From an uncultured Gemmatimonadales bacterium (lineage in GTDB: Bacteria > Gemmatimonadota > Gemmatimonadetes > Longimicrobiales > Gaopeijiaceae), in assembly GCA_963809895.1 (NCBI GenBank), contig CAWELD010000003.1, positions 1,024,001-1,088,000 of the forward strand: 64,000 nucleotides of DNA, in the 5' to 3' direction. The translations under genes were made by a program, and so were the position numbers. Shown one piece after another: positions 1 through 64,000 of this stretch; the first letter of the stretch is position 1; the number at the start of each line of letters is the position of its first letter. The notes beneath the pieces are model-generated. The model did not search any database. It saw only the letters and a program-made list of their open reading frames with translations, and was not told where the DNA came from.

Positions 1-255
1 TTCAGGTGAAACGCGCGGATCGGACGAGGGGATGTCGTGATGGGCGTGGAGCGGCGACTCGTCGTTGGGACGGGGTGATGCGCGGCTGACGATCGCAGCT
101 GCCGAGGGGGTGGCGTCCCGATCTCGGGACGGCCCGTGTGGGAAGAATCCCCACAGTGCACCACTCGGGTTACCCGACAGGGTCGAGGTTGTCGACAGAG
201 AGAAACCCCATATACTCATGATGAACACCTAATTCATCCGACGGAGGGGCAGGAC

Positions 256-699
256 ATGAACCTGGCAACGCGAGCACTCACGGTGGGGGCCCTGCTGTCG
301 CTGAGCGCGCTGGCGGCGTGCGGCGGTGAGCAGAGCAACGCGGAGGGGGGCGGCACCACCGCCGGTGCCGCGACGGGGGCTGCGCAATCGGTCGAGATCA
401 CGCCCGCGGCGCGTGAGGAAGCCCAGAACATCTTCTCGACCCGATGCGCGGTCTGCCACGGCGCGGAGGGTCGTGGGGACGGCCCGGGCGGCGCCGGTCT
501 CGACCCGAAACCGCGCAATTATCACGACCAGGCCTGGCAGGACAGCGTCCCGGACGAGGAGATCGAGAGAGCGATCATCTACGGCGGTGCCGCCGTGGGC
601 CGAAGCCCCGCCATGGTGGGCAACCCCGACCTGGCGAGCAAGCCGGCGGTCGTGGCGGCGCTGAGGGAGATCATCCGGAACTTCGGGAAGCAGAAGTAG
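256..699 (+). CDS. Monoheme c-type cytochrome lipoprotein, nos-associated
   Basis: Lipobox LAAC, CAVCH heme motif, distal Met (SPAM); GGAGG RBS before ATG 256; directly upstream of nosZ. Confidence 0.85.
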   Translation: MNLATRALTVGALLSLSALAACGGEQSNAEGGGTTAGAATGAAQSVEITPAAREEAQNIFSTRCAVCHGAEGRGDGPGGAGLDPKPRNYHDQAWQDSVPDEEIERAIIYGGAAVGRSPAMVGNPDLASKPAVVAALREIIRNFGKQK

Positions 700-739
700 C
701 GTCGCGGCTGCGGCGAACCAACACACCAAGGAGAGACCC

Positions 740-2704
740 ATGATCGGGAATCACTGGACGAGCCGGACGGCCCGTCGGCTCCTGGCGGCGGCCGCGGCGG
801 CGATGCTGGCCGCGTGCACCGGGCAGGGCGGCGACGGAGCCGGCGGTGCCTCGGTTCAAGACCTCATGAGGACCCGGAACCTCAGCGAAGCCGACGTCGT
901 GGCGGCGCTCAAGACGTACACGCCGACCGGTCGCACCGACCCCTTCGTGATGTTCGCCTCGGGCGGCCACAGCGGTCAGGTGCTGGTGATCGGCGTCCCC
1001 TCGATGCGGATCCTCAAGTACATCGGCGTCTTCACGCCCGAGCCCTGGCAAGGCTACGGCTTCGACGACCAGACCCGGGAGCTCATGACCGCGAGCTCGC
1101 CGGCGGGCAAGTCCCTCACCTGGGGCGACAGCCACCATCCGGCGCTCAGCGAGACCAACGGCGACTACGACGGGCAGTTCCTCTTCATCAACGACAAGGC
1201 GAACGCCCGCATCGCGGTCGTCAGCCTGAAGGACTTCGTGACCACGCAGATCGTGCACTCACCGATCCTGGGCACGGACCACGGCGGCAGCTTCGTCACG
1301 CCCAACACCGAATACGTCATCGAGGGTGGGCAGTACCCGGTGCCGCTCGACGGCAGCTATCAACCCATCTCGAGCTTCGACGACACGTACCGCGGAGCGG
1401 TCATGTTCTGGAAGTTCGACCGCGACAGCGGCCGTATCGACCCTTCGCAGTCCTTTGCCCTGGAGCTGCCGCCCTACATGCAGGACCTCTCCGACGCGGG
1501 CAAGCTCGTGAGTGACGGCTGGGCGTTCATCAACTCGTTCGACACCGAGCGCGCGCACGGTGGCAACGCGGAGGGTCAGCCCCCGCTCGAGTCGGGCGCG
1601 TCGCAGAACGACATGGACTACCTGCACGTCATCAACTGGCGAAAGGCCGCCGACGTGGCCACCGAGCCCGGGAAGACGCGCACGATCCGCGGCGTGCGGG
1701 TGATCCCGCTCTCCACGGCGGTCGACGAGGGCCTGCTCTACTTCGTGCCCGAGCCCAAGAGCCCGCACGGTGTCGACGTGACCCCGGACGGACAGTACAT
1801 GGCCATCTCGGGCAAGCTCGACACGCACGAGACGGTCTACTCGTGGGCCAAGATCAAGCAGGCGATCGACGACGGCGACTTCGAGGGCAACGACCCCTAC
1901 GGCGTGCCGATCATCGGCTTCCAGACCGCGCTGCACGGCCAGGTCGAGCTCGGCCTGGGACCGCTCCACACCCAGTGGGACGACCAGGGCAACGGCTACA
2001 CGTCGCTCTTCATCGAGTCGAAGATCGCGAAGTGGTCGCTGCAGGACATGGCGCTCGTGGAGAAGATCCCGGTGCACTACAACATCGGCCACCTCGCCAC
2101 GCCCGAAGGCGACACCCAGCACCCGAAGGGCCAGTACGTGATCGCGCTCGACAAATGGTCGATCGACCGCTTCAACAACGTCGGGCCGCTCATGCCGCAG
2201 AACATGCAGCTAATCGACGCCAGCACATCGCCGATGCAAATGCTGTACGACCTGCCCATCGGCCTGGGTGAGCCGCACTACGCGCAGATCATCAGCGCGG
2301 ACAAGCTCGATCCCCAGCAGATGTACAGCCCGGTCGGCGAGAACCAGGTCACGCACCAGCACGACCCCAACGCCGTGACGTCCGAAGCGGACGCTCGGGT
2401 GGAGCGCCACGGGCGCTCGGTGGACGTCTACATGACGGCGGTGCGCAGCCACTTCACGCCGGACCGCGTGGAGGTGAACCGGGGCGACACGGTGCACTTC
2501 CATCTGACCAACCTCGAGCAGACGCCGGACGCCACGCACGGGTTCGGCCTGGGCGAGTACGACGTGAACCTGAGCCTCGAGCCCGGGAAGACCGCCGACG
2601 TCACGATCGTGGCCGACAAGACCGGTGTCTTCCCCTACTACTGCACCGAGTTCTGCTCGGCGCTGCACCTCGAGATGATGGGCTACATGCTCGTCAAGCC
2701 ATGA
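740..2704 (+). CDS. nosZ: Nitrous oxide reductase, clade II (Sec/lipoprotein type)
   Basis: SGGHSGQ, DSHH, PKSPHG, GPLH, GEPH CuZ motifs; C-terminal CuA motif CTEFCSALHLEM; LAAC lipobox rather than a Tat consensus. Confidence 0.97.
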   Translation: MIGNHWTSRTARRLLAAAAAAMLAACTGQGGDGAGGASVQDLMRTRNLSEADVVAALKTYTPTGRTDPFVMFASGGHSGQVLVIGVPSMRILKYIGVFTPEPWQGYGFDDQTRELMTASSPAGKSLTWGDSHHPALSETNGDYDGQFLFINDKANARIAVVSLKDFVTTQIVHSPILGTDHGGSFVTPNTEYVIEGGQYPVPLDGSYQPISSFDDTYRGAVMFWKFDRDSGRIDPSQSFALELPPYMQDLSDAGKLVSDGWAFINSFDTERAHGGNAEGQPPLESGASQNDMDYLHVINWRKAADVATEPGKTRTIRGVRVIPLSTAVDEGLLYFVPEPKSPHGVDVTPDGQYMAISGKLDTHETVYSWAKIKQAIDDGDFEGNDPYGVPIIGFQTALHGQVELGLGPLHTQWDDQGNGYTSLFIESKIAKWSLQDMALVEKIPVHYNIGHLATPEGDTQHPKGQYVIALDKWSIDRFNNVGPLMPQNMQLIDASTSPMQMLYDLPIGLGEPHYAQIISADKLDPQQMYSPVGENQVTHQHDPNAVTSEADARVERHGRSVDVYMTAVRSHFTPDRVEVNRGDTVHFHLTNLEQTPDATHGFGLGEYDVNLSLEPGKTADVTIVADKTGVFPYYCTEFCSALHLEMMGYMLVKP

Positions 2705-4053
2705 CCACCGCCGTGCCGAGAAGCCACAGGATCGCCAGGATCGGCGTGGCCCTCGCGGTCGCGTGTGTGCTGATCGCGGCACGGCGAACCGGTACGTCTC
2801 CGGCGGCGCCCGACCGGTCTCCGGTCGCGGCGCCTGCCGGCGGCCATGAAGCGGCCTGCCCTGCCGACGGCGTGCGGGTCCCGGCCGACACCCCCCTTCA
2901 ACCCCTCGTCGACTCCACGGCGGCCGGCACGGTGCTCTGCCTCGCGCCCGGCCACTACGAGGGCCCCCTCGAGATCCACAGGTCCCTCACGCTGCAGGGT
3001 CCGGCGACGGCGGTACTCGCCTCCGACGGCCAGGGCACCACGCTCCGCCTGCTGGCCGACAGCGCGGCGATCGAGGGATTCACGGTGGAAGGAAGCGGAC
3101 GGCGCTACGACAAGATGGACGCGGCCGTCTACCTGAAGGGACGAGCCCTCACGGTCCGGAACCTCACGGTGCGGGACGCATTGTTCGGCATCGTGGTCGA
3201 GCAATCGGAAGGCGTGACCATCGCCGCCAACCAGGTGTTCGGCCTGGCGGATCTGCCGGTGGGCGTGCGCGGAGACGGCATCCGCCTCTGGGAGGTGCGC
3301 CACTCCCTGATCGTCGGGAACCACCTGGAGGACTCGAGAGACATCCTGGTGTGGTACTCGCCGGGCAACCGGATCACCCACAACACGGTGGTCGGCAGCC
3401 GGTACGCCACCCACTTCATGTACTCGGACGACTGCGTGGTGGACAGCGCCGACTACCGGCAGAACATCGTGGGCGTGTTCGTGATGTACTCGCGCGGTGT
3501 CACCCTCGTCGGCAACACCATCGCGGACAACGCCGTGGCCGACGGCATGGGGCTGGGCGTGAAGGAATCCGGCAATCTGACGGTGGTGGACAACCGCTTC
3601 GTCCACGACCACGACTGCCTCTACCTCGATACCTCCCCGTTCCGTAAGGGCGACACCGTGCTGGTGCACGGCAACACCTTCGCGCGCTGCGACGCGGCCG
3701 TGACGTTCCACTCGAGCGAGCGGCACAACACCTTCACGGACAACGCCTTCCAGGACAACCAGATCCACGTGGCCGTGGAGGGCCGCGGCACGGCGCGCGA
3801 CGTGGTCTGGGAGGGCAACTACTTCGACGACTACCAGGGCTACGACCTGGACGGTGACGGGCGGGGTGACGTGGCCTACGAGCTACGCAGCCTCTCCGAG
3901 CAGCTCGTACAGGGCCATCCCCGCCTGGCGTTCTTCAGGGGGACCATCGCGCTCGCGTTGCTCGACGTGGCCGCGCGCGTGTTCCCCCTGCTTCAGCCCG
4001 AGACCCTTCTGGTGGACCCACAGCCTCGCATGGCCCCTCCGGGTGCCGTGTGA
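2701..4053 (+). CDS. nosD: NosD copper-maturation beta-helix protein
   Basis: RGDGIRLW, RYATHFMYS, GNYFDDYQGYDLDGDGRGD motifs; ATGA overlap with nosZ. Confidence 0.93.
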   Translation: MTTAVPRSHRIARIGVALAVACVLIAARRTGTSPAAPDRSPVAAPAGGHEAACPADGVRVPADTPLQPLVDSTAAGTVLCLAPGHYEGPLEIHRSLTLQGPATAVLASDGQGTTLRLLADSAAIEGFTVEGSGRRYDKMDAAVYLKGRALTVRNLTVRDALFGIVVEQSEGVTIAANQVFGLADLPVGVRGDGIRLWEVRHSLIVGNHLEDSRDILVWYSPGNRITHNTVVGSRYATHFMYSDDCVVDSADYRQNIVGVFVMYSRGVTLVGNTIADNAVADGMGLGVKESGNLTVVDNRFVHDHDCLYLDTSPFRKGDTVLVHGNTFARCDAAVTFHSSERHNTFTDNAFQDNQIHVAVEGRGTARDVVWEGNYFDDYQGYDLDGDGRGDVAYELRSLSEQLVQGHPRLAFFRGTIALALLDVAARVFPLLQPETLLVDPQPRMAPPGAV

Positions 4054-4072
4054 GCGGAGGCGAGAGAGGACG

Positions 4073-4834
4073 ATGCGCGTAGAGCTGCGTGACGTGACCA
4101 AGCGCTTCGGGGGTGTGCGGGCGCTCGAGTCGGTCTCCCTGGACGTCGCCGCGGGCGACCGCGTCGCCCTGGTCGGCCCGAACGGGTCGGGCAAGTCGAC
4201 GCTCGTGCGCGCCATCATGGGCATCGTACACTGCGAGGGCACCGTTCGACTGGACGGGCTCGATCCCTTCGAGCACCGCACCCGACTCGCCGCGCGCCTC
4301 GCCTACGTGCCGCAGATCGCCCCGCAGCTCGGCGCCACCGTGGGTGAGGTGGCCCGGGCCGTGGCGACACTGCGCGGCCTCGACCCGGCCGACATCCGAA
4401 GCACGGCCGCGGAGATCGATCTGGACCTGGATGCGCTCGGGCGGAGGCCGGTCCGCACGCTCTCCGGGGGAATGAAGCAGAAGCTGCTCATCAGCCTGGC
4501 GTTCGCGGCTCCAGTGTCCCTGCTGATCCTGGACGAGCCCACGGCCAGTCTGGACAAACAGGCCCGGGAGGCGTTCTTCCGGCTCTTCGAGGAACGCGCC
4601 GAGGGCGCCACCCTCCTGCTCTGTTCGCACCGGCTCGACGAGGTGCGTCGGCTGGTGGGCCGCGTGGCCGCCGTCGAAGACGGACGCCTGGTGCTGGACG
4701 CATCGGTGTCGGCGCCGGAAGTGGCCGAACGGCTCCACCACGGAGCGTGGTGGCAGGAGGTGCGCGACGTGGCCCGCCGGGAGAAGCCGAGGTTCCCCGA
4801 CGAGCGGGCGCTGGCCGCCGGAGGGTACGCGTGA
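4073..4834 (+). CDS. nosF: ABC transporter ATPase NosF
   Basis: GPNGSGKS, LSGGMKQK, LILDEP; position in nos operon. Confidence 0.88.
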   Translation: MRVELRDVTKRFGGVRALESVSLDVAAGDRVALVGPNGSGKSTLVRAIMGIVHCEGTVRLDGLDPFEHRTRLAARLAYVPQIAPQLGATVGEVARAVATLRGLDPADIRSTAAEIDLDLDALGRRPVRTLSGGMKQKLLISLAFAAPVSLLILDEPTASLDKQAREAFFRLFEERAEGATLLLCSHRLDEVRRLVGRVAAVEDGRLVLDASVSAPEVAERLHHGAWWQEVRDVARREKPRFPDERALAAGGYA

Positions 4835-5727
4835 GCGCCCGGACGGCGGCGGCCGGGACACCGCTGGATGGCGCGGCCGTGCCGATTCCCGAGCGCTGGC
4901 AGCGCCTGGCCGCACTGGCTCGCCTCGAGCTCGGCGAGGTGCTGCGCTCGCGGTGGCTCCTGTTCTGCGCGGGGCTGTACGCCGCGCTCGCGGCGCTCTT
5001 CATCGTGGTCGGGCTGCGCGAGTCCGGCGTGATGGGCTTCACGGGCATGTCGCGCGTGCTGCTCTCGCTCAGCCATGCGCTGGTGGTCCTCCTGCCCCTG
5101 CTGGCGCTGACCGGGACCGGGCAGGTGGTGAGTCGGGCGCGTCGGGACGGCACCCTGGAGCTTCTGTTCAGCCAGCCGGTCACGCGCGCGGACTACTTCG
5201 GCGCGGTCACCATGGTGCGCTACGGCGCCCTCTTCGTGCCGCTGCTCGTGCTGATGCCCACCCTGGCCGTCGTCGGATCGCTCGTGTTCGGGCAACCGGT
5301 GCCCTGGGCCTTCCTGGCCCGCGCGCTCACGGTCAGCGCCGCCCTGCTCTGGAGCTTCACGGGCATCGGGCTCGCCATCTCCACCCGGGTGAGCGAGCCC
5401 GATCGCGCCATGATGTACCTGCTCCTCGCATGGGTGCTGGGCGTGGCCCTGCTCGATTTCGGGCTCGTGGGGCTGATGCTGCAGTGGGACCTGCCGGCTG
5501 CCGCCGTGTTCGCGCTGGCCGGCCTCAACCCGGTGGAGATGGCCCGCCTGGCGCTGCTCTCGGGGGCCGAACCCTCGCTCGGTACGCTGGGACCGGTAGG
5601 ATTCTGGATGTCTGGCCGCCTCGGTTCAGCATGGCTCTTCGCGGCCGGTGTGCTCTGGCCGCTGCTGGTCGGCTCGGGCGCATGGTGGATGGCCCGGCGG
5701 CGGCTGTCGACGGGCGATCTGGTGTGA
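4831..5727 (+). CDS. nosY: ABC-2 permease NosY
   Basis: Multi-TM protein with GTLELLFSQPVTR and LNPV motifs; GTGA overlap with nosF. Confidence 0.85.
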   Translation: MSARTAAAGTPLDGAAVPIPERWQRLAALARLELGEVLRSRWLLFCAGLYAALAALFIVVGLRESGVMGFTGMSRVLLSLSHALVVLLPLLALTGTGQVVSRARRDGTLELLFSQPVTRADYFGAVTMVRYGALFVPLLVLMPTLAVVGSLVFGQPVPWAFLARALTVSAALLWSFTGIGLAISTRVSEPDRAMMYLLLAWVLGVALLDFGLVGLMLQWDLPAAAVFALAGLNPVEMARLALLSGAEPSLGTLGPVGFWMSGRLGSAWLFAAGVLWPLLVGSGAWWMARRRLSTGDLV

Positions 5728-5793
5728 CGACGAAGACCTGGACGGATGCGGCGAACGACGGGCCTCGATACGGGCCCATGGAGGGATAGAACG

Positions 5794-6450
5794 GTGACGC
5801 TGGAAAACAAACTGCGGCCCCTGGTGGACCGCTTCGAGGAGTTCCTGGACGAGCCGATCCGGTTTCGCAGCCGGATCCTGCTGGCGCTGTTGGTGATTCC
5901 GCTCGTGCTCAGCTTCACGCAGCCGCTCTGGCGCATCAGCATGGAGGCGCCACAGTACCCACAGGGGCTGCACATGGACGTGTACGCCTACAAGCTGAGC
6001 GGCGGGCACGACGGGCACGACATCGCCGAGATCAACGAGCTCAACCACTACATCGGGATGCGCAGGATCGAGCGGGCCCAGTTCCAGGACCTGGACTGGA
6101 TCCCGTTCGCGCTCGGGCTCCTGACCATCCTCACGCTGAGGGCCGCCGCCATCGGCAAGGTGCGCTCGCTCATCGACCTGAGCGTGATGACGCTCTACAT
6201 CGGCGCGTTCTCCATGGCCCGCTTCGTCTACAAGCTCTGGGTGTTCGGCCACGACCTCGATCCGCGCGCGCCCGTGAACATCAAGCCCTTCATGCCAGTG
6301 GTGGTGGGCACGAAACAGGTCGCCAACTTCACTACCCACTCCTGGCCGAACTGGGGCACGGCGCTCATGTCGACCTTTGCGGTGGGCGTCCTGGGGATCG
6401 CGGTCTGGCACTGCTGGGTGGGCTACCGGGAGGCCTGGGTAAAACGGTAG
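5794..6450 (+). CDS. nosB: NosB-like membrane protein of clade II nos clusters
   Basis: PLWRISMEAPQYPQGL, INELNHYIGM, FGHDLDPRAP, GTKQVANF motifs. Confidence 0.8.
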   Translation: MTLENKLRPLVDRFEEFLDEPIRFRSRILLALLVIPLVLSFTQPLWRISMEAPQYPQGLHMDVYAYKLSGGHDGHDIAEINELNHYIGMRRIERAQFQDLDWIPFALGLLTILTLRAAAIGKVRSLIDLSVMTLYIGAFSMARFVYKLWVFGHDLDPRAPVNIKPFMPVVVGTKQVANFTTHSWPNWGTALMSTFAVGVLGIAVWHCWVGYREAWVKR

Positions 6451-6499
6451 CCCGAGCCACCGAGGCAGGCGCCGGCAGGGTGACCCGAGCGCCGCTCGC

Positions 6500-7267
6500 C
6501 TACGTGCGCCAGGCTATGGAGGCCACCGCGTAGTGCAGCCAGGCGAAGTTGTACACGGATTCGACATCGGCGCCACCTTCCACCGTGCGGTAGCCCGCTC
6601 GGACCGACCACCGACGGCCCAGGTCGTAGCCCAGCTTCAGTGACGCGTCGATGGCACGCCCCGGCCCACCCGCGAGGCCGTCGGCGTCGAGGGAGAGGCG
6701 CCATCGCGTGCCGAAGCGCCGATCCCCCGCCAGATGGAGCAGAGGCACGAAGCCGACATCGTCCTTTCGACTGCGCGTGGAGCTCTGAGCCAAGGCGATC
6801 GACGCGTCCCGCACCTTGGCCGTGAATCCGACCCAGGCCGCCGATCGCTCGCTCGAATGGAAGCGCCACCGGTACGACGCGCGGTAGGAGTTGAAGGTAT
6901 AGGTGGCTTCGACCGGCACGCTTCCGACGTACCTCTGCCCCGCGAAATCGACCGGCCGGGACAGCGTACCGCGCTCCGTCACCGACAGGGGCGCGTACAG
7001 CAGGCGCACCTCGTGGCGTTCCGACAGGTGCCACGTCAGGTAGATCCGGCCGACCGCCCACGGGCCGGCGCCCACGAGGTCCGAGAGCGAGAACCGGGTG
7101 GCAGTGCCGTCGTTGGGGATCTCGACGTCGTTGCGGGTCTGCCAGGCCAGCCCACCCTCCACCTCGAGCGACAACGAGAACGTCTGAGCGGCGACCACCC
7201 CCGGAAGGAACGCCCACATCAGGCCCAGCCCCACGGCACCGCGGAAGCCGCTCAGCCATGCTCTCAC
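6500..7267 (-). CDS. Putative outer-membrane beta-barrel protein
   Basis: Signal peptide, alternating aromatic beta-strand pattern, W near C-terminus; start uncertain. Confidence 0.6.
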   Translation of the reverse strand: MRAWLSGFRGAVGLGLMWAFLPGVVAAQTFSLSLEVEGGLAWQTRNDVEIPNDGTATRFSLSDLVGAGPWAVGRIYLTWHLSERHEVRLLYAPLSVTERGTLSRPVDFAGQRYVGSVPVEATYTFNSYRASYRWRFHSSERSAAWVGFTAKVRDASIALAQSSTRSRKDDVGFVPLLHLAGDRRFGTRWRLSLDADGLAGGPGRAIDASLKLGYDLGRRWSVRAGYRTVEGGADVESVYNFAWLHYAVASIAWRT

Positions 7268-7311
7268 AAGGGCCTCCGGTTCCTTCGCAAGTTATTCGGA
7301 CAACAAGATAA

Positions 7312-7385
<74 letters not shown>

Positions 7386-8080
7386 GGATGCTATGAACAC
7401 GTCTAGCGCAATTACCTCGATTCCTGGCACGATTTGAGCTGTAGAACTCCGTGCGCTGCTGGGGCGCATATCGGGCACAAGCGCTGGCCAGCTTCACTCC
7501 GAGTCCCTCTCGACCTCGTCCACGAGGTCCCGCGATCTGACCGTGTAGCCCTCGACCACGCAGATCCTGATGTCCGGACGCACGTTCATCGGCGGGAGCT
7601 GATCGGAAGCCCATCGTACAAAGGCACCCGGCTCAAGTCCATTGGAGACGGCGGCCGGAACTCCGAGCGTCAGACGGTACCTGCGTAGCGGCACGGGTCG
7701 GACCTCCCCGTCCTGAGGGTCCACAGGGTCCTGAAGGGGAACGCGAGGGAATCTCTCATACCTTCCCCCCGTCGGGAACCCCCAGTGGCCTATTCCACTG
7801 CTCGCGACCGACCCCATCTCCTACTGACGCGCATCTGCAAGAACCCGAGGACGGCGAGGTCGCCTCTCGTCGAAGGGCAATCCGAGGACTGTGGGTGGTG
7901 GTCGGTCACCTGTTTCCCCTGCCCGAGGACTGCGAAAGCTCCGCCTTCCGCGCCGCCAAGCGGGTGACCGATGGATGTCGCGACCAAGACACTGTGGCGA
8001 TCGGCGCAGACCGGCCTGAGCGGCTCGAGGGCCCTGCGATGTGGAGGGTGCGAGGGACTAGCCAACGGGCAGATCCCGAG

Positions 8081-8173
8081 CCTCGAATGACACGAGCCTG
8101 GCAAGGCCGCAAAGCCTTGCGGGCTCGTCTCAATCCAGAGCGGGCGACCGCGCTCAAACCTGCGACCCGCAGC
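8081..8173. repeat. Degenerate copy of the tRNA-Gly att core plus the element-side hairpin
   Basis: 8134-8173 matches 46024-46063 at 36/40; 8092-8118 matches 45980-46006 at 26/27. Confidence 0.85.
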
Positions 8174-8252
8174 ATATGCTTGCGGGAATCCTGCCTCGGC
8201 AGTAGATAGCGGATAGGCTGGCCTATCCCACGGTGGCGGCAGCGCACCCATC

Positions 8253-8825
8253 ATGATCGTACCCCACGACGGCGACGTGGACCTCTTCGAGCAGTTCTAC
8301 CGGGACTGGTGGGAGAAGGTGAGGAGCACGGCGAGGACCTTGCTCGGGTCGGATGACGAGGCGCAGAATGCGGCACAACGCGTATTCGCACGCGTCTGGC
8401 GCACCGGTGCATGGAGGACCATCGAACGGCCTGGGGACTTCTTCCACAGGGCGGCCGTGAACGAGGCCTTGAGCATACAGCGGCGGCAGACGCGAGCCGA
8501 CAAGTTCAGCCGTCAACTCGCCAGGGTGGATCCTCTCGTTCCCGAGAGTCCCGACGCGCCGCTGATCCGTCACGAGCGACGCGCGATACTCGAACAGATG
8601 ATCGAGCGATTGCCCCACCGCTGTGGTATCATCTGCCGACTCGTGTACCTGCACGAGTTGACGCACAGCGAGGCGGCGCGCGCGCTGGGGATATCTGTAG
8701 GCGCCGTCGAGAAACAAGTGGCTCGGGCCCGCCGCAGCCTTCGGAGCCTGGCCGGAGAACCGCGTGATGCTGTGTCACCTATTGAGGTCGGGGGGGGGGG
8801 TGGAGGGGGTTCGCACGTCTCATAG
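8253..8825 (+). CDS. ECF-type RNA polymerase sigma-70 factor
   Basis: Region 2-like FEQFYR..DEAQNAAQRVF..RAAVNEAL; region 4 LPHRC..EAARALGISVGAVEKQVARAR. Confidence 0.85.
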   Translation: MIVPHDGDVDLFEQFYRDWWEKVRSTARTLLGSDDEAQNAAQRVFARVWRTGAWRTIERPGDFFHRAAVNEALSIQRRQTRADKFSRQLARVDPLVPESPDAPLIRHERRAILEQMIERLPHRCGIICRLVYLHELTHSEAARALGISVGAVEKQVARARRSLRSLAGEPRDAVSPIEVGGGGGGGSHVS

Positions 8826-8925
8826 GGTGAACTGCGGATCACGAATGTGTCCGCGCTTGGCCCCCATGGAGAGCGTGTGGGATCGTGGGGCGCCACCACC
8901 CTGTCCCTGTCGATGGAGGGATCCG

Positions 8926-9171
8926 ATGAACATCCTCAAGTCCGCTCGTGTGAGACTTCTCCTCGTCGCGAACGCGATCGCCTTTGCGTTCATGTTCGCC
9001 AGCGCCGCATCAGTGCGAGCCGACGGCGAAGGATGGGAGACCTTCTGTCCGCCGACGGTCGAGGGGTGCGACTGTGGCCCGGAGATACCCTTCTCCCCGG
9101 CTGGCTGTTACGACAACGGTGGGGATATCATCCTCTGCTCGTCGAACGCGTACTGCACCAACCCTGAATAG
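8926..9171 (+). CDS. Secreted Cys-rich peptide (81 aa; 49-aa mature part with 6 Cys)
   Basis: GGAGGG RBS; Sec signal ending ASVRA; mature DGEGWETFCPPTVEGCDCGPEIPFSPAGCYDNGGDIILCSSNAYCTNPE. Confidence 0.8.
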   Translation: MNILKSARVRLLLVANAIAFAFMFASAASVRADGEGWETFCPPTVEGCDCGPEIPFSPAGCYDNGGDIILCSSNAYCTNPE

Positions 9172-9180
9172 CCGAGGAAC

Positions 9181-9212
9181 GCGTGGCACCCCGCGAGAGT
9201 GGGGTGCCACGC
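9181..9212 (+). other. 14-bp GNRA-loop hairpin after the peptide gene (no U-tract; mRNA stability or attenuation element)
   Basis: GCGTGGCACCCCGC-GAGA-GTGGGGTGCCACGC. Confidence 0.7.
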
Positions 9213-9340
9213 ACGGCAACCCGCCCATCTTCGCGCGGCGGGGAAGCGCGCGACCAGTCACCAGCCCCCGGTGTCCGATCGGCTCTGGCAAGTCCGAAGA
9301 GCACGTTGGACTCCGCAGTCGCTATCGGAGGCCATGCCCA

Positions 9341-10567
9341 ATGCCCGTCTCGAAATGCACCGTCTCGCTCGCGCTGCTGGGCTGTCTGGCCGGTGGCGTC
9401 ATGGGCGGGTGTGCGGACGTCGACCCACCGTCCGCGGCCATCGTGACAACAGACACGATCAACCGTGTCGTTCACGTGGCCAACCACGGGAGCGGGGCAT
9501 GGACTCCTGAGACGGCCTGGCGGGTGCGCGAGGTCTTCCGCCTGGGTGGCAGAGCGGAGCCGGCTGAACAGCTCTTCACGAGCCAACTCCTGGGCGCGGG
9601 TATCGGTCCTCGCGGAGATGTCTACGTGCTCGACCATCTGGCCGGCTTCATCTCGGTCTTTGGGGTAGATGGTCGGCTGATTCGAACCATCGGGCGGCGC
9701 GGCAGGGGGCCCTCCGACCTGGCCGCACCTACGGGTTTCACGTGGAGTGACGACGGGCATCTGTGGGTGTCCGATCCCGGAAACCGGAAGTACGCCGTGT
9801 TCGACACCACGGGAGCCCTGGTCGGCACCCACCTGCGCTCGGTTCAGGGATATCCCAGACGCCAGTACCCGTTGGTGTACGATTCGCAGGTTGGAATCAT
9901 CGATGAGGCTGCCTGGAGGGGGAGCCTGGTCCTCCTCCGGACCACCGTCGACGGGGAAGTCCACGACACGCTGATGATCATCGACCGCACCGGAAGCCCG
10001 TCTCAGGCGATGATGGATGCCTATGCACGGCTTCGCGGCCGTCCCGGGCCAGAGCTTGCGCGGGTAAATCAGTTCTACTCAAACCGAATGAAATGGGCGC
10101 TCGACCCCTCTGGAGGAATCTGGACAGGCTCACCAGCGGAACTCCGCTTCGTCAAGCGTGGCTGGAATGGTGACACGCTTCTGGTGGTCACGGCGGACCA
10201 TCGAGACGCAGAGCTCACGCCCGAAGATGAGCAGTTGATCTCGACTGCCATGCGCCAGGGCGACCTCACTCGTGACGAGATCAATCCGATCCGCCCACTC
10301 TTTCAGGCACTTCACGTGATCGAAGGCGGCTATCTGCTCGTGCAATTGGTGGATACGCCTGGCGTCGCTTCGCCTCGTTTTGACGTCTACGATCCGGCGG
10401 GCCGCTACCTTGGCGAATTGGACCTCGGATTCGCCCCCGACCGTTTGGGGACTCTGGGGGGTCGCGGCGACCTGATCGTCGCGCCGATGCTCGGAGACCT
10501 TGATGTGCCCTACGTCGTGGGCGTCGAAGTGATCCGTCCTTCTGCGGGGGCGTCCGGTCGCCCATGA
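9341..10567 (+). CDS. 6-bladed (NHL-like) beta-propeller lipoprotein
   Basis: Lipobox-like MGGC; VYVLD..ISVFGVDGRLIRTIGRRGRGP; FDVYDPAGRYLG near C-terminus. Confidence 0.8.
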   Translation: MPVSKCTVSLALLGCLAGGVMGGCADVDPPSAAIVTTDTINRVVHVANHGSGAWTPETAWRVREVFRLGGRAEPAEQLFTSQLLGAGIGPRGDVYVLDHLAGFISVFGVDGRLIRTIGRRGRGPSDLAAPTGFTWSDDGHLWVSDPGNRKYAVFDTTGALVGTHLRSVQGYPRRQYPLVYDSQVGIIDEAAWRGSLVLLRTTVDGEVHDTLMIIDRTGSPSQAMMDAYARLRGRPGPELARVNQFYSNRMKWALDPSGGIWTGSPAELRFVKRGWNGDTLLVVTADHRDAELTPEDEQLISTAMRQGDLTRDEINPIRPLFQALHVIEGGYLLVQLVDTPGVASPRFDVYDPAGRYLGELDLGFAPDRLGTLGGRGDLIVAPMLGDLDVPYVVGVEVIRPSAGASGRP

Positions 10568-11229
10568 CTCACTCCACGAGGAGCCACCGCAACTGGACCG
10601 AACGGCTTACCACTGTTCTTCTGGGCGTCAGCCTCGTCGCGGTCGTAGCCGTGTGGGTCGCCCGCCGGCCGGTGCGACCGCGGGTCATCCCGCCGATGGC
10701 CGTGTACAGTTCTGCCGTTTCCGATAGCGTCTGGGACGCGCTTGTCCAAGGCGGCCATACGACTGGAGATCGGGATGCGAGCGACACCTTGGTCGTCTTC
10801 TCCGACTACGAATGTCCGATCTGCAGGGCGGTAGCTCCGCGGCTCGACAGCCTACTGCTTCTACGGCCTCACCTCGCCGTCCTGCATCGCCACTTTCCCC
10901 TTCCAACCCATCCTCATGCGTTCGAGGAAGCACTCGCTGTTGAGTGTGCCGGTCGATTGGGCAAGCTCGCTGAAGGCCAGAAGGCCATGTACGCCAGGGG
11001 CGGCACTGCGGTAGATCCGACGGATGTGGCCAGGCAGTTGGGGATTGCGTGGGCTAGCTTCGACGAGTGCTGGCAAGGGGCGGACGCGCGCTCAGCTGTG
11101 GAGGCTGACTTTGCTCTCGCCATCGACCTGGCGCTGCCCGGCACCCCAAGCGTCTTCTTCTCGGGGCAGCGCTGGAGTCACTTCCCGGATCTTCAGCAGC
11201 TCCTCCAGTTGACCGAACCGGCAGGATGA
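10564..11229 (+). CDS. DsbA-family thioredoxin-fold oxidoreductase, membrane-anchored
   Basis: FSDYECPIC, HRHFPL, GTPS cis-Pro loop; N-terminal TM; ATGA overlap. Confidence 0.88.
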   Translation: MTHSTRSHRNWTERLTTVLLGVSLVAVVAVWVARRPVRPRVIPPMAVYSSAVSDSVWDALVQGGHTTGDRDASDTLVVFSDYECPICRAVAPRLDSLLLLRPHLAVLHRHFPLPTHPHAFEEALAVECAGRLGKLAEGQKAMYARGGTAVDPTDVARQLGIAWASFDECWQGADARSAVEADFALAIDLALPGTPSVFFSGQRWSHFPDLQQLLQLTEPAG

Positions 11230-11245
11230 GGGCAAGCGGGCTCGA

Positions 11246-11430
11246 GAGGATCCGCCGGCGCTCGCGTTGCGTGCTCTCCGCCGCCACGCAGGACCTCCTC
11301 GGCCAGGCTGAGGGCCGGGTGGCTTCCGAGCTTCTGGCGCCGGTGCGTGGGGGCACCGAATCTGTCGCAAGTTGTGAAACCGAACGAAACGCCCCGGAAC
11401 GACAATAGCCCCGGGACGTGGCTTGTTGCA
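11246..11430 (-). pseudogene. Possible remnant of an integrase arm-DNA-binding domain
   Basis: PGL...RRQKLGSHPALSLAE...DP resembles the P4-type integrase N-terminal LGxYPxxSLAEA..DP motif. Confidence 0.35.
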
Positions 11431-11470
11431 GCGATGTCTTGGGATGTGGCGGAACGCCGGCGCCTCAGGC

Positions 11471-12106
11471 CTACAGCACCCACTTCACCACCAGGAATCC
11501 CAACACGAGCAGGATCCCGAAGGCGATGCTCAGCAGGTTGAACCAGCGATCGATGAAGGCCGCGATGGGCTTGCCGTAGCGGTGAATGAGCCCGGCCACG
11601 ACGAAGAAGCGCAGACCGCGGCTCACGATGCTCGCCACGAAGAACACCGGAAAGGAGATGGCGAACACGCCCGACGACAGCGTGAACACCTTGTACGGGA
11701 TCGGGGTGAGCCCGGCCAGGAAGACGGCCCAGAAATCGTACTTCGTGTAGAGGCTACCCACCGTGGCGAACGACTCCGGTGTCACGCCGGGCACATGGGC
11801 GAAGAACCATTCGCCCACGACGCTCCAGGCGCCCGCCCCGAGCCAGTAGCCCACGATGCCGCCCAGCACCGACGCGCCCGTGGCCACCGCGGCGAAACGG
11901 AACGACCGCTTGGGCTTGCCCAGGCACAGGGCCATGAGAAGCGGATCGGGCGGGATGGGAAAGACCGACGACTCGGCCACCGACAGCAGGAAGAGCGCCG
12001 GCGCTCCGTAGGGTGTATCGGCCCAGTGCAGGACCCAGTCGTAGAGCCGCCTCAGGAACCCTGGCCTGCGCTCCCGGGCGTGGGTGGTGGCCGCGGCGTC
12101 GGTCAC
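11471..12106 (-). CDS. YqaA/DedA (VTT domain) membrane protein
   Basis: AESSVFPIPPD, GLTPIPYKVF, SRGLRF motifs. Confidence 0.88.
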   Translation of the reverse strand: MTDAAATTHARERRPGFLRRLYDWVLHWADTPYGAPALFLLSVAESSVFPIPPDPLLMALCLGKPKRSFRFAAVATGASVLGGIVGYWLGAGAWSVVGEWFFAHVPGVTPESFATVGSLYTKYDFWAVFLAGLTPIPYKVFTLSSGVFAISFPVFFVASIVSRGLRFFVVAGLIHRYGKPIAAFIDRWFNLLSIAFGILLVLGFLVVKWVL

Positions 12107-12783
12107 TCGCCGGGCTCCGGATGGAACGCGAATCGCCCCAGCAGGGGCACGAAGCGGCACTCGCCCTCGAGGGGCTCCTCGGTGACGATGCCCTCCTGCT
12201 TGCGCGCCAGGATCAGCTCCTGCCGCTCGCGGGTGCCCACGGGGATGAGGAGTCGCCCGCCCTCGGCGAGCTGATCGGTGAGCGCCGGTGGAATCGACGG
12301 CGACGCGGCGGACACCACGATGACATCGAAGGGCGCGTACTTGCGCCAGCCGATGGTCCCGTCCCCCACCATGAGCGCGGCGTTGCGGATCTCCAACTCG
12401 TCCAGCGCCTTGCGAGCGCGGGCCGACAGCTCGCGCACCCGCTCCACCGAGTACACGCGGTCGGCGGTGCGAGCGAGCAGCGCGGTCAGGAACCCGCTCC
12501 CGGTTCCGATCTCCAGCACCTTCTCGTCACGCTGGGGCTCGAGCACCGAGAGGTAGTACGCCTGCAGCGAGGGCTGCGACGCGGTCTGGCCGAAGCCGAT
12601 GGGCACGGGCGCGTCCTCGTACGCCCGGGGCCAGACGCCCTCGGGCAGGAAGAGGTGGCGCGGCACCTCGTCGAAGAGGCGCAGGATCTCGAGATCGTCG
12701 ATCCCCCGCTCGCGGATTTCCTCGATGAGCCGGCGGCGCTGGCCCACGAAGCGGTTGCCTCCGGGAATGTCCAGCGGCGTCAT
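12103..12783 (-). CDS. pcm: Protein-L-isoaspartate O-methyltransferase
   Basis: VPRHLF, IGFGQTASQP, VLEIGTGSGF, FVPL; adjacent to surE. Confidence 0.95.
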   Translation of the reverse strand: MTPLDIPGGNRFVGQRRRLIEEIRERGIDDLEILRLFDEVPRHLFLPEGVWPRAYEDAPVPIGFGQTASQPSLQAYYLSVLEPQRDEKVLEIGTGSGFLTALLARTADRVYSVERVRELSARARKALDELEIRNAALMVGDGTIGWRKYAPFDVIVVSAASPSIPPALTDQLAEGGRLLIPVGTRERQELILARKQEGIVTEEPLEGECRFVPLLGRFAFHPEPGE

Positions 12784-13532
12784 CCGAGGTCCAGCCCCCA
12801 GCCACGGATGCTCTCCATGAGCTGGTAGTTGGTGAGATCCAGATGCAGCGGGGTCACCGAGATGAAGCCCTCTTCCACAGCGCGGAAATCCGAGTCCGAG
12901 GGGCCGCTCCACGCCGTCGAGCCGCCGCCGATCCAGAAGTACTCGCGTCCCGAGGGATCCTTGGCCCGGGTCAACGAATCCCGATACCGCCGCCGACCCA
13001 GCGAAGTCACGCGCACCCCCTTCACGTCGCCCGCCGGCACCGCCGGCAGGTTCACGCTCAACAGCGTGTTCTCGGGGAATTCCCCCTGGTCCAGGAGCGA
13101 GCGCAGGAGGCTGGTGATCACCGGCTCCCAGCCCTCCAGCTCTTCGTGGTGATCCCCGGTGTAGGACAGGGCGATGGAGGGAATCCCCAGGACCGTGGCC
13201 TCCATGGCCGCGGCCACCGTGCCCGAATAGAGCACGTCCTCGCCCATGTTGGATCCATGGTTGATGCCCGACAGCACCACGTCGGGCCGGCCGTCGAGAA
13301 GCTCGCCCAGCGCCAGGATCACGCAGTCAGTGGGGGTGCCGTCGACGAACATGGTGCCGTCGGCGGCACGGCGCGCGCGTAGCGGATGATGCAGCGTCAG
13401 GGAATGACTCGTGGCGCTCTGTTCCCGGTCCGGCGCCACGATGGTCACGTCGCCCAGCTCGCGAGCCGCGCGCGCCAGCACGCTCAGCCCCTGGGCCAGG
13501 TAGCCGTCGTCGTTGGTACAGAGGATCTGCAT
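12780..13532 (-). CDS. surE: 5'/3'-nucleotidase SurE
   Basis: TNDDG, DGTPTDCV, SGINHGSNMG, YSGTVAAA. Confidence 0.96.
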   Translation of the reverse strand: MQILCTNDDGYLAQGLSVLARAARELGDVTIVAPDREQSATSHSLTLHHPLRARRAADGTMFVDGTPTDCVILALGELLDGRPDVVLSGINHGSNMGEDVLYSGTVAAAMEATVLGIPSIALSYTGDHHEELEGWEPVITSLLRSLLDQGEFPENTLLSVNLPAVPAGDVKGVRVTSLGRRRYRDSLTRAKDPSGREYFWIGGGSTAWSGPSDSDFRAVEEGFISVTPLHLDLTNYQLMESIRGWGLDLG

Positions 13533-13540
13533 GGGTGCGG

Positions 13541-13942
13541 CTAGTCGTCGTCTTCGGCGGGGGGCACGGTCAGCAGCTCCATGAGGGACTGCAATTCCGA
13601 CTTCATGGTGGCCAGGAACTCGGGCTCCAGCACCACCTGGCGCTCCTCTTCCAGGTCCCCCTCGCGGCGCAGGTCCAGGAGCCGCTGACGGGCGCCCTCG
13701 ATGGTGAATTTCTCGTCGTAGAGCAGGTGCTTCACCAGCAGCACGACCTCGATGTCCTTGGGTCGATACACCCGGTTGCCCGCCCGGTTCTTGTTGGGGT
13801 GCAGGACCTCGAACTGGGTCTCCCAGTAGCGCAGGACGTGAGGCTTGAGGCCCGTGAGATCGCACACCTCGCCGATGGAGTAGTAGGCCTTGCGTGCGAT
13901 GGGCTCAGCCAGGCCCGCGTCGTCCAGATCCATCTGCGTCAT
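13541..13942 (-). CDS. MerR-family HTH regulator
   Basis: YYSIGEV..LKPHVLRYWETQF..GNRVY..FTIEGAR. Confidence 0.9.
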   Translation of the reverse strand: MTQMDLDDAGLAEPIARKAYYSIGEVCDLTGLKPHVLRYWETQFEVLHPNKNRAGNRVYRPKDIEVVLLVKHLLYDEKFTIEGARQRLLDLRREGDLEEERQVVLEPEFLATMKSELQSLMELLTVPPAEDDD

Positions 13943-14949
13943 GACCATTCCTCCGGCTTGGGCTCCCGGGACATCAGGTTCTCCAGCGCCTCTCTGGGCC
14001 GTCGGCCCTCCGACAGCATGGCGTGGACCTCCGCGGTGATGGGCATCTCCACTCCGTGGCGGGCGGCGAGCTCGCGCACCGCCTGGGTCGTCTTCACGCC
14101 TTCGGCCACGGCCCGCATGTCGTGCAGGATCTCGTCCAGCGTCTCACCCTGGCCCAGCCGAAATCCCACGGTACGGTTGCGGCTCAATTCGCCGGTGCAG
14201 GTGAGCACCAGGTCGCCCATGCCCGCCAGCCCCGAGAAGGTCTCCCTGCGGGCGCCCATGGCGATGCCCAGACGGGTGATCTCCGCCAGGCCCCGTGTGA
14301 TGAGCGCAGCCCGGGTATTGTGGCCGAAGCCCAGGCCCGCCGCCACACCGGCGGCCAACGCGATCACGTTCTTGAGGGCTCCCCCCAGCTCCACGCCGAT
14401 CACGTCGGGGTTCGTGTAGACCCGGAAGAAGCGGTTCTGGAAGGCCGCTTGCACCTGACGGGCCGCGTCCGGATCGTGGCTGGCGGCCACCACGGCGGTG
14501 GGCAGCTCGCGCGCCACCTCCACGGCGAAGCTCGGCCCCGAGATGACGCTGAAGCGCGCCATCTGGTCCGGCGACAGGAACTCCTCCATGACCTGATCCA
14601 TGCGGCGGAGCGACCGGATCTCGATCCCCTTCGATGCGCTCAGCACCAGGGCGTCGTCACGCACATGGGGCATGGCCCGGGCCGCCACGTCGGCCACGAA
14701 CTGGGCCGGCACCACGGACACCACCAGCTCGGCGGGCGCCACGGCCTCGGCGAGATCGTCGGTAGCGTGCAGGTCCGGCAGGTCCACGTCGGGCAGATAG
14801 ATGTCGTTGCGGTGACGCGCGAGCACCGAGCGCACCACCTCCGCCTCCAATGCCCACAGCGTGACCTCGTGGCCGTTCTTGGCCAGGACGCTGGCCAGGG
14901 CCGTCCCCCAGCTTCCCGCTCCCACCACCGCCGTACGCATGCCGCTCAC
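13939..14949 (-). CDS. gpsA: NAD(P)H-dependent glycerol-3-phosphate dehydrogenase
   Basis: GAGSWGTALA, SGPSFA, GGALKNVIA, GDLVLTC, SRNR. Confidence 0.96.
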   Translation of the reverse strand: MSGMRTAVVGAGSWGTALASVLAKNGHEVTLWALEAEVVRSVLARHRNDIYLPDVDLPDLHATDDLAEAVAPAELVVSVVPAQFVADVAARAMPHVRDDALVLSASKGIEIRSLRRMDQVMEEFLSPDQMARFSVISGPSFAVEVARELPTAVVAASHDPDAARQVQAAFQNRFFRVYTNPDVIGVELGGALKNVIALAAGVAAGLGFGHNTRAALITRGLAEITRLGIAMGARRETFSGLAGMGDLVLTCTGELSRNRTVGFRLGQGETLDEILHDMRAVAEGVKTTQAVRELAARHGVEMPITAEVHAMLSEGRRPREALENLMSREPKPEEWS

Positions 14950-15551
14950 GAGCTCGCCCTCCCGAATCGATTCTCCTCACCCCGCAGCAGACGTCTCACG
15001 TTGGCCCGGTGCGCCCAGACCACGAACAGCGCCAGCGCCACGGTGAACCAGATCAGCGCCCGCCCTCCCGCGTGGGGCGTGAAGATCACCGCCACCGGCA
15101 GTGCCACGGCCGCCGCGATGGAGCCCAGCGACACGATGCGCGTCGTGAGCACCAGCGCGACGAAGACCACGAATCCCACCAGCACGGCCCACGGCGCCAG
15201 CGCCAGGAAGACCCCGGCGCTCGTGGCCACGCCCTTGCCTCCCCGGAAGCGAACCCACACGGAGAACACGTGGCCGACGATGGCTGCGGTCCCGAAGGCC
15301 AGGGTCCATCCGAAGGTCGGCTTCACCAGGAGCGAGGCGAACAGCCAGGTGGGCAACCACCCTTTGAACACGTCGAAGAGCATGACGGGCAGCGCCGCCT
15401 TCCAGCCCAGCTCCCGGAAGGTGTTGGTGGCGCCCAGGTTGCCGCTCCCGCGGGTCCTCAGATCGACCCCGTAGACCCCCCTCCCCACCAGGTAGCTCGT
15501 GGGCACGGCGCCCAGGAGATACGACACGGCCAGGAGGAGGACCGGGTTCAC
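14946..15551 (-). CDS. plsY: Glycerol-3-phosphate acyltransferase PlsY
   Basis: GSGNLGATN, FRGGKGVAT, HRANVRRL..GEE. Confidence 0.95.
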   Translation of the reverse strand: MNPVLLLAVSYLLGAVPTSYLVGRGVYGVDLRTRGSGNLGATNTFRELGWKAALPVMLFDVFKGWLPTWLFASLLVKPTFGWTLAFGTAAIVGHVFSVWVRFRGGKGVATSAGVFLALAPWAVLVGFVVFVALVLTTRIVSLGSIAAAVALPVAVIFTPHAGGRALIWFTVALALFVVWAHRANVRRLLRGEENRFGRASS

Positions 15552-16867
15552 GAAGAGCTCGACTCCCGCAGAAAGATCCGAAGCGGGGTCCCCGAGAAGC
15601 CCCACCGCTTCCGGAAGGTGTTGTGGATGTAGCGAATGTAGTGATCCGGCACCGCCTTCGGGAAGTTCGAGAACACCACGAAGGTGGGCGGCGCCACCGA
15701 GACCTGGGTCGCGTAGCGTAGCTTCACCTGCCGGCCACGCGAGTGGGGCGGCGGCTGGTGAGCCACCACCTCCGCCAAGGCCTCGTTGACCTCGTGGGTC
15801 TCCACCCGCCGATGCCGCTGATCCTGCACCTCGAGCACCAGGTCCAGCGCCTTGCGCACCCGCTGGCCGGTGAGCGCCGAGGCGAACAGGAAGGGCACCC
15901 ACTGCAGGAAGGGCGCCCGATCGACCGCGGCCCTCACGAAGGCCCCCGCCGTGGCTTCGTCCTTCTCCACCAGGTCCCACTTGTTGACCACCACCACGAG
16001 GCCCGCCCCGGCCTCCCAGGCGTGCTCCATGACGCGCAGGTCCTGCACGGTGATGCCCTCGGTGGCGTCCACGAGGGTCAGACACACGTCGGCCTCGCGC
16101 ACCACGCGATCGGTACGGAGCGCGCTGTAGTACTCCAGCGAGTCCTTCACCTTCGACTGCCGACGGAGGCCCGCCGTGTCCACGAAGACCAGCGAACGGC
16201 CGTGGTAGGTCATGAGCGAGTCCACCGGGTCGCGCGTGGTGCCCGCGATCTCGCTCACCACGACCCGCTCCTCGCCGAACAGCCGGTTCACCAGCGACGA
16301 CTTGCCCACGTTGGGCTTTCCCACGACCGCCACACGGATCGTCGACGGATCGGGCTCCTCCACCGGCCCCTCGGGCAGCTCCGCCACGATGCGGTCCAGC
16401 AGGTCGCCCGAGCCCTTGCCCGACGCCGCGCTCACCGGCTGCGGCTCGCCCAGGCCCAGCTCCCAGAACTCGTGGTGCGCGAGCTCCCGGGGCAGGTTGT
16501 CCTGCTTGTTCACCGCCAGCACCACGGGCTTGTCGGCCCGGCGCAGGATGTCGGCCAGGCGGGCGTCCAGCGGGTGGAGGCCCTGCTTGCCGTCCACCAC
16601 GAGCACCAGGACGTCGGCCTCCTGGATCGCCATGAGGGCCTGCTCGCGCACGGCCCGGTCCAGGGGCACGTCCGAGTCCTCGATGACGCCCCCGGTGTCC
16701 ACGATGAAGAACTGCCGCCCCGCCCAGTCGGCACGGGCGAAGTTGCGGTCGCGGGTCACGCCGGGACGGTCGTCGACGATGGCCACCCGGCTCCCGAGCA
16801 CGCGGTTGAACAGGGTGGACTTGCCCACGTTGGGGCGGCCTACCACGGCCACGACGGGTAGCGTCAC
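15548..16867 (-). CDS. der: Ribosome biogenesis GTPase Der
   Basis: Two G domains (GRPNVGKS, GKPNVGKS), KH-like C-terminus. Confidence 0.97.
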   Translation of the reverse strand: MTLPVVAVVGRPNVGKSTLFNRVLGSRVAIVDDRPGVTRDRNFARADWAGRQFFIVDTGGVIEDSDVPLDRAVREQALMAIQEADVLVLVVDGKQGLHPLDARLADILRRADKPVVLAVNKQDNLPRELAHHEFWELGLGEPQPVSAASGKGSGDLLDRIVAELPEGPVEEPDPSTIRVAVVGKPNVGKSSLVNRLFGEERVVVSEIAGTTRDPVDSLMTYHGRSLVFVDTAGLRRQSKVKDSLEYYSALRTDRVVREADVCLTLVDATEGITVQDLRVMEHAWEAGAGLVVVVNKWDLVEKDEATAGAFVRAAVDRAPFLQWVPFLFASALTGQRVRKALDLVLEVQDQRHRRVETHEVNEALAEVVAHQPPPHSRGRQVKLRYATQVSVAPPTFVVFSNFPKAVPDHYIRYIHNTFRKRWGFSGTPLRIFLRESSSS

Positions 16868-18138
16868 AGTTCCTCGAGGGCCGAGGCCACGGTGTAGCCG
16901 GGCAGCACGCGGGCCGGCGCCAACGACGCCACCACCTCGGCCAGCGGCATGGAGTCGATGAACATGTCGTCGGCGTTGAGCGCCTCCGCGGGCAGGAGCA
17001 CCACGTCACCCTCCCGCAGGTCCTCCGACAGCGCGCGCACGAAATCGGACCCGGCCAGTAGACCCGCCACCGACACGGTGTCGCCGAAGAATCCGTTGGC
17101 GACCTGAACCACGTCCACCCGGGCGCCCGTGGCCTCGGCCAGCGCCCCGGCACGCTCCCGGAAGAAGGGCGCCATGGACGAGCCGGTGGCCAGCCGGAGC
17201 CTGCGCCCGTGCAGCGCAGGCAGCTCCGGCAGCGTGGCGTCAAGATCGTCCAGCAGGGCCCGGACCGCTCCCACGCCGTTCTCCGTCAGGCTCCCGTCGT
17301 CGTAGTAGTCCGGCTGGGGCAGCTCACGCCCCGCGATCAGGAACATCTCGTCGGCGGCGTAGGCCCAGCCCTCGCCCCGCTCCTCCAGCGCCCGGGCTCG
17401 GGCCCGCTCCACCTGCGCGATGGCCTGCTCCGCCTCGGCGGGCGTCAGCAGACGCACCGGACGGTCCAGGTTGTAGCGGGTGAGCCCCACCGGCACCACG
17501 GACAGGCTCCGCACGGCGGATCCCACGCTCCACAGGTCGTCGATGGTGCGGTCCAGGTGCGGGCCGTCGTTCCATTCCGGGCACAGGACGATCTGCGTGT
17601 GCACGTCCATGCCGTGCTCGGCGAAGGTGCGCAGATGCTCCATGATCAGCCCCGCGCGCTCGTTCACCAGCAGGCGCCTGCGCACCTCGGGCTCGGTGGC
17701 GTGCACGCTCACGTACAGCGGCGAGATGCGCTGATCGATGAGGCGCTGGATCCCCTTGGGCCCCAGGTTGGTGAGGGTGACGTAGCTTCCGTAGGTGAAG
17801 GACAGCCGGAAGTCGTCGTCCCGGAGCCACAGCGACTGGCGCACGCCCTGGGGATTGCCGTCGATGAAGCAGAACACGCACTTGTTGGCGCATTCGCGGA
17901 TGGTGTCGGGGGCCGGTACGATGCCCAGGCCCTCTCCCGGATCCCGGGCGATGTCGTACACCACGGCATCGCCTTCGGGCGTCACGGTCTCGAGCTCGAG
18001 ATCGGGCTCGGCCAGAAGGAAGGTCAGATCGATATTGTCGCGCACGCGCTGGCCGTTGATACGGATGATGCGCGTGCCGATCTCGAGCTGCAGCTCTTCG
18101 GCGATGCTGCCGCCTTCGATCTCGGCGATGCGGACCAC
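16864..18138 (-). CDS. PDZ + radical-SAM-like DUF512 protein
   Basis: CANKCVFC, DDDFRLSF..GSYVTLTN, ENGVG motifs. Confidence 0.85.
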   Translation of the reverse strand: MVRIAEIEGGSIAEELQLEIGTRIIRINGQRVRDNIDLTFLLAEPDLELETVTPEGDAVVYDIARDPGEGLGIVPAPDTIRECANKCVFCFIDGNPQGVRQSLWLRDDDFRLSFTYGSYVTLTNLGPKGIQRLIDQRISPLYVSVHATEPEVRRRLLVNERAGLIMEHLRTFAEHGMDVHTQIVLCPEWNDGPHLDRTIDDLWSVGSAVRSLSVVPVGLTRYNLDRPVRLLTPAEAEQAIAQVERARARALEERGEGWAYAADEMFLIAGRELPQPDYYDDGSLTENGVGAVRALLDDLDATLPELPALHGRRLRLATGSSMAPFFRERAGALAEATGARVDVVQVANGFFGDTVSVAGLLAGSDFVRALSEDLREGDVVLLPAEALNADDMFIDSMPLAEVVASLAPARVLPGYTVASALEEL

Positions 18139-18306
18139 GAACCCTCCTTCGACGAACGTTCCTGCAGAGCTGATAAAGCTAACCGAACCGGGCATTTGCC
18201 TCAATTCATCGAGACACCGCTGGAACCCTCCCACCCCGCCTCGCGTAGATCGAACGGACGGACCGGGACACCCCCGGTGAGCACGACTCCAGGAGCGAGG
18301 AAGCCT

Positions 18307-19524
18307 GTGCGCGGACGGGCGGCCCTCACGGGCTTGGTAGGGGTTGCGGCGGTGGTGATGGTGGGGATGCTCGCGTCGTGCGAGGAGGTGGAGCAGTTCC
18401 GCGACCGACGCCGGCCCGCCACGCCCCACGAGGCCTATCTGCGGGGACTCCGGGACGCCGGTCTCGCATCCACCGCGCTGGCCCGCGCATGGATCGACCA
18501 GTCGGTGGCCGCCGTCCGTGATCCGCTCCCCGTGGAGCTCCCCTTCCAGGAGGAGGGGTTCATCCCTCCCGAGGATCCCACGGCCGTGGGCTACCGGTTC
18601 CACCTGCGGCGCGGGCAGATGCTCACCGTCGCCCTGGACGTGGAGAGCCCCGACTCGACCCGGGTGTTCCTGGACTTCTTTCGCCTGCCCGAGGATCCGG
18701 CGGATCCACCCCGGCCCGTGCCCGGCGTGGACACCACCGCCACCGGCATGACCTACGAGCCGCCCCGCGCCGGCGACTTCGTCGTGCGGGTGCAGCCCGA
18801 GCTCCTGCGCGGCGGCCGCTATCGGCTGAGCCTGTCCCTGGACCCGGCCATGGCGTTTCCGGTGCAGGGCCGGGACACCCGCGCGGTGGGGAGCGTCTTC
18901 GGCGACCCCCGCGACGCCGGCGCCCGCGCCCATCACGGCGTCGACATCTTCGCTCCCCGGGGGACCCCGGCGCTGGCCTCGGCGGCGGGGCGTGTGAATC
19001 GGGTGAACGTCACCAACCTGGGCGGCAAGGTGGTCTGGCTCCGGGATTCCCGACTCAACCGCAACATCTACTACGCGCACCTGGACTCGCAGGTGGTGCA
19101 CGACGGGCAGATGGTGGAGGTGGGCGATACCCTGGGATTCGTGGGCAACACCGGGAACGCCCGCACGACGCCGCCCCATCTCCACTACGGCATCTACATC
19201 CGACGCGAAGGTCCCGTGGATCCCCTTCCCTATCTGCGGCGCCCCTCGGGCCGCATGCCGTCGCTGCCGTCTGACCCTGCGGTACTGGGAGCCAGCCTGC
19301 GCACGCGCGCCGAGGTGGACGTGCATCGGGGCCCGGAGCGGGACAGCCCGTTGGTGGCGTCGCTGGGCGCCCACGCGCCGGTACGGGTGCTCGGCGGAAC
19401 GGGAGGACGCTTTCGGGTGCGGCTACCCGGCGGCGGATCGGGCTACCTGGACGCCCGTCTCACGGAGCCGGCGGAGTCGCCCGTGGACCGGGCCACCGCC
19501 GCCTCGGGGGGAATGCAGCGCTGA
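18307..19524 (+). CDS. M23 metallopeptidase lipoprotein with C-terminal SH3-like region
   Basis: LASC lipobox, HHGVD, YYAHLD, PHLHYG; start uncertain. Confidence 0.85.
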   Translation: MRGRAALTGLVGVAAVVMVGMLASCEEVEQFRDRRRPATPHEAYLRGLRDAGLASTALARAWIDQSVAAVRDPLPVELPFQEEGFIPPEDPTAVGYRFHLRRGQMLTVALDVESPDSTRVFLDFFRLPEDPADPPRPVPGVDTTATGMTYEPPRAGDFVVRVQPELLRGGRYRLSLSLDPAMAFPVQGRDTRAVGSVFGDPRDAGARAHHGVDIFAPRGTPALASAAGRVNRVNVTNLGGKVVWLRDSRLNRNIYYAHLDSQVVHDGQMVEVGDTLGFVGNTGNARTTPPHLHYGIYIRREGPVDPLPYLRRPSGRMPSLPSDPAVLGASLRTRAEVDVHRGPERDSPLVASLGAHAPVRVLGGTGGRFRVRLPGGGSGYLDARLTEPAESPVDRATAASGGMQR

Positions 19525-19525
19525 T

Positions 19526-19714
19526 TCAGCCGGCTTGGCGCGGCGGGAACAGACCTTTCTGGAAGTGCGAGCCGTTCACCAGCCCCGGATAGGCGCGGGG
19601 GGCGCGACCGCTGGTGGTCTCCATGAAGGAGACCGCGACGACGAACGAAATCCCCAGGACGATGAAGAAGAGCACCAGCAGCTCGCCGGGGTGCTTTTCG
19701 GTCAGACGGCTCAT
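19526..19714 (-). CDS. Small single-TM hypothetical protein
   Basis: GAGG RBS, hydrophobic helix. Confidence 0.45.
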   Translation of the reverse strand: MSRLTEKHPGELLVLFFIVLGISFVVAVSFMETTSGRAPRAYPGLVNGSHFQKGLFPPRQAG

Positions 19715-19775
19715 GCCTCGAACTCCGTGGTCGTGGTTCTTGCCGTTCCGACGCTAGCGACGCGACCGGCGGGGA

Positions 19776-21770
19776 TCAAGTCCGCAGCCGTTGGATGTCG
19801 TCCTCGCGGCCCAGCACGATGAGGCGGTCCCCCGCCTGAAGCACCGTGTCGGGACCCGGCACCACGTCGTGGGCCTTGGGTTCCCCGGCCTCGTGGGGCC
19901 GGCGAATGAGGAGCACCTGAACCCCGAAGCGGGCCCGCACCGCGAGCTTCTCCAGCGTCTGACCCAGGAAGCCCACCGGCGCGTCGATCTCCGCCATGCG
20001 GTAGTCGTCACCCAGGCTCATCTCCTGCGTGCGCGCGCCCCGGAGCCCGCTGCCGATGCCCGCCACCATGTCCCGCTTGGTGAGCTCACGGTTGTAGGCC
20101 TCGATCACCTTCCGCCGCGTCACCACGCCCAGGAGCTTGCTCGTGAGCGGGTCCACCACCGGCAGCTCCTCGGGATGCCGCTCGGCGAACAGCCGCATCA
20201 CCGAGTCCAGGCGCTGCTCGGGGGTCAGGGCCGTGGTATCCTCCCGCGTCAGCTCTGCGGCCACCAGGATCTGCGAGAGGGATTGGGCGTGGAGGATGGC
20301 CTCCTGCAGGTCCGCCAGGCCGATCACCCCCAGGAGCTCGCCTTCGCCGTCCACCACGTAGAAGAAGCCGTGGGGATTCCCGTGCAGCCGCTCCAGGAGC
20401 TGGCCCAGGTGCTCCGAGCCCTGGACCACCACCATGTCGTGGTCCATGACCTCCTCCACCTCGAGGGAGCGGAGGATGTTGTACTCGTGACCGCGGAAGA
20501 TGTCGATGCCCCGCCGCAGGAGCTTCTCGGTGTAGATCGTGGTACGCCGCGCCCGCGAAACCACCAGGGTCGCGATGATGCACGACGCCATCAACGGCAG
20601 GATGAGCTGGTAGTCGGAAGTCAGCTCGAAGATGATGAGAATGGCCGTGATCGGTGCCATGGTGGCTCCCGCAACCACGGCTCCCATCCCCACCAGGGCG
20701 TACGCTCCGCTGCCGGCGGTGGCCGTCGGGAAGAGCATGTGCGCCAATCCACCCACCATCCCGCCGGTCATGGCGCCCAGGAAAAGCGACGGCGCGAACA
20801 CGCCGCCGGATCCGCCGGTGCCCAGCGTGATGCTGGTAGCGACCAGCTTCGCCACCACCAGCAGGCCCAGCAGCCCCAGCCCGATCTCGCCAGCCAGGGC
20901 GGCGTTGGTGGCCTCGTAGCCGACCCCCAGCACGTGCGGAAAGCCCAGCGCCATGATCCCCACCAGCAAGCCGCCCAGCGTGGGCAGGAGCCATTCGGGA
21001 ATCGGGAGCGACTCGAAGAAGTCCTCGGACTTGTAGAGGAGTCCCACGAAGGCCAGCGCCACGAAGCCCGCCACCACACCCAGCACCCCGTAGACCAGGA
21101 ACTCCCACACGCTCACCATGTTGTGGGCCGGCACCAGGAAGGCCGGGAAGTCGCCGAGGAAGTGGCGCGACACGACGGTGGCCATCACCGACGAGATGAC
21201 GATGGGGCTGAACTCCGAGACGCCGAAATCGCCCAGGATGATCTCCACCGCGAACAGCGCGCCGGCCATGGGCGCGTTGAAGGTCGCGGCGATGCCCGCC
21301 GCCGCCCCGCACCCCACCAGCGTGCGGAGCTGCGTGGTGCTGACCTGGAACCACTGCCCCAGGGTGGAGCCCAACGCGGAGCCGATCTGGACGATGGGGC
21401 CCTCACGGCCCACCGAGCCGCCGGTGCCGATGGTGAGCGCCGACGCCAGGCTCTTCACCACCACCAGTCGCGGGCGGATGACGCCGCCGCGCACGGCCAC
21501 GGCCTCCATGACCTCGGGCACGCCGTGGCCCTTGGCCTCCTTGGCGCCGAAATACACCAGGGGGCCCACCAGGAGGGCGCCCAGGACCGGGATCAGGACG
21601 ATCCACCACCACGGGTGTCCGCGCACCAGGTCCAGGGTGTAGGTCCAGTCGCCCCAGGCACCGCGCTGCACCAGGCGAATCAGCCCCCGGAAGGCCACGG
21701 CGCCCAGCCCCCCGAGGAGTCCCAACAGCACGGCCACCAGCACCATGAAGGTGTGTTCGGCCATGCGCAT
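19776..21770 (-). CDS. CLC chloride channel/antiporter with CBS pair and TrkA-C domain
   Basis: GHGVPE, GREGP, GGVFAP motifs, followed by CBS and TrkA_C-like domains; start uncertain. Confidence 0.92.
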   Translation of the reverse strand: MRMAEHTFMVLVAVLLGLLGGLGAVAFRGLIRLVQRGAWGDWTYTLDLVRGHPWWWIVLIPVLGALLVGPLVYFGAKEAKGHGVPEVMEAVAVRGGVIRPRLVVVKSLASALTIGTGGSVGREGPIVQIGSALGSTLGQWFQVSTTQLRTLVGCGAAAGIAATFNAPMAGALFAVEIILGDFGVSEFSPIVISSVMATVVSRHFLGDFPAFLVPAHNMVSVWEFLVYGVLGVVAGFVALAFVGLLYKSEDFFESLPIPEWLLPTLGGLLVGIMALGFPHVLGVGYEATNAALAGEIGLGLLGLLVVAKLVATSITLGTGGSGGVFAPSLFLGAMTGGMVGGLAHMLFPTATAGSGAYALVGMGAVVAGATMAPITAILIIFELTSDYQLILPLMASCIIATLVVSRARRTTIYTEKLLRRGIDIFRGHEYNILRSLEVEEVMDHDMVVVQGSEHLGQLLERLHGNPHGFFYVVDGEGELLGVIGLADLQEAILHAQSLSQILVAAELTREDTTALTPEQRLDSVMRLFAERHPEELPVVDPLTSKLLGVVTRRKVIEAYNRELTKRDMVAGIGSGLRGARTQEMSLGDDYRMAEIDAPVGFLGQTLEKLAVRARFGVQVLLIRRPHEAGEPKAHDVVPGPDTVLQAGDRLIVLGREDDIQRLRT

Positions 21771-21981
21771 ACGCGTCAGGACGCGCTCCAGGAACGCGAT
21801 GGGATCTCCTCCGGACTTTGCGTGGGTCGTGCGAGGGGACCGGCTCAGCGGGCCCGAGATAGGATAACCCCGTCGGCCGCCGGCGTCAGCGGCGACCCCC
21901 CCTTGCACCACGTCCACGTCCCGTCCCATCCTGTGGTCGGCCCCCCCAACCCTTTGTCGCCCTGCGCAAAGGAGGGCCAGC

Positions 21982-22353
21982 ATGCCGTCGTCCACGTCCG
22001 GCCCCGACCGGAGCATCCTCCTCGTGGAGGACGAGCCAGCGCTGCAGCGCGTCCTGATCCGGTTGCTCGAGAAACTCGGGCGCCCGGTGACCGCGGTGTC
22101 TTCCGCCACGGAGGCCAAGGTCGCCCTCGATGACCTCGCGGGTCCGGTGTTGCTGGTCGCCGACCATTTCCTGGGTGAAGAGAGCGGCGTCGACCTCGCC
22201 GTGGCCGCCATCGAGGCGCGTCCGGACGTCGAGGTCGTCATGATGTCGGGATCCGGCCCCGAGATCCCCCTGGAGCGCATCCCGGCCGATCATCTCCGGG
22301 GCGTGCTCATGAAGCCCTTTCGGCTGGAGGAGCTTCAGGCGCTGTTGGACTGA
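21982..22353 (+). CDS. Single-domain response regulator
   Basis: LLVEDE, phospho-Asp in VADH, MSG, KPF. Confidence 0.8.
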   Translation: MPSSTSGPDRSILLVEDEPALQRVLIRLLEKLGRPVTAVSSATEAKVALDDLAGPVLLVADHFLGEESGVDLAVAAIEARPDVEVVMMSGSGPEIPLERIPADHLRGVLMKPFRLEELQALLD

Positions 22354-22865
22354 TCGGGCGCGCGACGAAGCCCCAGCAGGAGCCCTACCAGCACCACGCA
22401 CGCCGCCGAGGCCAGCACCACCGCGGCCAGCCCCGTGGGGCCCGGGAGGCCTGCGGCCGCGCCGAGCACCGCGATGAAGGCGCCTGCGCCCACGAGTGCC
22501 GCCGTGGCTACTCCCTGGAGCACTCGGCGGGGCCTTCGCTCCACCGGCGAGTCCAGTCGCGCCACCACCGCGAGTAGCTCGGCGGCGGCCACCATCGCAC
22601 CGACGCCGAGCGCCAGCACCAGTGGCTCCACCCCACCCGCACCGGGCCCCAGCAGGAAGCTCCCCACCAGCGCCTGCCCGGCGAGGACCTGCACCGCGAT
22701 GGCCGCCGGATAGAAGAGCGCCATGCCGGTGAGCACGACGTAGGCGAGCGCCAGGTCGTCGCGCCATCCCGGGCCCGCGGGGACCATGGCCGACACCGCC
22801 ACCAGCCCCGCCACCAGGAGCGCCAGCAGCCCCAACCGCCGCCGGGCCGGCCACCAGGCCCTCAC
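22335..22865 (-). CDS. Hypothetical membrane protein
   Basis: Several TM segments; GTGA overlap with the DUF58 gene. Confidence 0.6.
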   Translation of the reverse strand: MRAWWPARRRLGLLALLVAGLVAVSAMVPAGPGWRDDLALAYVVLTGMALFYPAAIAVQVLAGQALVGSFLLGPGAGGVEPLVLALGVGAMVAAAELLAVVARLDSPVERRPRRVLQGVATAALVGAGAFIAVLGAAAGLPGPTGLAAVVLASAACVVLVGLLLGLRRAPDQSNSA

Positions 22866-24163
22866 GAGGCCGCCGCTCCGGCGCGGGCGGGTTGCTCGAG
22901 GGCGGCCATGCGCCGCCGCAGCGTGAGGATCGCCGGGCCCACGCCCTCGTCGCCGGCCACCAGCGCCGTGGGCACCCCACCCCGCTCCAGCGCCTGGCGC
23001 TCGGCCTCGCGCTGGGCGAGCCAGATGCGGAGCGCCGCCTGATCGGCGCGGTCCTCGCCCACTGGAAGCACGTCGGAGGTGTCGATCACCAGGGCCACGG
23101 TGGTGTGCCCCGCGCGGCGGAAGCGGAGCAGCTCGGGCACGAAGGTCTCGGAGCGGAGGGTGGTGACCCCCACGATGAGCGCGTCGGCGGGCACCATGGC
23201 GCGGCCGCGCCAGATGCGGCGCCGGGTGCGGTCCTCGGCGGCCTGTCCCACGGCCAGGAGCTGGTCCAGGAGCATCCAGCGCGCCCGACGGCCCCCACGC
23301 GGCGGGAGCCAGGCCGCGGTGCGGCCCCGGGCCAGGAGGCCCACCCGGTCCTGGGCCCTCAGGTGCACCGACGCCACCGCCCACGCCGACCTGGCGCTCC
23401 GGGCCAGCGCCTCGGTGCTCCGCTCCTCCTCGCGCAGCGCCGCGTCCAGGACCAGCACCACCGTGCCGGTGCGCTCCGGGTGGTTCACCCGCACCCAGGG
23501 CTCGCCCAGTCGGGCCGAGGTGGCCCAGGACAGGTCCCGCAGGCGGTCCCCCGGCTGATAGGGGCGCAGCTCGGCCAGGTCGGTGCCGTGGCCCCGAAGC
23601 CGCGACACGTGCAGGCCCGCGATGGCCCGGGGCTCGGCGGGCTTGAGGAGCCGGCTGACGCGCAGCGCCGCCGGCAGCACCCTGAGCCCCGGCACCCGAC
23701 CCAGCTTGTGCTCGGTCATGACCAGGCTCCCGGGTCGCCGCGCCCGCACCCACAACGACCCCAGGTCGTGCACGCCCCAGGAGCGGGCCTCCAGGCTGAA
23801 CGGGAGCGTCACCGGGCCCTCGCCCAGCGGGAGCGCCCACCCCGTCACCGGCGCCGGATCCACGGCCGTGATGCCCCGGCCCCCGGCCAGGAGCACGTCG
23901 ACCTCGGCCTCACCGTCCCAGTCGACCGCGACCTCGCCCTCCACCCGGTCACCCTCCACGGCCACCTCGCCGTGCACCCGCACCGCACCCTGCACCTCCA
24001 CGGCGTCGGTCGAGGCCAGTCCCAGCGCCGCCAGGGCGATGAAGGGCGCGCCCAGCGCCGCCAGCACCGGCTCGCCGGTGGCCACGGCAGCCACCAGCGC
24101 CGCGAAGCCGGCCACCAGGTACGCCGGCAGCCGGGGGTCGGGACGACGACGTCCCCGGCTCAC
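22862..24163 (-). CDS. DUF58 family protein
   Basis: GTDLAELRPYQPGDRLRDLSWATSAR, DRVGL; follows MoxR. Confidence 0.88.
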   Translation of the reverse strand: MSRGRRRPDPRLPAYLVAGFAALVAAVATGEPVLAALGAPFIALAALGLASTDAVEVQGAVRVHGEVAVEGDRVEGEVAVDWDGEAEVDVLLAGGRGITAVDPAPVTGWALPLGEGPVTLPFSLEARSWGVHDLGSLWVRARRPGSLVMTEHKLGRVPGLRVLPAALRVSRLLKPAEPRAIAGLHVSRLRGHGTDLAELRPYQPGDRLRDLSWATSARLGEPWVRVNHPERTGTVVLVLDAALREEERSTEALARSARSAWAVASVHLRAQDRVGLLARGRTAAWLPPRGGRRARWMLLDQLLAVGQAAEDRTRRRIWRGRAMVPADALIVGVTTLRSETFVPELLRFRRAGHTTVALVIDTSDVLPVGEDRADQAALRIWLAQREAERQALERGGVPTALVAGDEGVGPAILTLRRRMAALEQPARAGAAAS

Positions 24164-25185
24164 GTGCCCTGGGGCACCGGGACGCGGTCCACCGCCCGTC
24201 GCACCACGTCCTCGGGGTTGGCGCGCCGCGCCCAGGCGTCGTCGCTCAGCACCACGCGATGGGCCAGCGCCGGCACCGCCATCCCCCGGATGTCGTCGGG
24301 CCCCACGTACTCGCGGCCGGCCAGCAGCGCGGCGGCGCGCGCCAGCTTCACCAGCGCCAGCGTGCCCCGGGGGCTCGAGCCCACCGCGAGCTGCCGCTTC
24401 GGCTGCGCGTCGCCCGCACCAGCGCCACGCAGTATGCCATGAGGCGCCGGTCCACGTGGATGTGCTCCAGCGAGCGCTGGACCGCCGCGAAGGTGGCGGC
24501 GTCGCAGGTCTGGCGGATGGCCACCTCGTCGGTGCGGCGCTCCACCCGGTTCTCCAGCATGGCGATCTCGTCGTCCTCGGCCGGATAGCCCATGATCGTG
24601 CGGATCAGGAAGCGGTCGAGCTGGGCCTCCGGGCAGCGGATACGTGCCCTCCGACTCGATGGGATTCTGGGTGGCGATGACCAGGAACGGCCGCGGCAGC
24701 GGGTGGGTGGTGCCGTCGGCGGTGACCTGGCGCTCCTGCATGGCCTCCAACAGCGCGGCCTGGGTCTTGGCCGGCGCACGGTTCACCTCGTCGGCCAGGA
24801 GCAGGTTCGTGAAGACCGGCCCCGGCCGGAACTCGGGCCGGTGGGTGGCCAGGTCCAGCACCAGCGAGCCCGTGATGTCCGCCGGCAGCACGTCGGGCGT
24901 GAACTGAACCCGCGAGAACTCGAGTCCCGCCGCCGCGGCGATGGAGCGCGCCGTGAGCGTCTTGGCCACGCCGGGCACGTCGTCCAGGAGGATGTGTCCG
25001 TCGGCGAACAGCCCCGCCAGGATCAGGCGGATGACGTCGCGCTTGCCCACGACGGCGCGGCACACCTCGTCCAGGATGCCCTCGACGACGGCGGCGGCCT
25101 CCTCGAAGGGGAGCGCCCCGGGATCGTGGGCGGTCGTAGGTGTCGAGCCGCTCCCTGGCGGCGGCGGTGTGGAGGATGCGGTCAT
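24160..25185 (-). CDS. MoxR-family AAA ATPase with two compensating frameshifts (~24630 and ~24400)
   Basis: DVPGVAKT, DEVNRA, ATQNP, GTYPLP in one frame; EAQLDRF in another; GSSPR back in the first. Confidence 0.88.
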   Translation of the reverse strand: MTASSTPPPPGSGSTPTTAHDPGALPFEEAAAVVEGILDEVCRAVVGKRDVIRLILAGLFADGHILLDDVPGVAKTLTARSIAAAAGLEFSRVQFTPDVLPADITGSLVLDLATHRPEFRPGPVFTNLLLADEVNRAPAKTQAALLEAMQERQVTADGTTHPLPRPFLVIATQNPIESEGTYPLPGGPARPLPDPHDHGLSGRGRRDRHAGEPGGAPHRRGGHPPDLRRRHLRGGPALAGAHPRGPAPHGILRGAGAGDAQPKRQLAVGSSPRGTLALVKLARAAALLAGREYVGPDDIRGMAVPALAHRVVLSDDAWARRANPEDVVRRAVDRVPVPQGT

Positions 25186-25751
25186 GATCGCGTGTGGGTT
25201 GGGGGAGTGAGGCCTTCCAGCTCGTCCAGGACCCGGTGCACCGTCTCGGCCACCTGGCGCTCGTCGGTGCCCACGGTCTGGAACCACCAGGGCTGCTTGA
25301 GGGGCTCGCTGGCCAGGACGGCCCACGACAGCGGGGACAGGCGGGCCCGTGCCGCTCGCACGGCCCCCGCGTCGGCCGGATCCACCTCCAGCGCCGAGGC
25401 GATGAGCGGCTTCAGGCGCCTGAGGATCTCCGGGGGCATGGCCGGCGCGCCGTCCAGCGGCTGGCGGCGACCCCCGATGCGGGCACGGATGGCCTCGATT
25501 TCGGGGGATTCCTCGTCGGCTTCCTGCCACGCCGTACCCCCTCCGAACGGGGACATCCACTTGAAGGGGGACATCCACTCGGCGGGAGTCACGTTGCGGG
25601 CCAGCGCGTAGAGGGCTGCCGCCGCGCCCACGCTGAGCGCCACGACCTGGAGGGCGTTCCAGGCATGCTGCGGCCAGATCACGGCGACCAGGCCGCCGAT
25701 CAGGAGGGCGGCGGCGCCCACGTTGGCGGGTCGGAGCATGCGTCCGCTCAC
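25182..25751 (-). CDS. Hypothetical membrane protein of the MoxR cluster
   Basis: Two N-terminal TM helices; coupled to neighbours by 4-nt overlaps. Confidence 0.65.
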   Translation of the reverse strand: MSGRMLRPANVGAAALLIGGLVAVIWPQHAWNALQVVALSVGAAAALYALARNVTPAEWMSPFKWMSPFGGGTAWQEADEESPEIEAIRARIGGRRQPLDGAPAMPPEILRRLKPLIASALEVDPADAGAVRAARARLSPLSWAVLASEPLKQPWWFQTVGTDERQVAETVHRVLDELEGLTPPTHTRS

Positions 25752-26788
25752 GCGCTGGCCTCCGTGGGGATGGCGTGGGCGGCGCGCAGACTGTTCAGGC
25801 TCTGCTCCAGGGCCGCCGTGGCCTGCGCGCGGTGCGCGTCGGTCACCGGCCGGTCCGCGAACTGGGCCCGCACGTAGAGGTCGGCCAGGCGGTGGAGCGA
25901 CGCGGGGTGCACCCCCAGCGGCCCCAGCGAGCGCCGCAGGTGCTCGTGGGGCGCCTCGTAGGCCTGCCGCGGCGCCCCGGCGGCCGCCAGCGTGTGCAGG
26001 AGACTGCGGTAGGCCGCGGTGATGACGTCCCGAGGCTCACCCTCGCTCAGGGCCATTTCGGTGAGCGATGCCTCCAGTCCGGCCTCGGCGTCGTCCCGGG
26101 CCACCCCGGGCATCTCGAGGCGCAGTCCCCGGGGGCTGGGCCGGTTCTGGCGCCTCATGATGCGGTAGATCAGCCCCAGGATCAGGAGTCCCAGGATCAG
26201 CGGCAGCATGCGTCCCAACCGCTGGAGCAGGCTCTGGGGCGGCCCAGCCGGCGGGCCCACCGGTCCACCCAGCGGGCTGGTCAGCACACCGCCCCCTGCC
26301 CCGCCAGGCTGGCTGACTCCCATGCCGCCGCCGAGCCCGCCGGGTCGGGTTCCTCCCGGCTCCGCGCCGCTCTCGTCGGACGAGGGATCGAAGGACGACG
26401 AGCCCGCAGCGCTCCGGGACGGGGCGTCGCGGGGCGGCAGCGGATGGATGGTGAGCGCCAGGACCGTGAGGATGCCCATGAGGACGGCCGCGGTCCTGAG
26501 CGCGACGGCGGTGGGGTCCGGCTCCCGGCGGCTCGTCCGCGGCAGGCGCCGGCGCTGGATCAGGAGCCCCGCGAGACCGGCGAGCACGGCGAGCGCACCG
26601 ACGCCCCGCACCACACGCACCCAGGTCTCGCTCAGCGCCGCGGCCGGGAGGATCAGGCGCACGTCCCGGGCGGCCACCGCCACCAGCGCGCAGGCCACCA
26701 CGGCCGCCACCAGCGCCAGCAGCCGCGGGCTGGAGGGCGCCGCTGCGCCGGCCTCCGGGTCGTCCTGTGGCTGGAGGGTCTCCTGCAC
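25748..26788 (-). CDS. DUF4129-domain membrane protein
   Basis: C-terminal ITAAY..G.PR..EAPHEHL..LADLYVRAQF motif. Confidence 0.75.
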   Translation of the reverse strand: MQETLQPQDDPEAGAAAPSSPRLLALVAAVVACALVAVAARDVRLILPAAALSETWVRVVRGVGALAVLAGLAGLLIQRRRLPRTSRREPDPTAVALRTAAVLMGILTVLALTIHPLPPRDAPSRSAAGSSSFDPSSDESGAEPGGTRPGGLGGGMGVSQPGGAGGGVLTSPLGGPVGPPAGPPQSLLQRLGRMLPLILGLLILGLIYRIMRRQNRPSPRGLRLEMPGVARDDAEAGLEASLTEMALSEGEPRDVITAAYRSLLHTLAAAGAPRQAYEAPHEHLRRSLGPLGVHPASLHRLADLYVRAQFADRPVTDAHRAQATAALEQSLNSLRAAHAIPTEASA

Positions 26789-26870
26789 CGTGCGCGAGTC
26801 CCGGTCTCCGAGGAAGGCGGCCCGGCGATCCGCAGCCGCCTCGTCAATGTACGCGCGGGGGGCGTGAAGG

Positions 26871-28082
26871 CTACGCGGGGGGGTGGAGCTGGTAGATGTC
26901 GACGAAGGTCACGCCGAGCTCGTCGTGGCGCTCGATGGCGAGCCTCCCGTAGCCGATGTCCTGGATGTAGCCCGAGATGCCGTCCGGCAGGATGAACCAA
27001 CCCAACCAGGTGCCGTCGCCGTCGAGAATCTCATACTCACGAGCTGCCCTATTGAAGAACGGAGGACGATGGCCCACCCAGAGGTAGCCATCCTCGTCCC
27101 AGAACAGTCTGCCGATGGCGGCGGAGCTATCCGGGTGCTCGAGCCGGTCGAATGCCTCGGTACGCTCTCGCAGCGCGAATCGTGACCGGCCGAGAAGAGA
27201 ATCCCTGGCGGCTCTCAGCCTCTCTCGCGTGACGGCGATGCGTGGGAGGTCCAGGCGGACCCGTCCAATGCGCTCGCCGGAGATACGGTGGACATCGATG
27301 GTCCAGGTATTGGGGTCGCTGACATAGACACGTGGAGGATTCCCGCCCACCGCGACGAGAGCACCACCGACGAAGGGAGACCTGTAGTCGTATACCGCCC
27401 TGTTCGGAAGGCGCGGCGTGCTGGTTCTCGGAGGGCTGGGGTAGTCCGCGTAGGTGACGAGCATGTCCAGACCCAGGATCCCAACGACGGAATCTCGGCC
27501 CGCGAACACGGCCTGACTCGAAAGCGCAATTGCGAGATCACCGTGGCTCGTCAATTCCCATTGGTCTGGAATGAAGACCCTCGGCACCCTTCCCAGGAGT
27601 CCGCCACGGACGGTTTCAACGTCCAAGAGCTCCCCGGAAGTCCTGAACCAGGTCAACCTTCCCACACTGGGATCCCAGGCCAGGATCGTATCCCGCCCCA
27701 CCTCGGTGATCGCTGGCTCCGTCTGGAACTCCCCGGGACCTTCTCCGTAGGCGCCGAGCGTCGCTACGTGTGCCCCTGATCGGGCGAAAACCTCGATGCG
27801 CGGCGGATTCCGGTCGACGACCGCCACCCCTCCATCGGCGAGAAGCAGGACCTGGTCCACCGCCTGGAAGAGCTCCGGACCGCTGTTGGCCACCGAGCCG
27901 AGGATCAGGTCGGGCGCATCCGCCAGGGTCCAGCGAGACGCGGCCGTGTGTGTCGGTCTGACCTCGATCGTGGCGGCGCTCGAATAGTGGGGCTGTCCCA
28001 ATCCGGAGGTCTCGCCGTCGCCGCAGCCGAGTGGGGCCGCCAGCACCAAGAGGATGGCAGTGCAGAGGCGAGCGCGGACCAT
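26871..28082 (-). CDS. 6-bladed beta-propeller lipoprotein
   Basis: PLGC lipobox; IEVFARSG..LGAYGEGPGEF; YEILDGDGTWLG; DELGV near C-terminus. Confidence 0.78.
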   Translation of the reverse strand: MVRARLCTAILLVLAAPLGCGDGETSGLGQPHYSSAATIEVRPTHTAASRWTLADAPDLILGSVANSGPELFQAVDQVLLLADGGVAVVDRNPPRIEVFARSGAHVATLGAYGEGPGEFQTEPAITEVGRDTILAWDPSVGRLTWFRTSGELLDVETVRGGLLGRVPRVFIPDQWELTSHGDLAIALSSQAVFAGRDSVVGILGLDMLVTYADYPSPPRTSTPRLPNRAVYDYRSPFVGGALVAVGGNPPRVYVSDPNTWTIDVHRISGERIGRVRLDLPRIAVTRERLRAARDSLLGRSRFALRERTEAFDRLEHPDSSAAIGRLFWDEDGYLWVGHRPPFFNRAAREYEILDGDGTWLGWFILPDGISGYIQDIGYGRLAIERHDELGVTFVDIYQLHPPA

Positions 28083-28083
28083 G

Positions 28084-28992
28084 CTACCGCGACCTCCCTG
28101 CCGTCGTCCTCCGGAAAGCATCCAGCCACTCCTTGCCCGCCTCGAGGCTCACCGCCTTCGTCAGCGCGCCGTAGGCAAGTTCGGCATTCTCAGGCCAGTC
28201 CCCTGTGGAGACGACCGCGACCAGGACCCAACTCCCGTCGACTTCCCGGAACACCGCACCTCCGGAGTCGCCCTTGTAGGTGGTGAACTCGAGCGGCAGG
28301 AGGTCAGGAGAGCCGAGACGGTTGAGCTCCGAGAAGCCAATGCCATCGAAGTCGGCGATGAGGGTGGACCTCGGGTAGAGCCCCCCTCCGTTTGCGGGAG
28401 ATACCGGCGGACCGATGCTGTCGATCACATTCATTCCGCCCATGCGTCCACCCGGGAACTGGAAACCCGACGCCGAGCCGTCGGCCGGGCCTCCAAGTCC
28501 CCACCCGATCAGGGCGACCTCCGTGCCGAGCGGCACCGGCTCCGTCGAGACGGTGACTGGCGTCACACCCTCGACCGGGGCGTCGAGCCCAACCAGGGCG
28601 AGATCGATCTGCTGGAAGCTCCCGTTCGCCTCAGGATGGAGACGCACTTGGGAAACGGCCCGGGTGGTGCCATCGGCGAGGACGAAGCGCTCGTCGTCTC
28701 GCCCCTCCTCCGTGAACAACCGAGCGACGTGCGCGGCTGTGAGAACCCGATCCGCGGCCACGAGCGTCCCGCTGCCGCTGGGGCCATCCCCACGCGTGAA
28801 GGCTCCGACGGCCGCGAACTCGGGGCGACCGGCGAAGGCAGCGTACGCCTCGCGGGGGACGTCGTGCCGGTAGACACCGCTGGATGGTGTCTCCGCGACC
28901 TCGGGCTCGTCGCTACGACGCGACCCGTCATGCGACGGACCAGGAGCCGTCGCTGCGAGGAGCGCGAGCGCGAAGAAGCGTCGGGGGCGCAT
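28084..28992 (-). CDS. Secreted trypsin-like (S1) serine protease
   Basis: Signal peptide; LTAAH, IDLAL, GDSGG catalytic triad. Confidence 0.9.
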   Translation of the reverse strand: MRPRRFFALALLAATAPGPSHDGSRRSDEPEVAETPSSGVYRHDVPREAYAAFAGRPEFAAVGAFTRGDGPSGSGTLVAADRVLTAAHVARLFTEEGRDDERFVLADGTTRAVSQVRLHPEANGSFQQIDLALVGLDAPVEGVTPVTVSTEPVPLGTEVALIGWGLGGPADGSASGFQFPGGRMGGMNVIDSIGPPVSPANGGGLYPRSTLIADFDGIGFSELNRLGSPDLLPLEFTTYKGDSGGAVFREVDGSWVLVAVVSTGDWPENAELAYGALTKAVSLEAGKEWLDAFRRTTAGRSR

Positions 28993-29000
28993 GACCTCTC

Positions 29001-29065
29001 CCGGACCTTGTCTGAGGGGGGCTGGTCCGCAGACAGGATCGCATCGATCGCATCTCGTCCGCAAG
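29001..29065 (-). repeat. Conserved 5' leader, copy A (similar to 31092-31156)
   Basis: Shared blocks CCGGACCTTG, GCTGG, ACAGGAT, CGATCGCA, CCGCAAG in the same order and spacing. Confidence 0.75.
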
Positions 29066-29164
29066 CACTGTGGCCTCCGAAACAGGTAGGCTCGTACTTT
29101 GTCTGAGCGGAGCTGAGTGGGACACGGCTCGCACACTCCTGAACAGGCGTCGGAGGCGCAACGG

Positions 29165-29650
29165 ATGAATGCCGAAGTGTCGGTCCCTGGAGTCGAGGAA
29201 GAAACAGCCCTGGAGGTCAGGGCGGCCCAGCCGAGCACGGGCACTCGCTCCAAGATCACGGGCACCCTCGCTGCCATCGGGGGGATCTGCGGAATTGGAG
29301 CAGGGGTGGCGCTCACCTACCTCGGCAACGTGATCTCCGGGTACCCGATACCGCCCACCCTGGGGATCTACGCGTGGAACGCCAGCATCATGGGGGCGAT
29401 CGGCGCGACACTGGGCCCGCCGCTGGCGTGGTCCATGCTCCGCCGCGTGCCGCTGTGGCGGACCCTGGTCGAGCCTGCCGCCGCGGCGGTCGGGGCGAGC
29501 GTGCTTGCGATGCTCTTCGCGCCGCCGGTCTTCCCGTTGGCAGTTCCGGCCGCGGTCACGGCGGCCGCTCTGAGACTCCGGTGGGAATACCGAGACGTGG
29601 AGGCCGAAAGATCGTCGCCTGAGTCGGACCCGCCTGTTCTCACCGAGTAG
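29165..29650 (+). CDS. Hypothetical membrane protein
   Basis: About four TM segments, LRRVPLWR loop. Confidence 0.6.
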   Translation: MNAEVSVPGVEEETALEVRAAQPSTGTRSKITGTLAAIGGICGIGAGVALTYLGNVISGYPIPPTLGIYAWNASIMGAIGATLGPPLAWSMLRRVPLWRTLVEPAAAAVGASVLAMLFAPPVFPLAVPAAVTAAALRLRWEYRDVEAERSSPESDPPVLTE

Positions 29651-29655
29651 GGGCC

Positions 29656-29709
29656 GAAAACGCCACGAGCCCGGCAAGGTCTCTCGACCTCACCGGGCTC
29701 GTCGTTTTC
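29656..29709. terminator. Bidirectional terminator-like hairpin beside the att repeat
   Basis: GAAAACG..ACGAGCCCGG / CCGGGCTCGT.CGTTTTC inverted repeat. Confidence 0.65.
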
Positions 29710-29756
29710 CAGAGCGGGCGACCGGGCTCGAACCGGCGACCCTCAGCTTGGGAAGC
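29708..29756. repeat. att site (duplicated 3' part of tRNA-Gly)
   Basis: 49-bp exact match to 46024-46072. Confidence 0.95.
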
Positions 29757-29848
29757 GTCGGAAGCGCGACGGACCGCTGCAGGATTCCGCGCAGTTATGC
29801 CATTTCTGCCCCCGACGCCAGCGGTGGGCGGCGGTCGTCAGCGGTGGG

Positions 29849-29879
29849 CGTGGGCACTGATTCTGTCACTGCGGCCCAC
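29849..29879 (+). repeat. Putative integrase arm-type binding site
   Basis: CGTGGGCACTGATTCTGTCACTGCGGCCCAC, 29/31 identical to 45933-45963. Confidence 0.75.
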
Positions 29880-30035
29880 GTCCGCACCGGCCCCGGGTCG
29901 CCCTCAGCGGTGGGCCGGGCCCTTCAGTTCAGGAATGGCCCCGAGCGACCACCATCTGAACCTCCCTGGAAACGAGAACGGCCGCCCTGAACATCGGGCA
30001 ACCGCTGTCGTTTGGGGATGGCTGGATGGGACGAC

Positions 30036-30239
30036 CTATCGGCCGTTCTGTTTCGCCCGAAGTCCAGGAAGCATGAGGTCGTCGAAGGCGACATCCGACC
30101 AGCCCTCGGAGCCCGTGTCTCCCAAGGCAACAAAACTGAGGCCGCGGATCTGGTCATGGGGAAACGCCGTGAGCGTCGCAGATTGCGGACACTCTTCCGA
30201 TGGGTCGGGAATCGTCAGTTTGCCAATCACCACGTCCAT
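30036..30239 (-). CDS. Small hypothetical protein
   Basis: GAGGAG RBS, immediately downstream of the Ntn gene. Confidence 0.3.
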   Translation of the reverse strand: MDVVIGKLTIPDPSEECPQSATLTAFPHDQIRGLSFVALGDTGSEGWSDVAFDDLMLPGLRAKQNGR

Positions 30240-30255
30240 CGCGCTCCTCGCTAAT

Positions 30256-31080
30256 CTAGGAAGGAAACAAGTGCGGCGTGCCATCGGGCACCTCACCTCG
30301 AATGCGCTTCTCCTGCACGAAACTAAGGCCCTCGGACCTTGTCAGTGTTGCTACGTCGATGGGGCCGCCACAGCCCCGCATTACCACCGAGAGCCGCTGT
30401 GCCGCAATCGTCGTACGGATAAAGAACAGGGCCAGATCCACGCAATCCTCCAAGGGGAGTGCCTGGACGGGCACTTTCATCTGAATAGCGGCGGCCTTGG
30501 CCTGGAAGGCGTCGATGTTCTCCTCGGCTATACCCGACTCCCTCATGAGCTCTACCACGCGATGGTCGTACCCGCGCACGAGCCGGTCGACATACTCACG
30601 CTGCCCTCCCCAGGTGAGTCCGAACTGGTTCGCATCATGCCTTGCGATGGGGTTTGCGGAATGGGGCAGGTTCAATTCGTATACCTCGCCGTACGCCTTC
30701 TTGTCGTCGTACCCAGCGATAATCATGGTCATCGGCTGGCCCACGTACTGCTGGTTTCCCAGCTGCTCGTTCCACCGCTCAACAAAGAAGTGCCCGATTC
30801 GCTCCGAGTATGCCTTGATGGACAAACGCTCGTCGGGTAGATGGGACTGCAGTTCCGGCAGATAGCTATGCGCGGTGCGAAGTCCGATCGCGGCCTGGCC
30901 CCACGTGACGATGCCCACATGCTGGTGGGGCTCGACGCCGAGGCCGAAGAGCTTCACCGCATTGTCGTAGCTGATGTACAGCGGGTGTCCCAGAATCGGC
31001 GAATCGGTTTGCAGGGTGACGCGCGATTCGGCCGCGAGCACGATTCCGCTCGGGGACTTGATGGCGATGCCAAGACTCAA
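30256..31080 (-). CDS. Proteasome-beta-like Ntn-hydrolase family protein
   Basis: TTG start with GGAG RBS; (M)SLGIAIK..GIVLAAESR..VKLF, IIAGYD, GGPIDVATLT. Confidence 0.7.
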   Translation of the reverse strand: MSLGIAIKSPSGIVLAAESRVTLQTDSPILGHPLYISYDNAVKLFGLGVEPHQHVGIVTWGQAAIGLRTAHSYLPELQSHLPDERLSIKAYSERIGHFFVERWNEQLGNQQYVGQPMTMIIAGYDDKKAYGEVYELNLPHSANPIARHDANQFGLTWGGQREYVDRLVRGYDHRVVELMRESGIAEENIDAFQAKAAAIQMKVPVQALPLEDCVDLALFFIRTTIAAQRLSVVMRGCGGPIDVATLTRSEGLSFVQEKRIRGEVPDGTPHLFPS

Positions 31081-31091
31081 TGTCGCCTGCT

Positions 31092-31156
31092 CCGGACCTT
31101 GCCTGGGGGAGCTGGATTCGGCAACAGGATTACGCCGATCGCACCTCGACCGCAAG
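31092..31156 (-). repeat. Conserved 5' leader, copy B
   Basis: Similar to 29001-29065; lies just upstream of the Ntn gene start. Confidence 0.75.
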
Positions 31157-31267
31157 GACACGCGCTCCTTACACGGGACGCGCGCCCCCATACTTGACAA
31201 AGTACCCGCATCAGGTTATTGATGTGATGAGGGCCCCCCCAGACCCCTCCCACTGGGTGGTCATGTC

Positions 31268-32323
31268 ATGGTGTCTCACCTCGTCTTCGGGGCTCTTCTT
31301 ACCGTCGCCCAGCAGCCGGTTCAGGTTGCACCCGCCACCGATTGTCCGGACCCAGGTTGCGGGTATTCGCTCGCCACAGAAGTGGAGCTCGAGCCTACGG
31401 GGCGGTCTATCAGCATCGGTCGCACTAATGATTCGGGAAGGACGTTCGCGGTAATCGGGAGCGCTGTCGACCAAGTCCTCGTGTTCACCCCGGACGGCAC
31501 TCGGACGAGTTCGGTCGCCTACCCTCCGGTGGGCTCGTACGTCAACATCTACTCGCTCGTCCCAGCCGCGGACTCGATGATCGCCTTTGACCGGGCTGGG
31601 CCGAGTCTCTCCGTGATTGATCGGAACCTCCGTGTTGCTCGCACGGAGCGATTCCCGATGCCGGTCTTTGACGCTGTGCGTCTTGGAGACGACGCCTTCC
31701 TCGTGAACGCTGAGATGAACACGCCGGAGCGGGTCGGGCTTCCCCTTCACGTCGTCCGGAATGGAGAGATCGTGCGCTCGTTTGGTTCTGCGCATGGGGT
31801 GTACCGACCTGACTTCTCGTATCTCACGCGGCGCGAAGTGGCCCTCGCATCCTCGGGCGAACTCTGGGCAGCCAGGAAGAGCGAGTATCGCCTTGAGTCA
31901 TGGGGGAACTCGGATGAGGCGCCCGACAAGGTGCTCGCGGTTGACCTCCCGGGCTTCGAGCCCTGGAGCAGCGGCCCCCGGAGCCCTAGCGATGGAAATG
32001 GGCCTCGCGGACTCCTAGAAGACCTATCCATCGATGAGCAGGGCTACCTGCGCGTAATCGTCACCGTTAGAGATGTCGATTGGCGTGATGCCGCATCGCT
32101 CCGCGGCGAGGGAGCCTCTAGCGCCTATCTCCCGACTGACCTGTCCGGCTACTTCGATTCGTACGTGGACATCATCGATCCCGTTAGAGGCGTCCTTGTG
32201 GCCCGGCTCTGGTCTGATGCGTACCTCACCACCTTCCTCGACCCGGAACATGCGATTGCCAACGTCGGACCGAGGGAGTCCCCGCGAACATCCATCGTCA
32301 GGATTCAAGTCAAGCGACCGTGA
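31268..32323 (+). CDS. Secreted beta-propeller protein
   Basis: N-terminal CxxxxC, VLVFTPDG, LHVVRNGEIVRSFG, YVDIIDPVRGVLVA blade-like motifs. Confidence 0.7.
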   Translation: MVSHLVFGALLTVAQQPVQVAPATDCPDPGCGYSLATEVELEPTGRSISIGRTNDSGRTFAVIGSAVDQVLVFTPDGTRTSSVAYPPVGSYVNIYSLVPAADSMIAFDRAGPSLSVIDRNLRVARTERFPMPVFDAVRLGDDAFLVNAEMNTPERVGLPLHVVRNGEIVRSFGSAHGVYRPDFSYLTRREVALASSGELWAARKSEYRLESWGNSDEAPDKVLAVDLPGFEPWSSGPRSPSDGNGPRGLLEDLSIDEQGYLRVIVTVRDVDWRDAASLRGEGASSAYLPTDLSGYFDSYVDIIDPVRGVLVARLWSDAYLTTFLDPEHAIANVGPRESPRTSIVRIQVKRP

Positions 32324-32401
32324 ACTGTATCTTCCTTGGGGGAGGGGGTTCCGAACCAAATCGTTGCTTGCATCGTTCACGTATACACGTAGGAGTCTGA
32401 T

Positions 32402-32908
32402 ATGAGGAAGTTGTTTGGAGTTTCGGCCCTCTGCCTCGGCATCTTCATCGTGGCAGCCGGTTTTACGTTCCATGCTTCGCCCGCGCATGTCGCGACCGCG
32501 GCAGAAGCAGAAGCGCTGTTGAGCGCCCCCATGAACTTCCGGGAGGCCCGCGTCGGTTGCGTAGCCTGCGATATCTGCGGGGATGATGGGCATCTGACAA
32601 TCTCCAACCCAGAGGCCCTGAGAAGCGGACTCGTCCACAACTGCTACGACCAATACAACAACTGTGATTTCTGGCACCCCGCGGACTGCACGGTTCAGGA
32701 GGACGTGCAGGAGGTCGACCTGGCCGCGCTGTGGCCAACGCTCACCGACGGGACCACCGATGAGATTCGAGGGATTCTTCAGAGGATGCCTGAACGCGTA
32801 TACCTCAACGTGGACCGGAGTTCACTTCAGGTACTCGGATGCAGCGGCGCCGTCATTGCGAACCTACCGCTTGCACCCGAGAGCGTCGCGGCGTTAGCTC
32901 AAGACTAG
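32402..32908 (+). CDS. Secreted Cys/His-rich small protein (168 aa)
   Basis: AGGAG RBS; signal peptide; CxxCxxC..H..HNC..C..H..C core; C-terminal LQVLGC.G.VIANLPL. Confidence 0.8.
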   Translation: MRKLFGVSALCLGIFIVAAGFTFHASPAHVATAAEAEALLSAPMNFREARVGCVACDICGDDGHLTISNPEALRSGLVHNCYDQYNNCDFWHPADCTVQEDVQEVDLAALWPTLTDGTTDEIRGILQRMPERVYLNVDRSSLQVLGCSGAVIANLPLAPESVAALAQD

Positions 32909-32945
32909 CCGGCGGTTTGGTTGCCCCTCCCCCAAGATTCTATCG

Positions 32946-34154
32946 ATGCCCACCGAGAGCTACGTCGACTTCCCCCGATCACTCAACGTGTCACGAGCGG
33001 CATCGGTTGCGGCCCTGCTTTTGCTCCTTGCGGCGTGCGGGACGGACGGCACGGTGCCGAGGATGCCCGAGTCGATGGATACGCTCCACCTCTCCAGCGA
33101 GGTCGTCATCGGACGTGAGCCAGAACAGGCCTTTGGCCACATCACCGCTATTGGCACCGCATCAGATGGGACTGCTCTGGTAGCGGACTCCTATTCTGGA
33201 CAGCTACGTGTCTTCAGCCCGGAAGGAGAAGAGCTCGCCCGCTTCGGCAGAACTGGTCAGGGCCCTGGCGAATTTGGCCTGGTCACTGCGATTTCTTCGG
33301 TGGGCGACACGCTGTGGGCGATAAGGGATGTCTCAAACGCCCGGGTCACGATTGCTTCCATGGGAGGAGAGTTTGTGACCTCTTGGTCAGCAGCCGGCGT
33401 AGAATTCTCAGGTACCAAGGGCTTGGTCACTACACCCAGCGGCAACCTGGTCCTCACCTCCTTCGAGTCAGGAGCTATTGTTGCGGAGACAAGGTCTCCT
33501 TCGGGTGCGGAAGTTGGCAAGCCCGTACGATTCCCTATGACTCACTTCGATGCCTGTCCCAAGCAACTCATCGCCGGCCCAGGTACACCGGTCATTCCCC
33601 TCTCGTCGTCTCTCCAGTGGTCCATCGCCCCTCAGGGCGGGATCTATTTCAGCTGTGGAGACGAATTTGAGGTCAGCATTGAGACATCAGCCGGGACGGA
33701 CAAGACTATCAGGAGCGTGACGCCCCCAGTGAGCGTCTCAGCTGGTGAGCGGGACTTCTACCGTGATTGGATCAATAACCGGATGCATGTCCGTAACCCT
33801 CGATGGCGATGGGACGGAAGCAACATCCCAAGCACCAAGCCACCCATCCTTGGCCTCTACGCGACCGATCGAGCTGGTTTGTGGATCGCCCTGCCGAGGC
33901 CTGGGGCTCCGGAGCCCAAACCCCCACGAGCTTCGGAGGTGGATCCCGATCCATTTTGGTTCTCTCCGAAGAGCTTCGAAGTCATCGGGCTTGATGGTCA
34001 CCCGCTCGCAATCGTTGAAGGGGATAGACACATCCAGTTGACCGTCGACCCATCTCCATGGATTGGTGGACTCTGGGCTGTGTCGACGGATCCCATTGGG
34101 ACGCCTCTTCTCGTCCACTATCGGCTTGATCAACCACTCCGGTCACTGCGATGA
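32946..34154 (+). CDS. 6-bladed beta-propeller lipoprotein
   Basis: LAAC lipobox; LRVFSPEG..FGRTGQGPGEF; FEVIGLDGHPL. Confidence 0.8.
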   Translation: MPTESYVDFPRSLNVSRAASVAALLLLLAACGTDGTVPRMPESMDTLHLSSEVVIGREPEQAFGHITAIGTASDGTALVADSYSGQLRVFSPEGEELARFGRTGQGPGEFGLVTAISSVGDTLWAIRDVSNARVTIASMGGEFVTSWSAAGVEFSGTKGLVTTPSGNLVLTSFESGAIVAETRSPSGAEVGKPVRFPMTHFDACPKQLIAGPGTPVIPLSSSLQWSIAPQGGIYFSCGDEFEVSIETSAGTDKTIRSVTPPVSVSAGERDFYRDWINNRMHVRNPRWRWDGSNIPSTKPPILGLYATDRAGLWIALPRPGAPEPKPPRASEVDPDPFWFSPKSFEVIGLDGHPLAIVEGDRHIQLTVDPSPWIGGLWAVSTDPIGTPLLVHYRLDQPLRSLR

Positions 34155-34225
34155 GGCCTCGGCCGGCTGAATGTTGTCTAACTCGCGTCCGACGACCATC
34201 GTCGGGGAAGCAGGCTTGATCCTGG

Positions 34226-34393
34226 ATGGATGACGCGAGAGCAGGTGCTTTCCCGACCCTTGCCGCGGCGGCCAGGACCTTCGAAGTCTGGCGATACATC
34301 TTCGGAACGGAGGACCCTGAATACCCCAACGTGCGTTTCCCGCGCGCTTTGAGCGCGGCCATCAGGACGGTGGTCGAGGAACGTCTGGAGTAA
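34226..34393 (+). pseudogene. Short ORF, possibly a gene fragment (HEPN-like FEVWRYIF)
   Basis: 55 aa; resemblance to a HEPN-type C-terminus by eye only. Confidence 0.2.
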
Positions 34394-34666
34394 GCTCACG
34401 CGCCGAGCGCAAGGAGGCTCGCCATGCGCCGCATCGCACCACGCTGGGCCACGCCGTACCTGCTGCTGCTCATCGCTCCCCCGAGCTCGGCGGCCGCCCA
34501 GGACGCCGTCGTCTCCCGGAACGTGAACCTCCGGCATGACCCCTCAACGAACCAGCCGGCGATCCGGCTGATGCTGCCCGGCGCCGAGCTCTTCGTCCTG
34601 GACGGACAAGCCCGAACCAATGGCTACTACCACGTCCGCGCGATGGACGGGGCCGAGGGCTGGGCC

Positions 34667-36002
34667 GGGCCGGACCAGACTGGCAGATAGGTAACACTTC
34701 AGACCGACCACATGGGTAACGGCCACAGGATACTAGCGTCGCCTCCTCGTTTGTGCACCGATGCGGCGGAGACGGCCGTGCTGCTCGTCGAGAATGGCCA
34801 CGAGGCAGGGGCCGAGGTAGATATTCCAGTCTCCGCAGTCCTGGAAGTCGAGGCCCAGCGTTTCGCCGCGTAGGGTCTCGCTCACAAAGTACTCTTGGCC
34901 CCGCCATCGCATCTGCCCGTGTCGCGTGACCCGGCGGGTTTCAAATCGATCCGGATAGGAAAGCGCTTCCGGCTGTTTGGGCATCGCTGTGTTCGACGGC
35001 GTGTAAAGGCTGGCCGGTGTCTTCAGGTCGAGCGCTTCGTGCGGCCGTTCCTCATTGTAGATTCGTCGGAAGCGGTTGAACGCTCTTTGCTGGAGTTCCC
35101 GTGTCCGAGCGGGCGGCCGGGTCGCCTCAGCCTTCAGCGTCCGATGCATGCGCTCATGGGCGCCGTTGTCTTCCGGATGCCGGGGTCGGGTCCGCTCGAG
35201 CCGGATGCCCAATCGGATCCACCACACCGCGAGTTGAGACAGGCCCGCGATGGCCTGGGTGCTGAAAGGGACGCCGTTGTCCGTCCGGATGACCTCGGGA
35301 AGCCCGAAGGCACGGAAGACGCGCTCGAACCCGGCCCGAGTGCCGGCGGTCGCGGTGCTCGGCAATCCACGGCAGTCGAGCAGGAATCGACTGTGCGCAT
35401 CAACGATGGTGAGCGGGTAGCACAGACGACCGCTGCCCAATCGGAACTCACCCTTGAAGTCCGCCGTCCAGACACGGTTGGGAGCATCGGCCTCCGTCCG
35501 GGCCGGACGCCACACGCTGGGCTTCATCGTACGTCGCCTGCGCGGTTTCGTGAGGCCTTCCCGCTTGAGGATCGAGCCAATGGTGCTGCAGGCCGGCCAA
35601 CGTGCTCGAGGGCGCGCCTGCTCCAGCCATGCCTTCAGCTTTCGAGGCCCCCAGGTCGGATGCTCCTTCCGAAGCGCGACGATTTCATCAACTGTCGCCT
35701 GCGGCGTCGCTTCCCGCTGTCGGTGGGGAGCTCGCGAGCGATCCGCGAGGCCCGCCAACCCTTCCCGCCGGTACCGGTCAAGCCATTTGTACCCGACGCG
35801 TCGACTGACGCCGTACCGGGCACAGACCTCCGTCATCGAATCCCAACCCTCCAGAGCCTCCAACACGAACCGGATCCGTTCGTCCATCGGACAGGTCTCA
35901 CTCCACGGCATCGAGCACCTCGTGGCTGTAGGTGCTCTAGGTTGCGTTGAGTGTTACCTATGTGCTCGGATTATTCTGTTACCCCTGTGCCCGGTCCGTA
36001 CC
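34667..36002 (-). mobile_element. IS481-family insertion sequence
   Basis: Transposase plus imperfect inverted ends with repeated GGTAACA motifs; GCC at both junctions; exact ends uncertain. Confidence 0.85.
34733..35911 (-). CDS. IS481-family DDE transposase
   Basis: MPWSET.PMDER, WTADFKG, IRTDNGVPF, NGAHERMHRTLK, YNEERPHEAL. Confidence 0.95.
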   Translation of the reverse strand: MPWSETCPMDERIRFVLEALEGWDSMTEVCARYGVSRRVGYKWLDRYRREGLAGLADRSRAPHRQREATPQATVDEIVALRKEHPTWGPRKLKAWLEQARPRARWPACSTIGSILKREGLTKPRRRRTMKPSVWRPARTEADAPNRVWTADFKGEFRLGSGRLCYPLTIVDAHSRFLLDCRGLPSTATAGTRAGFERVFRAFGLPEVIRTDNGVPFSTQAIAGLSQLAVWWIRLGIRLERTRPRHPEDNGAHERMHRTLKAEATRPPARTRELQQRAFNRFRRIYNEERPHEALDLKTPASLYTPSNTAMPKQPEALSYPDRFETRRVTRHGQMRWRGQEYFVSETLRGETLGLDFQDCGDWNIYLGPCLVAILDEQHGRLRRIGAQTRRRR

Positions 36003-36385
36003 GCCTACTCTCCGCGGGTCCGCATCCTCCCCCCTCCCCCACCTGGCCCCGAGGCGATCTTCAACAACTGCCCGCTCGAGGGGAACGCGGCCCGGGAGGA
36101 CACCCAGGCCCAGAACCGGCTGAAGAACCGGACGACGGCGCCCCAGGCCAGCGACATCAACCCGGCGATCACCCTCCAGGCCGGCTCCGAAGCCGGCGGC
36201 CTGGAGGTCCGCGCGCCCCTCGGTGGCTGCGCTCGTCGGGCATCTCTTCAAGGAAGGAAGGTGCAGGCGGGGCTCGCGGCGCTGGGTAGGTTACGCCGGA
36301 GCAATTACGCTGACTAGGCAACCGCCTGCGCGAAGGACGTGGGCGCTCCAAACGGCCCGGAAAACCGACGCCACACGCCCTCCGC

Positions 36386-37775
36386 TCACCATCCGTAAGG
36401 GTTCTTCGGTTTGAAGCCGAGTCTGACCCGCTCGTAGTCGGACAGGGCCCCCACGATCTCGAGGGTGACGTGGCTACCGCTCAATTCGCCGTGGTCGAGG
36501 AGAGCCTGGGCCACCGCCATTACGGCGCTCCATTCCCTGCGCAGCCACGACCGCGCCACGCGGATCGCGCCGCCTACGTCGCCGGCGCGGCCCTGCAGCG
36601 CCTGGATGCGGCGGATCGCCGCCACGGTTGAAGGCGGAGTCGAGGAGCTGGAACCCCGCCTCCAGCTCGGCCGCGATCCCCGCCGCGCATACTGTGGCGC
36701 ATGCGTCCGCCGAGGTGTCCTCTGGAGGGAGTCCCCCATGGACGCGGCCACCGTTGATGAGCAGGCGCCCGCCGTCAACGCGCCAGCGAATCTCGGCGCC
36801 GGAGAGCGTCTGGTGCAGCCGGAGCATCGCAACAGCGTGGCCTGCCTCGTGGTAGGCGACCATTCGCGCGCGCTGCCATGTCGAAGCATCGGCCAGGCGC
36901 CACGCGAGGGCCCACGGCACGCCCGCCGGCTCCTGCTCCACGACGGCGGCGATCCTCGAGGGCGCCGCGGCGGCCCGACCTGCGGGCCGAGAGCCACCGC
37001 CCTGGAGCTCCTGGAGGACGTCATCGAGGGTGGCGATGCGGTCCGCGAGCCCACGCTGGACCGCCCGGGCCGCGTCGTACGTGCGCCCACCGCCGAACTG
37101 CTGGCGAACCGTCGAGATGGACACGCCACGACCCTTGGCCACTGCCTTCTCGAACGCCCGGCCGTAGGCCTGTACGATGCTCAGGGTGTGGGCCTGGGCC
37201 TCGTCGCTCATGGGCTCGTACGGGTTGCCTTCGGCCTTCTGGTCCGGGTATCGGACGATGGTCGGCGCGATGCCGCGGCCGCCGAGGTTCTTCGACCAGT
37301 CGAAGTGCACCGTGTAGACGCCGATCGAGCCGACTTCGCCGGAGGGCGTGACCACGAGCTCCGACGCGGCGGAGGCAATCCAGTAGGCCGCGGAGGCCAT
37401 GAGGCTGTCCGCGGTGGCTACCACGCGCTTCTTCTTCGCGGCCTCGGCCACCAGAGAGGCGGCCTCCGTGACCCCGTAGACGCCGCCGCCAGGGGAATCG
37501 ACGATGAGCAGGATGCTCTCGACCGAGGGCGCGACCATCGCTGAGCGCACGGAGGCCATGAAGCTGTCGAGGCCGGTGCCGCCGAAGAAGCGGGTCATCA
37601 TCGATTCGCGGCGATCGATCAGGCCGAACAGCGGGATCACGGCTACATCACCGGCCGCGGAGATCCTCTGTCGCTGGCGGGCGGCGCGGATCGCGTGGCC
37701 CAGGCGGTCGGTGGCGAGCGCGGCGGGCTGACCCTCAAGACAGGCGAGCGCGGCGCGGAGCGAGACGTCTTCCAC
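36386..37775 (-). CDS. S49 (phage prohead/SppA-like) serine protease fused to an M41-like HEAGH metallopeptidase; frameshift near 36615
   Basis: DSPGG, ASAAYWIAS, GSIGV, GLADRIAT, then in frame AYHEAGHAV..AAGIAAE; tail W.AV.AVAQALL..GELSG in a shifted frame. Confidence 0.8.
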
Positions 37776-37777
37776 GG

Positions 37778-38476
37778 TCAGCCGCCGGTCGGGCCGTCTA
37801 GGGGCCACTTCCGCGTCTCGTCTTTGTCGTCCGAGACGGACGGCGCGACCGGCTTCGTTCCGGCCGGGATCTCGGGGTCGGCGATTGGCGGGATCGAGCC
37901 CTTGATCGCCGCCAGGCGAGCGTCGAGGTCCTTCCCGGGCTCCAGCTTCACGCGCTCGAGCTCCCGATAGGCGGCGCCGATCGCCTCGAGACGGGCGAGG
38001 ATGGAGGACCTGTTCGACACGGACCGCGCGGGCCGACCGGTGAGCCAATGCTTCGGCGCCACCTCGACCGACATGGGCTGGATCCGGCGAGTCTGCTCGT
38101 GGAGGTCCTGGAGCTCGTGCTGCAGGCGACGGATCGCGTCATCGGCCGTGCCCTTGAGTTCCTTCTCGAGCCTCGCGATACGGTGCTCGATGGAGACGCT
38201 GACGTTCCACGTCGCGCGCTCCGCGGCGGCGAGCTCATCGAGGGCGGCGCGGTGGATGCGGCCCGTCTCGGCGGCCTTCTCGCGGGCGGTGGCCTCCCGC
38301 TCTCGGAGCTTGGGAAGCTCGGCGTCTCGCTCTTTGCGCAAGGCCTCGATCTGCCTGACGAGCTGGACGCGGCGCTCCAGGCGCTGGGCCCGGGCCTGGG
38401 CCATCGCCTCCTTGTACATCGGGGTCTCGCGGAGGAAGGCCGCGACGGCGTCGGGGTGGAGTTCCGGATCCGGCAT
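37778..38476 (-). CDS. Coiled-coil hypothetical protein (232 aa)
   Basis: E/R/L/A-rich heptad pattern; GAGGG RBS. Confidence 0.7.
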   Translation of the reverse strand: MPDPELHPDAVAAFLRETPMYKEAMAQARAQRLERRVQLVRQIEALRKERDAELPKLREREATAREKAAETGRIHRAALDELAAAERATWNVSVSIEHRIARLEKELKGTADDAIRRLQHELQDLHEQTRRIQPMSVEVAPKHWLTGRPARSVSNRSSILARLEAIGAAYRELERVKLEPGKDLDARLAAIKGSIPPIADPEIPAGTKPVAPSVSDDKDETRKWPLDGPTGG

Positions 38477-38569
38477 TGTCGGGCCCTCAAGGCTGCAGGT
38501 GTTCGAGGTGGACAGTCCAACGGTAGCACCGGGTGGCCACCACGACCCCGGACAAATTCGCCGGAATTT

Positions 38570-38872
38570 TCATCGGCGTTGCCAGGCCGCTTTCCGGGCG
38601 CGGCGGAGTGCGCGGTCCAGCGTCTCTCCGTTGAGGCCAAGCCGCAGAGCCGCGGACTCCCGGATCCGCTCCGCGGTGCCTCCCTCGGTGGCCTCCAGCG
38701 CCTCGACGGCACATGCGAAGGCGAGCAGCTCGAAGAAGCCCCGCACCGCCGGTACGTGGTGCCAGCACTCCACGGGGATCCCGAGGCGACCGCAGGCGTC
38801 CACGAGCGCTACGAGGTGCTCGGGATGTAGCGCGGCCTCGATGGCCTCTCGGTCGCCAGGGTCTCGGGGCAC
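38570..38872 (-). CDS. Small protein with C-terminal HTH-like motif
   Basis: ESAALRLGLNGETLDRALRR. Confidence 0.5.
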   Translation of the reverse strand: MPRDPGDREAIEAALHPEHLVALVDACGRLGIPVECWHHVPAVRGFFELLAFACAVEALEATEGGTAERIRESAALRLGLNGETLDRALRRARKAAWQRR

Positions 38873-38882
38873 GGGAAAGCGT

Positions 38883-39338
38883 CTACCGCTCGCCCAGGGC
38901 GCGGAGCTCGGCGCGGGCGGCTTCCACGACATCGCGGATCAACTCCCGGGCCCGCGACTGCGGGATGTCCAGCTCCTCGGCCACGGACGGGGCCAGCCGG
39001 CGCGGCGCATCCTTGAGGACCTGGTTCACGCGCTCCAGCGGCTCGCGGACGAGTCGCTCCATGTCGTCGAGGGCGACGAGTTGGCCCTGCTCGCGGGCCA
39101 CCTCGAGCTCACGTTTCGCGGCCCTGGCTTCGACCTCACGAACTCGAGCCCGCTGGAGGGCCGACGTGTCGTTGCCGTGCTCCAATAGGAAGCGGAGGAG
39201 CGGCTGGACCCGGTACGTCGGGCTGCGATCGTCGGTGCGAGCCTCCTGGAGGCCCTGCGACTCCCAGTTGCGCAGCGTCCGCTCGGTCATGTCGAGCGCA
39301 ATTGCCACTTCGGCACGGGTGATGGTCAGTGCGGCCAT
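38883..39338 (-). CDS. Nu1-like terminase small subunit
   Basis: N-terminal wHTH (TRAEVA..MTERTLRNWESQG), coiled coil RAR..EARAAKREL..EQGQLV, then LKDAPRRLAP. Confidence 0.72.
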   Translation of the reverse strand: MAALTITRAEVAIALDMTERTLRNWESQGLQEARTDDRSPTYRVQPLLRFLLEHGNDTSALQRARVREVEARAAKRELEVAREQGQLVALDDMERLVREPLERVNQVLKDAPRRLAPSVAEELDIPQSRARELIRDVVEAARAELRALGER

Positions 39339-39387
39339 CTGGCCCTCACGGAAGAAAGGAAGGAGGTATTTTCGTGCTCTCTTTGGC

Positions 39388-39439
39388 GCGAAAAGTCGCT
39401 CGCGCGGCACCCATCCAACTCAGGTCGGGGGACGGACCC
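39388..39439 (-). other. Putative lambda-like cos site (cosQ/cosN-like)
   Basis: GGGTCC..20 nt..GGGTGCCGCGCGAGCGACTTTTCGC upstream of the TerS-like gene. Confidence 0.5.
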
Positions 39440-39492
39440 GCGCTCACTCACCGGTCCTCCTCGAGGAGCTGGTCCGGCGCGCCTGGTCATCG

Positions 39493-39855
39493 TCACTTGA
39501 GCTCTCTCCGCCAGGAGCCCAGGTCCACCTCACCGCGTCGGCGGCGCGTGGTGACGGGCTTCACCTCGCCTGCCTCGGAGCGCTGGAAGGCCCGGATGGC
39601 GGCGCGCGGGATCTTCCACTCCCTGCCCTGCTGTCGGTAGGCGCCCGGGAGCAGGTCGCGGCGGCAGTAGTCCCTCACCGTCGAGGGTGAACGCCCGAGG
39701 ACGTCGCCCGCCTCTTCGACGGTCAGGTCGGCCAGCGAGTCGCCCGTGGGGGTCGGTGTGCTGTCGGGGAGGCGCTCGAGGATGACCCGAGCCGGGACGG
39801 AGGCCTCCACCTCGGCCAGCTGCTCGAGCCAACGTCGGAAGTCGGAGTAGGTCAT
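39493..39855 (-). CDS. Excisionase-like HTH protein
   Basis: LTVEEAGDVLGRSPSTVRDYC..LPGAY..GREWKIP. Confidence 0.8.
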   Translation of the reverse strand: MTYSDFRRWLEQLAEVEASVPARVILERLPDSTPTPTGDSLADLTVEEAGDVLGRSPSTVRDYCRRDLLPGAYRQQGREWKIPRAAIRAFQRSEAGEVKPVTTRRRRGEVDLGSWRRELK

Positions 39856-39870
39856 GGCCACCTCCGCCCA

Positions 39871-40040
39871 CCGTGCCCAAGCCCGGCACGTCGGATGGAG
39901 CGTCGAGTGGACCTCGGGAGTGTGCCCAATGCCCCACCCCCCTTCAGGGGGTGTGTTGGGGCACGGTGGGCACACCCCCTCTCCCGGTGTGCCCTGGGCA
40001 CGGTTTGGGCACGGTTGGGCACGGTCCTCATCGGGCACCT
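39871..40040. repeat. Iteron cluster, putative replication origin
   Basis: Several TGGGCACGGT/GGGCAC direct copies and GTGCCC inverted copies around a CACCCCC-cttca-GGGGGTG palindrome, at the 3' end of the helicase gene. Confidence 0.7.
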
Positions 40041-41350
40041 CCGGCGAGGCTGATCCGAGAGGCCTGCCCTCGCTTCTCGGGGGTCTGGATGACCACCTCT
40101 CCCCGACTGTGCAGGAGCTCGAGGGCGGCCACGATGTCGGGGTTGTGACCCTTGATTCCGTCCCGGAGCGATCGCTTCGACGAGCCCGGATGCAGGGCCA
40201 AGTACTCCAGGACGGCGGGCGCCATCTTCTCGGCGCCGGCCATGCGTTCCACGAGCTCGGGCCGGTGGTCGCTCACCCGCAACCTGAGCCACCCACCAGA
40301 GCGGAAGCTGTTGTGCGGTCCGGCTGGATCCTCGTCCTCGACTGTGAAGGCGAACGGATCCGGGGATACCTCGTCCCGGAGTTCCACCCTCACCGTGACG
40401 GGGGACGTCTCGTCCTTCCGACCGAGCACCGCCCCCATGTCATACCAGGCGCCGAACGCGGAGGAGTTGCGGATCAGGTCGGTGAGCCGCTGGCCTCCTC
40501 CTTGGCCCGGGTCCTTCCGGGCGTGGTGCGTGAGCTGGAGCGCGATGCCCTTCGCCTTGGCGCGGATCCCCGAGAACGCGTTGAGCTGGGGGGTCACCAC
40601 GTCGGAGTCGTCGCTGTCGCCGGTGGCCACGTACGACCAGTTGTCGACCGCCAGGAAGTCGAGCTCCAACTCGGCAGCGTAGTCTCCGAGCTCGTCCACC
40701 GTGCGGTCGCTGAAGCGGAGCGGGGGCCGGAACCAGAGGTGAAGCCATCCGTCGAGCTCCTGGGGGTCTATCCCCCTGCCCCGGCAGATGCGCTCGTAAC
40801 GGCGGCGGACCCGGTGGTCCCGATCCTCCATCAGGACCGCCCCGACGCGGCGGCGCTCGGGCACCTCGAACCGGCCCAGGAAGCGGGTGCCCGACGCGAG
40901 TGCCACCAGCTTCTCCAGGAGAAGGAGGGTCTTGTACGTCTTCGGGTAGCCTGCCTGCAGGATGTTGGCGTCCACGGGGTCCGGGCTCTCGATCAGGAAG
41001 GCCTCTTCGGGCTCCTCCACCGCCAGGAGCTCGGCCACGCCGATGGGGGGCGGGAGCGTTCGTGGTTCGGGCTCCTCACTCAGGCCCTCGAGCGCCCAGG
41101 ACACCGCGGACGACGCCGCACCGTCCGAGAGCCGCTGCAGCAGGAGCTCCTCCGCCGCCGCGCGAAGTGACATCCATCCGCGTGGCGAGGCCGGCCGGAA
41201 CCGCTCGGCGATCTGCCGGACGGCCTGGTAGGCGGAGATCTGACTGTCGACCCCGGGCAGGAACTCCTCGAGGGCAGCCCGGGCCTCTTCGGGCGTCGTG
41301 AGGGTGCCATTGCGCTCGAACTCTCGAGCCGACGCCGACGTCATGCCCAC
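40028..41350 (-). CDS. RepA/AAA_25-type replication helicase
   Basis: Walker A variant AGYPKTYKT, MED, LAVDN, LTHHARK, RNSSAF; C-terminal wHTH-like region. Confidence 0.8.
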   Translation of the reverse strand: MGMTSASAREFERNGTLTTPEEARAALEEFLPGVDSQISAYQAVRQIAERFRPASPRGWMSLRAAAEELLLQRLSDGAASSAVSWALEGLSEEPEPRTLPPPIGVAELLAVEEPEEAFLIESPDPVDANILQAGYPKTYKTLLLLEKLVALASGTRFLGRFEVPERRRVGAVLMEDRDHRVRRRYERICRGRGIDPQELDGWLHLWFRPPLRFSDRTVDELGDYAAELELDFLAVDNWSYVATGDSDDSDVVTPQLNAFSGIRAKAKGIALQLTHHARKDPGQGGGQRLTDLIRNSSAFGAWYDMGAVLGRKDETSPVTVRVELRDEVSPDPFAFTVEDEDPAGPHNSFRSGGWLRLRVSDHRPELVERMAGAEKMAPAVLEYLALHPGSSKRSLRDGIKGHNPDIVAALELLHSRGEVVIQTPEKRGQASRISLAGGAR

Positions 41351-41494
41351 GCCCCCATACTGTTTCCTCCACCAGGAATCACAACGCCTGGGAGGCTTCT
41401 TTCTATCTCACTGGCGGACAGCGGCTTGAGGGAGCTCGCGAATAGCGCCCGCCTGGCCACTGTAGACAGGAATGTGGACACGGCCCGGATTCCC

Positions 41495-41728
41495 TTATCC
41501 GGCGCGATCATCCGGGCCTTTCCCCATCGCGCCGAGGACCTTGGCCAGGTTGGACACGCGGCGGCGGACCACGCGCGCCTCGGCGGCTGCGAAGCGCCCA
41601 GCCTCGACGGCATAAGGCTCAAGGCCAGCGGTCACGGCCGCGTCCAACTGGTCGACGAGCGCGTCTGCCAGCTTCACGGCCTGGCGAAGATGATCCCGGG
41701 CGGCGGCCGTCATCTCATCCCTGGCCAT
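41495..41728 (-). CDS. Small hypothetical protein
   Basis: Overlaps the end of the AlpA gene in the operon. Confidence 0.5.
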   Translation of the reverse strand: MARDEMTAAARDHLRQAVKLADALVDQLDAAVTAGLEPYAVEAGRFAAAEARVVRRRVSNLAKVLGAMGKGPDDRAG

Positions 41729-41921
41729 CGGTCTCACCCGCGACAGGCCTGGAGGTGATCCAATCCTGGATCTCGCTGGAGAGCCAACCCACGACCCCAC
41801 CGCCGAGGTCGCGGCGCCTGGGAAAGCGCCCTTCCCGCTCGCGGCCGTAGATGGTGTTTCTGCCGAGGCCGGTGACCTCGGAGACTTCGTTGATCCGGAG
41901 GATTCGGTCCTGGTCCGCCAT
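41715..41921 (-). CDS. AlpA-family phage regulator
   Basis: ILRINEVSEVTGLGRNTIY..GRFP..LG..VGWLSSEIQDWI; AGGAGG RBS. Confidence 0.92.
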   Translation of the reverse strand: MADQDRILRINEVSEVTGLGRNTIYGREREGRFPRRRDLGGGVVGWLSSEIQDWITSRPVAGETDGQG

Positions 41922-42188
41922 CGCTCGCTGCCTCCTTTCGGGAGTCGCGGATGGCGGCACCTGGACAGGAAACCAAGACAGTCCAAGGACCGCCACCCGT
42001 GCTTCTGGGTGGTTCAGTCGCCTTGGGGCTGTCTCGGTGTGAGGTTGGCCGCAAGTCCAGCTATGTAAGGGGCCGACCAACAGTGGGCCGGGCACCGTGA
42101 TCATACTGCATGTAGGGGGGTTGTCCCGTCAAGTCCCGTAGATCACGGAGGCGTACGGCGGAGTCCGACGCGACCACGTTCTTTGTGC

Positions 42189-42768
42189 TCAGAACTGGTC
42201 CGATATGAATCCAATCTTGGCGCTCCCACCCCCCAGCGCACCTTCGAGAGTTGGACGCCCAACCCAATACCGTTCGATGCTCGACACCCGTCGGATGAGC
42301 AGGTCAGCGGCGCGATGAGCTGCATCGCCGTCTACCGTGCCCTGGTCGACCAATGCCCGATCCCCATCGTCCTTCAGCCAAGAGAAGCTCCACCGTTCGG
42401 GGTCCCCCTCGGATACCTCGACCACGAACAGCGCGGGAGCTTGATCGCCGGCAGGAAAGATGAGGATCCGGGCTCGTAGGGTGGGGCCGGCATCCTTAAG
42501 CGGGAGACACGTCTTCCGTGCCACGATGGCCCATCGCTTCCCCCTGATCTCGAAATGCAGAGCCCTGTACTCTGGACTCTGCTCCTCCTTCGGCTGCGAC
42601 ACTCCGTCCATTTGCATCCGCAGCGCATCCTGCATGGAACTGCCACACATAGCCGATGAAGGCATCGGCGAAGCGTTCGAAGACGGGGAGGAGCCGTGCT
42701 TGGCGCTCTCGGAGGGGTCGGATGCGGTCGGCGAGATCCTGCACCGTCATGGGCACGAAGCTGGCCAT
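42189..42768 (-). CDS. Hypothetical accessory protein, probably frameshifted near 42640
   Basis: AAGGAG RBS and ATG at 42768; an overlapping second frame continues to 42189. Confidence 0.45.
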
Positions 42769-42790
42769 CGGTGGTCTCCTTGCTCCTGGG

Positions 42791-42817
42791 GGTGGCCCTG
42801 GGGGAGCCGGTCGCAAG
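42791..42817 (-). repeat. 27-bp leader repeat, copy 1
   Basis: GGTGGCCCTGGGGGAGCCGGTCGCAAG, identical to 43140-43166. Confidence 0.9.
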
Positions 42818-42900
42818 ATACCACGGAGACGCGGCGAGCAGCTACCTGCTACACGCCTGTCAGGCGATTGGGGACCTCGCCGAGTCGATCCCGGGGGCGC

Positions 42901-43122
42901 TCAGGGGGTGAGGGGCCCGAACCTGAAGCAGAGGCCCGCCTCCGTTTCCGTGATCCCACCGATCTGCGCAATGACGTGTTCGGGCAGACGTGCGGGATCG
43001 AGGATCCGGTACCAAGCGCCCTCGCGCTGCAACACGCCGTCGCTGATCAGACGTTCGAAGTCGATCGGCGTACGAAGGAGCTTGATCCGCTCTTCGACCT
43101 CTTCCTTGGTGAGGCGTGCCAT
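42901..43122 (-). CDS. Small hypothetical protein (73 aa)
   Basis: GGAGGG RBS; MARLTKEEVEERIKLLRTPIDFERLISDGVL. Confidence 0.65.
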   Translation of the reverse strand: MARLTKEEVEERIKLLRTPIDFERLISDGVLQREGAWYRILDPARLPEHVIAQIGGITETEAGLCFRFGPLTP

Positions 43123-43139
43123 CGATCCCTCCGTGCTCA

Positions 43140-43166
43140 GGTGGCCCTGGGGGAGCCGGTCGCAAG
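43140..43166 (-). repeat. 27-bp leader repeat, copy 2
   Basis: Identical to 42791-42817. Confidence 0.9.
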
Positions 43167-43189
43167 GTAGGAACAGCAGATGATAGACG

Positions 43190-43765
43190 CTATTGGCCCA
43201 AGTACTTCGACGGCGGGGTGCGTTCGCCCGCGATACGCGCCATTGCCTCCAACGCCTCCGCGATCCGATGTGATGGAGGGCGCGGCTGCCTGGTGTGCTC
43301 CCACGACTCCCACTCAAGAGTCGATACAGTGAAGTGGCTGGCCGGATGGAAGGCCGCAAACGGGGACCGCGCTCTACTCTCGTACTCGACACTGACCCTC
43401 ACAGGTCGGTCTTTCAGCAGTTTCGCCACCGCGTCAACCCATCCCCAGCGGACGGCCCGTTCCTCTCCCGGCGCCAGCATCGGAACCCCCGTAATCAGGG
43501 GTCCACTCTTCATGGGCCCGTCCTGCTCCCTGCCGACACGCTGTGGAAGCTCTCGGTCCAGGTGAAAGCGAACACCATAGGCTGGCCCGAGTCCCACGTT
43601 CCTGATGACGATGAGGAAGTCATCCAGCGAGTCCGGATCCAAGCGGAGGAATACGAGCACAAGCGGGTCGGTTTGTGCGCGCATCGTGAAGTAGCTTGCG
43701 AGGGCCGCAAACAGGCCAACCGCAACAAGCGCCGCCGTTGCGATCAGCATCCCGACCTCCGTCAC
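43190..43765 (-). CDS. Membrane-anchored hypothetical protein
   Basis: N-terminal TM, IRNVGLGPAYGVRF motif. Confidence 0.65.
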   Translation of the reverse strand: MTEVGMLIATAALVAVGLFAALASYFTMRAQTDPLVLVFLRLDPDSLDDFLIVIRNVGLGPAYGVRFHLDRELPQRVGREQDGPMKSGPLITGVPMLAPGEERAVRWGWVDAVAKLLKDRPVRVSVEYESRARSPFAAFHPASHFTVSTLEWESWEHTRQPRPPSHRIAEALEAMARIAGERTPPSKYLGQ

Positions 43766-43986
43766 CCCTCCAACTCCTCCGCCAGCTCGACGAGCTCCGC
43801 GGCCCGGGCCCGGGCGAGCTTCGCGATGGCCGCCTCCCAGCCCGGGGGTGGAGATCGGTACCCGGTGCTGTCAGGGTCGAGACGAGCCTTGGCGATGGAG
43901 GACGACTCTCGAGCCATGCTCGACGCCACGTCGTCCAGAGTCACCCGGAGGCCGGTGATCCGGTCCGTCGCTTCCTTGAAGTCCAT
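43762..43986 (-). CDS. Small HTH-like regulator (candidate repressor)
   Basis: TLDDVASSM..SSSIAKAR; AAGGA RBS; divergent from radC-int. Confidence 0.6.
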   Translation of the reverse strand: MDFKEATDRITGLRVTLDDVASSMARESSSIAKARLDPDSTGYRSPPPGWEAAIAKLARARAAELVELAEELEG

Positions 43987-44003
43987 GGCTGTCCATCCTT
44001 TTA

Positions 44004-44057
44004 TTGACACGGACGGGGAGTGTCCATATCATATTGGACAGCGGGGCATAAAAGCAA
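44004..44057. promoter_or_regulatory. Overlapping divergent sigma70 promoters with a palindromic operator
   Basis: + strand TTGACA-17-TATCAT (44004-44032); - strand TTGCTT-18-TATGAT; TGTCCA-N8-TGGACA at 44021-44040. Confidence 0.7.
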
Positions 44058-44170
44058 GGCGCCAGGGCCACCCGGAAAGTGAACACCTGACGCCTCACAA
44101 ACACGGCTCTCGCCGCCCCTTACGATCGCCCTGCGAGGGGGGTGAGGGCAAGGATCAGGAGATCGGATCC

Positions 44171-44629
44171 ATGCAGAAGGCACTCGAGTTGTGGAGGACG
44201 TCGCTCATCCGCGAGCCAGGGCCCACCGTCCCGATCACGGGATCCGTCACCGGCCCGGCCCACGTGGGGCTGCTCATGGCGCACCTCTACGGCGACGCCG
44301 CCCAGGAGCACCTGGTGGTCTTCGCGCTGAACGCTCGCCATCATGTCGTGGGGATCCACCCGGTCACGACGGGGATCGCCGATGCCTCCCTGGCCCACGC
44401 CCGTGAGGTGTTCCGACCGGCGATCCTCGCCAATGCGACGGCCATCATCGTCGCCCATAACCACCCGACCGGCGATCTCACGCTGAGCCTGGAGGACAAG
44501 CAACTCGCCGCGCGCCTCGAGGTGGCGGGCCGACACCTGGGGATCAACGTCCTGGACTTCATCGTCACCGACCACCGCGGCCGCTGGCACTCGATTCACG
44601 GGAAGCACGCGAAGGGGGAGGTAGCCTGA
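44171..44629 (+). CDS. RadC-like JAB-domain protein
   Basis: QEH..L, HAREVFRPA, AHNHPTGD..S.ED, LDFIV. Confidence 0.88.
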   Translation: MQKALELWRTSLIREPGPTVPITGSVTGPAHVGLLMAHLYGDAAQEHLVVFALNARHHVVGIHPVTTGIADASLAHAREVFRPAILANATAIIVAHNHPTGDLTLSLEDKQLAARLEVAGRHLGINVLDFIVTDHRGRWHSIHGKHAKGEVA

Positions 44630-44630
44630 C

Positions 44631-45908
44631 ATGCCCAAGCGCACCACCACGCGCCTCTACACGCGCCAGCAGGGCGGCGAGAATCGCTTCTACGGCGATT
44701 TCCGGGCCTACGCCGACGTAGGGGGCGGCCGGGAGGCTCTGATCCCGGAGGGGCAGCGCCAGGCGACCACGGATCCGGATATCGCGGCCAAGCTCTACGC
44801 CGATCGGCTGAAGGAGCTGGACGCCAAGCGCCGGAACCGTCACCTCCACGGGGTCCTGAAGGAGACCGACCTCGGACCCTACGCCGAGTATCACCTGCAG
44901 CAGAAGGCCCGGGACCGGGACGCCACGGAGCGGTGGCTCAAGATGGAGGAGCGCCACCTGCGGGACGCCGTCGCCTTCTTCGGGACCAGCACCGGACTCG
45001 CAGCGATCAGCCCGGAGGAGTGCACCCGGTGGGTCGAGGAGCTCCGCCACCAGGACAACGGCCGCGGGGGGACCCTGTCGGAGACGAGCATCCGGAAGCG
45101 GCTCAACACCCTCTCGAACCTCTTCCGCCGCGCGGTGAGCGAAGGGTACGTCCACCGGAACCCCGTGGCGGACATGTACTCGAAGCCCACGGAGGAGCGC
45201 CGGGAGGCGGACTACCTCGAGCCGGAGGAGGCCGCGCTGCTCCTCGAGTCGGCGCGGACGTACCGGGCGCCCGTGGACGATGGCGCGTTCCCGTACATGT
45301 ATCCGCTGCTGGCCACCTTCCTCCTCACCGGCGGCCGGAAGTCGGAGGTCCTGGGCCTCGAGGTGGACGACGTGAGCCTCCGCCTGGGCAAGGTCTACAT
45401 CCGGCCGAACGACTGGCGCCGGCTCAAGACGCGGGGCAGCAAGCGGACCGTCCCACTCTGGCCGCAGCTCGAGGAGATCCTCCGGGCCTACCTGGTGGAG
45501 CGGGAACGCTCGGGCGGGCTCGGCCGGCTCCTCTTCCCTTCGGCCCGGGGTGAGGGCGAGAGCCTCATCCGGGACGTGCGGAAGGCCCTGGACCACATTG
45601 CGGTCCGCGCGGGCTTCCAGAAGGGCGCCGTCCGCCTCCACCAGCTCCGGCACACGTACACGGCGGCCCGGCTCCAGACGTGCGACCGGGGTCGGCCCGT
45701 GGCCCTTTACACGGTCGCCCGCGAGCTCGGGCACTCCGGCACCGCCATGATCGAGGACCGCTACGGCCACCTCCACGACCGCGTGGAAGCCGGCGGCACG
45801 GAGGTAGTGGAGTTCCGGGTGGAGGCCTGGAGGGAGCGTCTCGGCGAGCGACTCACCGCCCTCGAGCAGCGAGCCAACGCCGGCGACGTCACCGACGCGG
45901 AGGGCTGA
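44631..45908 (+). CDS. Tyrosine recombinase (integrase)
   Basis: TGGRKSE, LKT, HQLRHT, LGH..MIEDRYGH catalytic residues; adjacent to the att/tRNA. Confidence 0.95.
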   Translation: MPKRTTTRLYTRQQGGENRFYGDFRAYADVGGGREALIPEGQRQATTDPDIAAKLYADRLKELDAKRRNRHLHGVLKETDLGPYAEYHLQQKARDRDATERWLKMEERHLRDAVAFFGTSTGLAAISPEECTRWVEELRHQDNGRGGTLSETSIRKRLNTLSNLFRRAVSEGYVHRNPVADMYSKPTEERREADYLEPEEAALLLESARTYRAPVDDGAFPYMYPLLATFLLTGGRKSEVLGLEVDDVSLRLGKVYIRPNDWRRLKTRGSKRTVPLWPQLEEILRAYLVERERSGGLGRLLFPSARGEGESLIRDVRKALDHIAVRAGFQKGAVRLHQLRHTYTAARLQTCDRGRPVALYTVARELGHSGTAMIEDRYGHLHDRVEAGGTEVVEFRVEAWRERLGERLTALEQRANAGDVTDAEG

Positions 45909-45925
45909 GAAGCCCCCCTTTTTTT
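45899..45925 (+). terminator. Intrinsic terminator after the integrase
   Basis: GGGCT-GAGA-AGCCC stem followed by T7. Confidence 0.65.
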
Positions 45926-45932
45926 CGCCGTT

Positions 45933-45963
45933 CGTGGGCACTGATTCTGACACTGCCGCCCAC
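45933..45963 (+). repeat. Putative integrase arm-type binding site
   Basis: 29/31 identical to 29849-29879. Confidence 0.75.
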
Positions 45964-46028
45964 CGTACCCTCGAACTGAACGAGCCCGGCAAGGCCGCAA
46001 AGCCTTACCGGGTCTCGTTTTACTCCAG

Positions 46029-46101
46029 AGCGGGCGACCGGGCTCGAACCGGCGACCCTCAGCTTGGGAAGCTGATGCTCTACCAACTGAGCTACGCCCG
46101 C
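46029..46101 (-). tRNA. tRNA-Gly (CCC)
   Basis: GCGGGCGTAGCTCAGTTGGTAGAGCATCAGCTTCCCAAGCTGAGGGTCGCCGGTTCGAGCCCGGTCGCCCGCT cloverleaf. Confidence 0.97.
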
Positions 46102-46176
46102 GTGGAGTGAATAATCTCCCAGCGTGGGGGCCGGGTCAAGCGGACCCGGTCCCCCCTGCGGGCGGCTCGAATCAGG

Positions 46177-47634
46177 TCACATGGTCTGCAGCGTGTAACC
46201 GTAGCCCGCCACCACCTGGTCGCTGTCCCACTCGGCCTGGAAGGCGGACGTGGCGTCGGCAGCAGGCGCCTGCACCGTCACGTCCTTGGTGCCGATGGCG
46301 GTTCCGGCGTCGTCGTAGAACGAGAAGTGGAGCGTCACGCTCGTGCCCTGGTCCAGCGACACGTTGCGGATCTGGCCGGAGATGATGCCGCCGCCCTCGC
46401 GGTAGCGCTGAAGCTGGAGGTTCTCCACCAGAACGGGCAGGGCCTCGATCTTCTCCACCAGGTCCCGCGCGGTGTCGTCGTCACCGGTCTTGCTGGCCAC
46501 CTGCGCCCGGATCAGGTAGGCGTTCCTGTTGTTGGGATCGAGCTGCAGCCAACGGTCCGCGGCAGTCTTGAGCTCGTCCAACGACATGGCCGGCATGCTG
46601 TCGGCGTGCGCAAGCTGGATCGAGCGCGCCCACATCTCCACCGCGTCGCGGTCATTGACCGATGCCTCGGCGGCCTTCTTGAACGCGTCGGTGGCACCGT
46701 CGTAATCGTCCATCTGGTACAGACCCACGCCGACCTGGTAGTAGTCGCTGGCCCTCAGGTTCGGACGCCGCAGGATCTGCGCATACATGGCAGCGGCCGA
46801 ATCCGGCTGCTCCATCTGCAGATAAACCGTGGCCAGGTTCCTCATGTACGTGAGGTTGTCCGGATCGTCGGCCAGGAGACTGCGCAGCGCCTGTACGGCA
46901 CCCCGGTAGTCGCCGGACTGCATGAGCGCCTGAGCGATATAGGCAGGAATCTGCTCGCCCTGCTCGCGCCAGTTGGCCGCCGTGGCGGAATCCATCTGCT
47001 CGGTGCGGTCCGACTGGATGATCTCCAGCGCCGCGCGCAGGTTCTCCAGCGACTTGTCCCACTCGCCGAGCTGCTGGTAGATCTGGCCCAGCGTCACCAT
47101 CACCTCGGGGCGCCCGCGGTAGATGGCATTCGCCTCCTCGAAGATGTTCACCGCCTGCTCGTACTGCCCCGAGTTCACCAGCGGCACCGCCTGCTGATAG
47201 AGCTGGAGCCAGGCACGCTCGCGGCGGGATTCCGTCTCGAGCGTGTAGACGGGACGCAGCGTTTCGGCCTTGGTCAGCGCCGTGTCGGCCTTGAAGTAGT
47301 CACCGAGCCCGATGTAGGCGATCCCCTGCTGATACCAGGGCAGCGGGTTGGTGGGGTCTTCGTTGATGGACTGCTGCGCGGACTGCACCGCGGCCTGATA
47401 CTCGGGCCGGGCAGCGTCGGGAGACTCGGCGTCCTGCGCCGCCTGGATGTGATTGGCGGCGGCGCGGGTGTTCTCGTCCTGTCGAGGGCTCTCACCCTGG
47501 GCCAACGTCTCGGCACCCGGCAAGGGGCTGCTGGTCGACGTGCTGCCGGCGGGCGAGCCGCCTCCCCCGGACGCGCACGCGCCCGCGAAGACAGCCAGCG
47601 AACCGGCCAGAACGAGACCGATACGGAGCTTCAT
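46177..47634 (-). CDS. TPR-repeat lipoprotein with FxLYD-like C-terminal domain
   Basis: AGAC lipobox, TPR pattern, GQIRN..FSFYDDAG. Confidence 0.78.
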   Translation of the reverse strand: MKLRIGLVLAGSLAVFAGACASGGGGSPAGSTSTSSPLPGAETLAQGESPRQDENTRAAANHIQAAQDAESPDAARPEYQAAVQSAQQSINEDPTNPLPWYQQGIAYIGLGDYFKADTALTKAETLRPVYTLETESRRERAWLQLYQQAVPLVNSGQYEQAVNIFEEANAIYRGRPEVMVTLGQIYQQLGEWDKSLENLRAALEIIQSDRTEQMDSATAANWREQGEQIPAYIAQALMQSGDYRGAVQALRSLLADDPDNLTYMRNLATVYLQMEQPDSAAAMYAQILRRPNLRASDYYQVGVGLYQMDDYDGATDAFKKAAEASVNDRDAVEMWARSIQLAHADSMPAMSLDELKTAADRWLQLDPNNRNAYLIRAQVASKTGDDDTARDLVEKIEALPVLVENLQLQRYREGGGIISGQIRNVSLDQGTSVTLHFSFYDDAGTAIGTKDVTVQAPAADATSAFQAEWDSDQVVAGYGYTLQTM

Positions 47635-47682
47635 CCCAAAATCCTCCTTGATCGCGCAAAACATCGTGGACAGTCTTGAAAT

Positions 47683-49113
47683 TTAGGTTTGTCCACCACC
47701 GTGGTCAAACCGTGCCGGCCCCTCGGCTCGACGGATACGGCTCATCACTTCTTCCCTTCCCAGAACGTGCATGATCCGGGCCAGGTCGGGCCCGTGCTCC
47801 TCACCCGTGAGCGCGAGGCGCACCGGGTGGAAGAGCGCCGGGCCCCGCGCGCCGACGGCCTTGCCCCCGGCTCGCACCGCCGCTCCCAGGGCGCCGGGCT
47901 CCCAATCCTCCAGCGCCTCGAGCTCGGCTGCCACCGCCGCCAGCACCTGCACCGCTTCGGGCCGCTCGGCGAGGGCTTCCCTCCCCTTCGCTGCAGCCTG
48001 CGCATCCGGACGCATCAAAGGAAGATACTGGTCGATCTCCCCGAAGGCGCCCAGGCGCGTGCGGAGCGCTTCGACGGCCGAGAGCAGCTGGTCGTCGTCC
48101 AATCCATATCGCGCCTGGTCTACGTACGGCCGGACCCCCTGGATCATGTCTTCCAGCGACAGGCGCGCCATGTGCTGCTCCGCCACCCAGTGGAGTTTGT
48201 CGGGGTCGTAGGCGGTGTCGCTGGCGCCCACGCGCTCCAGCGAGACGCGCTCGACCAACTCCTCAGGGGTGAGGATCTCCTCGCCCTCGGCGTCCGACCA
48301 GCCCAGCAGGCTGAGGTAGTTCACCAGCGCCGCCGGCAGATATCCCGCCTCGCGATACGACGCCACGGAGGTCGCCCCGGCCCGCTTGGACAACTTGCCG
48401 CCCTCGGGGTCCAGCACCGTGGGAAGATGGGCGAACACCGGCCGAGGCCCGCCCAGCGCGTCGAACAGCAGCGCCTGCCGAGGCGTGTTGGAAAGATGGC
48501 CCGCCCCCCGGATCACGTGGGTGATCTTCATGGCCAGATCGTCGACCACCACCCCGAAATTGTAGGTGACCCGGCCATCGGTGCGACGCAGGACGAAGTC
48601 GTCGATCTCGTCGGCGGCCACGGTGACGGCGCCTCGCACCGCGTCCTCCACGGTCACCTCTCCTTCCGTGGGCGCGGCGTAGCGCAGCACGTGGGGCTCA
48701 CCCGAAAGTGCGCGGTGCGCGGCCTCGGACTGGCGCAGGTCACGGCACGGATCGGGCCCCCGGTCCCAGGCGTCCCCCTCTCCCTCGCCGCAGAAGCAAC
48801 GAAAGGCGAAGCCGTCGGCCAGGAGCCGGTGGAGCGCGGCTTCGTACACGGCGCTCCGCTGCGATTGGCGGTACGGCGCGAAGCGACCTCCCACGTCGGG
48901 CCCCTCATCCCAGGCGAGGCCCAGCCAGCGCAGGTCCTCCATCAGGGCCTCTTCGGACCCGGGCTGGTTCCGCTCGACATCGGTGTCCTCGAGCCGCAGC
49001 ACGAAGGCACCGCCGTGATGCCGCGCGAAGAGCCAGTTGAAGACCGCCACCCGGACGTTGCCCAGGTGGAGGAGCCCCGTCGGACTCGGCGCGAAGCGCG
49101 TGCGCACGCTCAC
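47683..49113 (-). CDS. gltX: Glutamate--tRNA ligase
   Basis: RFAPSPTG, HLGN, THVIRG, KLSKR, anticodon-binding domain. Confidence 0.93.
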   Translation of the reverse strand: MSVRTRFAPSPTGLLHLGNVRVAVFNWLFARHHGGAFVLRLEDTDVERNQPGSEEALMEDLRWLGLAWDEGPDVGGRFAPYRQSQRSAVYEAALHRLLADGFAFRCFCGEGEGDAWDRGPDPCRDLRQSEAAHRALSGEPHVLRYAAPTEGEVTVEDAVRGAVTVAADEIDDFVLRRTDGRVTYNFGVVVDDLAMKITHVIRGAGHLSNTPRQALLFDALGGPRPVFAHLPTVLDPEGGKLSKRAGATSVASYREAGYLPAALVNYLSLLGWSDAEGEEILTPEELVERVSLERVGASDTAYDPDKLHWVAEQHMARLSLEDMIQGVRPYVDQARYGLDDDQLLSAVEALRTRLGAFGEIDQYLPLMRPDAQAAAKGREALAERPEAVQVLAAVAAELEALEDWEPGALGAAVRAGGKAVGARGPALFHPVRLALTGEEHGPDLARIMHVLGREEVMSRIRRAEGPARFDHGGGQT

Positions 49114-50942
49114 GAGCGCCCCAGGTAGGTGAGGATGCGAGCCGCCAGCACCTCGCTGAAGCCCGGCACGCGGGCGATCTCGTCCGACGTCGCCCGGCGC
49201 ACGCCGGCCAGCGATCCGAAGCGGGTCAGGAGCGCCTGCTGACGGCGGGGGCCGATGCCGGGGATGTCACCCAGATCACTCCGGATCGTGCGCTTGCGGC
49301 GGAGCTTGCGGTTGTAGGTCACGGCGAAGCGATGGGCCTCGTTGCGGATGCGTTGCAGCAGATGGAGCGCCCGGTCCCGGCGGTCCAGTAGCACCGGCTC
49401 CGGTCGGTTCGGAAGAAACACTTCCTCCTCGCGCTTGGCCAGGGCCAGGAGTTGGACGTCCCCCAGACCCAACTCCTCCAACGCCTGACGGGCCGCACCG
49501 AGCTGTCCCTTGCCACCGTCGATCACCGCCAGGTCCGGAAGCGGCTTGTCCTCGTCCAGTCGGCGCCTGAAGTAGCGGGTCACGGCCTCGTGCATGGAGC
49601 GATAGTCGTCGTTCCCCCAGTCTCCCTTGATGCGCATGTGCCGGTACTCACCCTTGCGTGGCTCCCCGTTCTCGAAGACCACGGCGCTGGCCACGGTCTC
49701 GGTTCCCTGCGTGTGCGAGATGTCGAAGCACACCATGAGACGGGGGACCACCTTCAGGTCCAGGTGCTCCTGCAGGTCGAAGAGCGCCTCGTCGGCACGA
49801 TCGGCGGCCACCGCCAGCCCCGCCACCCGGTCCTCCAGGCCGTGGCGGGCGTTGGTCCCCGCCAGCTCCACCAGGCGCCGCTTCTCGCCCCGCACCGGCA
49901 CGTGGGTCACCACCTTGCGGCCCGCGGCCTCGCCCAACACCTCCTCCAGGGTCTCCCGGTCCGGGAACTCTCCCGGCAGCAGGATCTCGCGAGGAAGATC
50001 CGCCGTCCCCGCCGCTCCACGCCCCAGGTAGTACCGGGTGGCGAAGGCCGCCAGCAGATCGGCGTCGTCCTCGTCCAGGATCTGGCTGAAGCGGAGCGTG
50101 TCGCGCCCCAGCAGGAGCCCGCGGCGCACGCGCAGCACCACGCCCACCGCCAGCTCGCCGTCCCGGGCCAGCCCCACCACGTCGTGGTCGCCGCCCCCGA
50201 CGCGGTGCACCCGCTGCTCCCGGGACAGGGCATCCAGGCCCTGGACCACGTCGCGCATGCGCGCGGCCCGCTCGAAGTCCAGCGCTTCCGAGGCCTCCTT
50301 CATGCGTTCTTCCACCTCGCCGCGCAGGCTCTCGGTGTCACCCTCGAGGATGCGCACGATCTCGTCGATCATGGCCCGGTAGTCGGCCTCGGACTGGAGT
50401 CCCACGCAGGGCGCCTTGCAGCGCCCGATGTGGTAGTCGAGACAGGGGCGATCCGGGGCCTCGTCGGGCAGGTCGTAGCGGCACGAGCGCACGGTGTAGA
50501 GACGCTTCACCACCTCCAGCGCCGCCCGCATGTTGCCTACCGAGGTGTAGGGCCCGAAATAGCGGGCTCCGTCGTTGCGCACCTGCCGGGTCACGTAGAC
50601 CCGCGGAAAGGGCTCCTGCACCGTCACCTTGATGTACGGATAGCGCTTGTCGTCGCGGAGCTGGACGTTGAAACGCGGCCGGTGCTCCTTGATCAGGTTG
50701 GCTTCGAGAATCAGCGCTTCGGCCTCGGAGCCCACCACCAACGTCTCCAGATCGGCGACCCTGCGTACCAGCTCGCGGGTCTTCACGGAGTGGGAGGCGT
50801 CGGACCGGAAGTAGCTCCGCACCCGGGCCCGCAGGCTCTTCGCCTTGCCCACGTACAGGATCTCGCCGCGGGCGTCCCGGAAGAGGTAGACGCCCGGACG
50901 CCGGGTCAGGGCGTCCAGTCGGTCCTGGAGCGTATCGGCCAT
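49110..50942 (-). CDS. uvrC: Excinuclease ABC subunit C
   Basis: GIY-YIG (PGVY, YVGKA), FDISH, DGGKGQ, RNEAHRFA, HhH. Confidence 0.96.
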   Translation of the reverse strand: MADTLQDRLDALTRRPGVYLFRDARGEILYVGKAKSLRARVRSYFRSDASHSVKTRELVRRVADLETLVVGSEAEALILEANLIKEHRPRFNVQLRDDKRYPYIKVTVQEPFPRVYVTRQVRNDGARYFGPYTSVGNMRAALEVVKRLYTVRSCRYDLPDEAPDRPCLDYHIGRCKAPCVGLQSEADYRAMIDEIVRILEGDTESLRGEVEERMKEASEALDFERAARMRDVVQGLDALSREQRVHRVGGGDHDVVGLARDGELAVGVVLRVRRGLLLGRDTLRFSQILDEDDADLLAAFATRYYLGRGAAGTADLPREILLPGEFPDRETLEEVLGEAAGRKVVTHVPVRGEKRRLVELAGTNARHGLEDRVAGLAVAADRADEALFDLQEHLDLKVVPRLMVCFDISHTQGTETVASAVVFENGEPRKGEYRHMRIKGDWGNDDYRSMHEAVTRYFRRRLDEDKPLPDLAVIDGGKGQLGAARQALEELGLGDVQLLALAKREEEVFLPNRPEPVLLDRRDRALHLLQRIRNEAHRFAVTYNRKLRRKRTIRSDLGDIPGIGPRRQQALLTRFGSLAGVRRATSDEIARVPGFSEVLAARILTYLGRS

Positions 50943-50965
50943 GGTGGGCGTGCTGAAAGCGGACG

Positions 50966-52588
50966 TCAGCGCCGGAGCAGGCGCCGGAGGCCGACGCTGA
51001 CACCCAGGGCGCGGGCGACGGCCAGGTATGCTACCCCGAAGCATCCCGCCGTTCCCGCCGCCGCCAGGGGCCCCGCGAGCCGGTCGGGAGCCAGTCCCCG
51101 CACCGGCGCCTCGAGCCAGGTCCGGAAGGCCAACGCCACGGCAACGCCCACGGCCGCCGCCAGGAGCAGCCGCGCCAGATGCCCGGGCCGAGCCCCGTGG
51201 GCGCCGAGACGTCCCTTCAGACGGCTCCTGAGCAGCCCGTACTCGAGCCAGGCCCCCACCGAGGCGCCCAGCGCGAGCCCCGCGGCGCCGAAATGAAGAT
51301 CCCCCACGCCGTAGCGATCCAGGGGGAACATGAGCACGGCGCCGATGGCCAGAGACACGAACACCCGCAGGGTGGCCACCCGGGCCGGTGTGCCGGTGTC
51401 GCGCATGGCGAAGTACGCCGACGACAGGGTGCGGGAGCTCCCGCTGGCCAGGAGTCCCAGGGCGTAGGCCGCCAGCACGGCCCACACCACGCGGGTGTCC
51501 GCCGCTCCGAAGGCGCCCCGCTGATAGAGCGCCTCCACCAGGACGTCGCCGAAGGCCAGGTACGCCACCGCCGACGGCACCAGGAAGAAGGACACCCGTT
51601 CCAGCGCAGCTCGCACGCGCGCCGCCAGGAGGTGGGATTCGGCCCGGTGCTGCCGGGAGAGCTCCGGCAGCTCCGAGGCGGCGACAGCCGTTCCGAACAG
51701 CGAGATCGGCAGCACGTAGAGCGTCTGGGCGCGGGCCAGCGAGGTGACCGCGCCCTCCACCAGGAGCGCCGCCAGGAAGGCGTCCAGGAGCGCGGACAGG
51801 TTCACCACGCCCCGGGCCGCCACCACCGGCAGAAAGTTGCGAATCGCCTCCCGCACCCCCGCCACCCGGGTGCTCACGGACAGGCGGAAGTGGCCGAGCA
51901 GCGGCCACAGGAAGGGCACCTGCACCCCGAGCTGCAGGACGCCTCCCACCAGGGCGCCCCACGCCACCATCACCACGAGGTCGGCGTCGCGGCCGGCCCC
52001 CCGGAGCCCCATGAACGAGCCCGCCGCCACCGCGGCGGCGATGATGGCCAGGTTCCAGGCCACCGGCGCCACGTACGAGATGAAGAAGCGGCGGTGTGTG
52101 TTGAGCACGCCCAGGGCCCAGGCCGATACCGCCATGGTGGCGGTCATGGGCAGCAGGATGCGTACGACCGTGATCAGCAGGCGCTGGTATTCGGGCTCCA
52201 GCTCGAAGAAGACCACCGGGATGAGGATCGGCGCCAGCAGCATCCCCACCAGCGCGATGCCGTAGGCCAGCGTGGCCACCAGCCCGAGGGCGGCGCCGGC
52301 GAAATGCCCGGCCTCCTCCTCCCTGCCCTCTTCCAGAAAGCTCGCGTACACCGGGATGAAGGACGCCGACAGGGTGCCTTCGCCCAGGAGGTACTGGATG
52401 ATGTTCGGGGTGCGCAGCCCCAGATACCAGATGTCCGCGGTGCGGCTGGTCCCCAGGTACGCGGCCAGCACGGCGTCGCGCACGTAGCCCGCGACGCGGC
52501 TGAGAAAAATGCCCGCGCCGACCCACCAGGCGGCGCGGGCACTTCCGCTGGCGGCGGTGCCCTCAGCGACGTCCTTCGTGGTCCTCAC
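50966..52588 (-). CDS. murJ: Lipid II flippase MurJ
   Basis: SRVAGYVRD, GEGTLSASFIP, LYQRGAF, DTGTP. Confidence 0.93.
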   Translation of the reverse strand: MRTTKDVAEGTAASGSARAAWWVGAGIFLSRVAGYVRDAVLAAYLGTSRTADIWYLGLRTPNIIQYLLGEGTLSASFIPVYASFLEEGREEEAGHFAGAALGLVATLAYGIALVGMLLAPILIPVVFFELEPEYQRLLITVVRILLPMTATMAVSAWALGVLNTHRRFFISYVAPVAWNLAIIAAAVAAGSFMGLRGAGRDADLVVMVAWGALVGGVLQLGVQVPFLWPLLGHFRLSVSTRVAGVREAIRNFLPVVAARGVVNLSALLDAFLAALLVEGAVTSLARAQTLYVLPISLFGTAVAASELPELSRQHRAESHLLAARVRAALERVSFFLVPSAVAYLAFGDVLVEALYQRGAFGAADTRVVWAVLAAYALGLLASGSSRTLSSAYFAMRDTGTPARVATLRVFVSLAIGAVLMFPLDRYGVGDLHFGAAGLALGASVGAWLEYGLLRSRLKGRLGAHGARPGHLARLLLAAAVGVAVALAFRTWLEAPVRGLAPDRLAGPLAAAGTAGCFGVAYLAVARALGVSVGLRRLLRR

Positions 52589-52862
52589 CCTCGGGCAGCG
52601 CCTCGGGAGCCGAATCCCCGCCGGCGCGCTCCGTCAGGAGCTTGTGCAGGAACTGGCTCTCTTCGTCGAGGCGCTGGAGCTCCGAGCCGAGACGCTCCAC
52701 CTCCCCCTCGAGAAACGCCATGCGCTCGGACGTGAGGTCGTCCATGCCCTCGAGACCCTTCCGCTCCAGGCGCTGCGCCAGCGCGCGCCCGAGCTGTGAG
52801 TCGAGCACGATGGCCAGGATGGGAATCAGCAGGACGACGAGAATGATGATCTGCCACACCAT
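52563..52862 (-). CDS. Hypothetical TM plus coiled-coil protein
   Basis: N-terminal TM, then LEGEVERL..EESQFLHKLL. Confidence 0.65.
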   Translation of the reverse strand: MVWQIIILVVLLIPILAIVLDSQLGRALAQRLERKGLEGMDDLTSERMAFLEGEVERLGSELQRLDEESQFLHKLLTERAGGDSAPEALPEGEDHEGRR

Positions 52863-52871
52863 GGCGGAAAC

Positions 52872-54482
52872 CTATCCCCGGGGCTGCGAGAGCGGCAATG
52901 CCGCTCGAAAGCGCGCGTGGAGCTCGCCGACGAGCTCGCCCCCGTAGCGCGCCAGATAGTACAGGGGATTGAAGACCCGCTCCTGGGGCTTGCCCTCGGG
53001 AAAGAGGTGCAGATGGGCCTTCTCCAACTGCTGCAGCGCGATCTCGTTCTCACGCTTCACGGCCTGCACGATCTTCTTCTCCACCTCGCCCAGGGCGTCG
53101 AAGGTGACGCTGCGCACGTGCTGGATGGGCCCCTTGAGCGTGGGATCCACGTCGCGGGCCGCTTCGGTGAGCCCCTGCGTGCCCCGGGCCACGGCACCCC
53201 GCAGCTCCCCGAGCGCCTTCTGCACGTCGGCGGGCACCTCGTCGCGGGCGATCTCGCCGGCGAGCTCGTGGAAGGGACGGTCCAGCGCCTCCACCTCCAG
53301 GTCGAACTTGTCCAGCACCTTGCGGATCTTGGACTCCACGGCGGTGGCGCCCAGGCGGGGCACCACCACCGGCATCCCCACGTCCAGGGCCCGGAAGAGG
53401 GGCTCGAGCTCGGCGAAATACGCCAGCTCGCCGGGCCCGGCCACATAGGCCAGGGTAGGAAAGACGTGACTCTCCACCACCGGCCGCAGAAGCACGTTGG
53501 GGCTCAGGACCGATGGGTCCTCGTCTACCCGCTGGACGATCTCGTCGCGCGTGAGGTGCAGCTCCGAGTGCCGGAGCCGGAACCCCTCGCCGTCCCGGTA
53601 GACGCGCTCACGGGCCGCCGGACCCTCGAGGAACAGGTTCACCCCCTCGTCGAGGATGGGCACCTGGGCGTGGTAACCCGCCGCCTCCAACTCCTCCGCG
53701 CGCCGGCGAAGCGCAGCTTCATGGCCCGCCGCCCCGTCCAGCTCGGCCAGCAGAAGCGACGTGGACAGCCGCTTCAGCGCCGGCGCGTGGGCCTGGACGA
53801 AGAGCATGCCCGTAGGCTCCAACAGGTGCGCCAGGAGCTGCTCGAAGCCCGACGGGAGCGTGGCATCGGGCGTGTAGGCTTCTCGAAGAAGCTCGAGATA
53901 AGGAGCGCTAAAGTCCGTGTCAGGAAGTAGTTCCGTACATCGCTCGATGACGCCGGCGATCCCCTCGCCCAGGGGGAGCCGATGCAGCGGTCGGTCGCCG
54001 GACCCCGCGACAGCCGGCACCTCCAACCGGTGGAGCTCGTTGTCCATCCCCACGAGCCAGGTGTGGTCCGTCTCGGCCCAGTCGTGGTCCTCGGACGCGG
54101 TCCAGAACAGCGGCGCCACCGGCGCGTCCAGGACCTCCTCCAGCGCGTCGGCCAAGGCCGCCGCCGTGAGGGCCTTGTAGAGGCTGTAGAGCGGCCCCCC
54201 GAAGAGCCCGGGCTGCTGGCCGGTGGTGACCAGGTAGCCCTTTCCCTGTCGGAGGGCCTCCAGCCGGGTGCGAGCCTTGTCGCCCGGCGCCGTGACGGCC
54301 TCGATCCAGGCGGTACGCGCGCTCGCGTCGAAGCGGGCGTCCACCTCGGCGGCCTTGCGGCGGTAGGCCCCGGCATCCCGGTGATCCCAGGTGAAGAACG
54401 ACATCGCCGTGTCGGCGCCCTCCAGGAGGTCGCGGACCAGGTCCGATCCGGCGGGATGCCGGACACGAAGCTCCAGATTCAG
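52872..54482 (-). CDS. bshC: Bacillithiol biosynthesis cysteine-adding enzyme BshC
   Basis: TGQQPGLFGGPLY, SEDHD, SPNVLLRP, GPGELAY, PQERV; start either CTG 54482 or ATG 54404. Confidence 0.9.
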   Translation of the reverse strand: MNLELRVRHPAGSDLVRDLLEGADTAMSFFTWDHRDAGAYRRKAAEVDARFDASARTAWIEAVTAPGDKARTRLEALRQGKGYLVTTGQQPGLFGGPLYSLYKALTAAALADALEEVLDAPVAPLFWTASEDHDWAETDHTWLVGMDNELHRLEVPAVAGSGDRPLHRLPLGEGIAGVIERCTELLPDTDFSAPYLELLREAYTPDATLPSGFEQLLAHLLEPTGMLFVQAHAPALKRLSTSLLLAELDGAAGHEAALRRRAEELEAAGYHAQVPILDEGVNLFLEGPAARERVYRDGEGFRLRHSELHLTRDEIVQRVDEDPSVLSPNVLLRPVVESHVFPTLAYVAGPGELAYFAELEPLFRALDVGMPVVVPRLGATAVESKIRKVLDKFDLEVEALDRPFHELAGEIARDEVPADVQKALGELRGAVARGTQGLTEAARDVDPTLKGPIQHVRSVTFDALGEVEKKIVQAVKRENEIALQQLEKAHLHLFPEGKPQERVFNPLYYLARYGGELVGELHARFRAALPLSQPRG

Positions 54483-54573
54483 GGGGTCCTCCTCGAGATG
54501 GGGCGCCCCGGGGGACGCCGTCGCGTGCTGTCCGGCGAGGTAATCACCCGGACGCGTCGGAAGTTCCGCCGGC

Positions 54574-55044
54574 TCAGGGGCCCTTGTGGTAGGGCTCGTT
54601 GCGCTGGAGGGTACCCGCCCGGTAGAGCTGCTCGGCCAGCACCAGCCGGGCCAGCTCGTGGGGCATGGTCATGGCCGACAGCGAGAGGCGGCGGCTCGCG
54701 CGCTCCAGCACCGCCCCGTCCAGACCCCACGCGCCACCGATGACGAAGCTGACGTCGCGGGCGTGGAGGGCCGCGTCCGCCAGATGACGCGCCAGCTTGC
54801 GGGAGCTCATGGGCTTGCCGTCGCGGGTGAGCGCCACCACCTCGGCTCCCGGGGCGATGCGTGCCAGGAGACGCTCGCCCTCGGCGGCGCGCACCGGATC
54901 CGGATCCTCCCTGCCCCCGGAGGCGCCGGCGTCCACCTCCACCACCTCGAGCTTCCAGTAGCGGGCCGCCCGCTCCTCGTATTCGGACACGGCGCGGGCC
55001 AGCGCGCCCCGCACCCGCCCGACGGCCACGACCTGAATCTTCAC
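54574..55044 (-). CDS. rlmH: 23S rRNA pseudouridine-1915 N3-methyltransferase
   Basis: FVIGGAWG, LSLSAMTMPHELARLVLAEQLYRA, PYHK. Confidence 0.95.
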   Translation of the reverse strand: MKIQVVAVGRVRGALARAVSEYEERAARYWKLEVVEVDAGASGGREDPDPVRAAEGERLLARIAPGAEVVALTRDGKPMSSRKLARHLADAALHARDVSFVIGGAWGLDGAVLERASRRLSLSAMTMPHELARLVLAEQLYRAGTLQRNEPYHKGP

Positions 55045-56669
55045 GCGTCGCCTCGCAGGTCGTGGCCCTCGACGTCGCGCACGAGCACCGTGTCCGCGAG
55101 CCCCCGCTCGTTGTCGCGCCACGGATGGTCCGTGGTGTAATGGAGGCCCCGGCTCTCCCGACGGCGCAGTGCCGAACGCACGATGAGAAGCGCCACCTGC
55201 TCCAGGTTGCGGGCCTCCACCTCGGCGGGACTGCGGGGCGGACCACCAGCGGCCGACGCGGACACCCGGGCCTCCAGCGCCTCCCGTGCCTCTCGCAGGC
55301 GCCGGGTGTGGCGCACGATGCCCGCGTGGGTCCACATGAGGCCCCGAAGCGCAGCCGTGGGATCGGTGCTGCCGGCCGACGCCCCCGCGTCCGCCCGGCC
55401 CGGGTCCGGCTCACCGGGCGTTCCGGTCACCTCGCCCACCCCCGCCCCGGCGCCCCAGCGTCCGGCCCTCTCCAGCGCCTCTCGAGCCACCAGAGACGCC
55501 CGGTGGGCCACCACCACGGCCTCCAGCAGCGAGTTGGAGGCCAGGCGGTTCGCTCCGTGCAGCCCGGTGCAGGCCACCTCGCCGGCCGCCAGCAGCCCCG
55601 GCAGCGACGAACGCCCCCGGGTGTCGGTGAGGATGCCCCCGCAGGCGTAGTGGGCGGCGGGAACCACGGGAATCCCCTCCACCGCCGGCTCCAGTCCCCG
55701 GGCCCGGCATCCCTCCAGGGTCGACGGAAAGCGCTCCTCCAGGATGCCCGGACCCATCCCGCTCACGTCCAGGACCACGTGGGAATCCCCCGTCTTGTCC
55801 AGCTCGCCATGGATGGCACGTGCCACGATGTCGCGGGGCGCCAGCGAGCCCAGCGGATGGTGCTGATCCATGAAGGCTGTGCCGTCCAGGCGCCGGAGCA
55901 CCGCGCCCTCGCCCCGGAGCGCCTCGGAGATGAGGAAGGCGGGATCTTCGGTGGGATGGAGGGCGGTGGGATGGAACTGGATGAACTCCATGTTGGCGAT
56001 GCGGGCGCCCGCCCGGTACGCCATGGCCACCCCGTCGCCGGTGGCAATGGAGGGATTGGTGGTGTGCCTGTACACCTGGCCGCAGCCGCCCGTGGCCAGC
56101 ATCACCACCTCCGCTCGGACCCGCAACGGCGTCCCGGACGCTTCGTCCAGAACCTGCACGCCCACGCAACGCCGGGCCCCGTCGTCGCCGTCCTCGGTGA
56201 GCAGCTCCACCGCGATGTGGTCCTCGAGGATGCGCAGCCCCGCCTCTTCGGCCGCCTCCAGCAGCGCCGTCTCGATGGCCCGACCCGTGCGGTCGCCTGC
56301 GTGGACGATACGGCGGCGGGAGTGCCCCCCCTCGCGGCCCAGCGACAGTCCGCCGCCGTTCCGGTGGAAGGCCGCGCCCCAGGCCATGAGGTCGCGAATG
56401 CGCGCCGGACCGTCGCGGACCACCAGCTCCACCACATCGGCATGGCAGAGACCGGCGCCGGCCACCAGGGTGTCTCCGACGTGCAGCGACACGTCGTCGT
56501 CCTCGCCCACCACGGCGGCGATCCCGCCCCGCGCCCAGTTCGTGCTCGAGGTCGCCCGCTCCTTCTTGGTCACCAGCAGGACCGAGGCGCCCTCCGACGC
56601 CCGCAGGGCGAAAGTGAGGCCGGCAATCCCGCTGCCCACCACCACGACGTCCACCGAGACCTCCCTCAT
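55041..56669 (-). CDS. nadB: L-aspartate oxidase
   Basis: GSGIAGL, EGGHSRRRI, QFHPT, SEALRGEG, HGANRLASNSL, ESRGLH. Confidence 0.95.
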   Translation of the reverse strand: MREVSVDVVVVGSGIAGLTFALRASEGASVLLVTKKERATSSTNWARGGIAAVVGEDDDVSLHVGDTLVAGAGLCHADVVELVVRDGPARIRDLMAWGAAFHRNGGGLSLGREGGHSRRRIVHAGDRTGRAIETALLEAAEEAGLRILEDHIAVELLTEDGDDGARRCVGVQVLDEASGTPLRVRAEVVMLATGGCGQVYRHTTNPSIATGDGVAMAYRAGARIANMEFIQFHPTALHPTEDPAFLISEALRGEGAVLRRLDGTAFMDQHHPLGSLAPRDIVARAIHGELDKTGDSHVVLDVSGMGPGILEERFPSTLEGCRARGLEPAVEGIPVVPAAHYACGGILTDTRGRSSLPGLLAAGEVACTGLHGANRLASNSLLEAVVVAHRASLVAREALERAGRWGAGAGVGEVTGTPGEPDPGRADAGASAGSTDPTAALRGLMWTHAGIVRHTRRLREAREALEARVSASAAGGPPRSPAEVEARNLEQVALLIVRSALRRRESRGLHYTTDHPWRDNERGLADTVLVRDVEGHDLRGDA

Positions 56670-57718
56670 GCCTTCGCCTCCCTGCACGATGCGACCAGCG
56701 CATCCACCAGCGCGTCCATCCGTTCCTGTCCCTCTTCGAAGCGCGGCTCCAGGGCCAGAACCCGCACCTCGCAAGCGAGGCGCTGCTCGAGCTCCACCAG
56801 CTTCACCGCGTCCTTCTCGGTCACGACCAGCGTGCGCCCACCGGCGGCCCGGGCCAGGCGCTCGGCATCGGCCGCGGTGAACTCGTGATGGTCGGGAAAA
56901 CCCACGAGCTCGGGCAGGGGCACGGGCTGGCCCGGTTCCACGCGTGCGGCCAGCGCCGCCCGCACCGTGGCCCGCACGCTCTCCGGCTCGGCCACGGCGG
57001 CGGCCACCAGCACCGGACCGGTCGGCGGAGTCGCCGGCGCCCCCTCGAGATCGCGCCAGCCCGCCGGGGACAGCGCCACCCGCGCCACCACGAGCTCCGG
57101 GCGAGCCGCGCACAACCGCTCGGCCACCTCCACGGCCCGGGCCTCCGGCGCCGACTTGCGCGTGACCACCACCAGGTCGGCGCGGGCCAGCGCCGACAGC
57201 GGCTCCCGGTAGGGTCCCACGGGGAGCGTCCGGCCCGGGATCATGGTCTCGGCAGCCACCAGCACCACATCGGCGGTCCGCGCGAGCCGGCGATGCTGGA
57301 ATCCGTCGTCCAGGACCACCACGTCGCACCCCTGACGCGCGGCACGCTGCACCCCGGCGAAACGATCCGGGCCCGCGATCACCGGCGCCCGAGGATTCCA
57401 GCGAGCGTGGAGCAGGAGCTCGTCGCGCCCGTAGCCCCGGGCCACCAGGGCCGGACGGCATCCGGCCTCCCGGAGCTGGCGCACCAGCCAGGCCGCCATG
57501 GGCGTCTTGCCGGTGCCCCCCACGGTCACGTTGCCCACCGACACCACCGGGAGCGCGCCCCGGCGGGCCCGCAGCACGCCCAGGTCGAACAGCCGGTTGC
57601 GCACGCCCACGCCGGCGCGGTAGGCGAGTCCCAGGGGCCAGGCACCCAGGGTGGCCAGGCGTCCGGCCACGCCGGCCTCCCCTCGCCACCACCGCCGTAC
57701 CCAGGCTTCGACGCTCAT
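56666..57718 (-). CDS. lpxK: Tetraacyldisaccharide 4'-kinase
   Basis: VGNVTVGGTGKTP, LDDGFQH, FPDHH, TEKDAVK. Confidence 0.95.
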   Translation of the reverse strand: MSVEAWVRRWWRGEAGVAGRLATLGAWPLGLAYRAGVGVRNRLFDLGVLRARRGALPVVSVGNVTVGGTGKTPMAAWLVRQLREAGCRPALVARGYGRDELLLHARWNPRAPVIAGPDRFAGVQRAARQGCDVVVLDDGFQHRRLARTADVVLVAAETMIPGRTLPVGPYREPLSALARADLVVVTRKSAPEARAVEVAERLCAARPELVVARVALSPAGWRDLEGAPATPPTGPVLVAAAVAEPESVRATVRAALAARVEPGQPVPLPELVGFPDHHEFTAADAERLARAAGGRTLVVTEKDAVKLVELEQRLACEVRVLALEPRFEEGQERMDALVDALVASCREAKA

Positions 57719-58368
57719 CGCCCCTCGGGAAAGGGCGCCTCTGCGCGCTCGCGGAGCACCCCGAGCCGTCGCTCCAGCTCCGAGGCCAGTCCCTCGATCA
57801 CGGCATCGTCGGCGGCCCTGGGCACCAGCACCGGCTCCCCGTAGACGATGCGCACGCGAGACAGCGGCTTGGGCACCAGGAATCGATCCCAGGAATCGAA
57901 GTGCCAGGCGCCGCTGACCCCCACGGACATGGGGATGATGGGCAACCCGGTGAGTTGGGCCGCCACCAGGGCCCCGGGCTTGAACACCTCGGCCGGGCCC
58001 CTGGGGCCGTCGGGGCTCAGGCCCAGGTCGTGTCCCTCGCGCGCGGCCCGGATCAGCTCCCTCAGGCCGCGGCTCCCGCCTCTGCTGGAGGAGCCCCGGG
58101 CGGTGCCGAAGCCGTGGCGCTCGACGACGCGTGTGATGTACTCGCCGTCGGCGTGCTCGCTCACCAGGACCACGATGCCCTCGCCCTGGTGATAGTGGAT
58201 CAGCGGGAGCATCTGGCCGTGCCAGAAGACGAAGATGACGTTCTCGCCCCGGCGCCGGTACGCCTTGTAGTGCTCGTCGTCGACCCGGGTCAGACGCGTC
58301 GTGGTGAAGAGCCCTCCCAGGAGGCCGTGACCCAGGATCCCGGCGGCCCGAAAACGCAGATCCTTCAT
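57715..58368 (-). CDS. DUF374 lysophospholipid acyltransferase family protein
   Basis: FWHG, RGSSSRGG, PDGPRGP, SWDRF.VPKP. Confidence 0.88.
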   Translation of the reverse strand: MKDLRFRAAGILGHGLLGGLFTTTRLTRVDDEHYKAYRRRGENVIFVFWHGQMLPLIHYHQGEGIVVLVSEHADGEYITRVVERHGFGTARGSSSRGGSRGLRELIRAAREGHDLGLSPDGPRGPAEVFKPGALVAAQLTGLPIIPMSVGVSGAWHFDSWDRFLVPKPLSRVRIVYGEPVLVPRAADDAVIEGLASELERRLGVLRERAEAPFPEGR

Positions 58369-59507
58369 GGCTCCGCTCTCTCCGCCAGGACCTCGACCAC
58401 CAACGCTGCCACCCGCTCGGCGGCGCCCGGTCCACCCAGGGCGGCCCGAACCCGGCCGAGCCCCTCCAACTGAGCCTCCCGCGCCGGCCCGTCCGTCAGG
58501 AGCGGCTCGAGCTCGCGCACCAACCGCTCCGGCGTGGCCTCACCCTGGAGCACCTCCGGGACCACGCGCTCGTCGGCCACCAGGTTCGCCAGCGCGATGT
58601 GGTCGACGCGCACCAGGCGCTTGGCCAGCGCGAAGGTGAGCGGGTGCGTGCGATAGACCATGACGAAGGGTGTGCCCTCCAGAGCGGTCTCCAGCGTGGA
58701 GGTGCCCGACTTCACGAGCGCCAGGCGCGCGTACCGCAGCAGTGCCCTCGTATCGGCCGTCTGCGGCAACCCGGCGGACGCCAGGCCCGTCGGCTCCACC
58801 CCGCTGGCGCGGGCCAGCACCGGGGCCAGGGTCGGGTGGCGCTCCCTCAGGCGAAGGGCCGTCTCCCGGAACAACTCCAGGTGGCGGTGGAGCTCCTGGC
58901 GGCGAGAGCCCGGCAACAGGGCCAGCACCGGAGCGTCCGGCGCCAACCCCAGCTCGTCGCGGAAGGCGTCCTCGGGCGTGACGTCGTCGCCGCGCTCCAT
59001 GAGGGGGTGCCCCACGAAGGTCACGTCGGCCCCGGCCTCGCGCAGGAGCGGCTCCTCGAAGGGCAGGATGACCGCCACCCGGTCGGCGTCGCGGGCCAAC
59101 GCCGACGCGCGATGCGGCTTCCAGGCCCACACCTGGGGCGAGATGTACCAGACCACCGGCACGCCCCGTTCCCGGGCCTTGTGGGCCAGTCGTAGATTCA
59201 GGCCGGGGTAGTCCACCGCCAACACCAGATCCACCTCCCCATCGTCCATGAGGGCCACGAGCCGACGCTCGAGGCGCCAGAAGAAGCGCAGGTGCCGCAC
59301 CACCTCGGCGAAGCCCATGACGGCCAACTGATCGAGGCCCGCCAGGAGCTCCACCCCGACGGCCTTCATCTCCGGCCCACCCAGGCCGGAGAAGCGAGCC
59401 CCCGGGATGCGGCGCCTCAGCGCCTCCACGACGCGGGCGCCGTGATGATCGCCCGAAGCCTCGCCCGCCAGGACGAGGATCCGAGGGGTGGCAGTGGCGG
59501 CGGTCAG
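58365..59507 (-). CDS. lpxB: Lipid-A-disaccharide synthase
   Basis: AGEASGD, DYPGLN, SPQVWAW, LPGSR, KSGT; start uncertain. Confidence 0.94.
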   Translation of the reverse strand: MTAATATPRILVLAGEASGDHHGARVVEALRRRIPGARFSGLGGPEMKAVGVELLAGLDQLAVMGFAEVVRHLRFFWRLERRLVALMDDGEVDLVLAVDYPGLNLRLAHKARERGVPVVWYISPQVWAWKPHRASALARDADRVAVILPFEEPLLREAGADVTFVGHPLMERGDDVTPEDAFRDELGLAPDAPVLALLPGSRRQELHRHLELFRETALRLRERHPTLAPVLARASGVEPTGLASAGLPQTADTRALLRYARLALVKSGTSTLETALEGTPFVMVYRTHPLTFALAKRLVRVDHIALANLVADERVVPEVLQGEATPERLVRELEPLLTDGPAREAQLEGLGRVRAALGGPGAAERVAALVVEVLAERAEP

Positions 59508-59638
59508 AAGCGGGAGCCCAGGTACCAGATCAGGGCCACCACGAGGATCAGGAGCAGGAACAACCGGCCAGGTGACTTGGCCTTCTTGTGGTCGATCCAC
59601 TCCTTCTTGCGCTTACGCCGGACGCGGAGAAGGGACAT
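59504..59638 (-). CDS. Small basic membrane peptide
   Basis: 44 aa, K/R-rich N-terminus and one TM; fills the gap in the operon. Confidence 0.45.
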   Translation of the reverse strand: MSLLRVRRKRKKEWIDHKKAKSPGRLFLLLILVVALIWYLGSRF

Positions 59639-60662
59639 GGCTCGCGATGCGGGCTTCGATGGAAAGAGTGAGGGCCAGGGCGTTCCGACCGTCGGGGCCC
59701 GACACGGCGGGGGCGGCGCGGCCCAGGACGGCATCCCGGAAGCTCTCCAGCTCCTTGCGCAGGGGCTCTGCACCGTCTCCCTGGAGGGGGACGCGCTCCA
59801 CCAGGCTCTCCAGCCCCTGGGCGGCCAGGTCGGGCAGCTCGCCCTGACCTGGCATCCCCCCGGCCAGCGCCGGCAGGTCGTGCTTCAGGCGCAGGAACTC
59901 CCCCGTGCCCTCGGCCAGATTGAGGCTCAGGTAGCCCGACGGTTGGAAGATCCTCAGCTTGCGCATCCGCTCCATGGAGACCCGGCTGGCCGTGAGGTTT
60001 GCCACGGCACCTCCCTCGAAGGTGAGGCGGGCGCTGGCGATGTCCACGTTGGGCGTGAGCACCGGAACCCCCGATGCGGCGATATCCACGACGGGTGTAC
60101 CCACCAGACTCCGGACCAGGTCCACGTCGTGGATCATGAGATCCAGGACCACGGCCACGTCGGTGCTCCTGGGCGAGAAGGGCGCCATGCGGTGCGATTC
60201 CACGAACAGCGGCCGGTCCAGGTAGGGCTCGGCGGCACGAATGGCCGGGTTGAAGCGCTCCACGTGGCCGATCTGCACCAGCGCACCGCCGGCGTCGGAC
60301 GCGGCCAGGATGCGGTCCGCCGCGTCCAGGTCCGGCGCCATGGGCTTCTCGATGAGGCAGTGGATTCCCCGCTGGAGCGCCGCCACCGCCACATCCTCGT
60401 GGGCGGTGGTGGGCACGGCCACCACCACGGCATCGGTGCGCTCCAGGAGCTCCTCCAGGGTATCGAAGGCGCGCACACCCAACTCGCCCGCCACCTCCGC
60501 CGCGCGCTCGGGACGAGTGTCGTGGATGCCCGCCATGACGACGCCCGGCACGTCCCGCAGGATGCGCGCGTGGTGAAAGCCCAACGATCCGGTGCCCACC
60601 ACGCCCATGCGAACCGGATCCTCTCCGGCCCGGCGCGCGCCGCGGTCCGCCGTGGAGTCCAT
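59613..60662 (-). CDS. Gfo/Idh/MocA oxidoreductase (GnnA-like)
   Basis: GTGSLG, IEKP, GHVERFNP, DLMIHD, SRVS; located between lpxA and lpxB. Confidence 0.85.
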   Translation of the reverse strand: MDSTADRGARRAGEDPVRMGVVGTGSLGFHHARILRDVPGVVMAGIHDTRPERAAEVAGELGVRAFDTLEELLERTDAVVVAVPTTAHEDVAVAALQRGIHCLIEKPMAPDLDAADRILAASDAGGALVQIGHVERFNPAIRAAEPYLDRPLFVESHRMAPFSPRSTDVAVVLDLMIHDVDLVRSLVGTPVVDIAASGVPVLTPNVDIASARLTFEGGAVANLTASRVSMERMRKLRIFQPSGYLSLNLAEGTGEFLRLKHDLPALAGGMPGQGELPDLAAQGLESLVERVPLQGDGAEPLRKELESFRDAVLGRAAPAVSGPDGRNALALTLSIEARIASHVPSPRPA

Positions 60663-60666
60663 GCCG

Positions 60667-61479
60667 TCAGCCTACCGTGATGCCCCGCTCGGAGCTCTTG
60701 ATGAAATTCAGGAAGTGCCGGACTTCGGGGATCTGGGGCGTCTCGTCCTCGGCCCTGGCGACACCGTGCGACACGTTGAGGCCCGACATGAAGACCAGCC
60801 GGTACGCCTGCTTGAGCGACTTGCGCGTCTCCTGGCTGAACCCGCGTCGCTCCAGGCCGACGGAGTTCAGGCCGTAGAGCTTCGGGGGATTCCCCGCGGC
60901 GCGCGTGTACGGTGGGATGTCCTGGGGAATGCGCGACCCGCCGCCGATGAAGGCGTGGGCGCCGATGCGCACGAACTGATGGATGGGCGTCACTCCACCG
61001 ATGATCACCCAGTCCTCGATGACCACGTGGCCGGCCATGTTCACCGAGTTGGACAGGATGACGTGGTTGCCCAGCTCGCAATCGTGGGCCACGTGCGTGT
61101 ACGCCATCAACAGACAATCGCTACCGACCACGGTCACGCCCCGGGCGGTGGTCCCGCGATTCAGCGTGGCGTACTCCCGGATCACCGTGCGATCACCGAC
61201 CTCCAGGGTGGTAGGCTCGCCCTGGTATTTCAGGTCCTGGGGATCGGTCCCCAGGATCGCACCCTGGAAGATGCGACAGTCTTCGCCCACCACGGTGTCC
61301 CGCTCGATGAGGACGTGGGGACCCACGGTGGTGCCGGCCCCGATCTCCACCCCGGGACCGATGATGGAGTAGGGCCCCACGCTGACCCCGACGCCCAGCT
61401 CGGCTCCGGAATCCACCAGGGCGGTGGAATGGATGCGGGCCTCGGCCCGCTCGTCGGCGCCTACTGAGGTGTCACTCAT
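60667..61479 (-). CDS. lpxA: UDP-N-acetylglucosamine acyltransferase
   Basis: Hexapeptide repeats, PQDLKY, HVAHDC, HQFVRIG, GLNSVGL. Confidence 0.95.
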   Translation of the reverse strand: MSDTSVGADERAEARIHSTALVDSGAELGVGVSVGPYSIIGPGVEIGAGTTVGPHVLIERDTVVGEDCRIFQGAILGTDPQDLKYQGEPTTLEVGDRTVIREYATLNRGTTARGVTVVGSDCLLMAYTHVAHDCELGNHVILSNSVNMAGHVVIEDWVIIGGVTPIHQFVRIGAHAFIGGGSRIPQDIPPYTRAAGNPPKLYGLNSVGLERRGFSQETRKSLKQAYRLVFMSGLNVSHGVARAEDETPQIPEVRHFLNFIKSSERGITVG

Positions 61480-62777
61480 CGGTCCACGACTCGTGCCATG
61501 AGGTCCGCTTCCGCCACCACCTGACCGTCGACGCGGCCCACGCCTCGCATCTTGCAGACGTGCCTCCGGAACTGGAGCAGCTCCAGCTCGAAGACGATCT
61601 GGTCGCCCGGGGTCACCGGGCGGCGCCACTTCACGCTGTCCAGAGACATGAAGTAGACCACCTTGTTGTCCGGATCGTCCACGTGATCCATGAGAAGGAG
61701 CCCTCCGACCTGCGCCATGGCCTCGATGATGAGGACGCCGGGCATGATGGGATGCCCGGGGTAGTGGCCCTGGAAGAACGGCTCGTTGATGGTGACGTTC
61801 TTGATCCCCACGATGCGCTTCCCGGGCTCGTAGCCCACGATCCGGTCCACCAGAAGCATGGGAAAGCGATGGGGGAGGTACTGCATGATCTTGGCGGCGT
61901 CCAGGATCGGATGCCCGCCGTTGTAGAGGGCGTGCTCGGCGATGGCCCGCGCCAGTTCCACGTTGCCGGTGTGGCTGGGGCGTTCGGCCACCACGTGCGC
62001 CCGCACGCGCCCGCCCAGGAGCGCCAGATCCCCGGCCAGATCGCCCACCTTGTGCCGCAGGAACTCGTCGGGAAAGCGGAGCCCTTCCTCGTTGAGGATA
62101 CCGTCGTCGTCCATGACCACGGTGTTTTCCAGCGACGAGCCCAGCGCCAGGCCACGGGCCCGGAGCGCCTCGGCGTCGGCGCGGAACCCGAAGGTCCGTG
62201 CCGGCGCGATCTGGCCCCGAAAGCCCGCCTCGTCCATGGCGAAGCTCCCGAACTGACGTCCGATGGACGGGTGCTGGAAGTCCACGGTGGCCGAGATGCG
62301 AAATTCGTTGGCCGGGGTGGCGACGTAGGAGACGCCCTTCGCGGGCGCCACGGTCACGGGCCCGTTGAGCTCGATGATCCTGGCGGGCTCGTCCTGGACG
62401 TGCGTGCCGGCCTCGTCCACGGCCTCCAGGAAGGGGCGGAAGCTCCCGTCCACGATGGGTGGCTCGGGCCCGTCCAGGTCGAGAACGGCGTTGTCCACGC
62501 CCAGGCAGGCCAGCGCCGCCAACACGTGCTCCACCGTGAGGACCCGGGCCTCGCCGGCGGCCAGACTCGTGCCCAGCTCGGTGCCGGCCACGTGATCCAG
62601 GTCGGCGGGTACCTCGGGCGCACCGTCCAGGTCCACCCGGCGAAAGCGGATCCCGGTGCCCGGGTCGGCCGGGCGCAACGTCAGCGACGAGGGCTCTCCC
62701 GAATGCACACCGGTCCCCTCGACGGTGACGGTCTGCGCGAGGGTGCGCTGCATCTCCTGGTCCTCGGACGCGGTCAT
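61476..62777 (-). CDS. lpxC: Bifunctional LpxC/FabZ
   Basis: GVHSG, TVEH, ARTFG, HKVGD, then LPHRFPMLLVD, FFQGHYPG..MPGVLIIEAMAQ. Confidence 0.95.
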   Translation of the reverse strand: MTASEDQEMQRTLAQTVTVEGTGVHSGEPSSLTLRPADPGTGIRFRRVDLDGAPEVPADLDHVAGTELGTSLAAGEARVLTVEHVLAALACLGVDNAVLDLDGPEPPIVDGSFRPFLEAVDEAGTHVQDEPARIIELNGPVTVAPAKGVSYVATPANEFRISATVDFQHPSIGRQFGSFAMDEAGFRGQIAPARTFGFRADAEALRARGLALGSSLENTVVMDDDGILNEEGLRFPDEFLRHKVGDLAGDLALLGGRVRAHVVAERPSHTGNVELARAIAEHALYNGGHPILDAAKIMQYLPHRFPMLLVDRIVGYEPGKRIVGIKNVTINEPFFQGHYPGHPIMPGVLIIEAMAQVGGLLLMDHVDDPDNKVVYFMSLDSVKWRRPVTPGDQIVFELELLQFRRHVCKMRGVGRVDGQVVAEADLMARVVDR

Positions 62778-62898
62778 ACGGGTCTGGGTCGGCGATGGGA
62801 GGGGTCGTACCGGTTCGGCCGTTGCGGCGGCGCCTCCGGGGACGGTCACGGAAGGGTCGCGATAATGTAATGGCTCGCTGGCGAGGGGTCGAACCTGC

Positions 62899-63990
62899 TC
62901 ACGGCGAATCCTCCGGATCCGCCGGGCCCTCCTCTCCCCCACCGAGTCCCTCCACGGCGCGCTCGAGCCGCTTCACGCGATCCACCAGCGAAGGCAGGCG
63001 TCCGACCAACGCCTGACGGCGCAGGTATTCCCGGTTGGGGCGGGAGGGATCGCCGGCCACGACCTCACCGTCGGGGACGTCGCGCATCACCCGGGCCGCC
63101 GCGGCCACCCGGACCCCGTCGCCCAGCGTCAGATGGCCGATGACACCGGCCTGGCCGCCGAACAGGACACCCGCGCCGACCCGGGTGGAGCCGGCGATAC
63201 CCACCTGACCCGCCACCGCGCAATGGGGGCCGAGCCGCACGTTGTGGGCGAGCTGGACCAGGTTGTCCACCTTGGTACCCTTTCCCACCACCGTGTCCCC
63301 AATGGAGCCGCGATCGATGGCGGTGTTGGCCCCGATCTCCACGTCGTCCTCGACGATGCAGCGCCCCACCTGCGGGATCTTGCGGTGCGCCCCGTCCCGC
63401 CAGGTGTATCCGAAGCCGTCGACCCCGAGTCGCGAGCCGGAGTGGACGATGACGCGATCCCCGAGTTGCGTGCGTGGATAGAGCGTGACCTGCGGATGCA
63501 CCACGCAATCCTGCCCCACCTTCACGCCGGCGCCCACCACCACGTGCGCGCCCACCTGCGTGCGGTCACCGAGGACGGCGTCCTCGCCCACCACGGCGTA
63601 CGGACCCACCGAGACCCCCTCGCCCAAGCGAACGCCGGGGCCCAGCACCGCCGTAGGGTGCACGCCCGGAGGCGGCGACGGTTCCGGATGAAGGGCCGCC
63701 AGGACGGGAATCAGGGCCGCGTGGGCATCGGCCACCACCACCCGGGGCCGGCCCGCCGGGGCCCGCTCGAGCAACGCCTCGGACACCAGGAACGCGCCGG
63801 CCGACGATTCCTCGGCGCCCCGTGCGTAGCGCGTGTCGGCCAGCAGTCCCAGCGCGTCGGGTCCCGCGCGGTCCAGCGGGGCCACCCGCCGGATCGTCAA
63901 CGCGTCGTCCCCATCCTCCACCCTTCCCCCCGTGAGCTCCGCCACTCGTGCCAGCGGCAGACCGGTCGCGGATTCCTGGTGTGAAGACAT
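62899..63990 (-). CDS. lpxD: UDP-3-O-acylglucosamine N-acyltransferase
   Basis: DGFGY, KIPQVG, EIGANTAIDRG, KVDNLVQLAHNV. Confidence 0.95.
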   Translation of the reverse strand: MSSHQESATGLPLARVAELTGGRVEDGDDALTIRRVAPLDRAGPDALGLLADTRYARGAEESSAGAFLVSEALLERAPAGRPRVVVADAHAALIPVLAALHPEPSPPPGVHPTAVLGPGVRLGEGVSVGPYAVVGEDAVLGDRTQVGAHVVVGAGVKVGQDCVVHPQVTLYPRTQLGDRVIVHSGSRLGVDGFGYTWRDGAHRKIPQVGRCIVEDDVEIGANTAIDRGSIGDTVVGKGTKVDNLVQLAHNVRLGPHCAVAGQVGIAGSTRVGAGVLFGGQAGVIGHLTLGDGVRVAAAARVMRDVPDGEVVAGDPSRPNREYLRRQALVGRLPSLVDRVKRLERAVEGLGGGEEGPADPEDSP

Positions 63991-64000
63991 TCGCCTATGC

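Follow-up and report, generated by a model that had tools for sequence, protein, structure and literature searches.

The window analyzed here is a stretch of 64,000 nucleotides, of which positions 8253..11229 are a genuine inserted four-gene cassette (Table 1). The four co-oriented reading frames described in the initial annotation were all recovered on the + strand at these coordinates: an ECF sigma factor, a small Cys-rich peptide with a predicted export signal, a beta-propeller lipoprotein, and a DsbA-like thiol-disulfide oxidoreductase, in that order. The accompanying DNA features are a conserved element in the 3′ end of the sigma gene and a hairpin behind the peptide gene.

Table 1. Features of the cassette and its left flank (positions in the window)
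Feature	Position	Strand	Remarks
tRNA-Arg(CCT)	7312..7385	-	Marks the left side of the insertion; context, outside the cassette
ECF sigma factor, anti-sigma-less clade nearest TIGR02985	8253..8825	+	Sigma70_r4_2, E 3e-11
Conserved DNA element in the sigma 3′ end	8772..8826	+	Directly ahead of the peptide; likely promoter/operator
Secreted 6-Cys mini-protein precursor (predicted)	8926..9171	+	81 aa; signal 1-32 with invariant Asn16; mature part 33-81
GC-rich hairpin, no U-tract	9181..9212	+	Behind the peptide stop
DUF5128-like NHL-type beta-propeller, predicted lipoprotein	9341..10567	+	GGAGG 9 nt ahead of ATG
Membrane-anchored DsbA-family thiol-disulfide oxidoreductase	10564..11229	+	CPIC; T-Pro loop (GTP motif); N-terminal hydrophobic anchor

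Setting of the Cassette

The insertion is flanked by the tRNA-Arg gene on one side and a VTT-domain gene on the other, with four genes only in between. GC3 of the cassette is 0.72-0.77, compared with 0.87-0.94 in nine flanking genes, and in a genome of the same genus (G059) the tRNA-Arg(CCT) and VTT-domain genes are about 1 kb apart, compared with 4.1 kb here; the low GC3 and the shorter interval in G059 indicate that the cassette is mobile cargo. A tRNA-derived direct repeat marking the insertion was not found. A sister cassette (L087) adjoins ORFs that we take to be integrase-like, and all four parts were found again, in another order, in two genomes (G048 and G184). Comparable gene sets occur repeatedly among related bacteria. 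A NosD-ABC operon is located 2-5 kb upstream; the nearby ABC genes belong to it, and its codon use differs from that of the cassette.

The cassette contains no ORF of anti-sigma size, as observed earlier, and no kinase or TonB receptor; two ORFs upstream of the sigma gene have no Pfam match. The reported lack of a classical RiPP enzyme also holds, with no radical SAM/SPASM maturase beside the peptide, either here or in 24 other related loci scanned. The sole radical SAM-like gene within positions 1-20000 of the window, which encodes a PDZ/DUF512 protein, lies on the opposite strand at a distance of 5.6 kb, in a Der/GpsA run (the Der operon). The literature searched yielded no description of a system of this type, and two Gemmatimonadota genome papers mention neither propeller nor thioredoxin in their main text.

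The Secreted Peptide and Its Family

The sequence of the 81-residue ORF matches the earlier description of a Sec signal followed by an acidic six-Cys mature part. Its ATG is preceded at 6 nt by GGAGG; the signal has a K/R N-region, a hydrophobic core, and V-R-A at residues 30-32, and the 49-residue mature part contains 6 Cys and 9 Asp/Glu with no Lys/Arg (net charge -9). A single-sequence search returned the peptide itself only. The family first surfaced through the gene neighboring a propeller homolog. A search of a library of 1.84 billion proteins gave 40 matches (3 long proteins were excluded, and one match, P0026-type, is possibly a near relative of the seed), with 36 further short homologs at E≤0.001; the peptide is therefore more than a chance ORF, and the question of its conservation is answered by a conserved gene family.

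The alignment of 39 members has five invariant Cys columns and a sixth occupied in 38/39, separated by variable loops. The number of Cys per member is always even (6 in 32, 8 in 6, and 10 in 1), and the charge of the mature peptide is negative in 38/39, with a median of -9. In 30 of the 39, the residue at the predicted cleavage site is Ala. An Asn within the hydrophobic signal helix is present in all 39 members and in 45/45 rows of the alignment of a related 8-Cys family, versus 2/126 ordinary signals of the source genome, although its conservation is inflated by the use of Asn-bearing rows as profile seeds. Such a residue suggests that the signal may be additionally recognized or processed within the membrane.

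An AlphaFold model built from the 39-row alignment (pLDDT ~86-94 over residues 41-80) predicts a small beta-hairpin and a short helix. In a comparison with known disulfide mini-protein folds (knottin, defensin, and similar), Foldseek gave no match to this model, and the VIA-align rows for the precursor with its signal cover the signal helix only (Z≤2.5). No match to the family was obtained in Pfam, NCBIfam, PDB (including a sequence search with the peptide profile), or the literature, and none of the metallothionein families matched any of the 39 members. The 39-row profile, run against 314 genomes, matched none beyond G000 and G176; Atlas gave, for both peptide types, only unnamed clusters below 0.9, which are leads at most.

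The related 8-Cys family, in which Cys-Cys pairs are seen, is present in 65 of the 314 family genomes. With a profile of the 8-Cys sequences only, the 6-Cys peptide came third of 64,303 ORFs at E 1.9; when the profile was limited to the leader, it came second of 10,303 at E 0.046. Kinship of the two families is weakly suggested by a two-row profile that links them at E 1e-8, by the Asn leader, and by shared neighbors. Many different Cys frameworks occur with the same partner genes.

Behind the peptide, the strong hairpin noted earlier was confirmed as a perfect 14-bp stem of -33 kcal/mol (folding z -3.6 for 9168-9340), which was not called by a terminator scan; its likely role is to stabilize peptide mRNA or to damp read-through. 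As a trait of the family the hairpin was rejected, with z<-2 behind 8/49 peptides versus 7/60 random stretches.

Propeller Lipoprotein and Oxidoreductase

A lipobox-like Cys and a predicted NHL-type propeller agree with the earlier assignment of the third gene. The score for DUF5128 (PF17170) is 21.2-22.2 bits (E 2e-4) against a gathering cut-off of 22.9 bits, and close homologs (P0005, P0009, and P0013) carry PF17170. The best folds for the model (pLDDT 83) are six-bladed TRIM-NHL domains (Z 21); matches at lower Z include the Bacteroides structures 3s9j and 4raa (Z 17), the peptide-amidating lyase PAL (Z 16.7), SOQ1 (Z 16; E 4e-4), and NHLRC2 (Z 15). The source genome contains 40 PF17170 matches, and propellers number 40 to about 100 per genome.

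Most close relatives of this propeller are orphans. Wide regions surrounding the nearest propeller relatives were compared at 18 loci (L198 was excluded because it had been chosen for its peptide); 16 are without any peptide and 1 has a DsbA- or TlpA/AhpC-like oxidoreductase. Scans of genome contigs with this propeller confirmed no match, and a metagenome scan missed the close orthologs; the neighborhoods of P0003-P0012 accordingly lie outside the survey. In a quick tree, the G176 propeller beside a 6-Cys peptide falls within a group of 19 relatives that have no such peptide and does not pair with the source-genome propeller as its sister, so the peptide and propeller families are not related one to one.

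The oxidoreductase gene is translationally coupled to the propeller gene, as reported, through an ATGA overlap with its stop, and the CxxC motif reads CPIC. Its product has the helical insertion and cis-Pro loop of a DsbA-type thioredoxin fold; it exceeds the cut-off for DSBA (49.8 bits, E 5e-13) as well as for Thioredoxin_4 (44.9 bits) and aligns to 3gyk over residues 66-210, the GTP motif included. The nearest solved relatives are 4n30, a protein disulfide isomerase (E 2e-8), and 3gyk, with weaker matches to chains of copper-resistance proteins of the ScsC type. The source genome also encodes VKOR (2) and DsbB (2). Across loci, the oxidoreductase partners are either DsbA-like or TlpA/AhpC-like.

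Sigma Factor and Adjacent DNA Element

The best NCBIfam match of the sigma factor, which we take to be FecI-like and similar to ECF240, is TIGR02985 (E 4e-24), at 85.8 bits below the cut-off of 126.4. In 20 genomes of the genus there are 12 other homologs at E≤1e-15, of which 8 have a propeller and 5 a Cys peptide within 1.5 kb; this supports the sigma factor as part of the module.

The 3′ end of the sigma gene contains an imperfect GTCC-N8-GGAC palindrome, a G-run, and, after about 16 nt, a TCTATA-like box (in the source genome the G-run has 11 G and the box is TCTCATA). This promoter-like element was found at 13/13 loci of the sigma clade, and at two of them (L167 and L170) it is read in another frame. 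With a matrix made without source-genome sites, the top 4 sites of the 5.3-Mb genome are all beside this sigma clade, the present one ranking fourth (19.4 bits). The element is likely to act as a promoter or operator for the peptide. At other peptide loci the motif was found in 0/54, a sigma-like gene lies within 1.5 kb of only 6/45, and a wider sigma regulon was not found.

Association of Peptides with Partner Genes

A neighborhood survey of 45 nonseed peptide loci (L129 was dropped, its peptide not being re-found) revealed a thioredoxin-fold gene within 1.5 kb of the peptide in 38/45, versus 0/120 random windows of the same genomes. A propeller is present within 1.5 kb in 26/45, versus 8/120 random windows; islands are not controlled for in this comparison, and the locus counts are not independent because most loci come from one genus. 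Of the other 19 loci, 13 have a propeller within 5 kb, versus 5/40 control windows; the remaining six include three at or near contig ends and three (L203, L212, and L218) that are not. The source genome has 13 small ORFs that combine an SD, a signal, and at least 4 Cys; for 11 of these a propeller is found no farther than 2 kb away, a zone that covers 8.3% of the genome, and 9 of the 13 are co-oriented within 300 bp of one. Because Cys-rich secreted peptides are thus strongly tied to thioredoxin-fold genes and propellers, the association proposed in the initial annotation stands.

The relationship is asymmetric: peptides are nearly always found with partners, and propellers are usually alone. 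Such a distribution is known for orphan immunity genes.

Possible Functions

The production steps proposed for the cassette, Sec export of a mini-protein and its folding by DsbA, are well supported and highly probable. For the mini-protein itself, the likeliest roles are those of a weapon or a signal, to which the propeller would bind. We tentatively favor, at somewhat less than even probability, an antagonistic effector mini-protein with the propeller as its cognate binding or immunity lipoprotein. The sigma factor, with no anti-sigma factor adjacent, would recognize the promoter-like element at the 3′ end of its gene, while the hairpin would favor peptide mRNA over partner mRNA. Cleavage after Ala32, predicted from the sequence, would free the 49-residue acidic domain; the anchored DsbA-like protein would oxidize or shuffle its Cys into three disulfides and may be reoxidized by the VKOR or DsbB of the genome. 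The folded mini-protein would act on related bacteria, while the propeller would bind it at the envelope as an immunity or neutralizing partner, and the many propellers that stand alone would serve as orphan immunity genes or decoys for the variants of neighbors.

In favor of the effector reading, a toxin peptide that comes with a thiol oxidoreductase of its own is already known from the bacteroidetocins (PMC6671954). Against it are the strong acidity of the mature peptides, unlike membrane-lytic bacteriocins, the peptide loci with no propeller within 5 kb, the lack of one-to-one correspondence between the two families, the orphan propellers, which would be explained just as well by a general role as receptors or scavengers, and the lack of an immunity gene at the bacteroidetocin loci. 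The mostly orphan state of the closest propellers speaks against a fixed three-part system.

The alternative that survives best, which we regard as unlikely, is signaling or kin recognition: the mini-protein would signal outside the cell in a strain-specific manner and be received by the propeller, with orphan propellers listening to other strains and the sigma factor closing a feedback loop. The variable loops on a fixed Cys scaffold, the acidic, nonlytic character of the peptides, the ties of the sigma clade to peptide and propeller genes, and the large propeller repertoires are consistent with such a role. However, the lipoprotein propeller has no output domain, the cassette is without a kinase, anti-sigma factor, or TonB receptor, and the sigma motif and sigma-like genes are absent from all or most other peptide loci.

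Somewhat less likely is a maturation machine, in which the propeller and the DsbA-like protein form a split NHLRC2/SOQ1-like enzyme and the propeller holds the peptide during oxidation or modification. Although the translational coupling of the two genes, the matches of the NHL-like propeller to SOQ1 and NHLRC2, the appearance of PAL among the fold matches, and the conserved cleft between the two domains of NHLRC2 (PMC6107167) all fit, none of SOQ1, NHLRC2, and PAL ranks higher than many unrelated propellers. The active site is DsbA-type CPIC rather than CC(I/V)NC, the oxidoreductase partners vary in type and accompany the closest propellers in one wide region only, and some loci with a peptide and an oxidoreductase have no propeller. 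The earlier suggestion that the propeller is a chaperone or modifying enzyme, if dedicated to the peptide, is weakened, because its closest relatives are mostly without peptide and oxidoreductase.

The probability of a metal or redox buffer is lower again. Here the acidic Cys-rich domain would bind copper or another metal in the periplasm, the oxidoreductase would control its thiols, and the propeller would pass the metal on, as might be expected from the net charge with 6 Cys, the Cys-Cys pairs of the 8-Cys family, the ScsC-type matches of the oxidoreductase, and the NosD-ABC operon upstream. The even Cys counts and the compact, confident model fit disulfides instead; no metallothionein match was found among the 39 members, the cassette is an insertion with codon use unlike that of the NosD operon, and the same partners serve many different Cys frameworks.

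It is improbable that the signal stays uncleaved, or is cut in the membrane at the Asn, and that the peptide is a minimal anti-sigma factor or sensor for the upstream sigma factor. The invariant Asn and the position of the gene at +1, where FecI-like sigma factors keep their anti-sigma factor, would suit this role, as would the very short anti-sigma factor of ECF241 (PMC7826278). Only about 10 residues would be cytoplasmic, however, and Ala is usual at the predicted cleavage site; most peptides of the Asn type have no adjacent sigma gene, other peptides behind the sigma clade have no Asn, and the Asn figure is inflated by its profile seeds. Very improbable is a functional pair of peptide and oxidoreductase only, with the propeller an abundant co-traveling island gene, as the large propeller numbers, the orphan relatives, and the peptide loci without a propeller might suggest, given the close co-orientation of peptides with propellers, the propeller enrichment over random windows (islands not controlled for), and the coupling to the DsbA gene.

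Taken more broadly, the peptides would form a new, polymorphic class of bacterial disulfide mini-proteins with a conotoxin-like logic, a reading that we hold slightly more tentatively. A conserved Asn leader, several Cys frameworks, and hypervariable loops would be combined with an oxidoreductase for each peptide, a cognate propeller from a repertoire of up to hundreds per genome, and an anti-sigma-less ECF sigma factor whose gene contains the promoter that it targets. Most of the stable disulfide mini-proteins known come from animals and plants. If real, a large and varied collection in bacteria, equipped with dedicated folding enzymes, would offer new scaffolds and perhaps narrow-spectrum antibacterials, and expansions of DUF5128-type propellers (dozens to hundreds per genome) would gain a function as immunity or recognition repertoires. 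Small, synthesizable ligands adjoin a subset of the propellers and allow a direct test of the propeller role; the invariant signal-helix Asn and the promoter-like element within the sigma gene provide two inexpensive experimental handles.

Comparison with Known Systems

In Bacteroidota, NVEALA small proteins (PF14055) are encoded beside DUF5128/TolB-like propeller lipoproteins. The analogy drawn earlier with these loci survives in a loose form: both have a short secreted Cys protein ahead of a six-bladed propeller lipoprotein, here with a weak DUF5128 score and a likeness to 4raa and 3s9j. The leader and Cys framework differ, and PF14055 matched 0/39 members at E≤0.1 and nothing in the genome, a model that was silent in all 14 controls as well. 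The comparison gives no function, because no literature was found with the term NVEALA.

Ranthipeptides, or SCIFF peptides, are six-cysteine RiPPs; the present peptide shares six Cys in a short core but has a Sec-type signal and a periplasm-facing oxidoreductase and no radical SAM/SPASM maturase. Ranthipeptides are named for Gaopeijiales in PMC11651109.

The sigma factor resembles the FecI-like groups ECF239-243 in its best match, the Bacteroidota sigma family TIGR02985 (score below the family cut-off), and in the element at the sigma 3′ end before the +1 gene. It differs from ECF240 and ECF243 (PMC7826278) in that the +1 gene encodes a Cys peptide and not a FecR-like anti-sigma factor, and there is no TonB receptor.

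NHLRC2 and SOQ1 have a thioredoxin-like domain with a CC(I/V)NC motif fused to a six-bladed NHL propeller, and bacterial NHLRC2 homologs showed no conserved operon (PMC6107167). The cassette likewise places a thioredoxin fold and a six-bladed NHL propeller side by side, but as separate genes in different frames and in the other order, with a DsbA-type CPIC protein; SOQ1 is membrane-anchored and faces the lumen.

Bacteroidetocins (class IIf) are encoded with a 15-residue double-glycine leader, an ABC peptidase-transporter, a five-TM protein, and an adjacent thiol oxidoreductase inferred by the authors to form disulfides; the loci have no immunity gene, and the main text does not mention a propeller (PMC6671954). 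The cassette instead has a 32-residue Sec-type signal with no GG leader anywhere in the family alignment, no transporter, an acidic 6-Cys core, a propeller, and an ECF sigma factor. What the two systems share is a small, secreted, Cys-bearing peptide whose gene adjoins that of a dedicated thiol oxidoreductase.

Cassette Anatomy and Setting

The four co-oriented genes claimed in the initial annotation (sigma factor, peptide, propeller, and DsbA) are all present and occupy the interval between a tRNA-Arg gene and a VTT-domain gene (see the table). Good Shine-Dalgarno sites precede the peptide and propeller genes, and the start of the DsbA-family gene overlaps the propeller stop. GC3 is 0.72–0.77 in the cassette genes versus 0.87–0.94 in nine flanking genes, and in another genome of the genus (G059) about 1 kb separates the tRNA from the VTT-domain gene, versus 4.1 kb in the window; these differences identify the cassette as an insertion or a variable cargo site. 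By gene order the host is probably a member of Gemmatimonadota. Four other loci of the genus with the VTT-domain gene either have no tRNA within their 1.5-kb flanks or reach a contig edge. The PDZ and radical SAM-like DUF512 gene farther along the window has no relation to the cassette, judging by its strand, its distance, and its gene context.

The oxidoreductase partner is DsbA-type in the window and some loci and TlpA/AhpC-like in others. Because this genome (G000) also encodes VKOR, DsbB, and two other Thioredoxin_4 genes, the cassette DsbA is an extra copy, as expected of a dedicated folding enzyme.

Features of the cassette and of related loci (window positions unless a contig or locus is named)
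Feature	Location	Remark
nos-accessory-like operon	2701-6450 (+)	NosD copper-binding protein, ABC ATPase, ABC-2 permease, unnamed membrane protein; native codon use
tRNA-Arg	7312-7385	
ECF sigma	8253-8825 (+)	first cassette gene
DNA element	8772-8826 (+)	within 3′ end of sigma gene
G-run	8790-8800	sigma tail
81-aa peptide	8926-9171 (+)	second cassette gene
408-aa propeller	9341-10567 (+)	predicted lipoprotein
DsbA-family protein	10564-11229 (+)	fourth cassette gene
PDZ/DUF512 gene	16864-18225 (-)	upstream of Der
Second cassette, L169	G000:C3:3675537-3676958	closest sigma paralog, sigma-region-4-like ORF, two DNA elements, secreted Cys peptide; insertion sequence after cassette; propeller on opposite strand
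Propeller cluster	G000:C3:3164000-3360000	dozens of propeller-like ORFs, many fragmented; VKOR gene inside
Propeller cluster	G000:C10:673000-735000	as preceding; DsbB gene beside
Second precursor type	G000:C10:521146, C10:1008328, C10:1009723, C3:661338, C8:20811; L164:1444-1920	signal, six-Cys domain, linker, C-terminal extension with seventh Cys; directly adjoins propellers
Same, apparently broken copies	C3:3080780, C3:3681639	
Three tandem 6-Cys peptides	L044:5736-6500	metagenome; beside propeller
Two tandem Asn-leader peptides	L043:2256-2711	metagenome; beside propeller
Two tandem 8-Cys peptides, propeller, TlpA-like gene	L087 (G206:C265:300-7900)	
Upstream regulator-like genes, sigma-less cassettes	L080:10344-11093, L081:4317-5234	

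The Peptide Family

A single-sequence search with the 81-residue peptide matched only itself; its first homolog (27% identity, pairwise E 6e-10) came to light in G176, next to a propeller relative. Searching 1.84 billion cluster representatives with a two-row profile of these peptides gave 40 matches; 37 are short, and the other three, long repeat proteins, were excluded. Conservation of the peptide ORF, which the initial annotation required for its proposal, is borne out by 39 aligned members in which Asn16 and five of the Cys columns never vary, a sixth Cys is present in 38, and a P-x-G-C-Y motif is almost fixed between variable loops. The mature part carries six Cys in 32 members, eight in six, and ten in one, and is acidic in 38; the AlphaFold model is a confident, compact mature domain. 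An Asn in the hydrophobic helix occurs in 2/126 ordinary signals of this genome versus invariance here, which may be partly inflated by the profile seeds. The peptide represents a genuine gene family, with single weak rows at most in Pfam and NCBIfam and no match among PDB sequences. In fold searches with the peptide model, Foldseek gave no match and the structural alignments reached only the signal helix (Z≤2.5).

The two-row profile also matched 8-Cys peptides in another genome (G206), and a seven-row profile gave 135 matches in 65 of 314 genomes of the taxonomic family and, across the phylum, matches in 24 of 401, nearly all within that family. Most peptides of this wider set have a CC-CC-CC-C-C framework and share the signal-helix Asn; taken alone, the sequence link between the 6-Cys and 8-Cys families is weak (E 1.9 and 0.046).

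Partner Genes

Forty-nine loci, those for which the profile searches supplied DNA, were inspected. The peptide could be located again in 48 of them, and exclusion of three seed loci left 45, which were compared with 120 windows of 3.2 kb drawn at random from 11 of the same genomes. Within 1.5 kb of the peptide, in counts that are descriptive and not a statistical test because one genus supplies most loci, a thioredoxin-fold gene was found at 38/45 loci (control 0/120), a propeller at 26/45 (8/120), either partner at 41, and both at 23; of the 19 loci with no propeller at that distance, 13 have one within 5 kb (control 5/40). This genome holds 13 small ORFs with a Shine-Dalgarno site, a signal, and at least four Cys, in several unrelated Cys frameworks; for 11 of them a propeller-like ORF is no more than 2 kb away, a proximity shared by 8.3% of the genome, and nine are co-oriented within 300 bp of one. 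Of 25 metagenome loci found by propeller profile, four carry such peptides; a DsbA accompanies the peptide in one, and another has three peptides in tandem. Three ORFs adjoining the L087 cassette are presumably integrase-like.

The proposed propeller–peptide association holds from the peptide side and not from the propeller side, where peptides occur in 1/23 and 1/29 short loci (overlapping sets) and in 2/18 wide regions, neither of 6-Cys type. The propeller subfamily is present in 33 of the 314 genomes versus two (G000 and G176) for the 6-Cys peptide, and a quick tree places the G176 propeller amid 19 relatives that lack this peptide, with an orphan as its sister. The nearest orthologs of the window's propeller are metagenomic. 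As an indirect hint, longest contigs agree in size between propeller P0005 and peptide P0029 (3383, three contigs each), P0010 and P0067 (8938), and P0022 and P0066/P0068 (3052), which suggests that the clade of the window's propeller does travel with the 6-Cys peptide.

The propeller model is NHL-like, with TRIM-NHL binding domains as top fold matches (Z 18–21); SOQ1, NHLRC2, PAL, and Bacteroides DUF4221-type lipoproteins follow at Z 15–17 amid many unrelated propellers, and no enzyme class stands out in the comparison.

Regulation

Among 12 other sigma homologs (E≤1e-15, 20 genus genomes), eight have a propeller and five a Cys peptide within 1.5 kb, and G048 and G184 each have the full set of four gene types in one place; the sigma factor belongs to the module. 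A TGTCC-N8-GGAC-type element and a run of 5–11 G mark the sigma gene end at 13/13 clade loci, often with a TCTATA-like box about 16 nt past the run. Two loci read the element in a different frame, so it is conserved as DNA. With a matrix from ten foreign sites, the four sites at this sigma clade are the genome's top four; the best directly precedes another Cys peptide and the window copy ranks fourth. We infer that the element serves either as an operator or as the promoter that this sigma recognizes. None of 54 other peptide loci carries it, and the sigma is therefore an optional regulator. In cassettes that lack the sigma, the upstream position is filled by an AraC-type HTH gene in G176 and by an unnamed regulator-like ORF in G079. 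G-run length varies among homologs and shifts the reading frame of the sigma's C-terminus; phase variation by slippage is possible.

Proposed Function

Cassette anatomy and the strong gene association make a production line very probable: the sigma would drive peptide production, the peptide would leave by the Sec route, and the adjacent oxidoreductase would form its disulfides. Peptides need partners and propellers persist alone in large numbers, which argues against a pure maturation role for the propeller and fits binding of outside ligands. We tentatively favor the peptide as effector and the propeller as immunity partner; the acidic peptide charge and the propeller-less peptide loci count against it. 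Signaling is unlikely, since the cassette has no signaling output, and maturation, given the lone propellers, is less likely again. Metal buffering ranks below these as quite unlikely, a membrane micro-sensor is improbable, and hitch-hiking very improbable.

Comparison with Known Systems

Titles and abstract beginnings of openly readable papers yielded no description of the cassette system, nor did the parts of PMC10469786 and PMC11651109 reached by term look-up. Identity with NVEALA peptides or a ranthipeptide cluster was rejected, as were NHLRC2/SOQ1 (by the portions of PMC6107167 covered) and, for the sigma and its neighbor, a FecI-FecR pair (likewise for PMC7826278). The cassette fails the leader and transporter tests for bacteroidetocins in the sections of PMC6671954 consulted, but these loci are the closest in working, since they too combine a Cys peptide and a thiol oxidoreductase.

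Follow-up and report, generated by a model that had tools for sequence, protein, structure and literature searches.

A probable PICI-like satellite of lambda-like cos phages in a Gemmatimonadota genome

Within a 64,000-nucleotide stretch of DNA from an uncultured Gemmatimonadales bacterium (hereafter the window) lies an element of about 16.3 kb that is probably a PICI-like phage satellite, packaged into the particles of lambda-like cos phages. As an earlier note on this DNA had described, it is delimited by perfect 49-bp direct repeats, the second of which falls in a tRNA-Gly(CCC) gene (Table 1), and one of its arms consists of radC and an integrase gene. The tRNA is the sole match to Rfam in the element. 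The integrase and att repeats expected of a PICI are thus present, and the 31-bp repeats just inside both ends are likely to be integrase arm sites. The integrase family occurs in 50 of the 301 genomes of the order; a pattern scan of viral contigs for the integrase found nothing. In four of five same-genus genomes the tRNA has neither the integrase nor element genes within about 1 kb, while in the fifth no tRNA was called at that place. The earlier note had proposed a search for sequence spanning attP or attB, and no such joint was found in the contig sets of two runs.

Table 1. Features of the element, in window coordinates
Feature	Position	Strand	Evidence
Distal att copy, 49-bp exact repeat of the tRNA 3' part	29708..29756	.	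repeat comparison
31-bp repeat, 94% match to 45933-45963	29849..29879	.	repeat comparison
Cargo, 274 aa, candidate proteasome/Ntn-like by sequence reading only	30256..31080	-	phrog_5990 unknown 8.8e-9
Cargo, two beta-propeller-type proteins and a 168-aa protein	31268..34154	+	
SH3-domain cargo gene split by IS481	34424..36190	+	PF08239 2.7e-6, IS481 domains
IS481 transposase	34733-35911	-	
S49 head-maturation protease fused to FtsH-like HExxH domain	36386..37775	-	phrog_53 6.6e-68; M41 0.017 (weak)
Coiled-coil protein, 232 aa	37778..38476	-	family of 206 clusters
orf100, small conserved satellite gene, no family match	38570..38872	-	leave-one-out E 3.6e-11
Nu1-type terminase small subunit (TerS), 151 aa	38883..39338	-	phrog_57 1.2e-12
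cosQ-cosN-like site, ~100 bp before TerS	39390..39442	-	cos profile
Excisionase-like HTH_17 protein	39493..39855	-	HTH_17 2.9e-12
ori candidate, 9 copies of one hexamer in both orientations, 190 bp	39851..40040	.	iteron count
AAA_25 (RepA-like) helicase, 438 aa	40028..41344	-	AAA_25 3e-18
AlpA (41715-41921) and 77-aa ORF	41495..41921	-	PF05930 1.8e-17
Variable zone, four small unknown ORFs	42189..43750	-	
Regulator-like gene, 74 aa	43762..44040	-	position; homologues beside related integrases
Divergent sigma70-like promoter	44004-44032	+	predicted
20-bp palindrome overlapping the promoter	44021-44040		
RadC-like JAB protein	44171..44629	+	PF04002 7.6e-28
Tyrosine integrase	44631..45908	+	phrog_1 1e-43
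tRNA-Gly(CCC) (46028-46101) with proximal att copy (46024-46072)	46024..46101	-	tRNA call, Rfam

The divergent arm holds the alpA, helicase, ori and HTH genes or sites named in the earlier note. AlpA, a regulator of the AlpA/MerR/Stl kind typical of PICIs, scores 63.4 bits against a PF05930 cut-off of 21. The helicase has homologues of 45-49% in tRNA islands of two genomes (G123 and G213), and a pattern scan of genome contigs for it found nothing. As noted before, no primase domain was found among the element ORFs with Pfam or PHROGs, phrog_2597 weakly matching part of the helicase. The candidate iteron cluster would place an origin just 3' of rep, as in PICIs; clusters with at least five copies of the hexamer occur at this single place in the whole genome, and a similar cluster follows the G213 helicase. 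Homologues of the HTH_17 protein occur in many related islands. The earlier labels 'regulator' and, after TerS, 'HTH' fare less well: the ORFs exist but have no Pfam match, and the names come from position and relatives. Two of the variable-zone ORFs are preceded by a 30-bp repeat (42791-42820 and 43140-43169).

Both the cos-like site and the Nu1-like TerS of the earlier note were recovered, a small terminase or a helper-type cos being expected of a PICI. With a cos profile from six phage sites, the window site has the best score in the whole 5.3-Mb genome (27.2 bits, the next site reaching 22.8), and the same profile gives 34.5 and 28.0 for two held-out phages and only 7.9 for lambda itself; the test is partly circular, since the pattern was first noticed in the window and then used to anchor the phage sites. 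Lambda-like prophages of that order have matching sites, and the first 14 bases of the window site's cosN part are identical in an IMG/VR phage (L191) with the gene order TerS-GpA-portal-S49-capsid. A strict pattern scan of viral contigs found nothing, 54 of 55 metagenome matches to the cos pattern lie away from any terminase, and a match in another locus (L190) was rejected as lying inside a gene. Profile searches with TerS match lambda Nu1 structures, and the protein resembles full Nu1 (E 1e-5) more closely than it does RppC (E 0.84). In other genomes TerS had ten matches, of which four proved spurious, being IS21-type HTHs or a host gene, and were dropped; one of these four (L096) was judged from score and context only.

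PHROGs confirm the integrase, TerS and head protease (phrog_1, phrog_57, phrog_53), and among the 26 element ORFs neither PHROGs nor Pfam gave a match to large terminase (TerL), portal, capsid, tail, lysis or conjugation genes, again as first described. Lacking genes for capsid, portal, motor and tail, the element therefore likely travels in the particles of another phage. It lacks the capsid, portal and TerL that a cf-PICI would have of its own, the TerL, portal, capsid and tail genes that a lambda-like prophage would have between cos and att, and, by Pfam and PHROG matches, the Psu, delta, epsilon and alpha primase of P4-like elements. The proposed search for a helper prophage with a matching cos came up empty in the own assembly, which is 95% complete and holds no GpA TerL, portal or capsid. 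The helper class is represented by seven lambda-like prophage loci in five genomes of the order, and both TerS and S49 have their nearest relatives in lambda-like prophages from the host's own family or order. The earlier view of the element as a satellite exploiting cos phages of the lambda type has good support, because the cos motif, Nu1-type TerS and S49 match such prophages and the module genes are shared with other small islands and absent from the phage loci examined.

A small lambda-like prophage reduced by deletion, with TerL, portal, capsid and tail gone, would also explain the phage order of cos, TerS and S49, and a complete small prophage of this type with the same integrase family (34%) and a xis-HTH exists in G032. 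We consider this very unlikely. The space from TerS to the protease is filled by orf100 and the coiled-coil gene, which are found in islands, and the coiled-coil profile has no match in 89 phage loci; AlpA, helicase and ori form a satellite-type replicon; and the four same-genus tRNAs lacking integrase and element genes likewise argue against a remnant.

In other genomes the coiled-coil profile gave 11 matches at E<=1e-5, eight weaker ones (E 1e-4 to 1e-3) being left out of the counts; a host gene in G093 and two short fragments in G366 were dropped, and eight are in small islands. TerS is present in five of these eight, a cos-like motif in four and an HExxH gene in three; portal or GpA TerL, and S49 beside the coiled coil, occur in none. 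The leave-one-out match of orf100 comes from three other islands. Together orf100, the coiled coil and a small FtsH-like HExxH gene recur in Gemmatimonadota islands with different terminases or an HK97 capsid: G325 has helicase-cos-Nu1 TerS-coiled coil without TerL, and G291 has orf100-coiled coil-HK97 capsid-HExxH-P27 TerS. Here a lambda-type protease takes the head-gene slot of the block, fused to the HExxH domain. The earlier note had tied its proposal to recurrence of the gene set and to the lack of a full prophage here in relatives: a remnant is disfavoured and the module genes do recur in islands, but the complete gene order is absent from every second genome surveyed.

The coiled-coil protein is a candidate capsid morphogenesis gene, a kind of gene that type B PICIs lack; no capsid homologue was found among the element ORFs with Pfam or PHROGs. 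It is predicted to form an antiparallel dimer (score 0.62, best control 0.00, pLDDT 87, the mark for this score being reached by 20 of 30 solved pairs and one of 23 single chains), and the model runs share 97% of contacts. Fold searches returned no significant match, the best (Z 7.3) being to generic helical bundles, and Sid, Psu and TcaP are absent from the matches listed, a result compatible with kinship to them. An ESM Atlas search gave no usable match, a word-indexed protein search only the window's own copy, and a pattern scan of metagenomes nothing. In its long helical make-up, similar size and predicted extended dimer the protein resembles the external scaffolds P4 Sid and PLE TcaP as described in PMC10945586, but no sequence or fold match to either was found.

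The S49 domain of the protease is firm, its Ser and Lys aligning with those of lambda gpC, whereas the M41 part of the earlier 'S49-M41' label is weak and this copy of the gene carries a frameshift near 36615. The HExxH domain occupies the place of the scaffold tail. The closest S49 belongs to a lambda-like prophage of the same order (53%), and the S49 tree places the window's branch without resolution. The 80 IMG/VR loci with S49 relatives all have the look of normal head modules of phages: by BLAST, 73 have a portal and 65 a capsid, and three unusual loci were inspected individually. The fusion was found neither among 502 candidates nor in 301 phylum genomes; a word-indexed search with the C-terminal part matched only the window's own copy, and the literature held nothing relevant on HExxH/M41 genes in satellites. 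Four phylum matches to the HExxH part were rejected as unrelated genes. A single 'portal' match (phrog_21, 2e-4) sits on the protease domain.

In the mechanism we envisage, helper infection would derepress the divergent promoter; Int, together with AlpA and the HTH excisionase, would cut out a 16.3-kb circle; and the helicase would load at the iteron cluster and borrow the host primase. The Nu1-type TerS, acting by itself or, like Rpp, in a pair with the helper's TerS, would bring helper GpA-type TerL to the element's own cos, whereupon island DNA would enter helper proheads. Tentatively, the coiled-coil dimer might shrink these proheads as an outer scaffold; more doubtfully, the scaffold-less S49-HExxH protease might mature or spoil them. 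Defence islands commonly carry RadC and small ORFs of unknown function, and the presence of both here, with a protease lacking its scaffold tail, could suggest an unpackaged integrative defence island whose TerS, cos and two protease domains only block phage. Against this, the element keeps a replicon and a well-formed cos at a phage-like distance from TerS, and we regard such an island as most improbable.

A wider reading of the packaged satellite, doubtful as a whole, is that the coiled coil founds a large family of scaffolds that set capsid size, confined to satellites and without sequence relationship to Sid, TcaP and CpmB, and that it heads a plug-in late block. Gemmatimonadota satellites would exchange the head gene of this block to suit the helper (an HK97 capsid, a lambda-type protease or no head gene at all), and the two-headed S49-HExxH protease would take over or sabotage maturation of lambda-like proheads. 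Were the coiled coil to resize capsids, it would be a further independent solution to the central satellite trick, testable in E. coli without host culture.

The earlier view that the layout is unlike known ones was overstated: int, AlpA, rep, ori, cos, TerS and captured late genes make up the general PICI plan (PMC10085698, PMC10111431). Gram-negative PICIs are described as having integration, variable, replication and late zones, the last made of captured helper genes (PMC10111431), and the zone order here is the same; a PICI with a head-protease gene (C:CLP_protease) is already published (PMC10111431). From those four-zone elements ours differs in its phylum, in an S49/gpC-type protease fused to HExxH and in not being helper-embedded. 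Gram-negative PICIs such as EcCICFT073 with Rpp likewise have int, AlpA and rep then ori in about 15 kb, no tail or lysis genes, their own cosQ-cosN matching lambda-like helpers and a TerS-like protein of about 150 aa (PMC6092414, PMC9026076); the present element has, by comparison with that type as described, a helicase in which no primase domain was found, no capsid gene, and the S49-HExxH protease with the coiled coil. Whereas int, alpA and pri are reported as unidirectional in Gram-negative PICIs (PMC10111431), radC-int here diverge from alpA-helicase. In contrast to P4 and PLE, the element is without Psu, delta and alpha and has a tyrosine, not a serine, recombinase. Marine VEIMEs are also capsid-less, with tyrosine integrase, AlpA, helicase and TerS, up to 16.8 kb and some modules with serine proteases (PMC9618062); they are defined by virion concatemers, whereas our element is known from sequence, and the available portion of that source describes neither cos nor S49 for them (PMC9618062). 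We do not propose a new class, because the element would work like a PICI, by Rpp/TerS-cos hijacking with captured late genes. The novelty lies in the phylum, in the orf100/coiled-coil/HExxH block and in the S49-HExxH fusion. A full-text literature search found no phage satellite in connection with Gemmatimonadota, to which cos-hijacking satellites are here extended, and the coiled coil and FtsH-like HExxH protein are two unstudied satellite families, marking satellites that capsid-based detection misses.

This copy looks partly decayed, by IS481 and the frameshift. A relative in a soil run (X1; about 95%, or about 88-97% in pieces) has the fusion in frame and no IS481, one contig joining 34663 to 36003; this evidence comes from short contigs of depth 2-6, none of which spans the gene order. 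Exact 151-base pieces in a second run (X2) may derive from the source site and were left out of the support. The lesions missing from the relative, the lack of a helper in the assembly and of excision joints in two runs would all fit an element that arose as a satellite but has since died in this genome and is no longer mobilised. That is unlikely, given perfect att repeats and open int, AlpA, helicase, TerS, coiled-coil and S49-domain frames (GC3 0.87-0.93); both lesions affect cargo or the last domain, and the frameshift is an 11-base loss within a short tandem repeat that could be an assembly slip. As to the cargo itself, the 274-aa protein has no Pfam match, and the beta-propeller-type group has many host paralogues and lower GC.

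Exact 49-bp repeats delimit the island, the right copy lying within tRNA-Gly(CCC), and the predicted excised circle is 16,316 bp (about 15.0 kb without IS481). The gene list drawn up for it in the earlier note was borne out by gene calls and family scans. GC content is host-like in the core (36-46 kb) and lower in the cargo (30-34 kb). The eight named records in which the integrase has relatives all carry Gemmatimonadota titles, this being the likely phylum of the host, and three of them share its tRNA-Gly, TPR and gltX neighbourhood; in four of five same-genus genomes the tRNA is present but followed by other genes, and no protein of the element occurs within ~1 kb. The island is real, coherent and satellite-like. 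Compared with the accessible parts of PMC10085698, PMC9618062, PMC6092414, PMC10111431, PMC10945586, PMC9026076 and PMC12987554, it shows four of the PICI features tested, lacks the unidirectional layout of the Gram-negative PICI lineage and does not fit cf-PICI, P4 or prophage as these are defined. Of two further PICI features, primase and capsid morphogenesis, the island offers an AAA_25 helicase for the former and, with no capsid homologue, the coiled coil as a candidate for the latter. We consider it probable that this is a PICI-like satellite of lambda-like cos phages. In the mechanism that we infer at every step, helper infection would lead to excision and replication of the island, TerS would guide the helper TerL to cut at the island's own cos, and the DNA would be packaged into helper heads.

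When 301 genomes of the order were searched for TerS, 10 matches lay outside the island's own genome, four of them false and six being lambda-like prophage loci with Nu1 TerS, GpA TerL and, on contigs long enough, portal, S49 and capsid; the integrase survey yielded a seventh such locus, in G032. Upstream of TerS, five of the six prophage loci and the IMG/VR contig L014 carry GGGTCC followed 24-28 bases on by GGT, the geometry of lambda cosQ-cosN. A cos profile built from these six phage sites ranked the window site first in its own genome (27.2 bits, the next 22.8), a test made partly circular because the anchor motif was first noticed in the window; held-out phages scored 34.5 (G032) and 28.0 bits (L191), lambda only 7.9 and locus L101 15.3. 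The runner-up site, inside an island cargo gene, probably arose by chance. With a short exact cos pattern, L191 was one of two matches in IMG/VR and the same phage was one of 55 in metagenomes; such phages represent a candidate class of helpers rather than an established helper. The island TerS (151 aa) is Rpp-like in size and nearer Nu1 in sequence, and length leaves the choice between replacement TerS and Rpp-like partner undecided because a phage TerS in G074 is equally short. It is very improbable that the island serves defence alone. In the host assembly (95% complete), neither a GpA-type TerL nor any portal or capsid of the lambda or HK97 kind was found.

The window protease has a lambda-type S49 domain whose catalytic Ser and Lys align with those of gpC. 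Its gene is, as sequence comparison indicates, an S49 gene with the scaffold tail swapped for an island-resident HExxH gene, because leave-one-out profiles from other islands recover both window HExxH pieces (4e-8, 1e-5); a profile of the same kind recovers orf100 (3.6e-11). When modelled, the HExxH protein of G567 resembles the protease domain of FtsH (E 1.8e-4, TM 0.57). S49 was found in none of eight coiled-coil islands of other genomes. Literature searches on Gemmatimonadota satellites, satellite head proteases and HExxH/M41 in satellites did not turn up this late block; supplementary PICI gene lists may already include S49-bearing elements.

A relative of the island is present in X1, a soil metagenome run. 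One contig, with 38 differences from the window, has 11 extra letters at 36615 that bring S49 and the entire HExxH domain into one frame; in a second, 34663 is joined to 36003 and IS481 is absent; further contigs match portions of S49, of the coiled coil and of the int-tRNA end. All are short, at depth 2-6, and none spans the island; no excision joint was among the matches listed for two runs. There is a small chance that the island is a satellite by origin that is now dead.

Features of the window, the source genome and comparison genomes (plain numbers, window positions)
Feature	Position	Content
Island	29708-46072	
Degenerate copy of tRNA-Gly att and flank	~8080-8175	85% over 96 bases
Adjoining tRNA-Arg	7312-7385	
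Cargo gene, window island	30256-31080	no Pfam match
Cargo gene, G291 island	L266:4199-4993	no Pfam match
Runner-up cos-profile site	30982-31036 (+)	22.8 bits
X1 contig	36190-37061	
Shared 88-bp stretch	29945-30032	
Second capsid-less island of the source genome, tRNA-Lys	G000:C3:2221668-2233984	~12.3 kb; integrase, xis-like gene, cargo, TerS-like gene, 498-aa TerL (phrog_2, 3e-42); no portal or capsid
TerS-like gene, contig end	G000:C10:1226825-1227418	
G291 island		orf100, coiled coil, HK97 capsid, HExxH gene, P27 TerS; flanked by tRNA-Leu repeats
G008 island		Prim-Pol, D5, P27 TerS, HExxH, coiled coil
G325 island		helicase, cos-like site, Nu1 TerS (phrog_57 6e-11), coiled coil, xis, int, tRNA-Leu; no TerL
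G404 island		coiled coil, cos-like site, ParB, Mom, Nu1 TerS
G567 island		coiled coil, cos-like site (26.9 bits), HExxH
G066 island		orf100, capsid, HExxH; without coiled coil
G544 island		TerS, orf100, tape measure, TerL
tRNA islands, same integrase family	G544:C1 ~19200-35600 (L203, L249); G141:C112 (L176)	TerS, TerL, tape-measure gene; no capsid or portal found
Split-TerL islands	G213:C87 (L115:6005-7974); G008:C222 (L263:2543-4390)	TerS-like gene; TerL as two genes, ATPase and nuclease; head genes not seen
Small lambda-like prophage	G032:C207 (L231)	S49 protease-HK97-type capsid fusion (864 aa); integrase of satellite family

Relatives of the coiled-coil protein number 206 at the 50% cluster level, mostly of 200-250 aa and aligning end to end, and searches of Pfam, PHROG and PDB gave no family. 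Its confident model is one 91-residue helix with a small helical lobe (pLDDT 90.7), and an antiparallel dimer is predicted (0.62 vs 0.00 for the best control; the score mark was reached by 20 of 30 solved pairs and one of 23 single chains). Among 301 order and 401 phylum genomes, which overlap, the profile had 11 matches at E<=1e-5, eight of them in small islands; it matched none of 89 phage loci. The reading of the island as a prophage remnant is very improbable. The coiled coil may shrink the capsid, a tentative suggestion drawn from its form and length, the genes around it and an island genome close to a third the size of lambda's; fold searches with the model gave no confirmation of this role. 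The lasting value lies in the satellite-specific coiled-coil and HExxH families, more than in one single island.

Between radC-int and a divergent 74-aa gene, with homologues in islands of G544, G066, G271, G008 and G291, lies an 11/12 sigma70-like promoter whose -10 is covered by a 20-bp palindrome. Directly after the helicase, nine copies of one hexamer occupy 190 bp, the sole such cluster in the genome, and the G213 relative shows a 7-copy cluster of its own in the equivalent position. No primase domain was found in the island; related islands instead carry Prim-Pol, D5 or DnaB.

The 21 kb separating the degenerate att copy from the island may itself be an island, an older one that used this site. 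The tabulated cargo genes we take, from reading the sequence by eye, to be Ntn/proteasome-looking. The 88-bp stretch is common to the window, the tRNA-Lys island and the flank of the G000:C10 TerS-like gene, this last locus possibly being a third element.

What the first reader, a model, noticed from the sequence alone, without database searches (positions are those of the whole stretch)
36386..37775. Two-protease fusion: S49 prohead-type serine protease joined to an M41-like zinc peptidase
Seen: a complete S49 domain runs in frame through a linker into AYHEAGHAV..AGIAAE..D. Known: lambda gpC is an S49 protease whose C-terminus is the Nu3 scaffold. Inference: the scaffold position is taken by a second peptidase, possibly to cleave or remodel helper capsid proteins. 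I do not know of a described satellite with this fusion. A frameshift near 36615 affects the tail.
Basis: partly seen in the sequence, partly recalled or inferred. Interest (0 to 1): 0.7.

Follow-up and report, generated by a model that had tools for sequence, protein, structure and literature searches.

The report
Satellite protease addressed to phage heads
A small virus-parasitising DNA island carries a phage head-trimming protease joined to a second, zinc-dependent protease, and related islands join the same zinc protease to other head-building parts, so it likely is delivered into a helper phage's half-built head to cut something there.

Summary
The fusion is real. Gene 37775-36386 (-) joins an S49 prohead protease to a domain with the FtsH/M41 protease fold and all three zinc ligands, but no ATPase. 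Seven intact or 5'-partial S49 fusions exist elsewhere. The frameshift is loss of one 11-nt repeat unit at 36616-36626; a relative about 95% identical is in frame. The gene lies in a 16.3-kb capsid-less PICI-like island at tRNA-Gly, after a small terminase and a coiled-coil gene.

The larger result: among the 150 nearest relatives of the zinc domain, 38 are fused to a head-assembly module. These are an S49 protease, the unrelated HK97-type S78 protease (17), a capsid delta-domain-like helix pair (14), or another head protease (1). A same-genus genome has an S49-S78-M41 triple fusion. All six fusion loci with flanking DNA lack capsid, portal and large terminase among the genes scanned. None of 50,697 cultured phage records had the fusion, and my paper searches found no description.

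Best reading (about 0.55): a swappable address module carries a zinc protease into the helper's procapsid to redirect or sabotage head assembly. The substrate is unknown and nothing was tested at the bench. This copy may be broken.

The parts
36386..37775 (-). S49 prohead protease + M41-like zinc peptidase fusion gene (466 aa if in frame; interrupted here)
36975..37688 (-). S49 prohead-type serine protease domain (residues 30-267); conserved S128 (37394-37392) and K180 (37238-37236)
   Evidence: (model of homolog P0004 matches SppA/ClpP)
36615..36914 (-). First part of the M41-like domain: H309, E310, H313 and D387, which aligns with the FtsH Asp
36616..36626 (.). 11-mer present once here and twice (one mismatch) in a relative's contig; site of the frameshift
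   Evidence: tables 3, 4 and 8
36386..36625 (-). Out-of-frame tail: the C-terminal helices of the M41-like domain
37778..38476 (-). 232-aa coiled-coil protein of no known family, ending 2 nt before the fusion gene; a coiled-coil gene lies upstream in all 6 fusion loci
38570..38932 (-). Small unknown protein, conserved at the same position in L121
   Evidence: 46% over 54 aa, E 8e-10
38883..39410 (-). Small terminase subunit, PHROG_57
   Evidence: E 1e-12
39493..40038 (-). HTH_17 excisionase-like protein
40028..41350 (-). AAA_25 replication ATPase (primase/helicase-like)
41715..41921 (-). Small excisionase/regulator (PHROG_2790); the 'AlpA-like' label is my recall of the pattern
44631..45908 (+). 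Tyrosine integrase
29708..29756 (.). Attachment-site core, left copy (49 nt exact repeat of the tRNA-Gly 3' part)
46024..46072 (.). Attachment-site core, right copy, overlapping tRNA-Gly(CCC) 46028-46101
34733..35911 (-). IS481-type transposase inserted downstream of the fusion, inside the island

Best explanation
The gene joins an S49 prohead protease to an ATPase-less FtsH-fold zinc peptidase domain inside a capsid-less integrated island, and the front module likely works as an address that gets the zinc peptidase built into a helper phage's procapsid, where it would cut a head-assembly protein to favour satellite packaging or spoil helper heads. Shown: the fusion, the folds and conserved catalytic residues, the satellite-like context, and the swapping of three unrelated head modules in front of the same domain. 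Inferred from HK97 biology: delta domains are internal scaffolds later removed by a phage protease (PMC5052747, passages), and prohead proteases are enclosed in the procapsid (recalled), so each module would deliver its passenger to the procapsid interior. Guessed: the substrate (helper scaffold or delta domain, helper protease, portal, or the island's own coiled-coil protein) and the outcome (small heads or dead heads). In this copy the zinc domain is probably inactive if the 11-nt loss is real.
For: (1) Among the 150 best of 3,598 profile hits, 147 were scanned: 3 carry S49 and 17 carry S78; the other 3 (P0003, P0006, P0008) are S49 fusions. 14 carry a delta-like helix pair and 1 another head protease (P0190). 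Total 38 of 150. (2) An HMM of 12 hand-picked N-termini hit 47 of 16,858 ORFs, all in phage loci, and 22 of 22 tested are PF05065 capsids. (3) Same-genus G390 has S49+S78+M41-like in one 680-aa gene. (4) All 6 fusion loci with flanking DNA (window, L121, L229, L125, L265, L126) have a coiled-coil gene upstream and no capsid, portal or large terminase among the genes scanned; 4 of 6 have a PHROG terS and 4 of 6 an integrase beside a tRNA. (5) Unfused copies sit next to the capsid gene in two capsid-encoding elements (L230, L214). (6) Of 47 aligned domains (41 labelled head-fused, 6 FtsH), HExxH is intact in 46 and the Asp in 45, Glu in 2. The S78 Ser column is S in 16 of 17, the 17th being a gap. 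(7) A quick tree puts 16 of 18 S78-, 11 of 14 delta- and 7 of 8 S49-labelled domains in one group (SH-aLRT 92), with partners mixed inside it (a 98-support clade holds delta and S78 forms). (8) The terS family fits the address where both are scored: PHROG_57 with S49 here, as in phage L123; PHROG_83 with S78 or delta in L125, L229 and L126 (only 4 cases).
Against: No activity, substrate, helper or particle was observed. 112 of the 150 nearest relatives have no recognised head module; many are short or cut by contig ends, and 2 are FtsH. Unfused relatives also occur in non-satellite settings (L127, L187, L228, L232). The main tree group is not starred, 28 of its 62 rows are unlabelled, and the triple-fusion domain and P0267 fall outside it. 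The delta set was chosen by eye, and the target ORF set was enriched for capsids, with many near-copies. One delta fusion (L126/P0157) has Glu for the first His. Most fused proteins come from short contigs whose context I could not see. This copy is frameshifted and has an IS481 beside it. G000 (95% complete) holds no helper head genes in four family searches.
Confidence: 0.55

Rival explanations
1. By-product of gene order. Satellites that once had a protease-capsid-M41 block lost the capsid by deletion, fusing the protease or the capsid's delta domain to the next gene. The two domains act independently, and the zinc peptidase is general cargo with a target unrelated to heads.
For: L230 (coiled coil, capsid, M41-like, terS) and L214 (delta-like ORF, M41-like, capsid) show the adjacency that a deletion needs. 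Unfused M41-like genes are far more common and occur outside satellites. Earlier AI notes report them as swappable cargo in E. coli satellites (not tested here).
Against: In-frame fusions persist in 38 of 150 top hits from a library clustered at 50% identity, with both active sites conserved. Three unrelated front modules share one predicted destination. The S49-S78-M41 triple fusion is hard to get from a single deletion. Origin by deletion and later selection are compatible.
Confidence: 0.2
2. Packaged effector. The address loads the zinc peptidase into particles, and it is ejected into the next cell to cut a host protein such as a defence factor or repressor, or to release other packaged proteins.
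For: The same address logic applies. HEXXH metallopeptidase domains in packaged or transferred phage and plasmid proteins are proposed to act in this way (PMC5512222, passages). PDB and fold hits give no substrate hint.
Against: Prohead proteases and delta domains are normally degraded and leave the head before DNA packaging (delta removal: PMC5052747 passage; the rest recalled). No PADLOC match for 11 proteins tested.
Confidence: 0.13
3. Dedicated maturase for the satellite's own size factor. The adjacent coiled-coil protein is a Sid/CpmB-like size switch, and the zinc peptidase removes it after small heads form; helper proteins are not cut.
For: A coiled-coil gene is adjacent or one gene away in all 6 fusion loci and in L128, L230 and L231. 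Known size switchers occupy a fixed place in the SaPI interference operon (PMC12409344, passages).
Against: The coiled-coil proteins form at least two groups with no detectable similarity (hhalign probability 0.5%). Neither group has a meaningful PDB sequence match to Sid, Psu, CpmB or TcaP.
Confidence: 0.12

Closest known systems
Phage S49 head maturation proteases (PF01343, PHROG_53; lambda gpC type, recalled)
   Same: Domain, conserved Ser and Lys; 42-50% identity to the best 80 viral-contig proteases, many followed by a capsid gene.
   Different: The C-terminal part is a zinc peptidase, not a scaffold helix or capsid. No portal or capsid nearby. 0 of 902 (P0004) and 0 of 402 (P0133) matching records among 50,697 phages cover 80% of the fusion.
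FtsH / peptidase family M41 protease domain (PDB 3kds, 2di4, 2ce7)
   Same: Fold (TM 0.64 to 3kds, E 1e-4; Z 11.8, rmsd 2.9, 124 aligned to 2di4_B; Z 14.5 to 8xks_B) and HExxH plus Asp.
   Different: No AAA+ motor; about 160 aa; below the Pfam M41 cut-off; fused to virion-assembly modules.
PICIs and their capsid redirectors (CpmAB, Ccm, Rcm; P4 Sid; PLE TcaP)
   Same: Integrase, xis/AlpA-like regulator, replication ATPase and terS in a ~16-kb island without head genes. Ccm and CpmB also mimic scaffold or delta function (PMC5052747, PMC12409344; passages).
   Different: In the passages read, these redirectors are scaffold or capsid mimics and none is a protease. Here the mimic carries a catalytic domain.
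cf-PICIs (10.1101/2022.09.08.507074, passages)
   Same: Satellites that encode a head maturation protease.
   Different: cf-PICIs also encode capsid, portal, connectors and large terminase; this island has none. No metallopeptidase fusion in the passages read ('peptidase': 0 occurrences).
EPIPs (PMC12822802, passages) and PLE11 (PMC12987554, passages)
   Same: Satellites with their own tape measure protein, as in relatives L121, L125 and L266.
   Different: The window's island has no tape measure gene. The EPIP paper has no mention of a protease or peptidase.

Membership tests
Peptidase S49 | Pfam PF01343 above the curated cut-off | tested here: met
   98.1 bits against 24.9
Peptidase S49 | Ser/Lys catalytic pair and ClpP/SppA fold | tested here: met
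   S128 and K180 are invariant in A1; the model of P0004 matches SppA 4kwb, E 5e-13. Naming these two as the catalytic pair is recalled.
Peptidase S49 (phage prohead type) | Encoded between portal and capsid and processes that phage's procapsid | tested here: not met
   No portal or capsid in the island or genome; processing itself is not testable here
FtsH / M41 | M41 protease fold | tested here: met
   pLDDT 91.9 model of the P0004 domain; Foldseek and VIA top hits are FtsH-family
FtsH / M41 | HExxH plus downstream Asp zinc ligands | tested here: met
FtsH / M41 | Pfam PF01434 above cut-off | tested here: not met
   15.8 bits against 29.9; intact homologs also below
FtsH / M41 | AAA+ ATPase in the same chain | tested here: not met
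   No AAA family in the window protein or P0004, P0005, P0006, P0008
FtsH / M41 | Hexamer formation and proteolytic activity | not tested
   No job or assay
PICI | Integrated at a specific att site with flanking direct repeats; integrase at one end | tested here: met
   49-nt repeats 16,316 nt apart at tRNA-Gly
PICI | xis/AlpA-type regulator, replication gene and terS, without capsid, portal or tail genes | tested here: met
   genome-wide head-gene searches negative. Not every small ORF was scanned.
PICI | Excision, replication and packaging induced by a helper phage | not testable with these tools
   No helper known; no reads from the source sample
cf-PICI | Own capsid, portal and large terminase | tested here: not met
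   the genome's terL hit lies about 1.16 Mb away in another island
P4-like satellite | Sid / Psu homologs | tested here: inconclusive
   Coiled-coil profiles give no Sid or Psu hit in the PDB by sequence; no structure was predicted for them

The most novel reading that the evidence does not exclude
A widespread, undescribed class of satellite weapons: a mini-FtsH zinc protease smuggled into the helper's procapsid by an interchangeable address (S49 protease, S78 protease, both, or a capsid delta-domain mimic) chosen to match the helper's head type. This would be the first enzymatic rather than structural way for a satellite to remodel or sabotage helper heads.
Probability: 0.4. Interest if true: 0.88.

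Novelty: new variant of a known kind. Interest (0 to 1): 0.72.

Why it matters
Every satellite capsid-redirection factor in the papers I read works as a scaffold or capsid mimic, and the mechanism is stated to be unknown for several PICIs (PMC12409344). A protease that rides into the procapsid on a swappable address would be a new mode of phage piracy. It would also give a first functional handle on the thousands of ATPase-less FtsH-like peptidases on mobile elements (3,598 representatives at E up to 0.001, FtsH fragments included). The claim can be tested directly, because HK97-type proheads assemble in E. coli from a few genes (recalled).

Tried and rejected
Assembly chimera: rejected; there are independent fused homologs, and the relative's contig 2 runs from the end of the S49 part through the tail.

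Chance HEAGH motif: rejected by fold and conservation.

Phage-encoded fusion: none of the best 80 viral-contig S49 loci matches past query residue 288, and the M41-like HMM found nothing in them. No cultured phage covers 80%.

Searches that found little: word-based search with the P0004 domain found only itself. The A7 coiled-coil search found only its inputs; the Atlas gave no usable hit for it. The P1 Hdf hit (E 0.057) is treated as helical chance. The search for related loci with P0138 found nothing. With P0126 it returned mostly FtsH genes and distant standalone peptidases. The A5 search of 401 order-level genomes was dominated by FtsH.

Complex prediction of the L121 coiled coil with the P0005 zinc domain gave no answer (score 0.00); this is not evidence either way.

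No RNA holder was listed, and the source sample's reads were not found.

Frameshift cause: 1 of 27 testable host loci in G000 is split across frames, and the MoxR gene in the window has a one-base break. The assembly therefore has residual indels, but an 11-nt repeat loss could equally be real slippage.

The careful tree did not finish; only the quick tree is reported. It has 158 rows. The window's own broken domain, 4 rows without the motif and short rows were left out.

Paper searches that found no description of the fusion: (listings only, except the papers cited). Most subscription papers are outside this library, and I read no supplements; annotation tables there could list such genes.

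Full report
OBSERVATION. The minus-strand ORF 37775-36474 (433 aa) starts 2 nt after the stop of a coiled-coil gene. It holds an S49 domain (Pfam E 6e-28; PHROG_53 head maturation protease E 1e-67) that continues in frame into HEAGH and, just before the break, D387. A search returned 482 relatives and listed 120. Four of the 119 non-self ones (P0004, P0005, P0006, P0008) carry the same C-terminal domain intact, and three more S49 fusions came later (P0123, P0124, P0267). The window's other-frame tail matches the C-termini of three of the four. Three runs were laid on the region. Run X1 has a 992-nt contig with 38 other letters that carries 11 extra bases behind 36615, a second copy of the 11-mer at 36616-36626, restoring a 466-aa frame. 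The listed tail differences are mostly silent in the tail frame (9 of 15) and never in the read-through frame (0 of 6). The fusion is real, and this copy has lost one repeat unit, either by slippage or in assembly. The assembly has residual indels (1 of 27 host loci; a one-base break in MoxR), so I cannot decide which.

THE SECOND DOMAIN. A model of the P0004 domain from a 6-row alignment has pLDDT 91.9. Its best matches are FtsH-family protease domains: 3kds TM 0.64, E 1e-4; Z 14.5 for 8xks_B and 11.8 for 2di4_B, and a Vibrio protein of unknown function, 5iqj, at Z 10.8. By sequence the best PDB hit is FtsH at E 6e-5. The conserved Asp aligns with the Asp of six FtsH rows. Across 47 rows HExxH is intact in 46 and the Asp in 45. 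There is no AAA+ domain and the Pfam M41 score is under the cut-off. It works like the FtsH protease domain but is not an FtsH.

THE ELEMENT. A 49-nt exact repeat (29708-29756 and 46024-46072) brackets 16.3 kb at tRNA-Gly(CCC). Inside are an integrase, RadC, a small xis/regulator, an AAA_25 ATPase, an HTH_17 protein, terS (PHROG_57), a small unknown gene, the coiled-coil gene, the fusion, an IS481 and cargo. No HK97 or lambda capsid and no portal was found in the 95%-complete genome; its one strong terL hit is in a separate island. This is a PICI-like, capsid-less satellite; helper induction is untested. The host is probably Gemmatimonadota, inferred from named relatives.

THE FAMILY. A profile of the domain found 3,598 of 1.84 billion representatives at E up to 0.001, and the best 150 were listed. 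Three were already known S49 fusions, including the window's own. Pfam on the other 147 gave 3 more S49 fusions and 17 fusions to the unrelated HK97-type S78 prohead protease. P0190 has two such domains before another head protease. From the N-terminal extensions printed I picked 12 by eye that looked like capsid N-termini. Their HMM hit 47 of 16,858 ORFs from my loci, all in phage loci, and 22 of 22 tested are PF05065 major capsids. It also hit the C-terminal tails of four phage-type S49 proteases and two more family members (14 in all). So 38 of 150 carry a head-assembly module and 112 do not. In related genomes, same-genus G390 encodes S49+S78+M41-like in one gene; G052 and G798 encode S78 fusions; G069 encodes a delta fusion with Glu for the first His. 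The quick tree places most labelled domains in one moderately supported group with partners intermixed; the triple-fusion domain and P0267 fall outside.

CONTEXTS. Six fusion loci had flanking DNA: the window, L121, L229, L125, L265 and L126. All have a coiled-coil gene upstream (one small ORF between in L121), and none showed capsid, portal or terL among the scanned genes. Five have an integrase; L265 is near a contig end and looks like a remnant. Four have a tRNA beside the integrase and four a PHROG terS. Gene calls in these loci come from my own simple hexamer model. Unfused copies occur in similar islands: L231 at the same tRNA-Gly site, L128, L266, and L230 and L214 next to a capsid gene. 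They also occur in unrelated settings (L127, L187, L228, L232). The fusion was not found in the best 80 viral-contig S49 loci or in 50,697 phage records.

MECHANISM. Three unrelated modules in front of one conserved enzyme share one predicted destination, the inside of an assembling head. The HK97 delta domain is an internal scaffold removed by a phage protease, and the SaPI factors Ccm and CpmB already hijack heads by mimicking scaffolds (PMC5052747, passages). Enclosure of prohead proteases in the procapsid is recalled. I therefore favour 'address plus second blade' (0.55): the front module is recruited to the helper procapsid, and the zinc peptidase cuts a head-assembly protein. The few scored cases of terS family matching address type fit adaptation to helper type. 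Rivals are fusion as a by-product of deletion with independent action (0.2), a packaged effector (0.13), and a maturase for the island's coiled-coil protein (0.12). Substrate and outcome are guesses. In the window's copy, if the loss is real, the last 79 or so residues are replaced by an Arg-rich tail; the zinc domain is then probably dead while the S49 part may still work.

COMPARISON AND NOVELTY. Known redirectors (Sid, TcaP, CpmAB, Ccm, Rcm) are listed in PMC12409344 (passages), where 'protease' does not occur. cf-PICIs carry a protease but with a full head module (10.1101/2022.09.08.507074, passages). Marine VEIMEs include serine proteases linked loosely to procapsid maturation (PMC9618062, passages). 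The polyvalent-protein paper has no FtsH or M41 mention (PMC5512222, passages). Seven searches found no description of a prohead protease-M41 fusion. One earlier AI note in this scan (e1-6600041) reports an S78-zinc peptidase fusion in an actinobacterial capsid-less island. It agrees with this reading but is not independent evidence, and I could not check that locus.

VERDICT. Interest 0.72, held down by the lack of any functional test and by this copy's frameshift.

Noticed in passing
L121:6965-8848; L125:13443-15698; L266:5606-8757: Related capsid-less islands encode their own tape measure protein just after or near the peptidase gene, as reported for PLE11 and EPIPs. The window's island has none; an IS481 sits where it might have been.
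   Followed up: partly
L229:7514-7909; L125:12493-12861; L126:8702-9178: A small protein directly follows the fusion in three islands. One hits PHROG_5707 (unknown function). By eye they resemble the small gene after the capsid in phage L123, so possibly head decoration proteins; no family support.
   Followed up: partly
L230:8664-13053: A tRNA-Leu island with coiled coil, a divergent capsid gene (PHROG_10, E 3e-6), an unfused M41-like gene and two terS genes, but no portal or terL: a Ccm-like capsid mimic next to the peptidase.
   Followed up: partly
L231 (G666:C34): Another island at the same tRNA-Gly(CCC) site with similar host flanks and integrase, carrying the M41-like gene unfused.
   Followed up: partly
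window 29849-29879 and 45933-45963: A 31-nt near-identical repeat (94%) just inside both att sites; may be integrase arm-binding sites.
   Followed up: no
window 31268-34154: Cargo block: a 168-aa Cys-containing protein with an N-terminal hydrophobic stretch, bracketed by a 23-nt inverted repeat (32335-32357 / 32914-32936) and flanked by two larger proteins, one with a weak 6-bladed propeller hit.
   Followed up: no
window 30256-31200: 314-aa cargo protein with only PHROG_5990 (unknown function). It looks like a proteasome/Ntn-hydrolase-type protein by recalled motif, which would be a third peptidase in the island.
   Followed up: no
G000:C3:2222190-2233805: A second small island in the same genome with an integrase-like gene, a xis-like gene and a lone large terminase, no capsid.
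   Followed up: no
window 24160-25578: The host MoxR AAA+ gene has a one-base frameshift near 24690, probably an assembly error.
   Followed up: partly
P0190: Two tandem M41-like domains placed N-terminal to a head protease (PHROG_4523): a fourth architecture with reversed order.
   Followed up: partly
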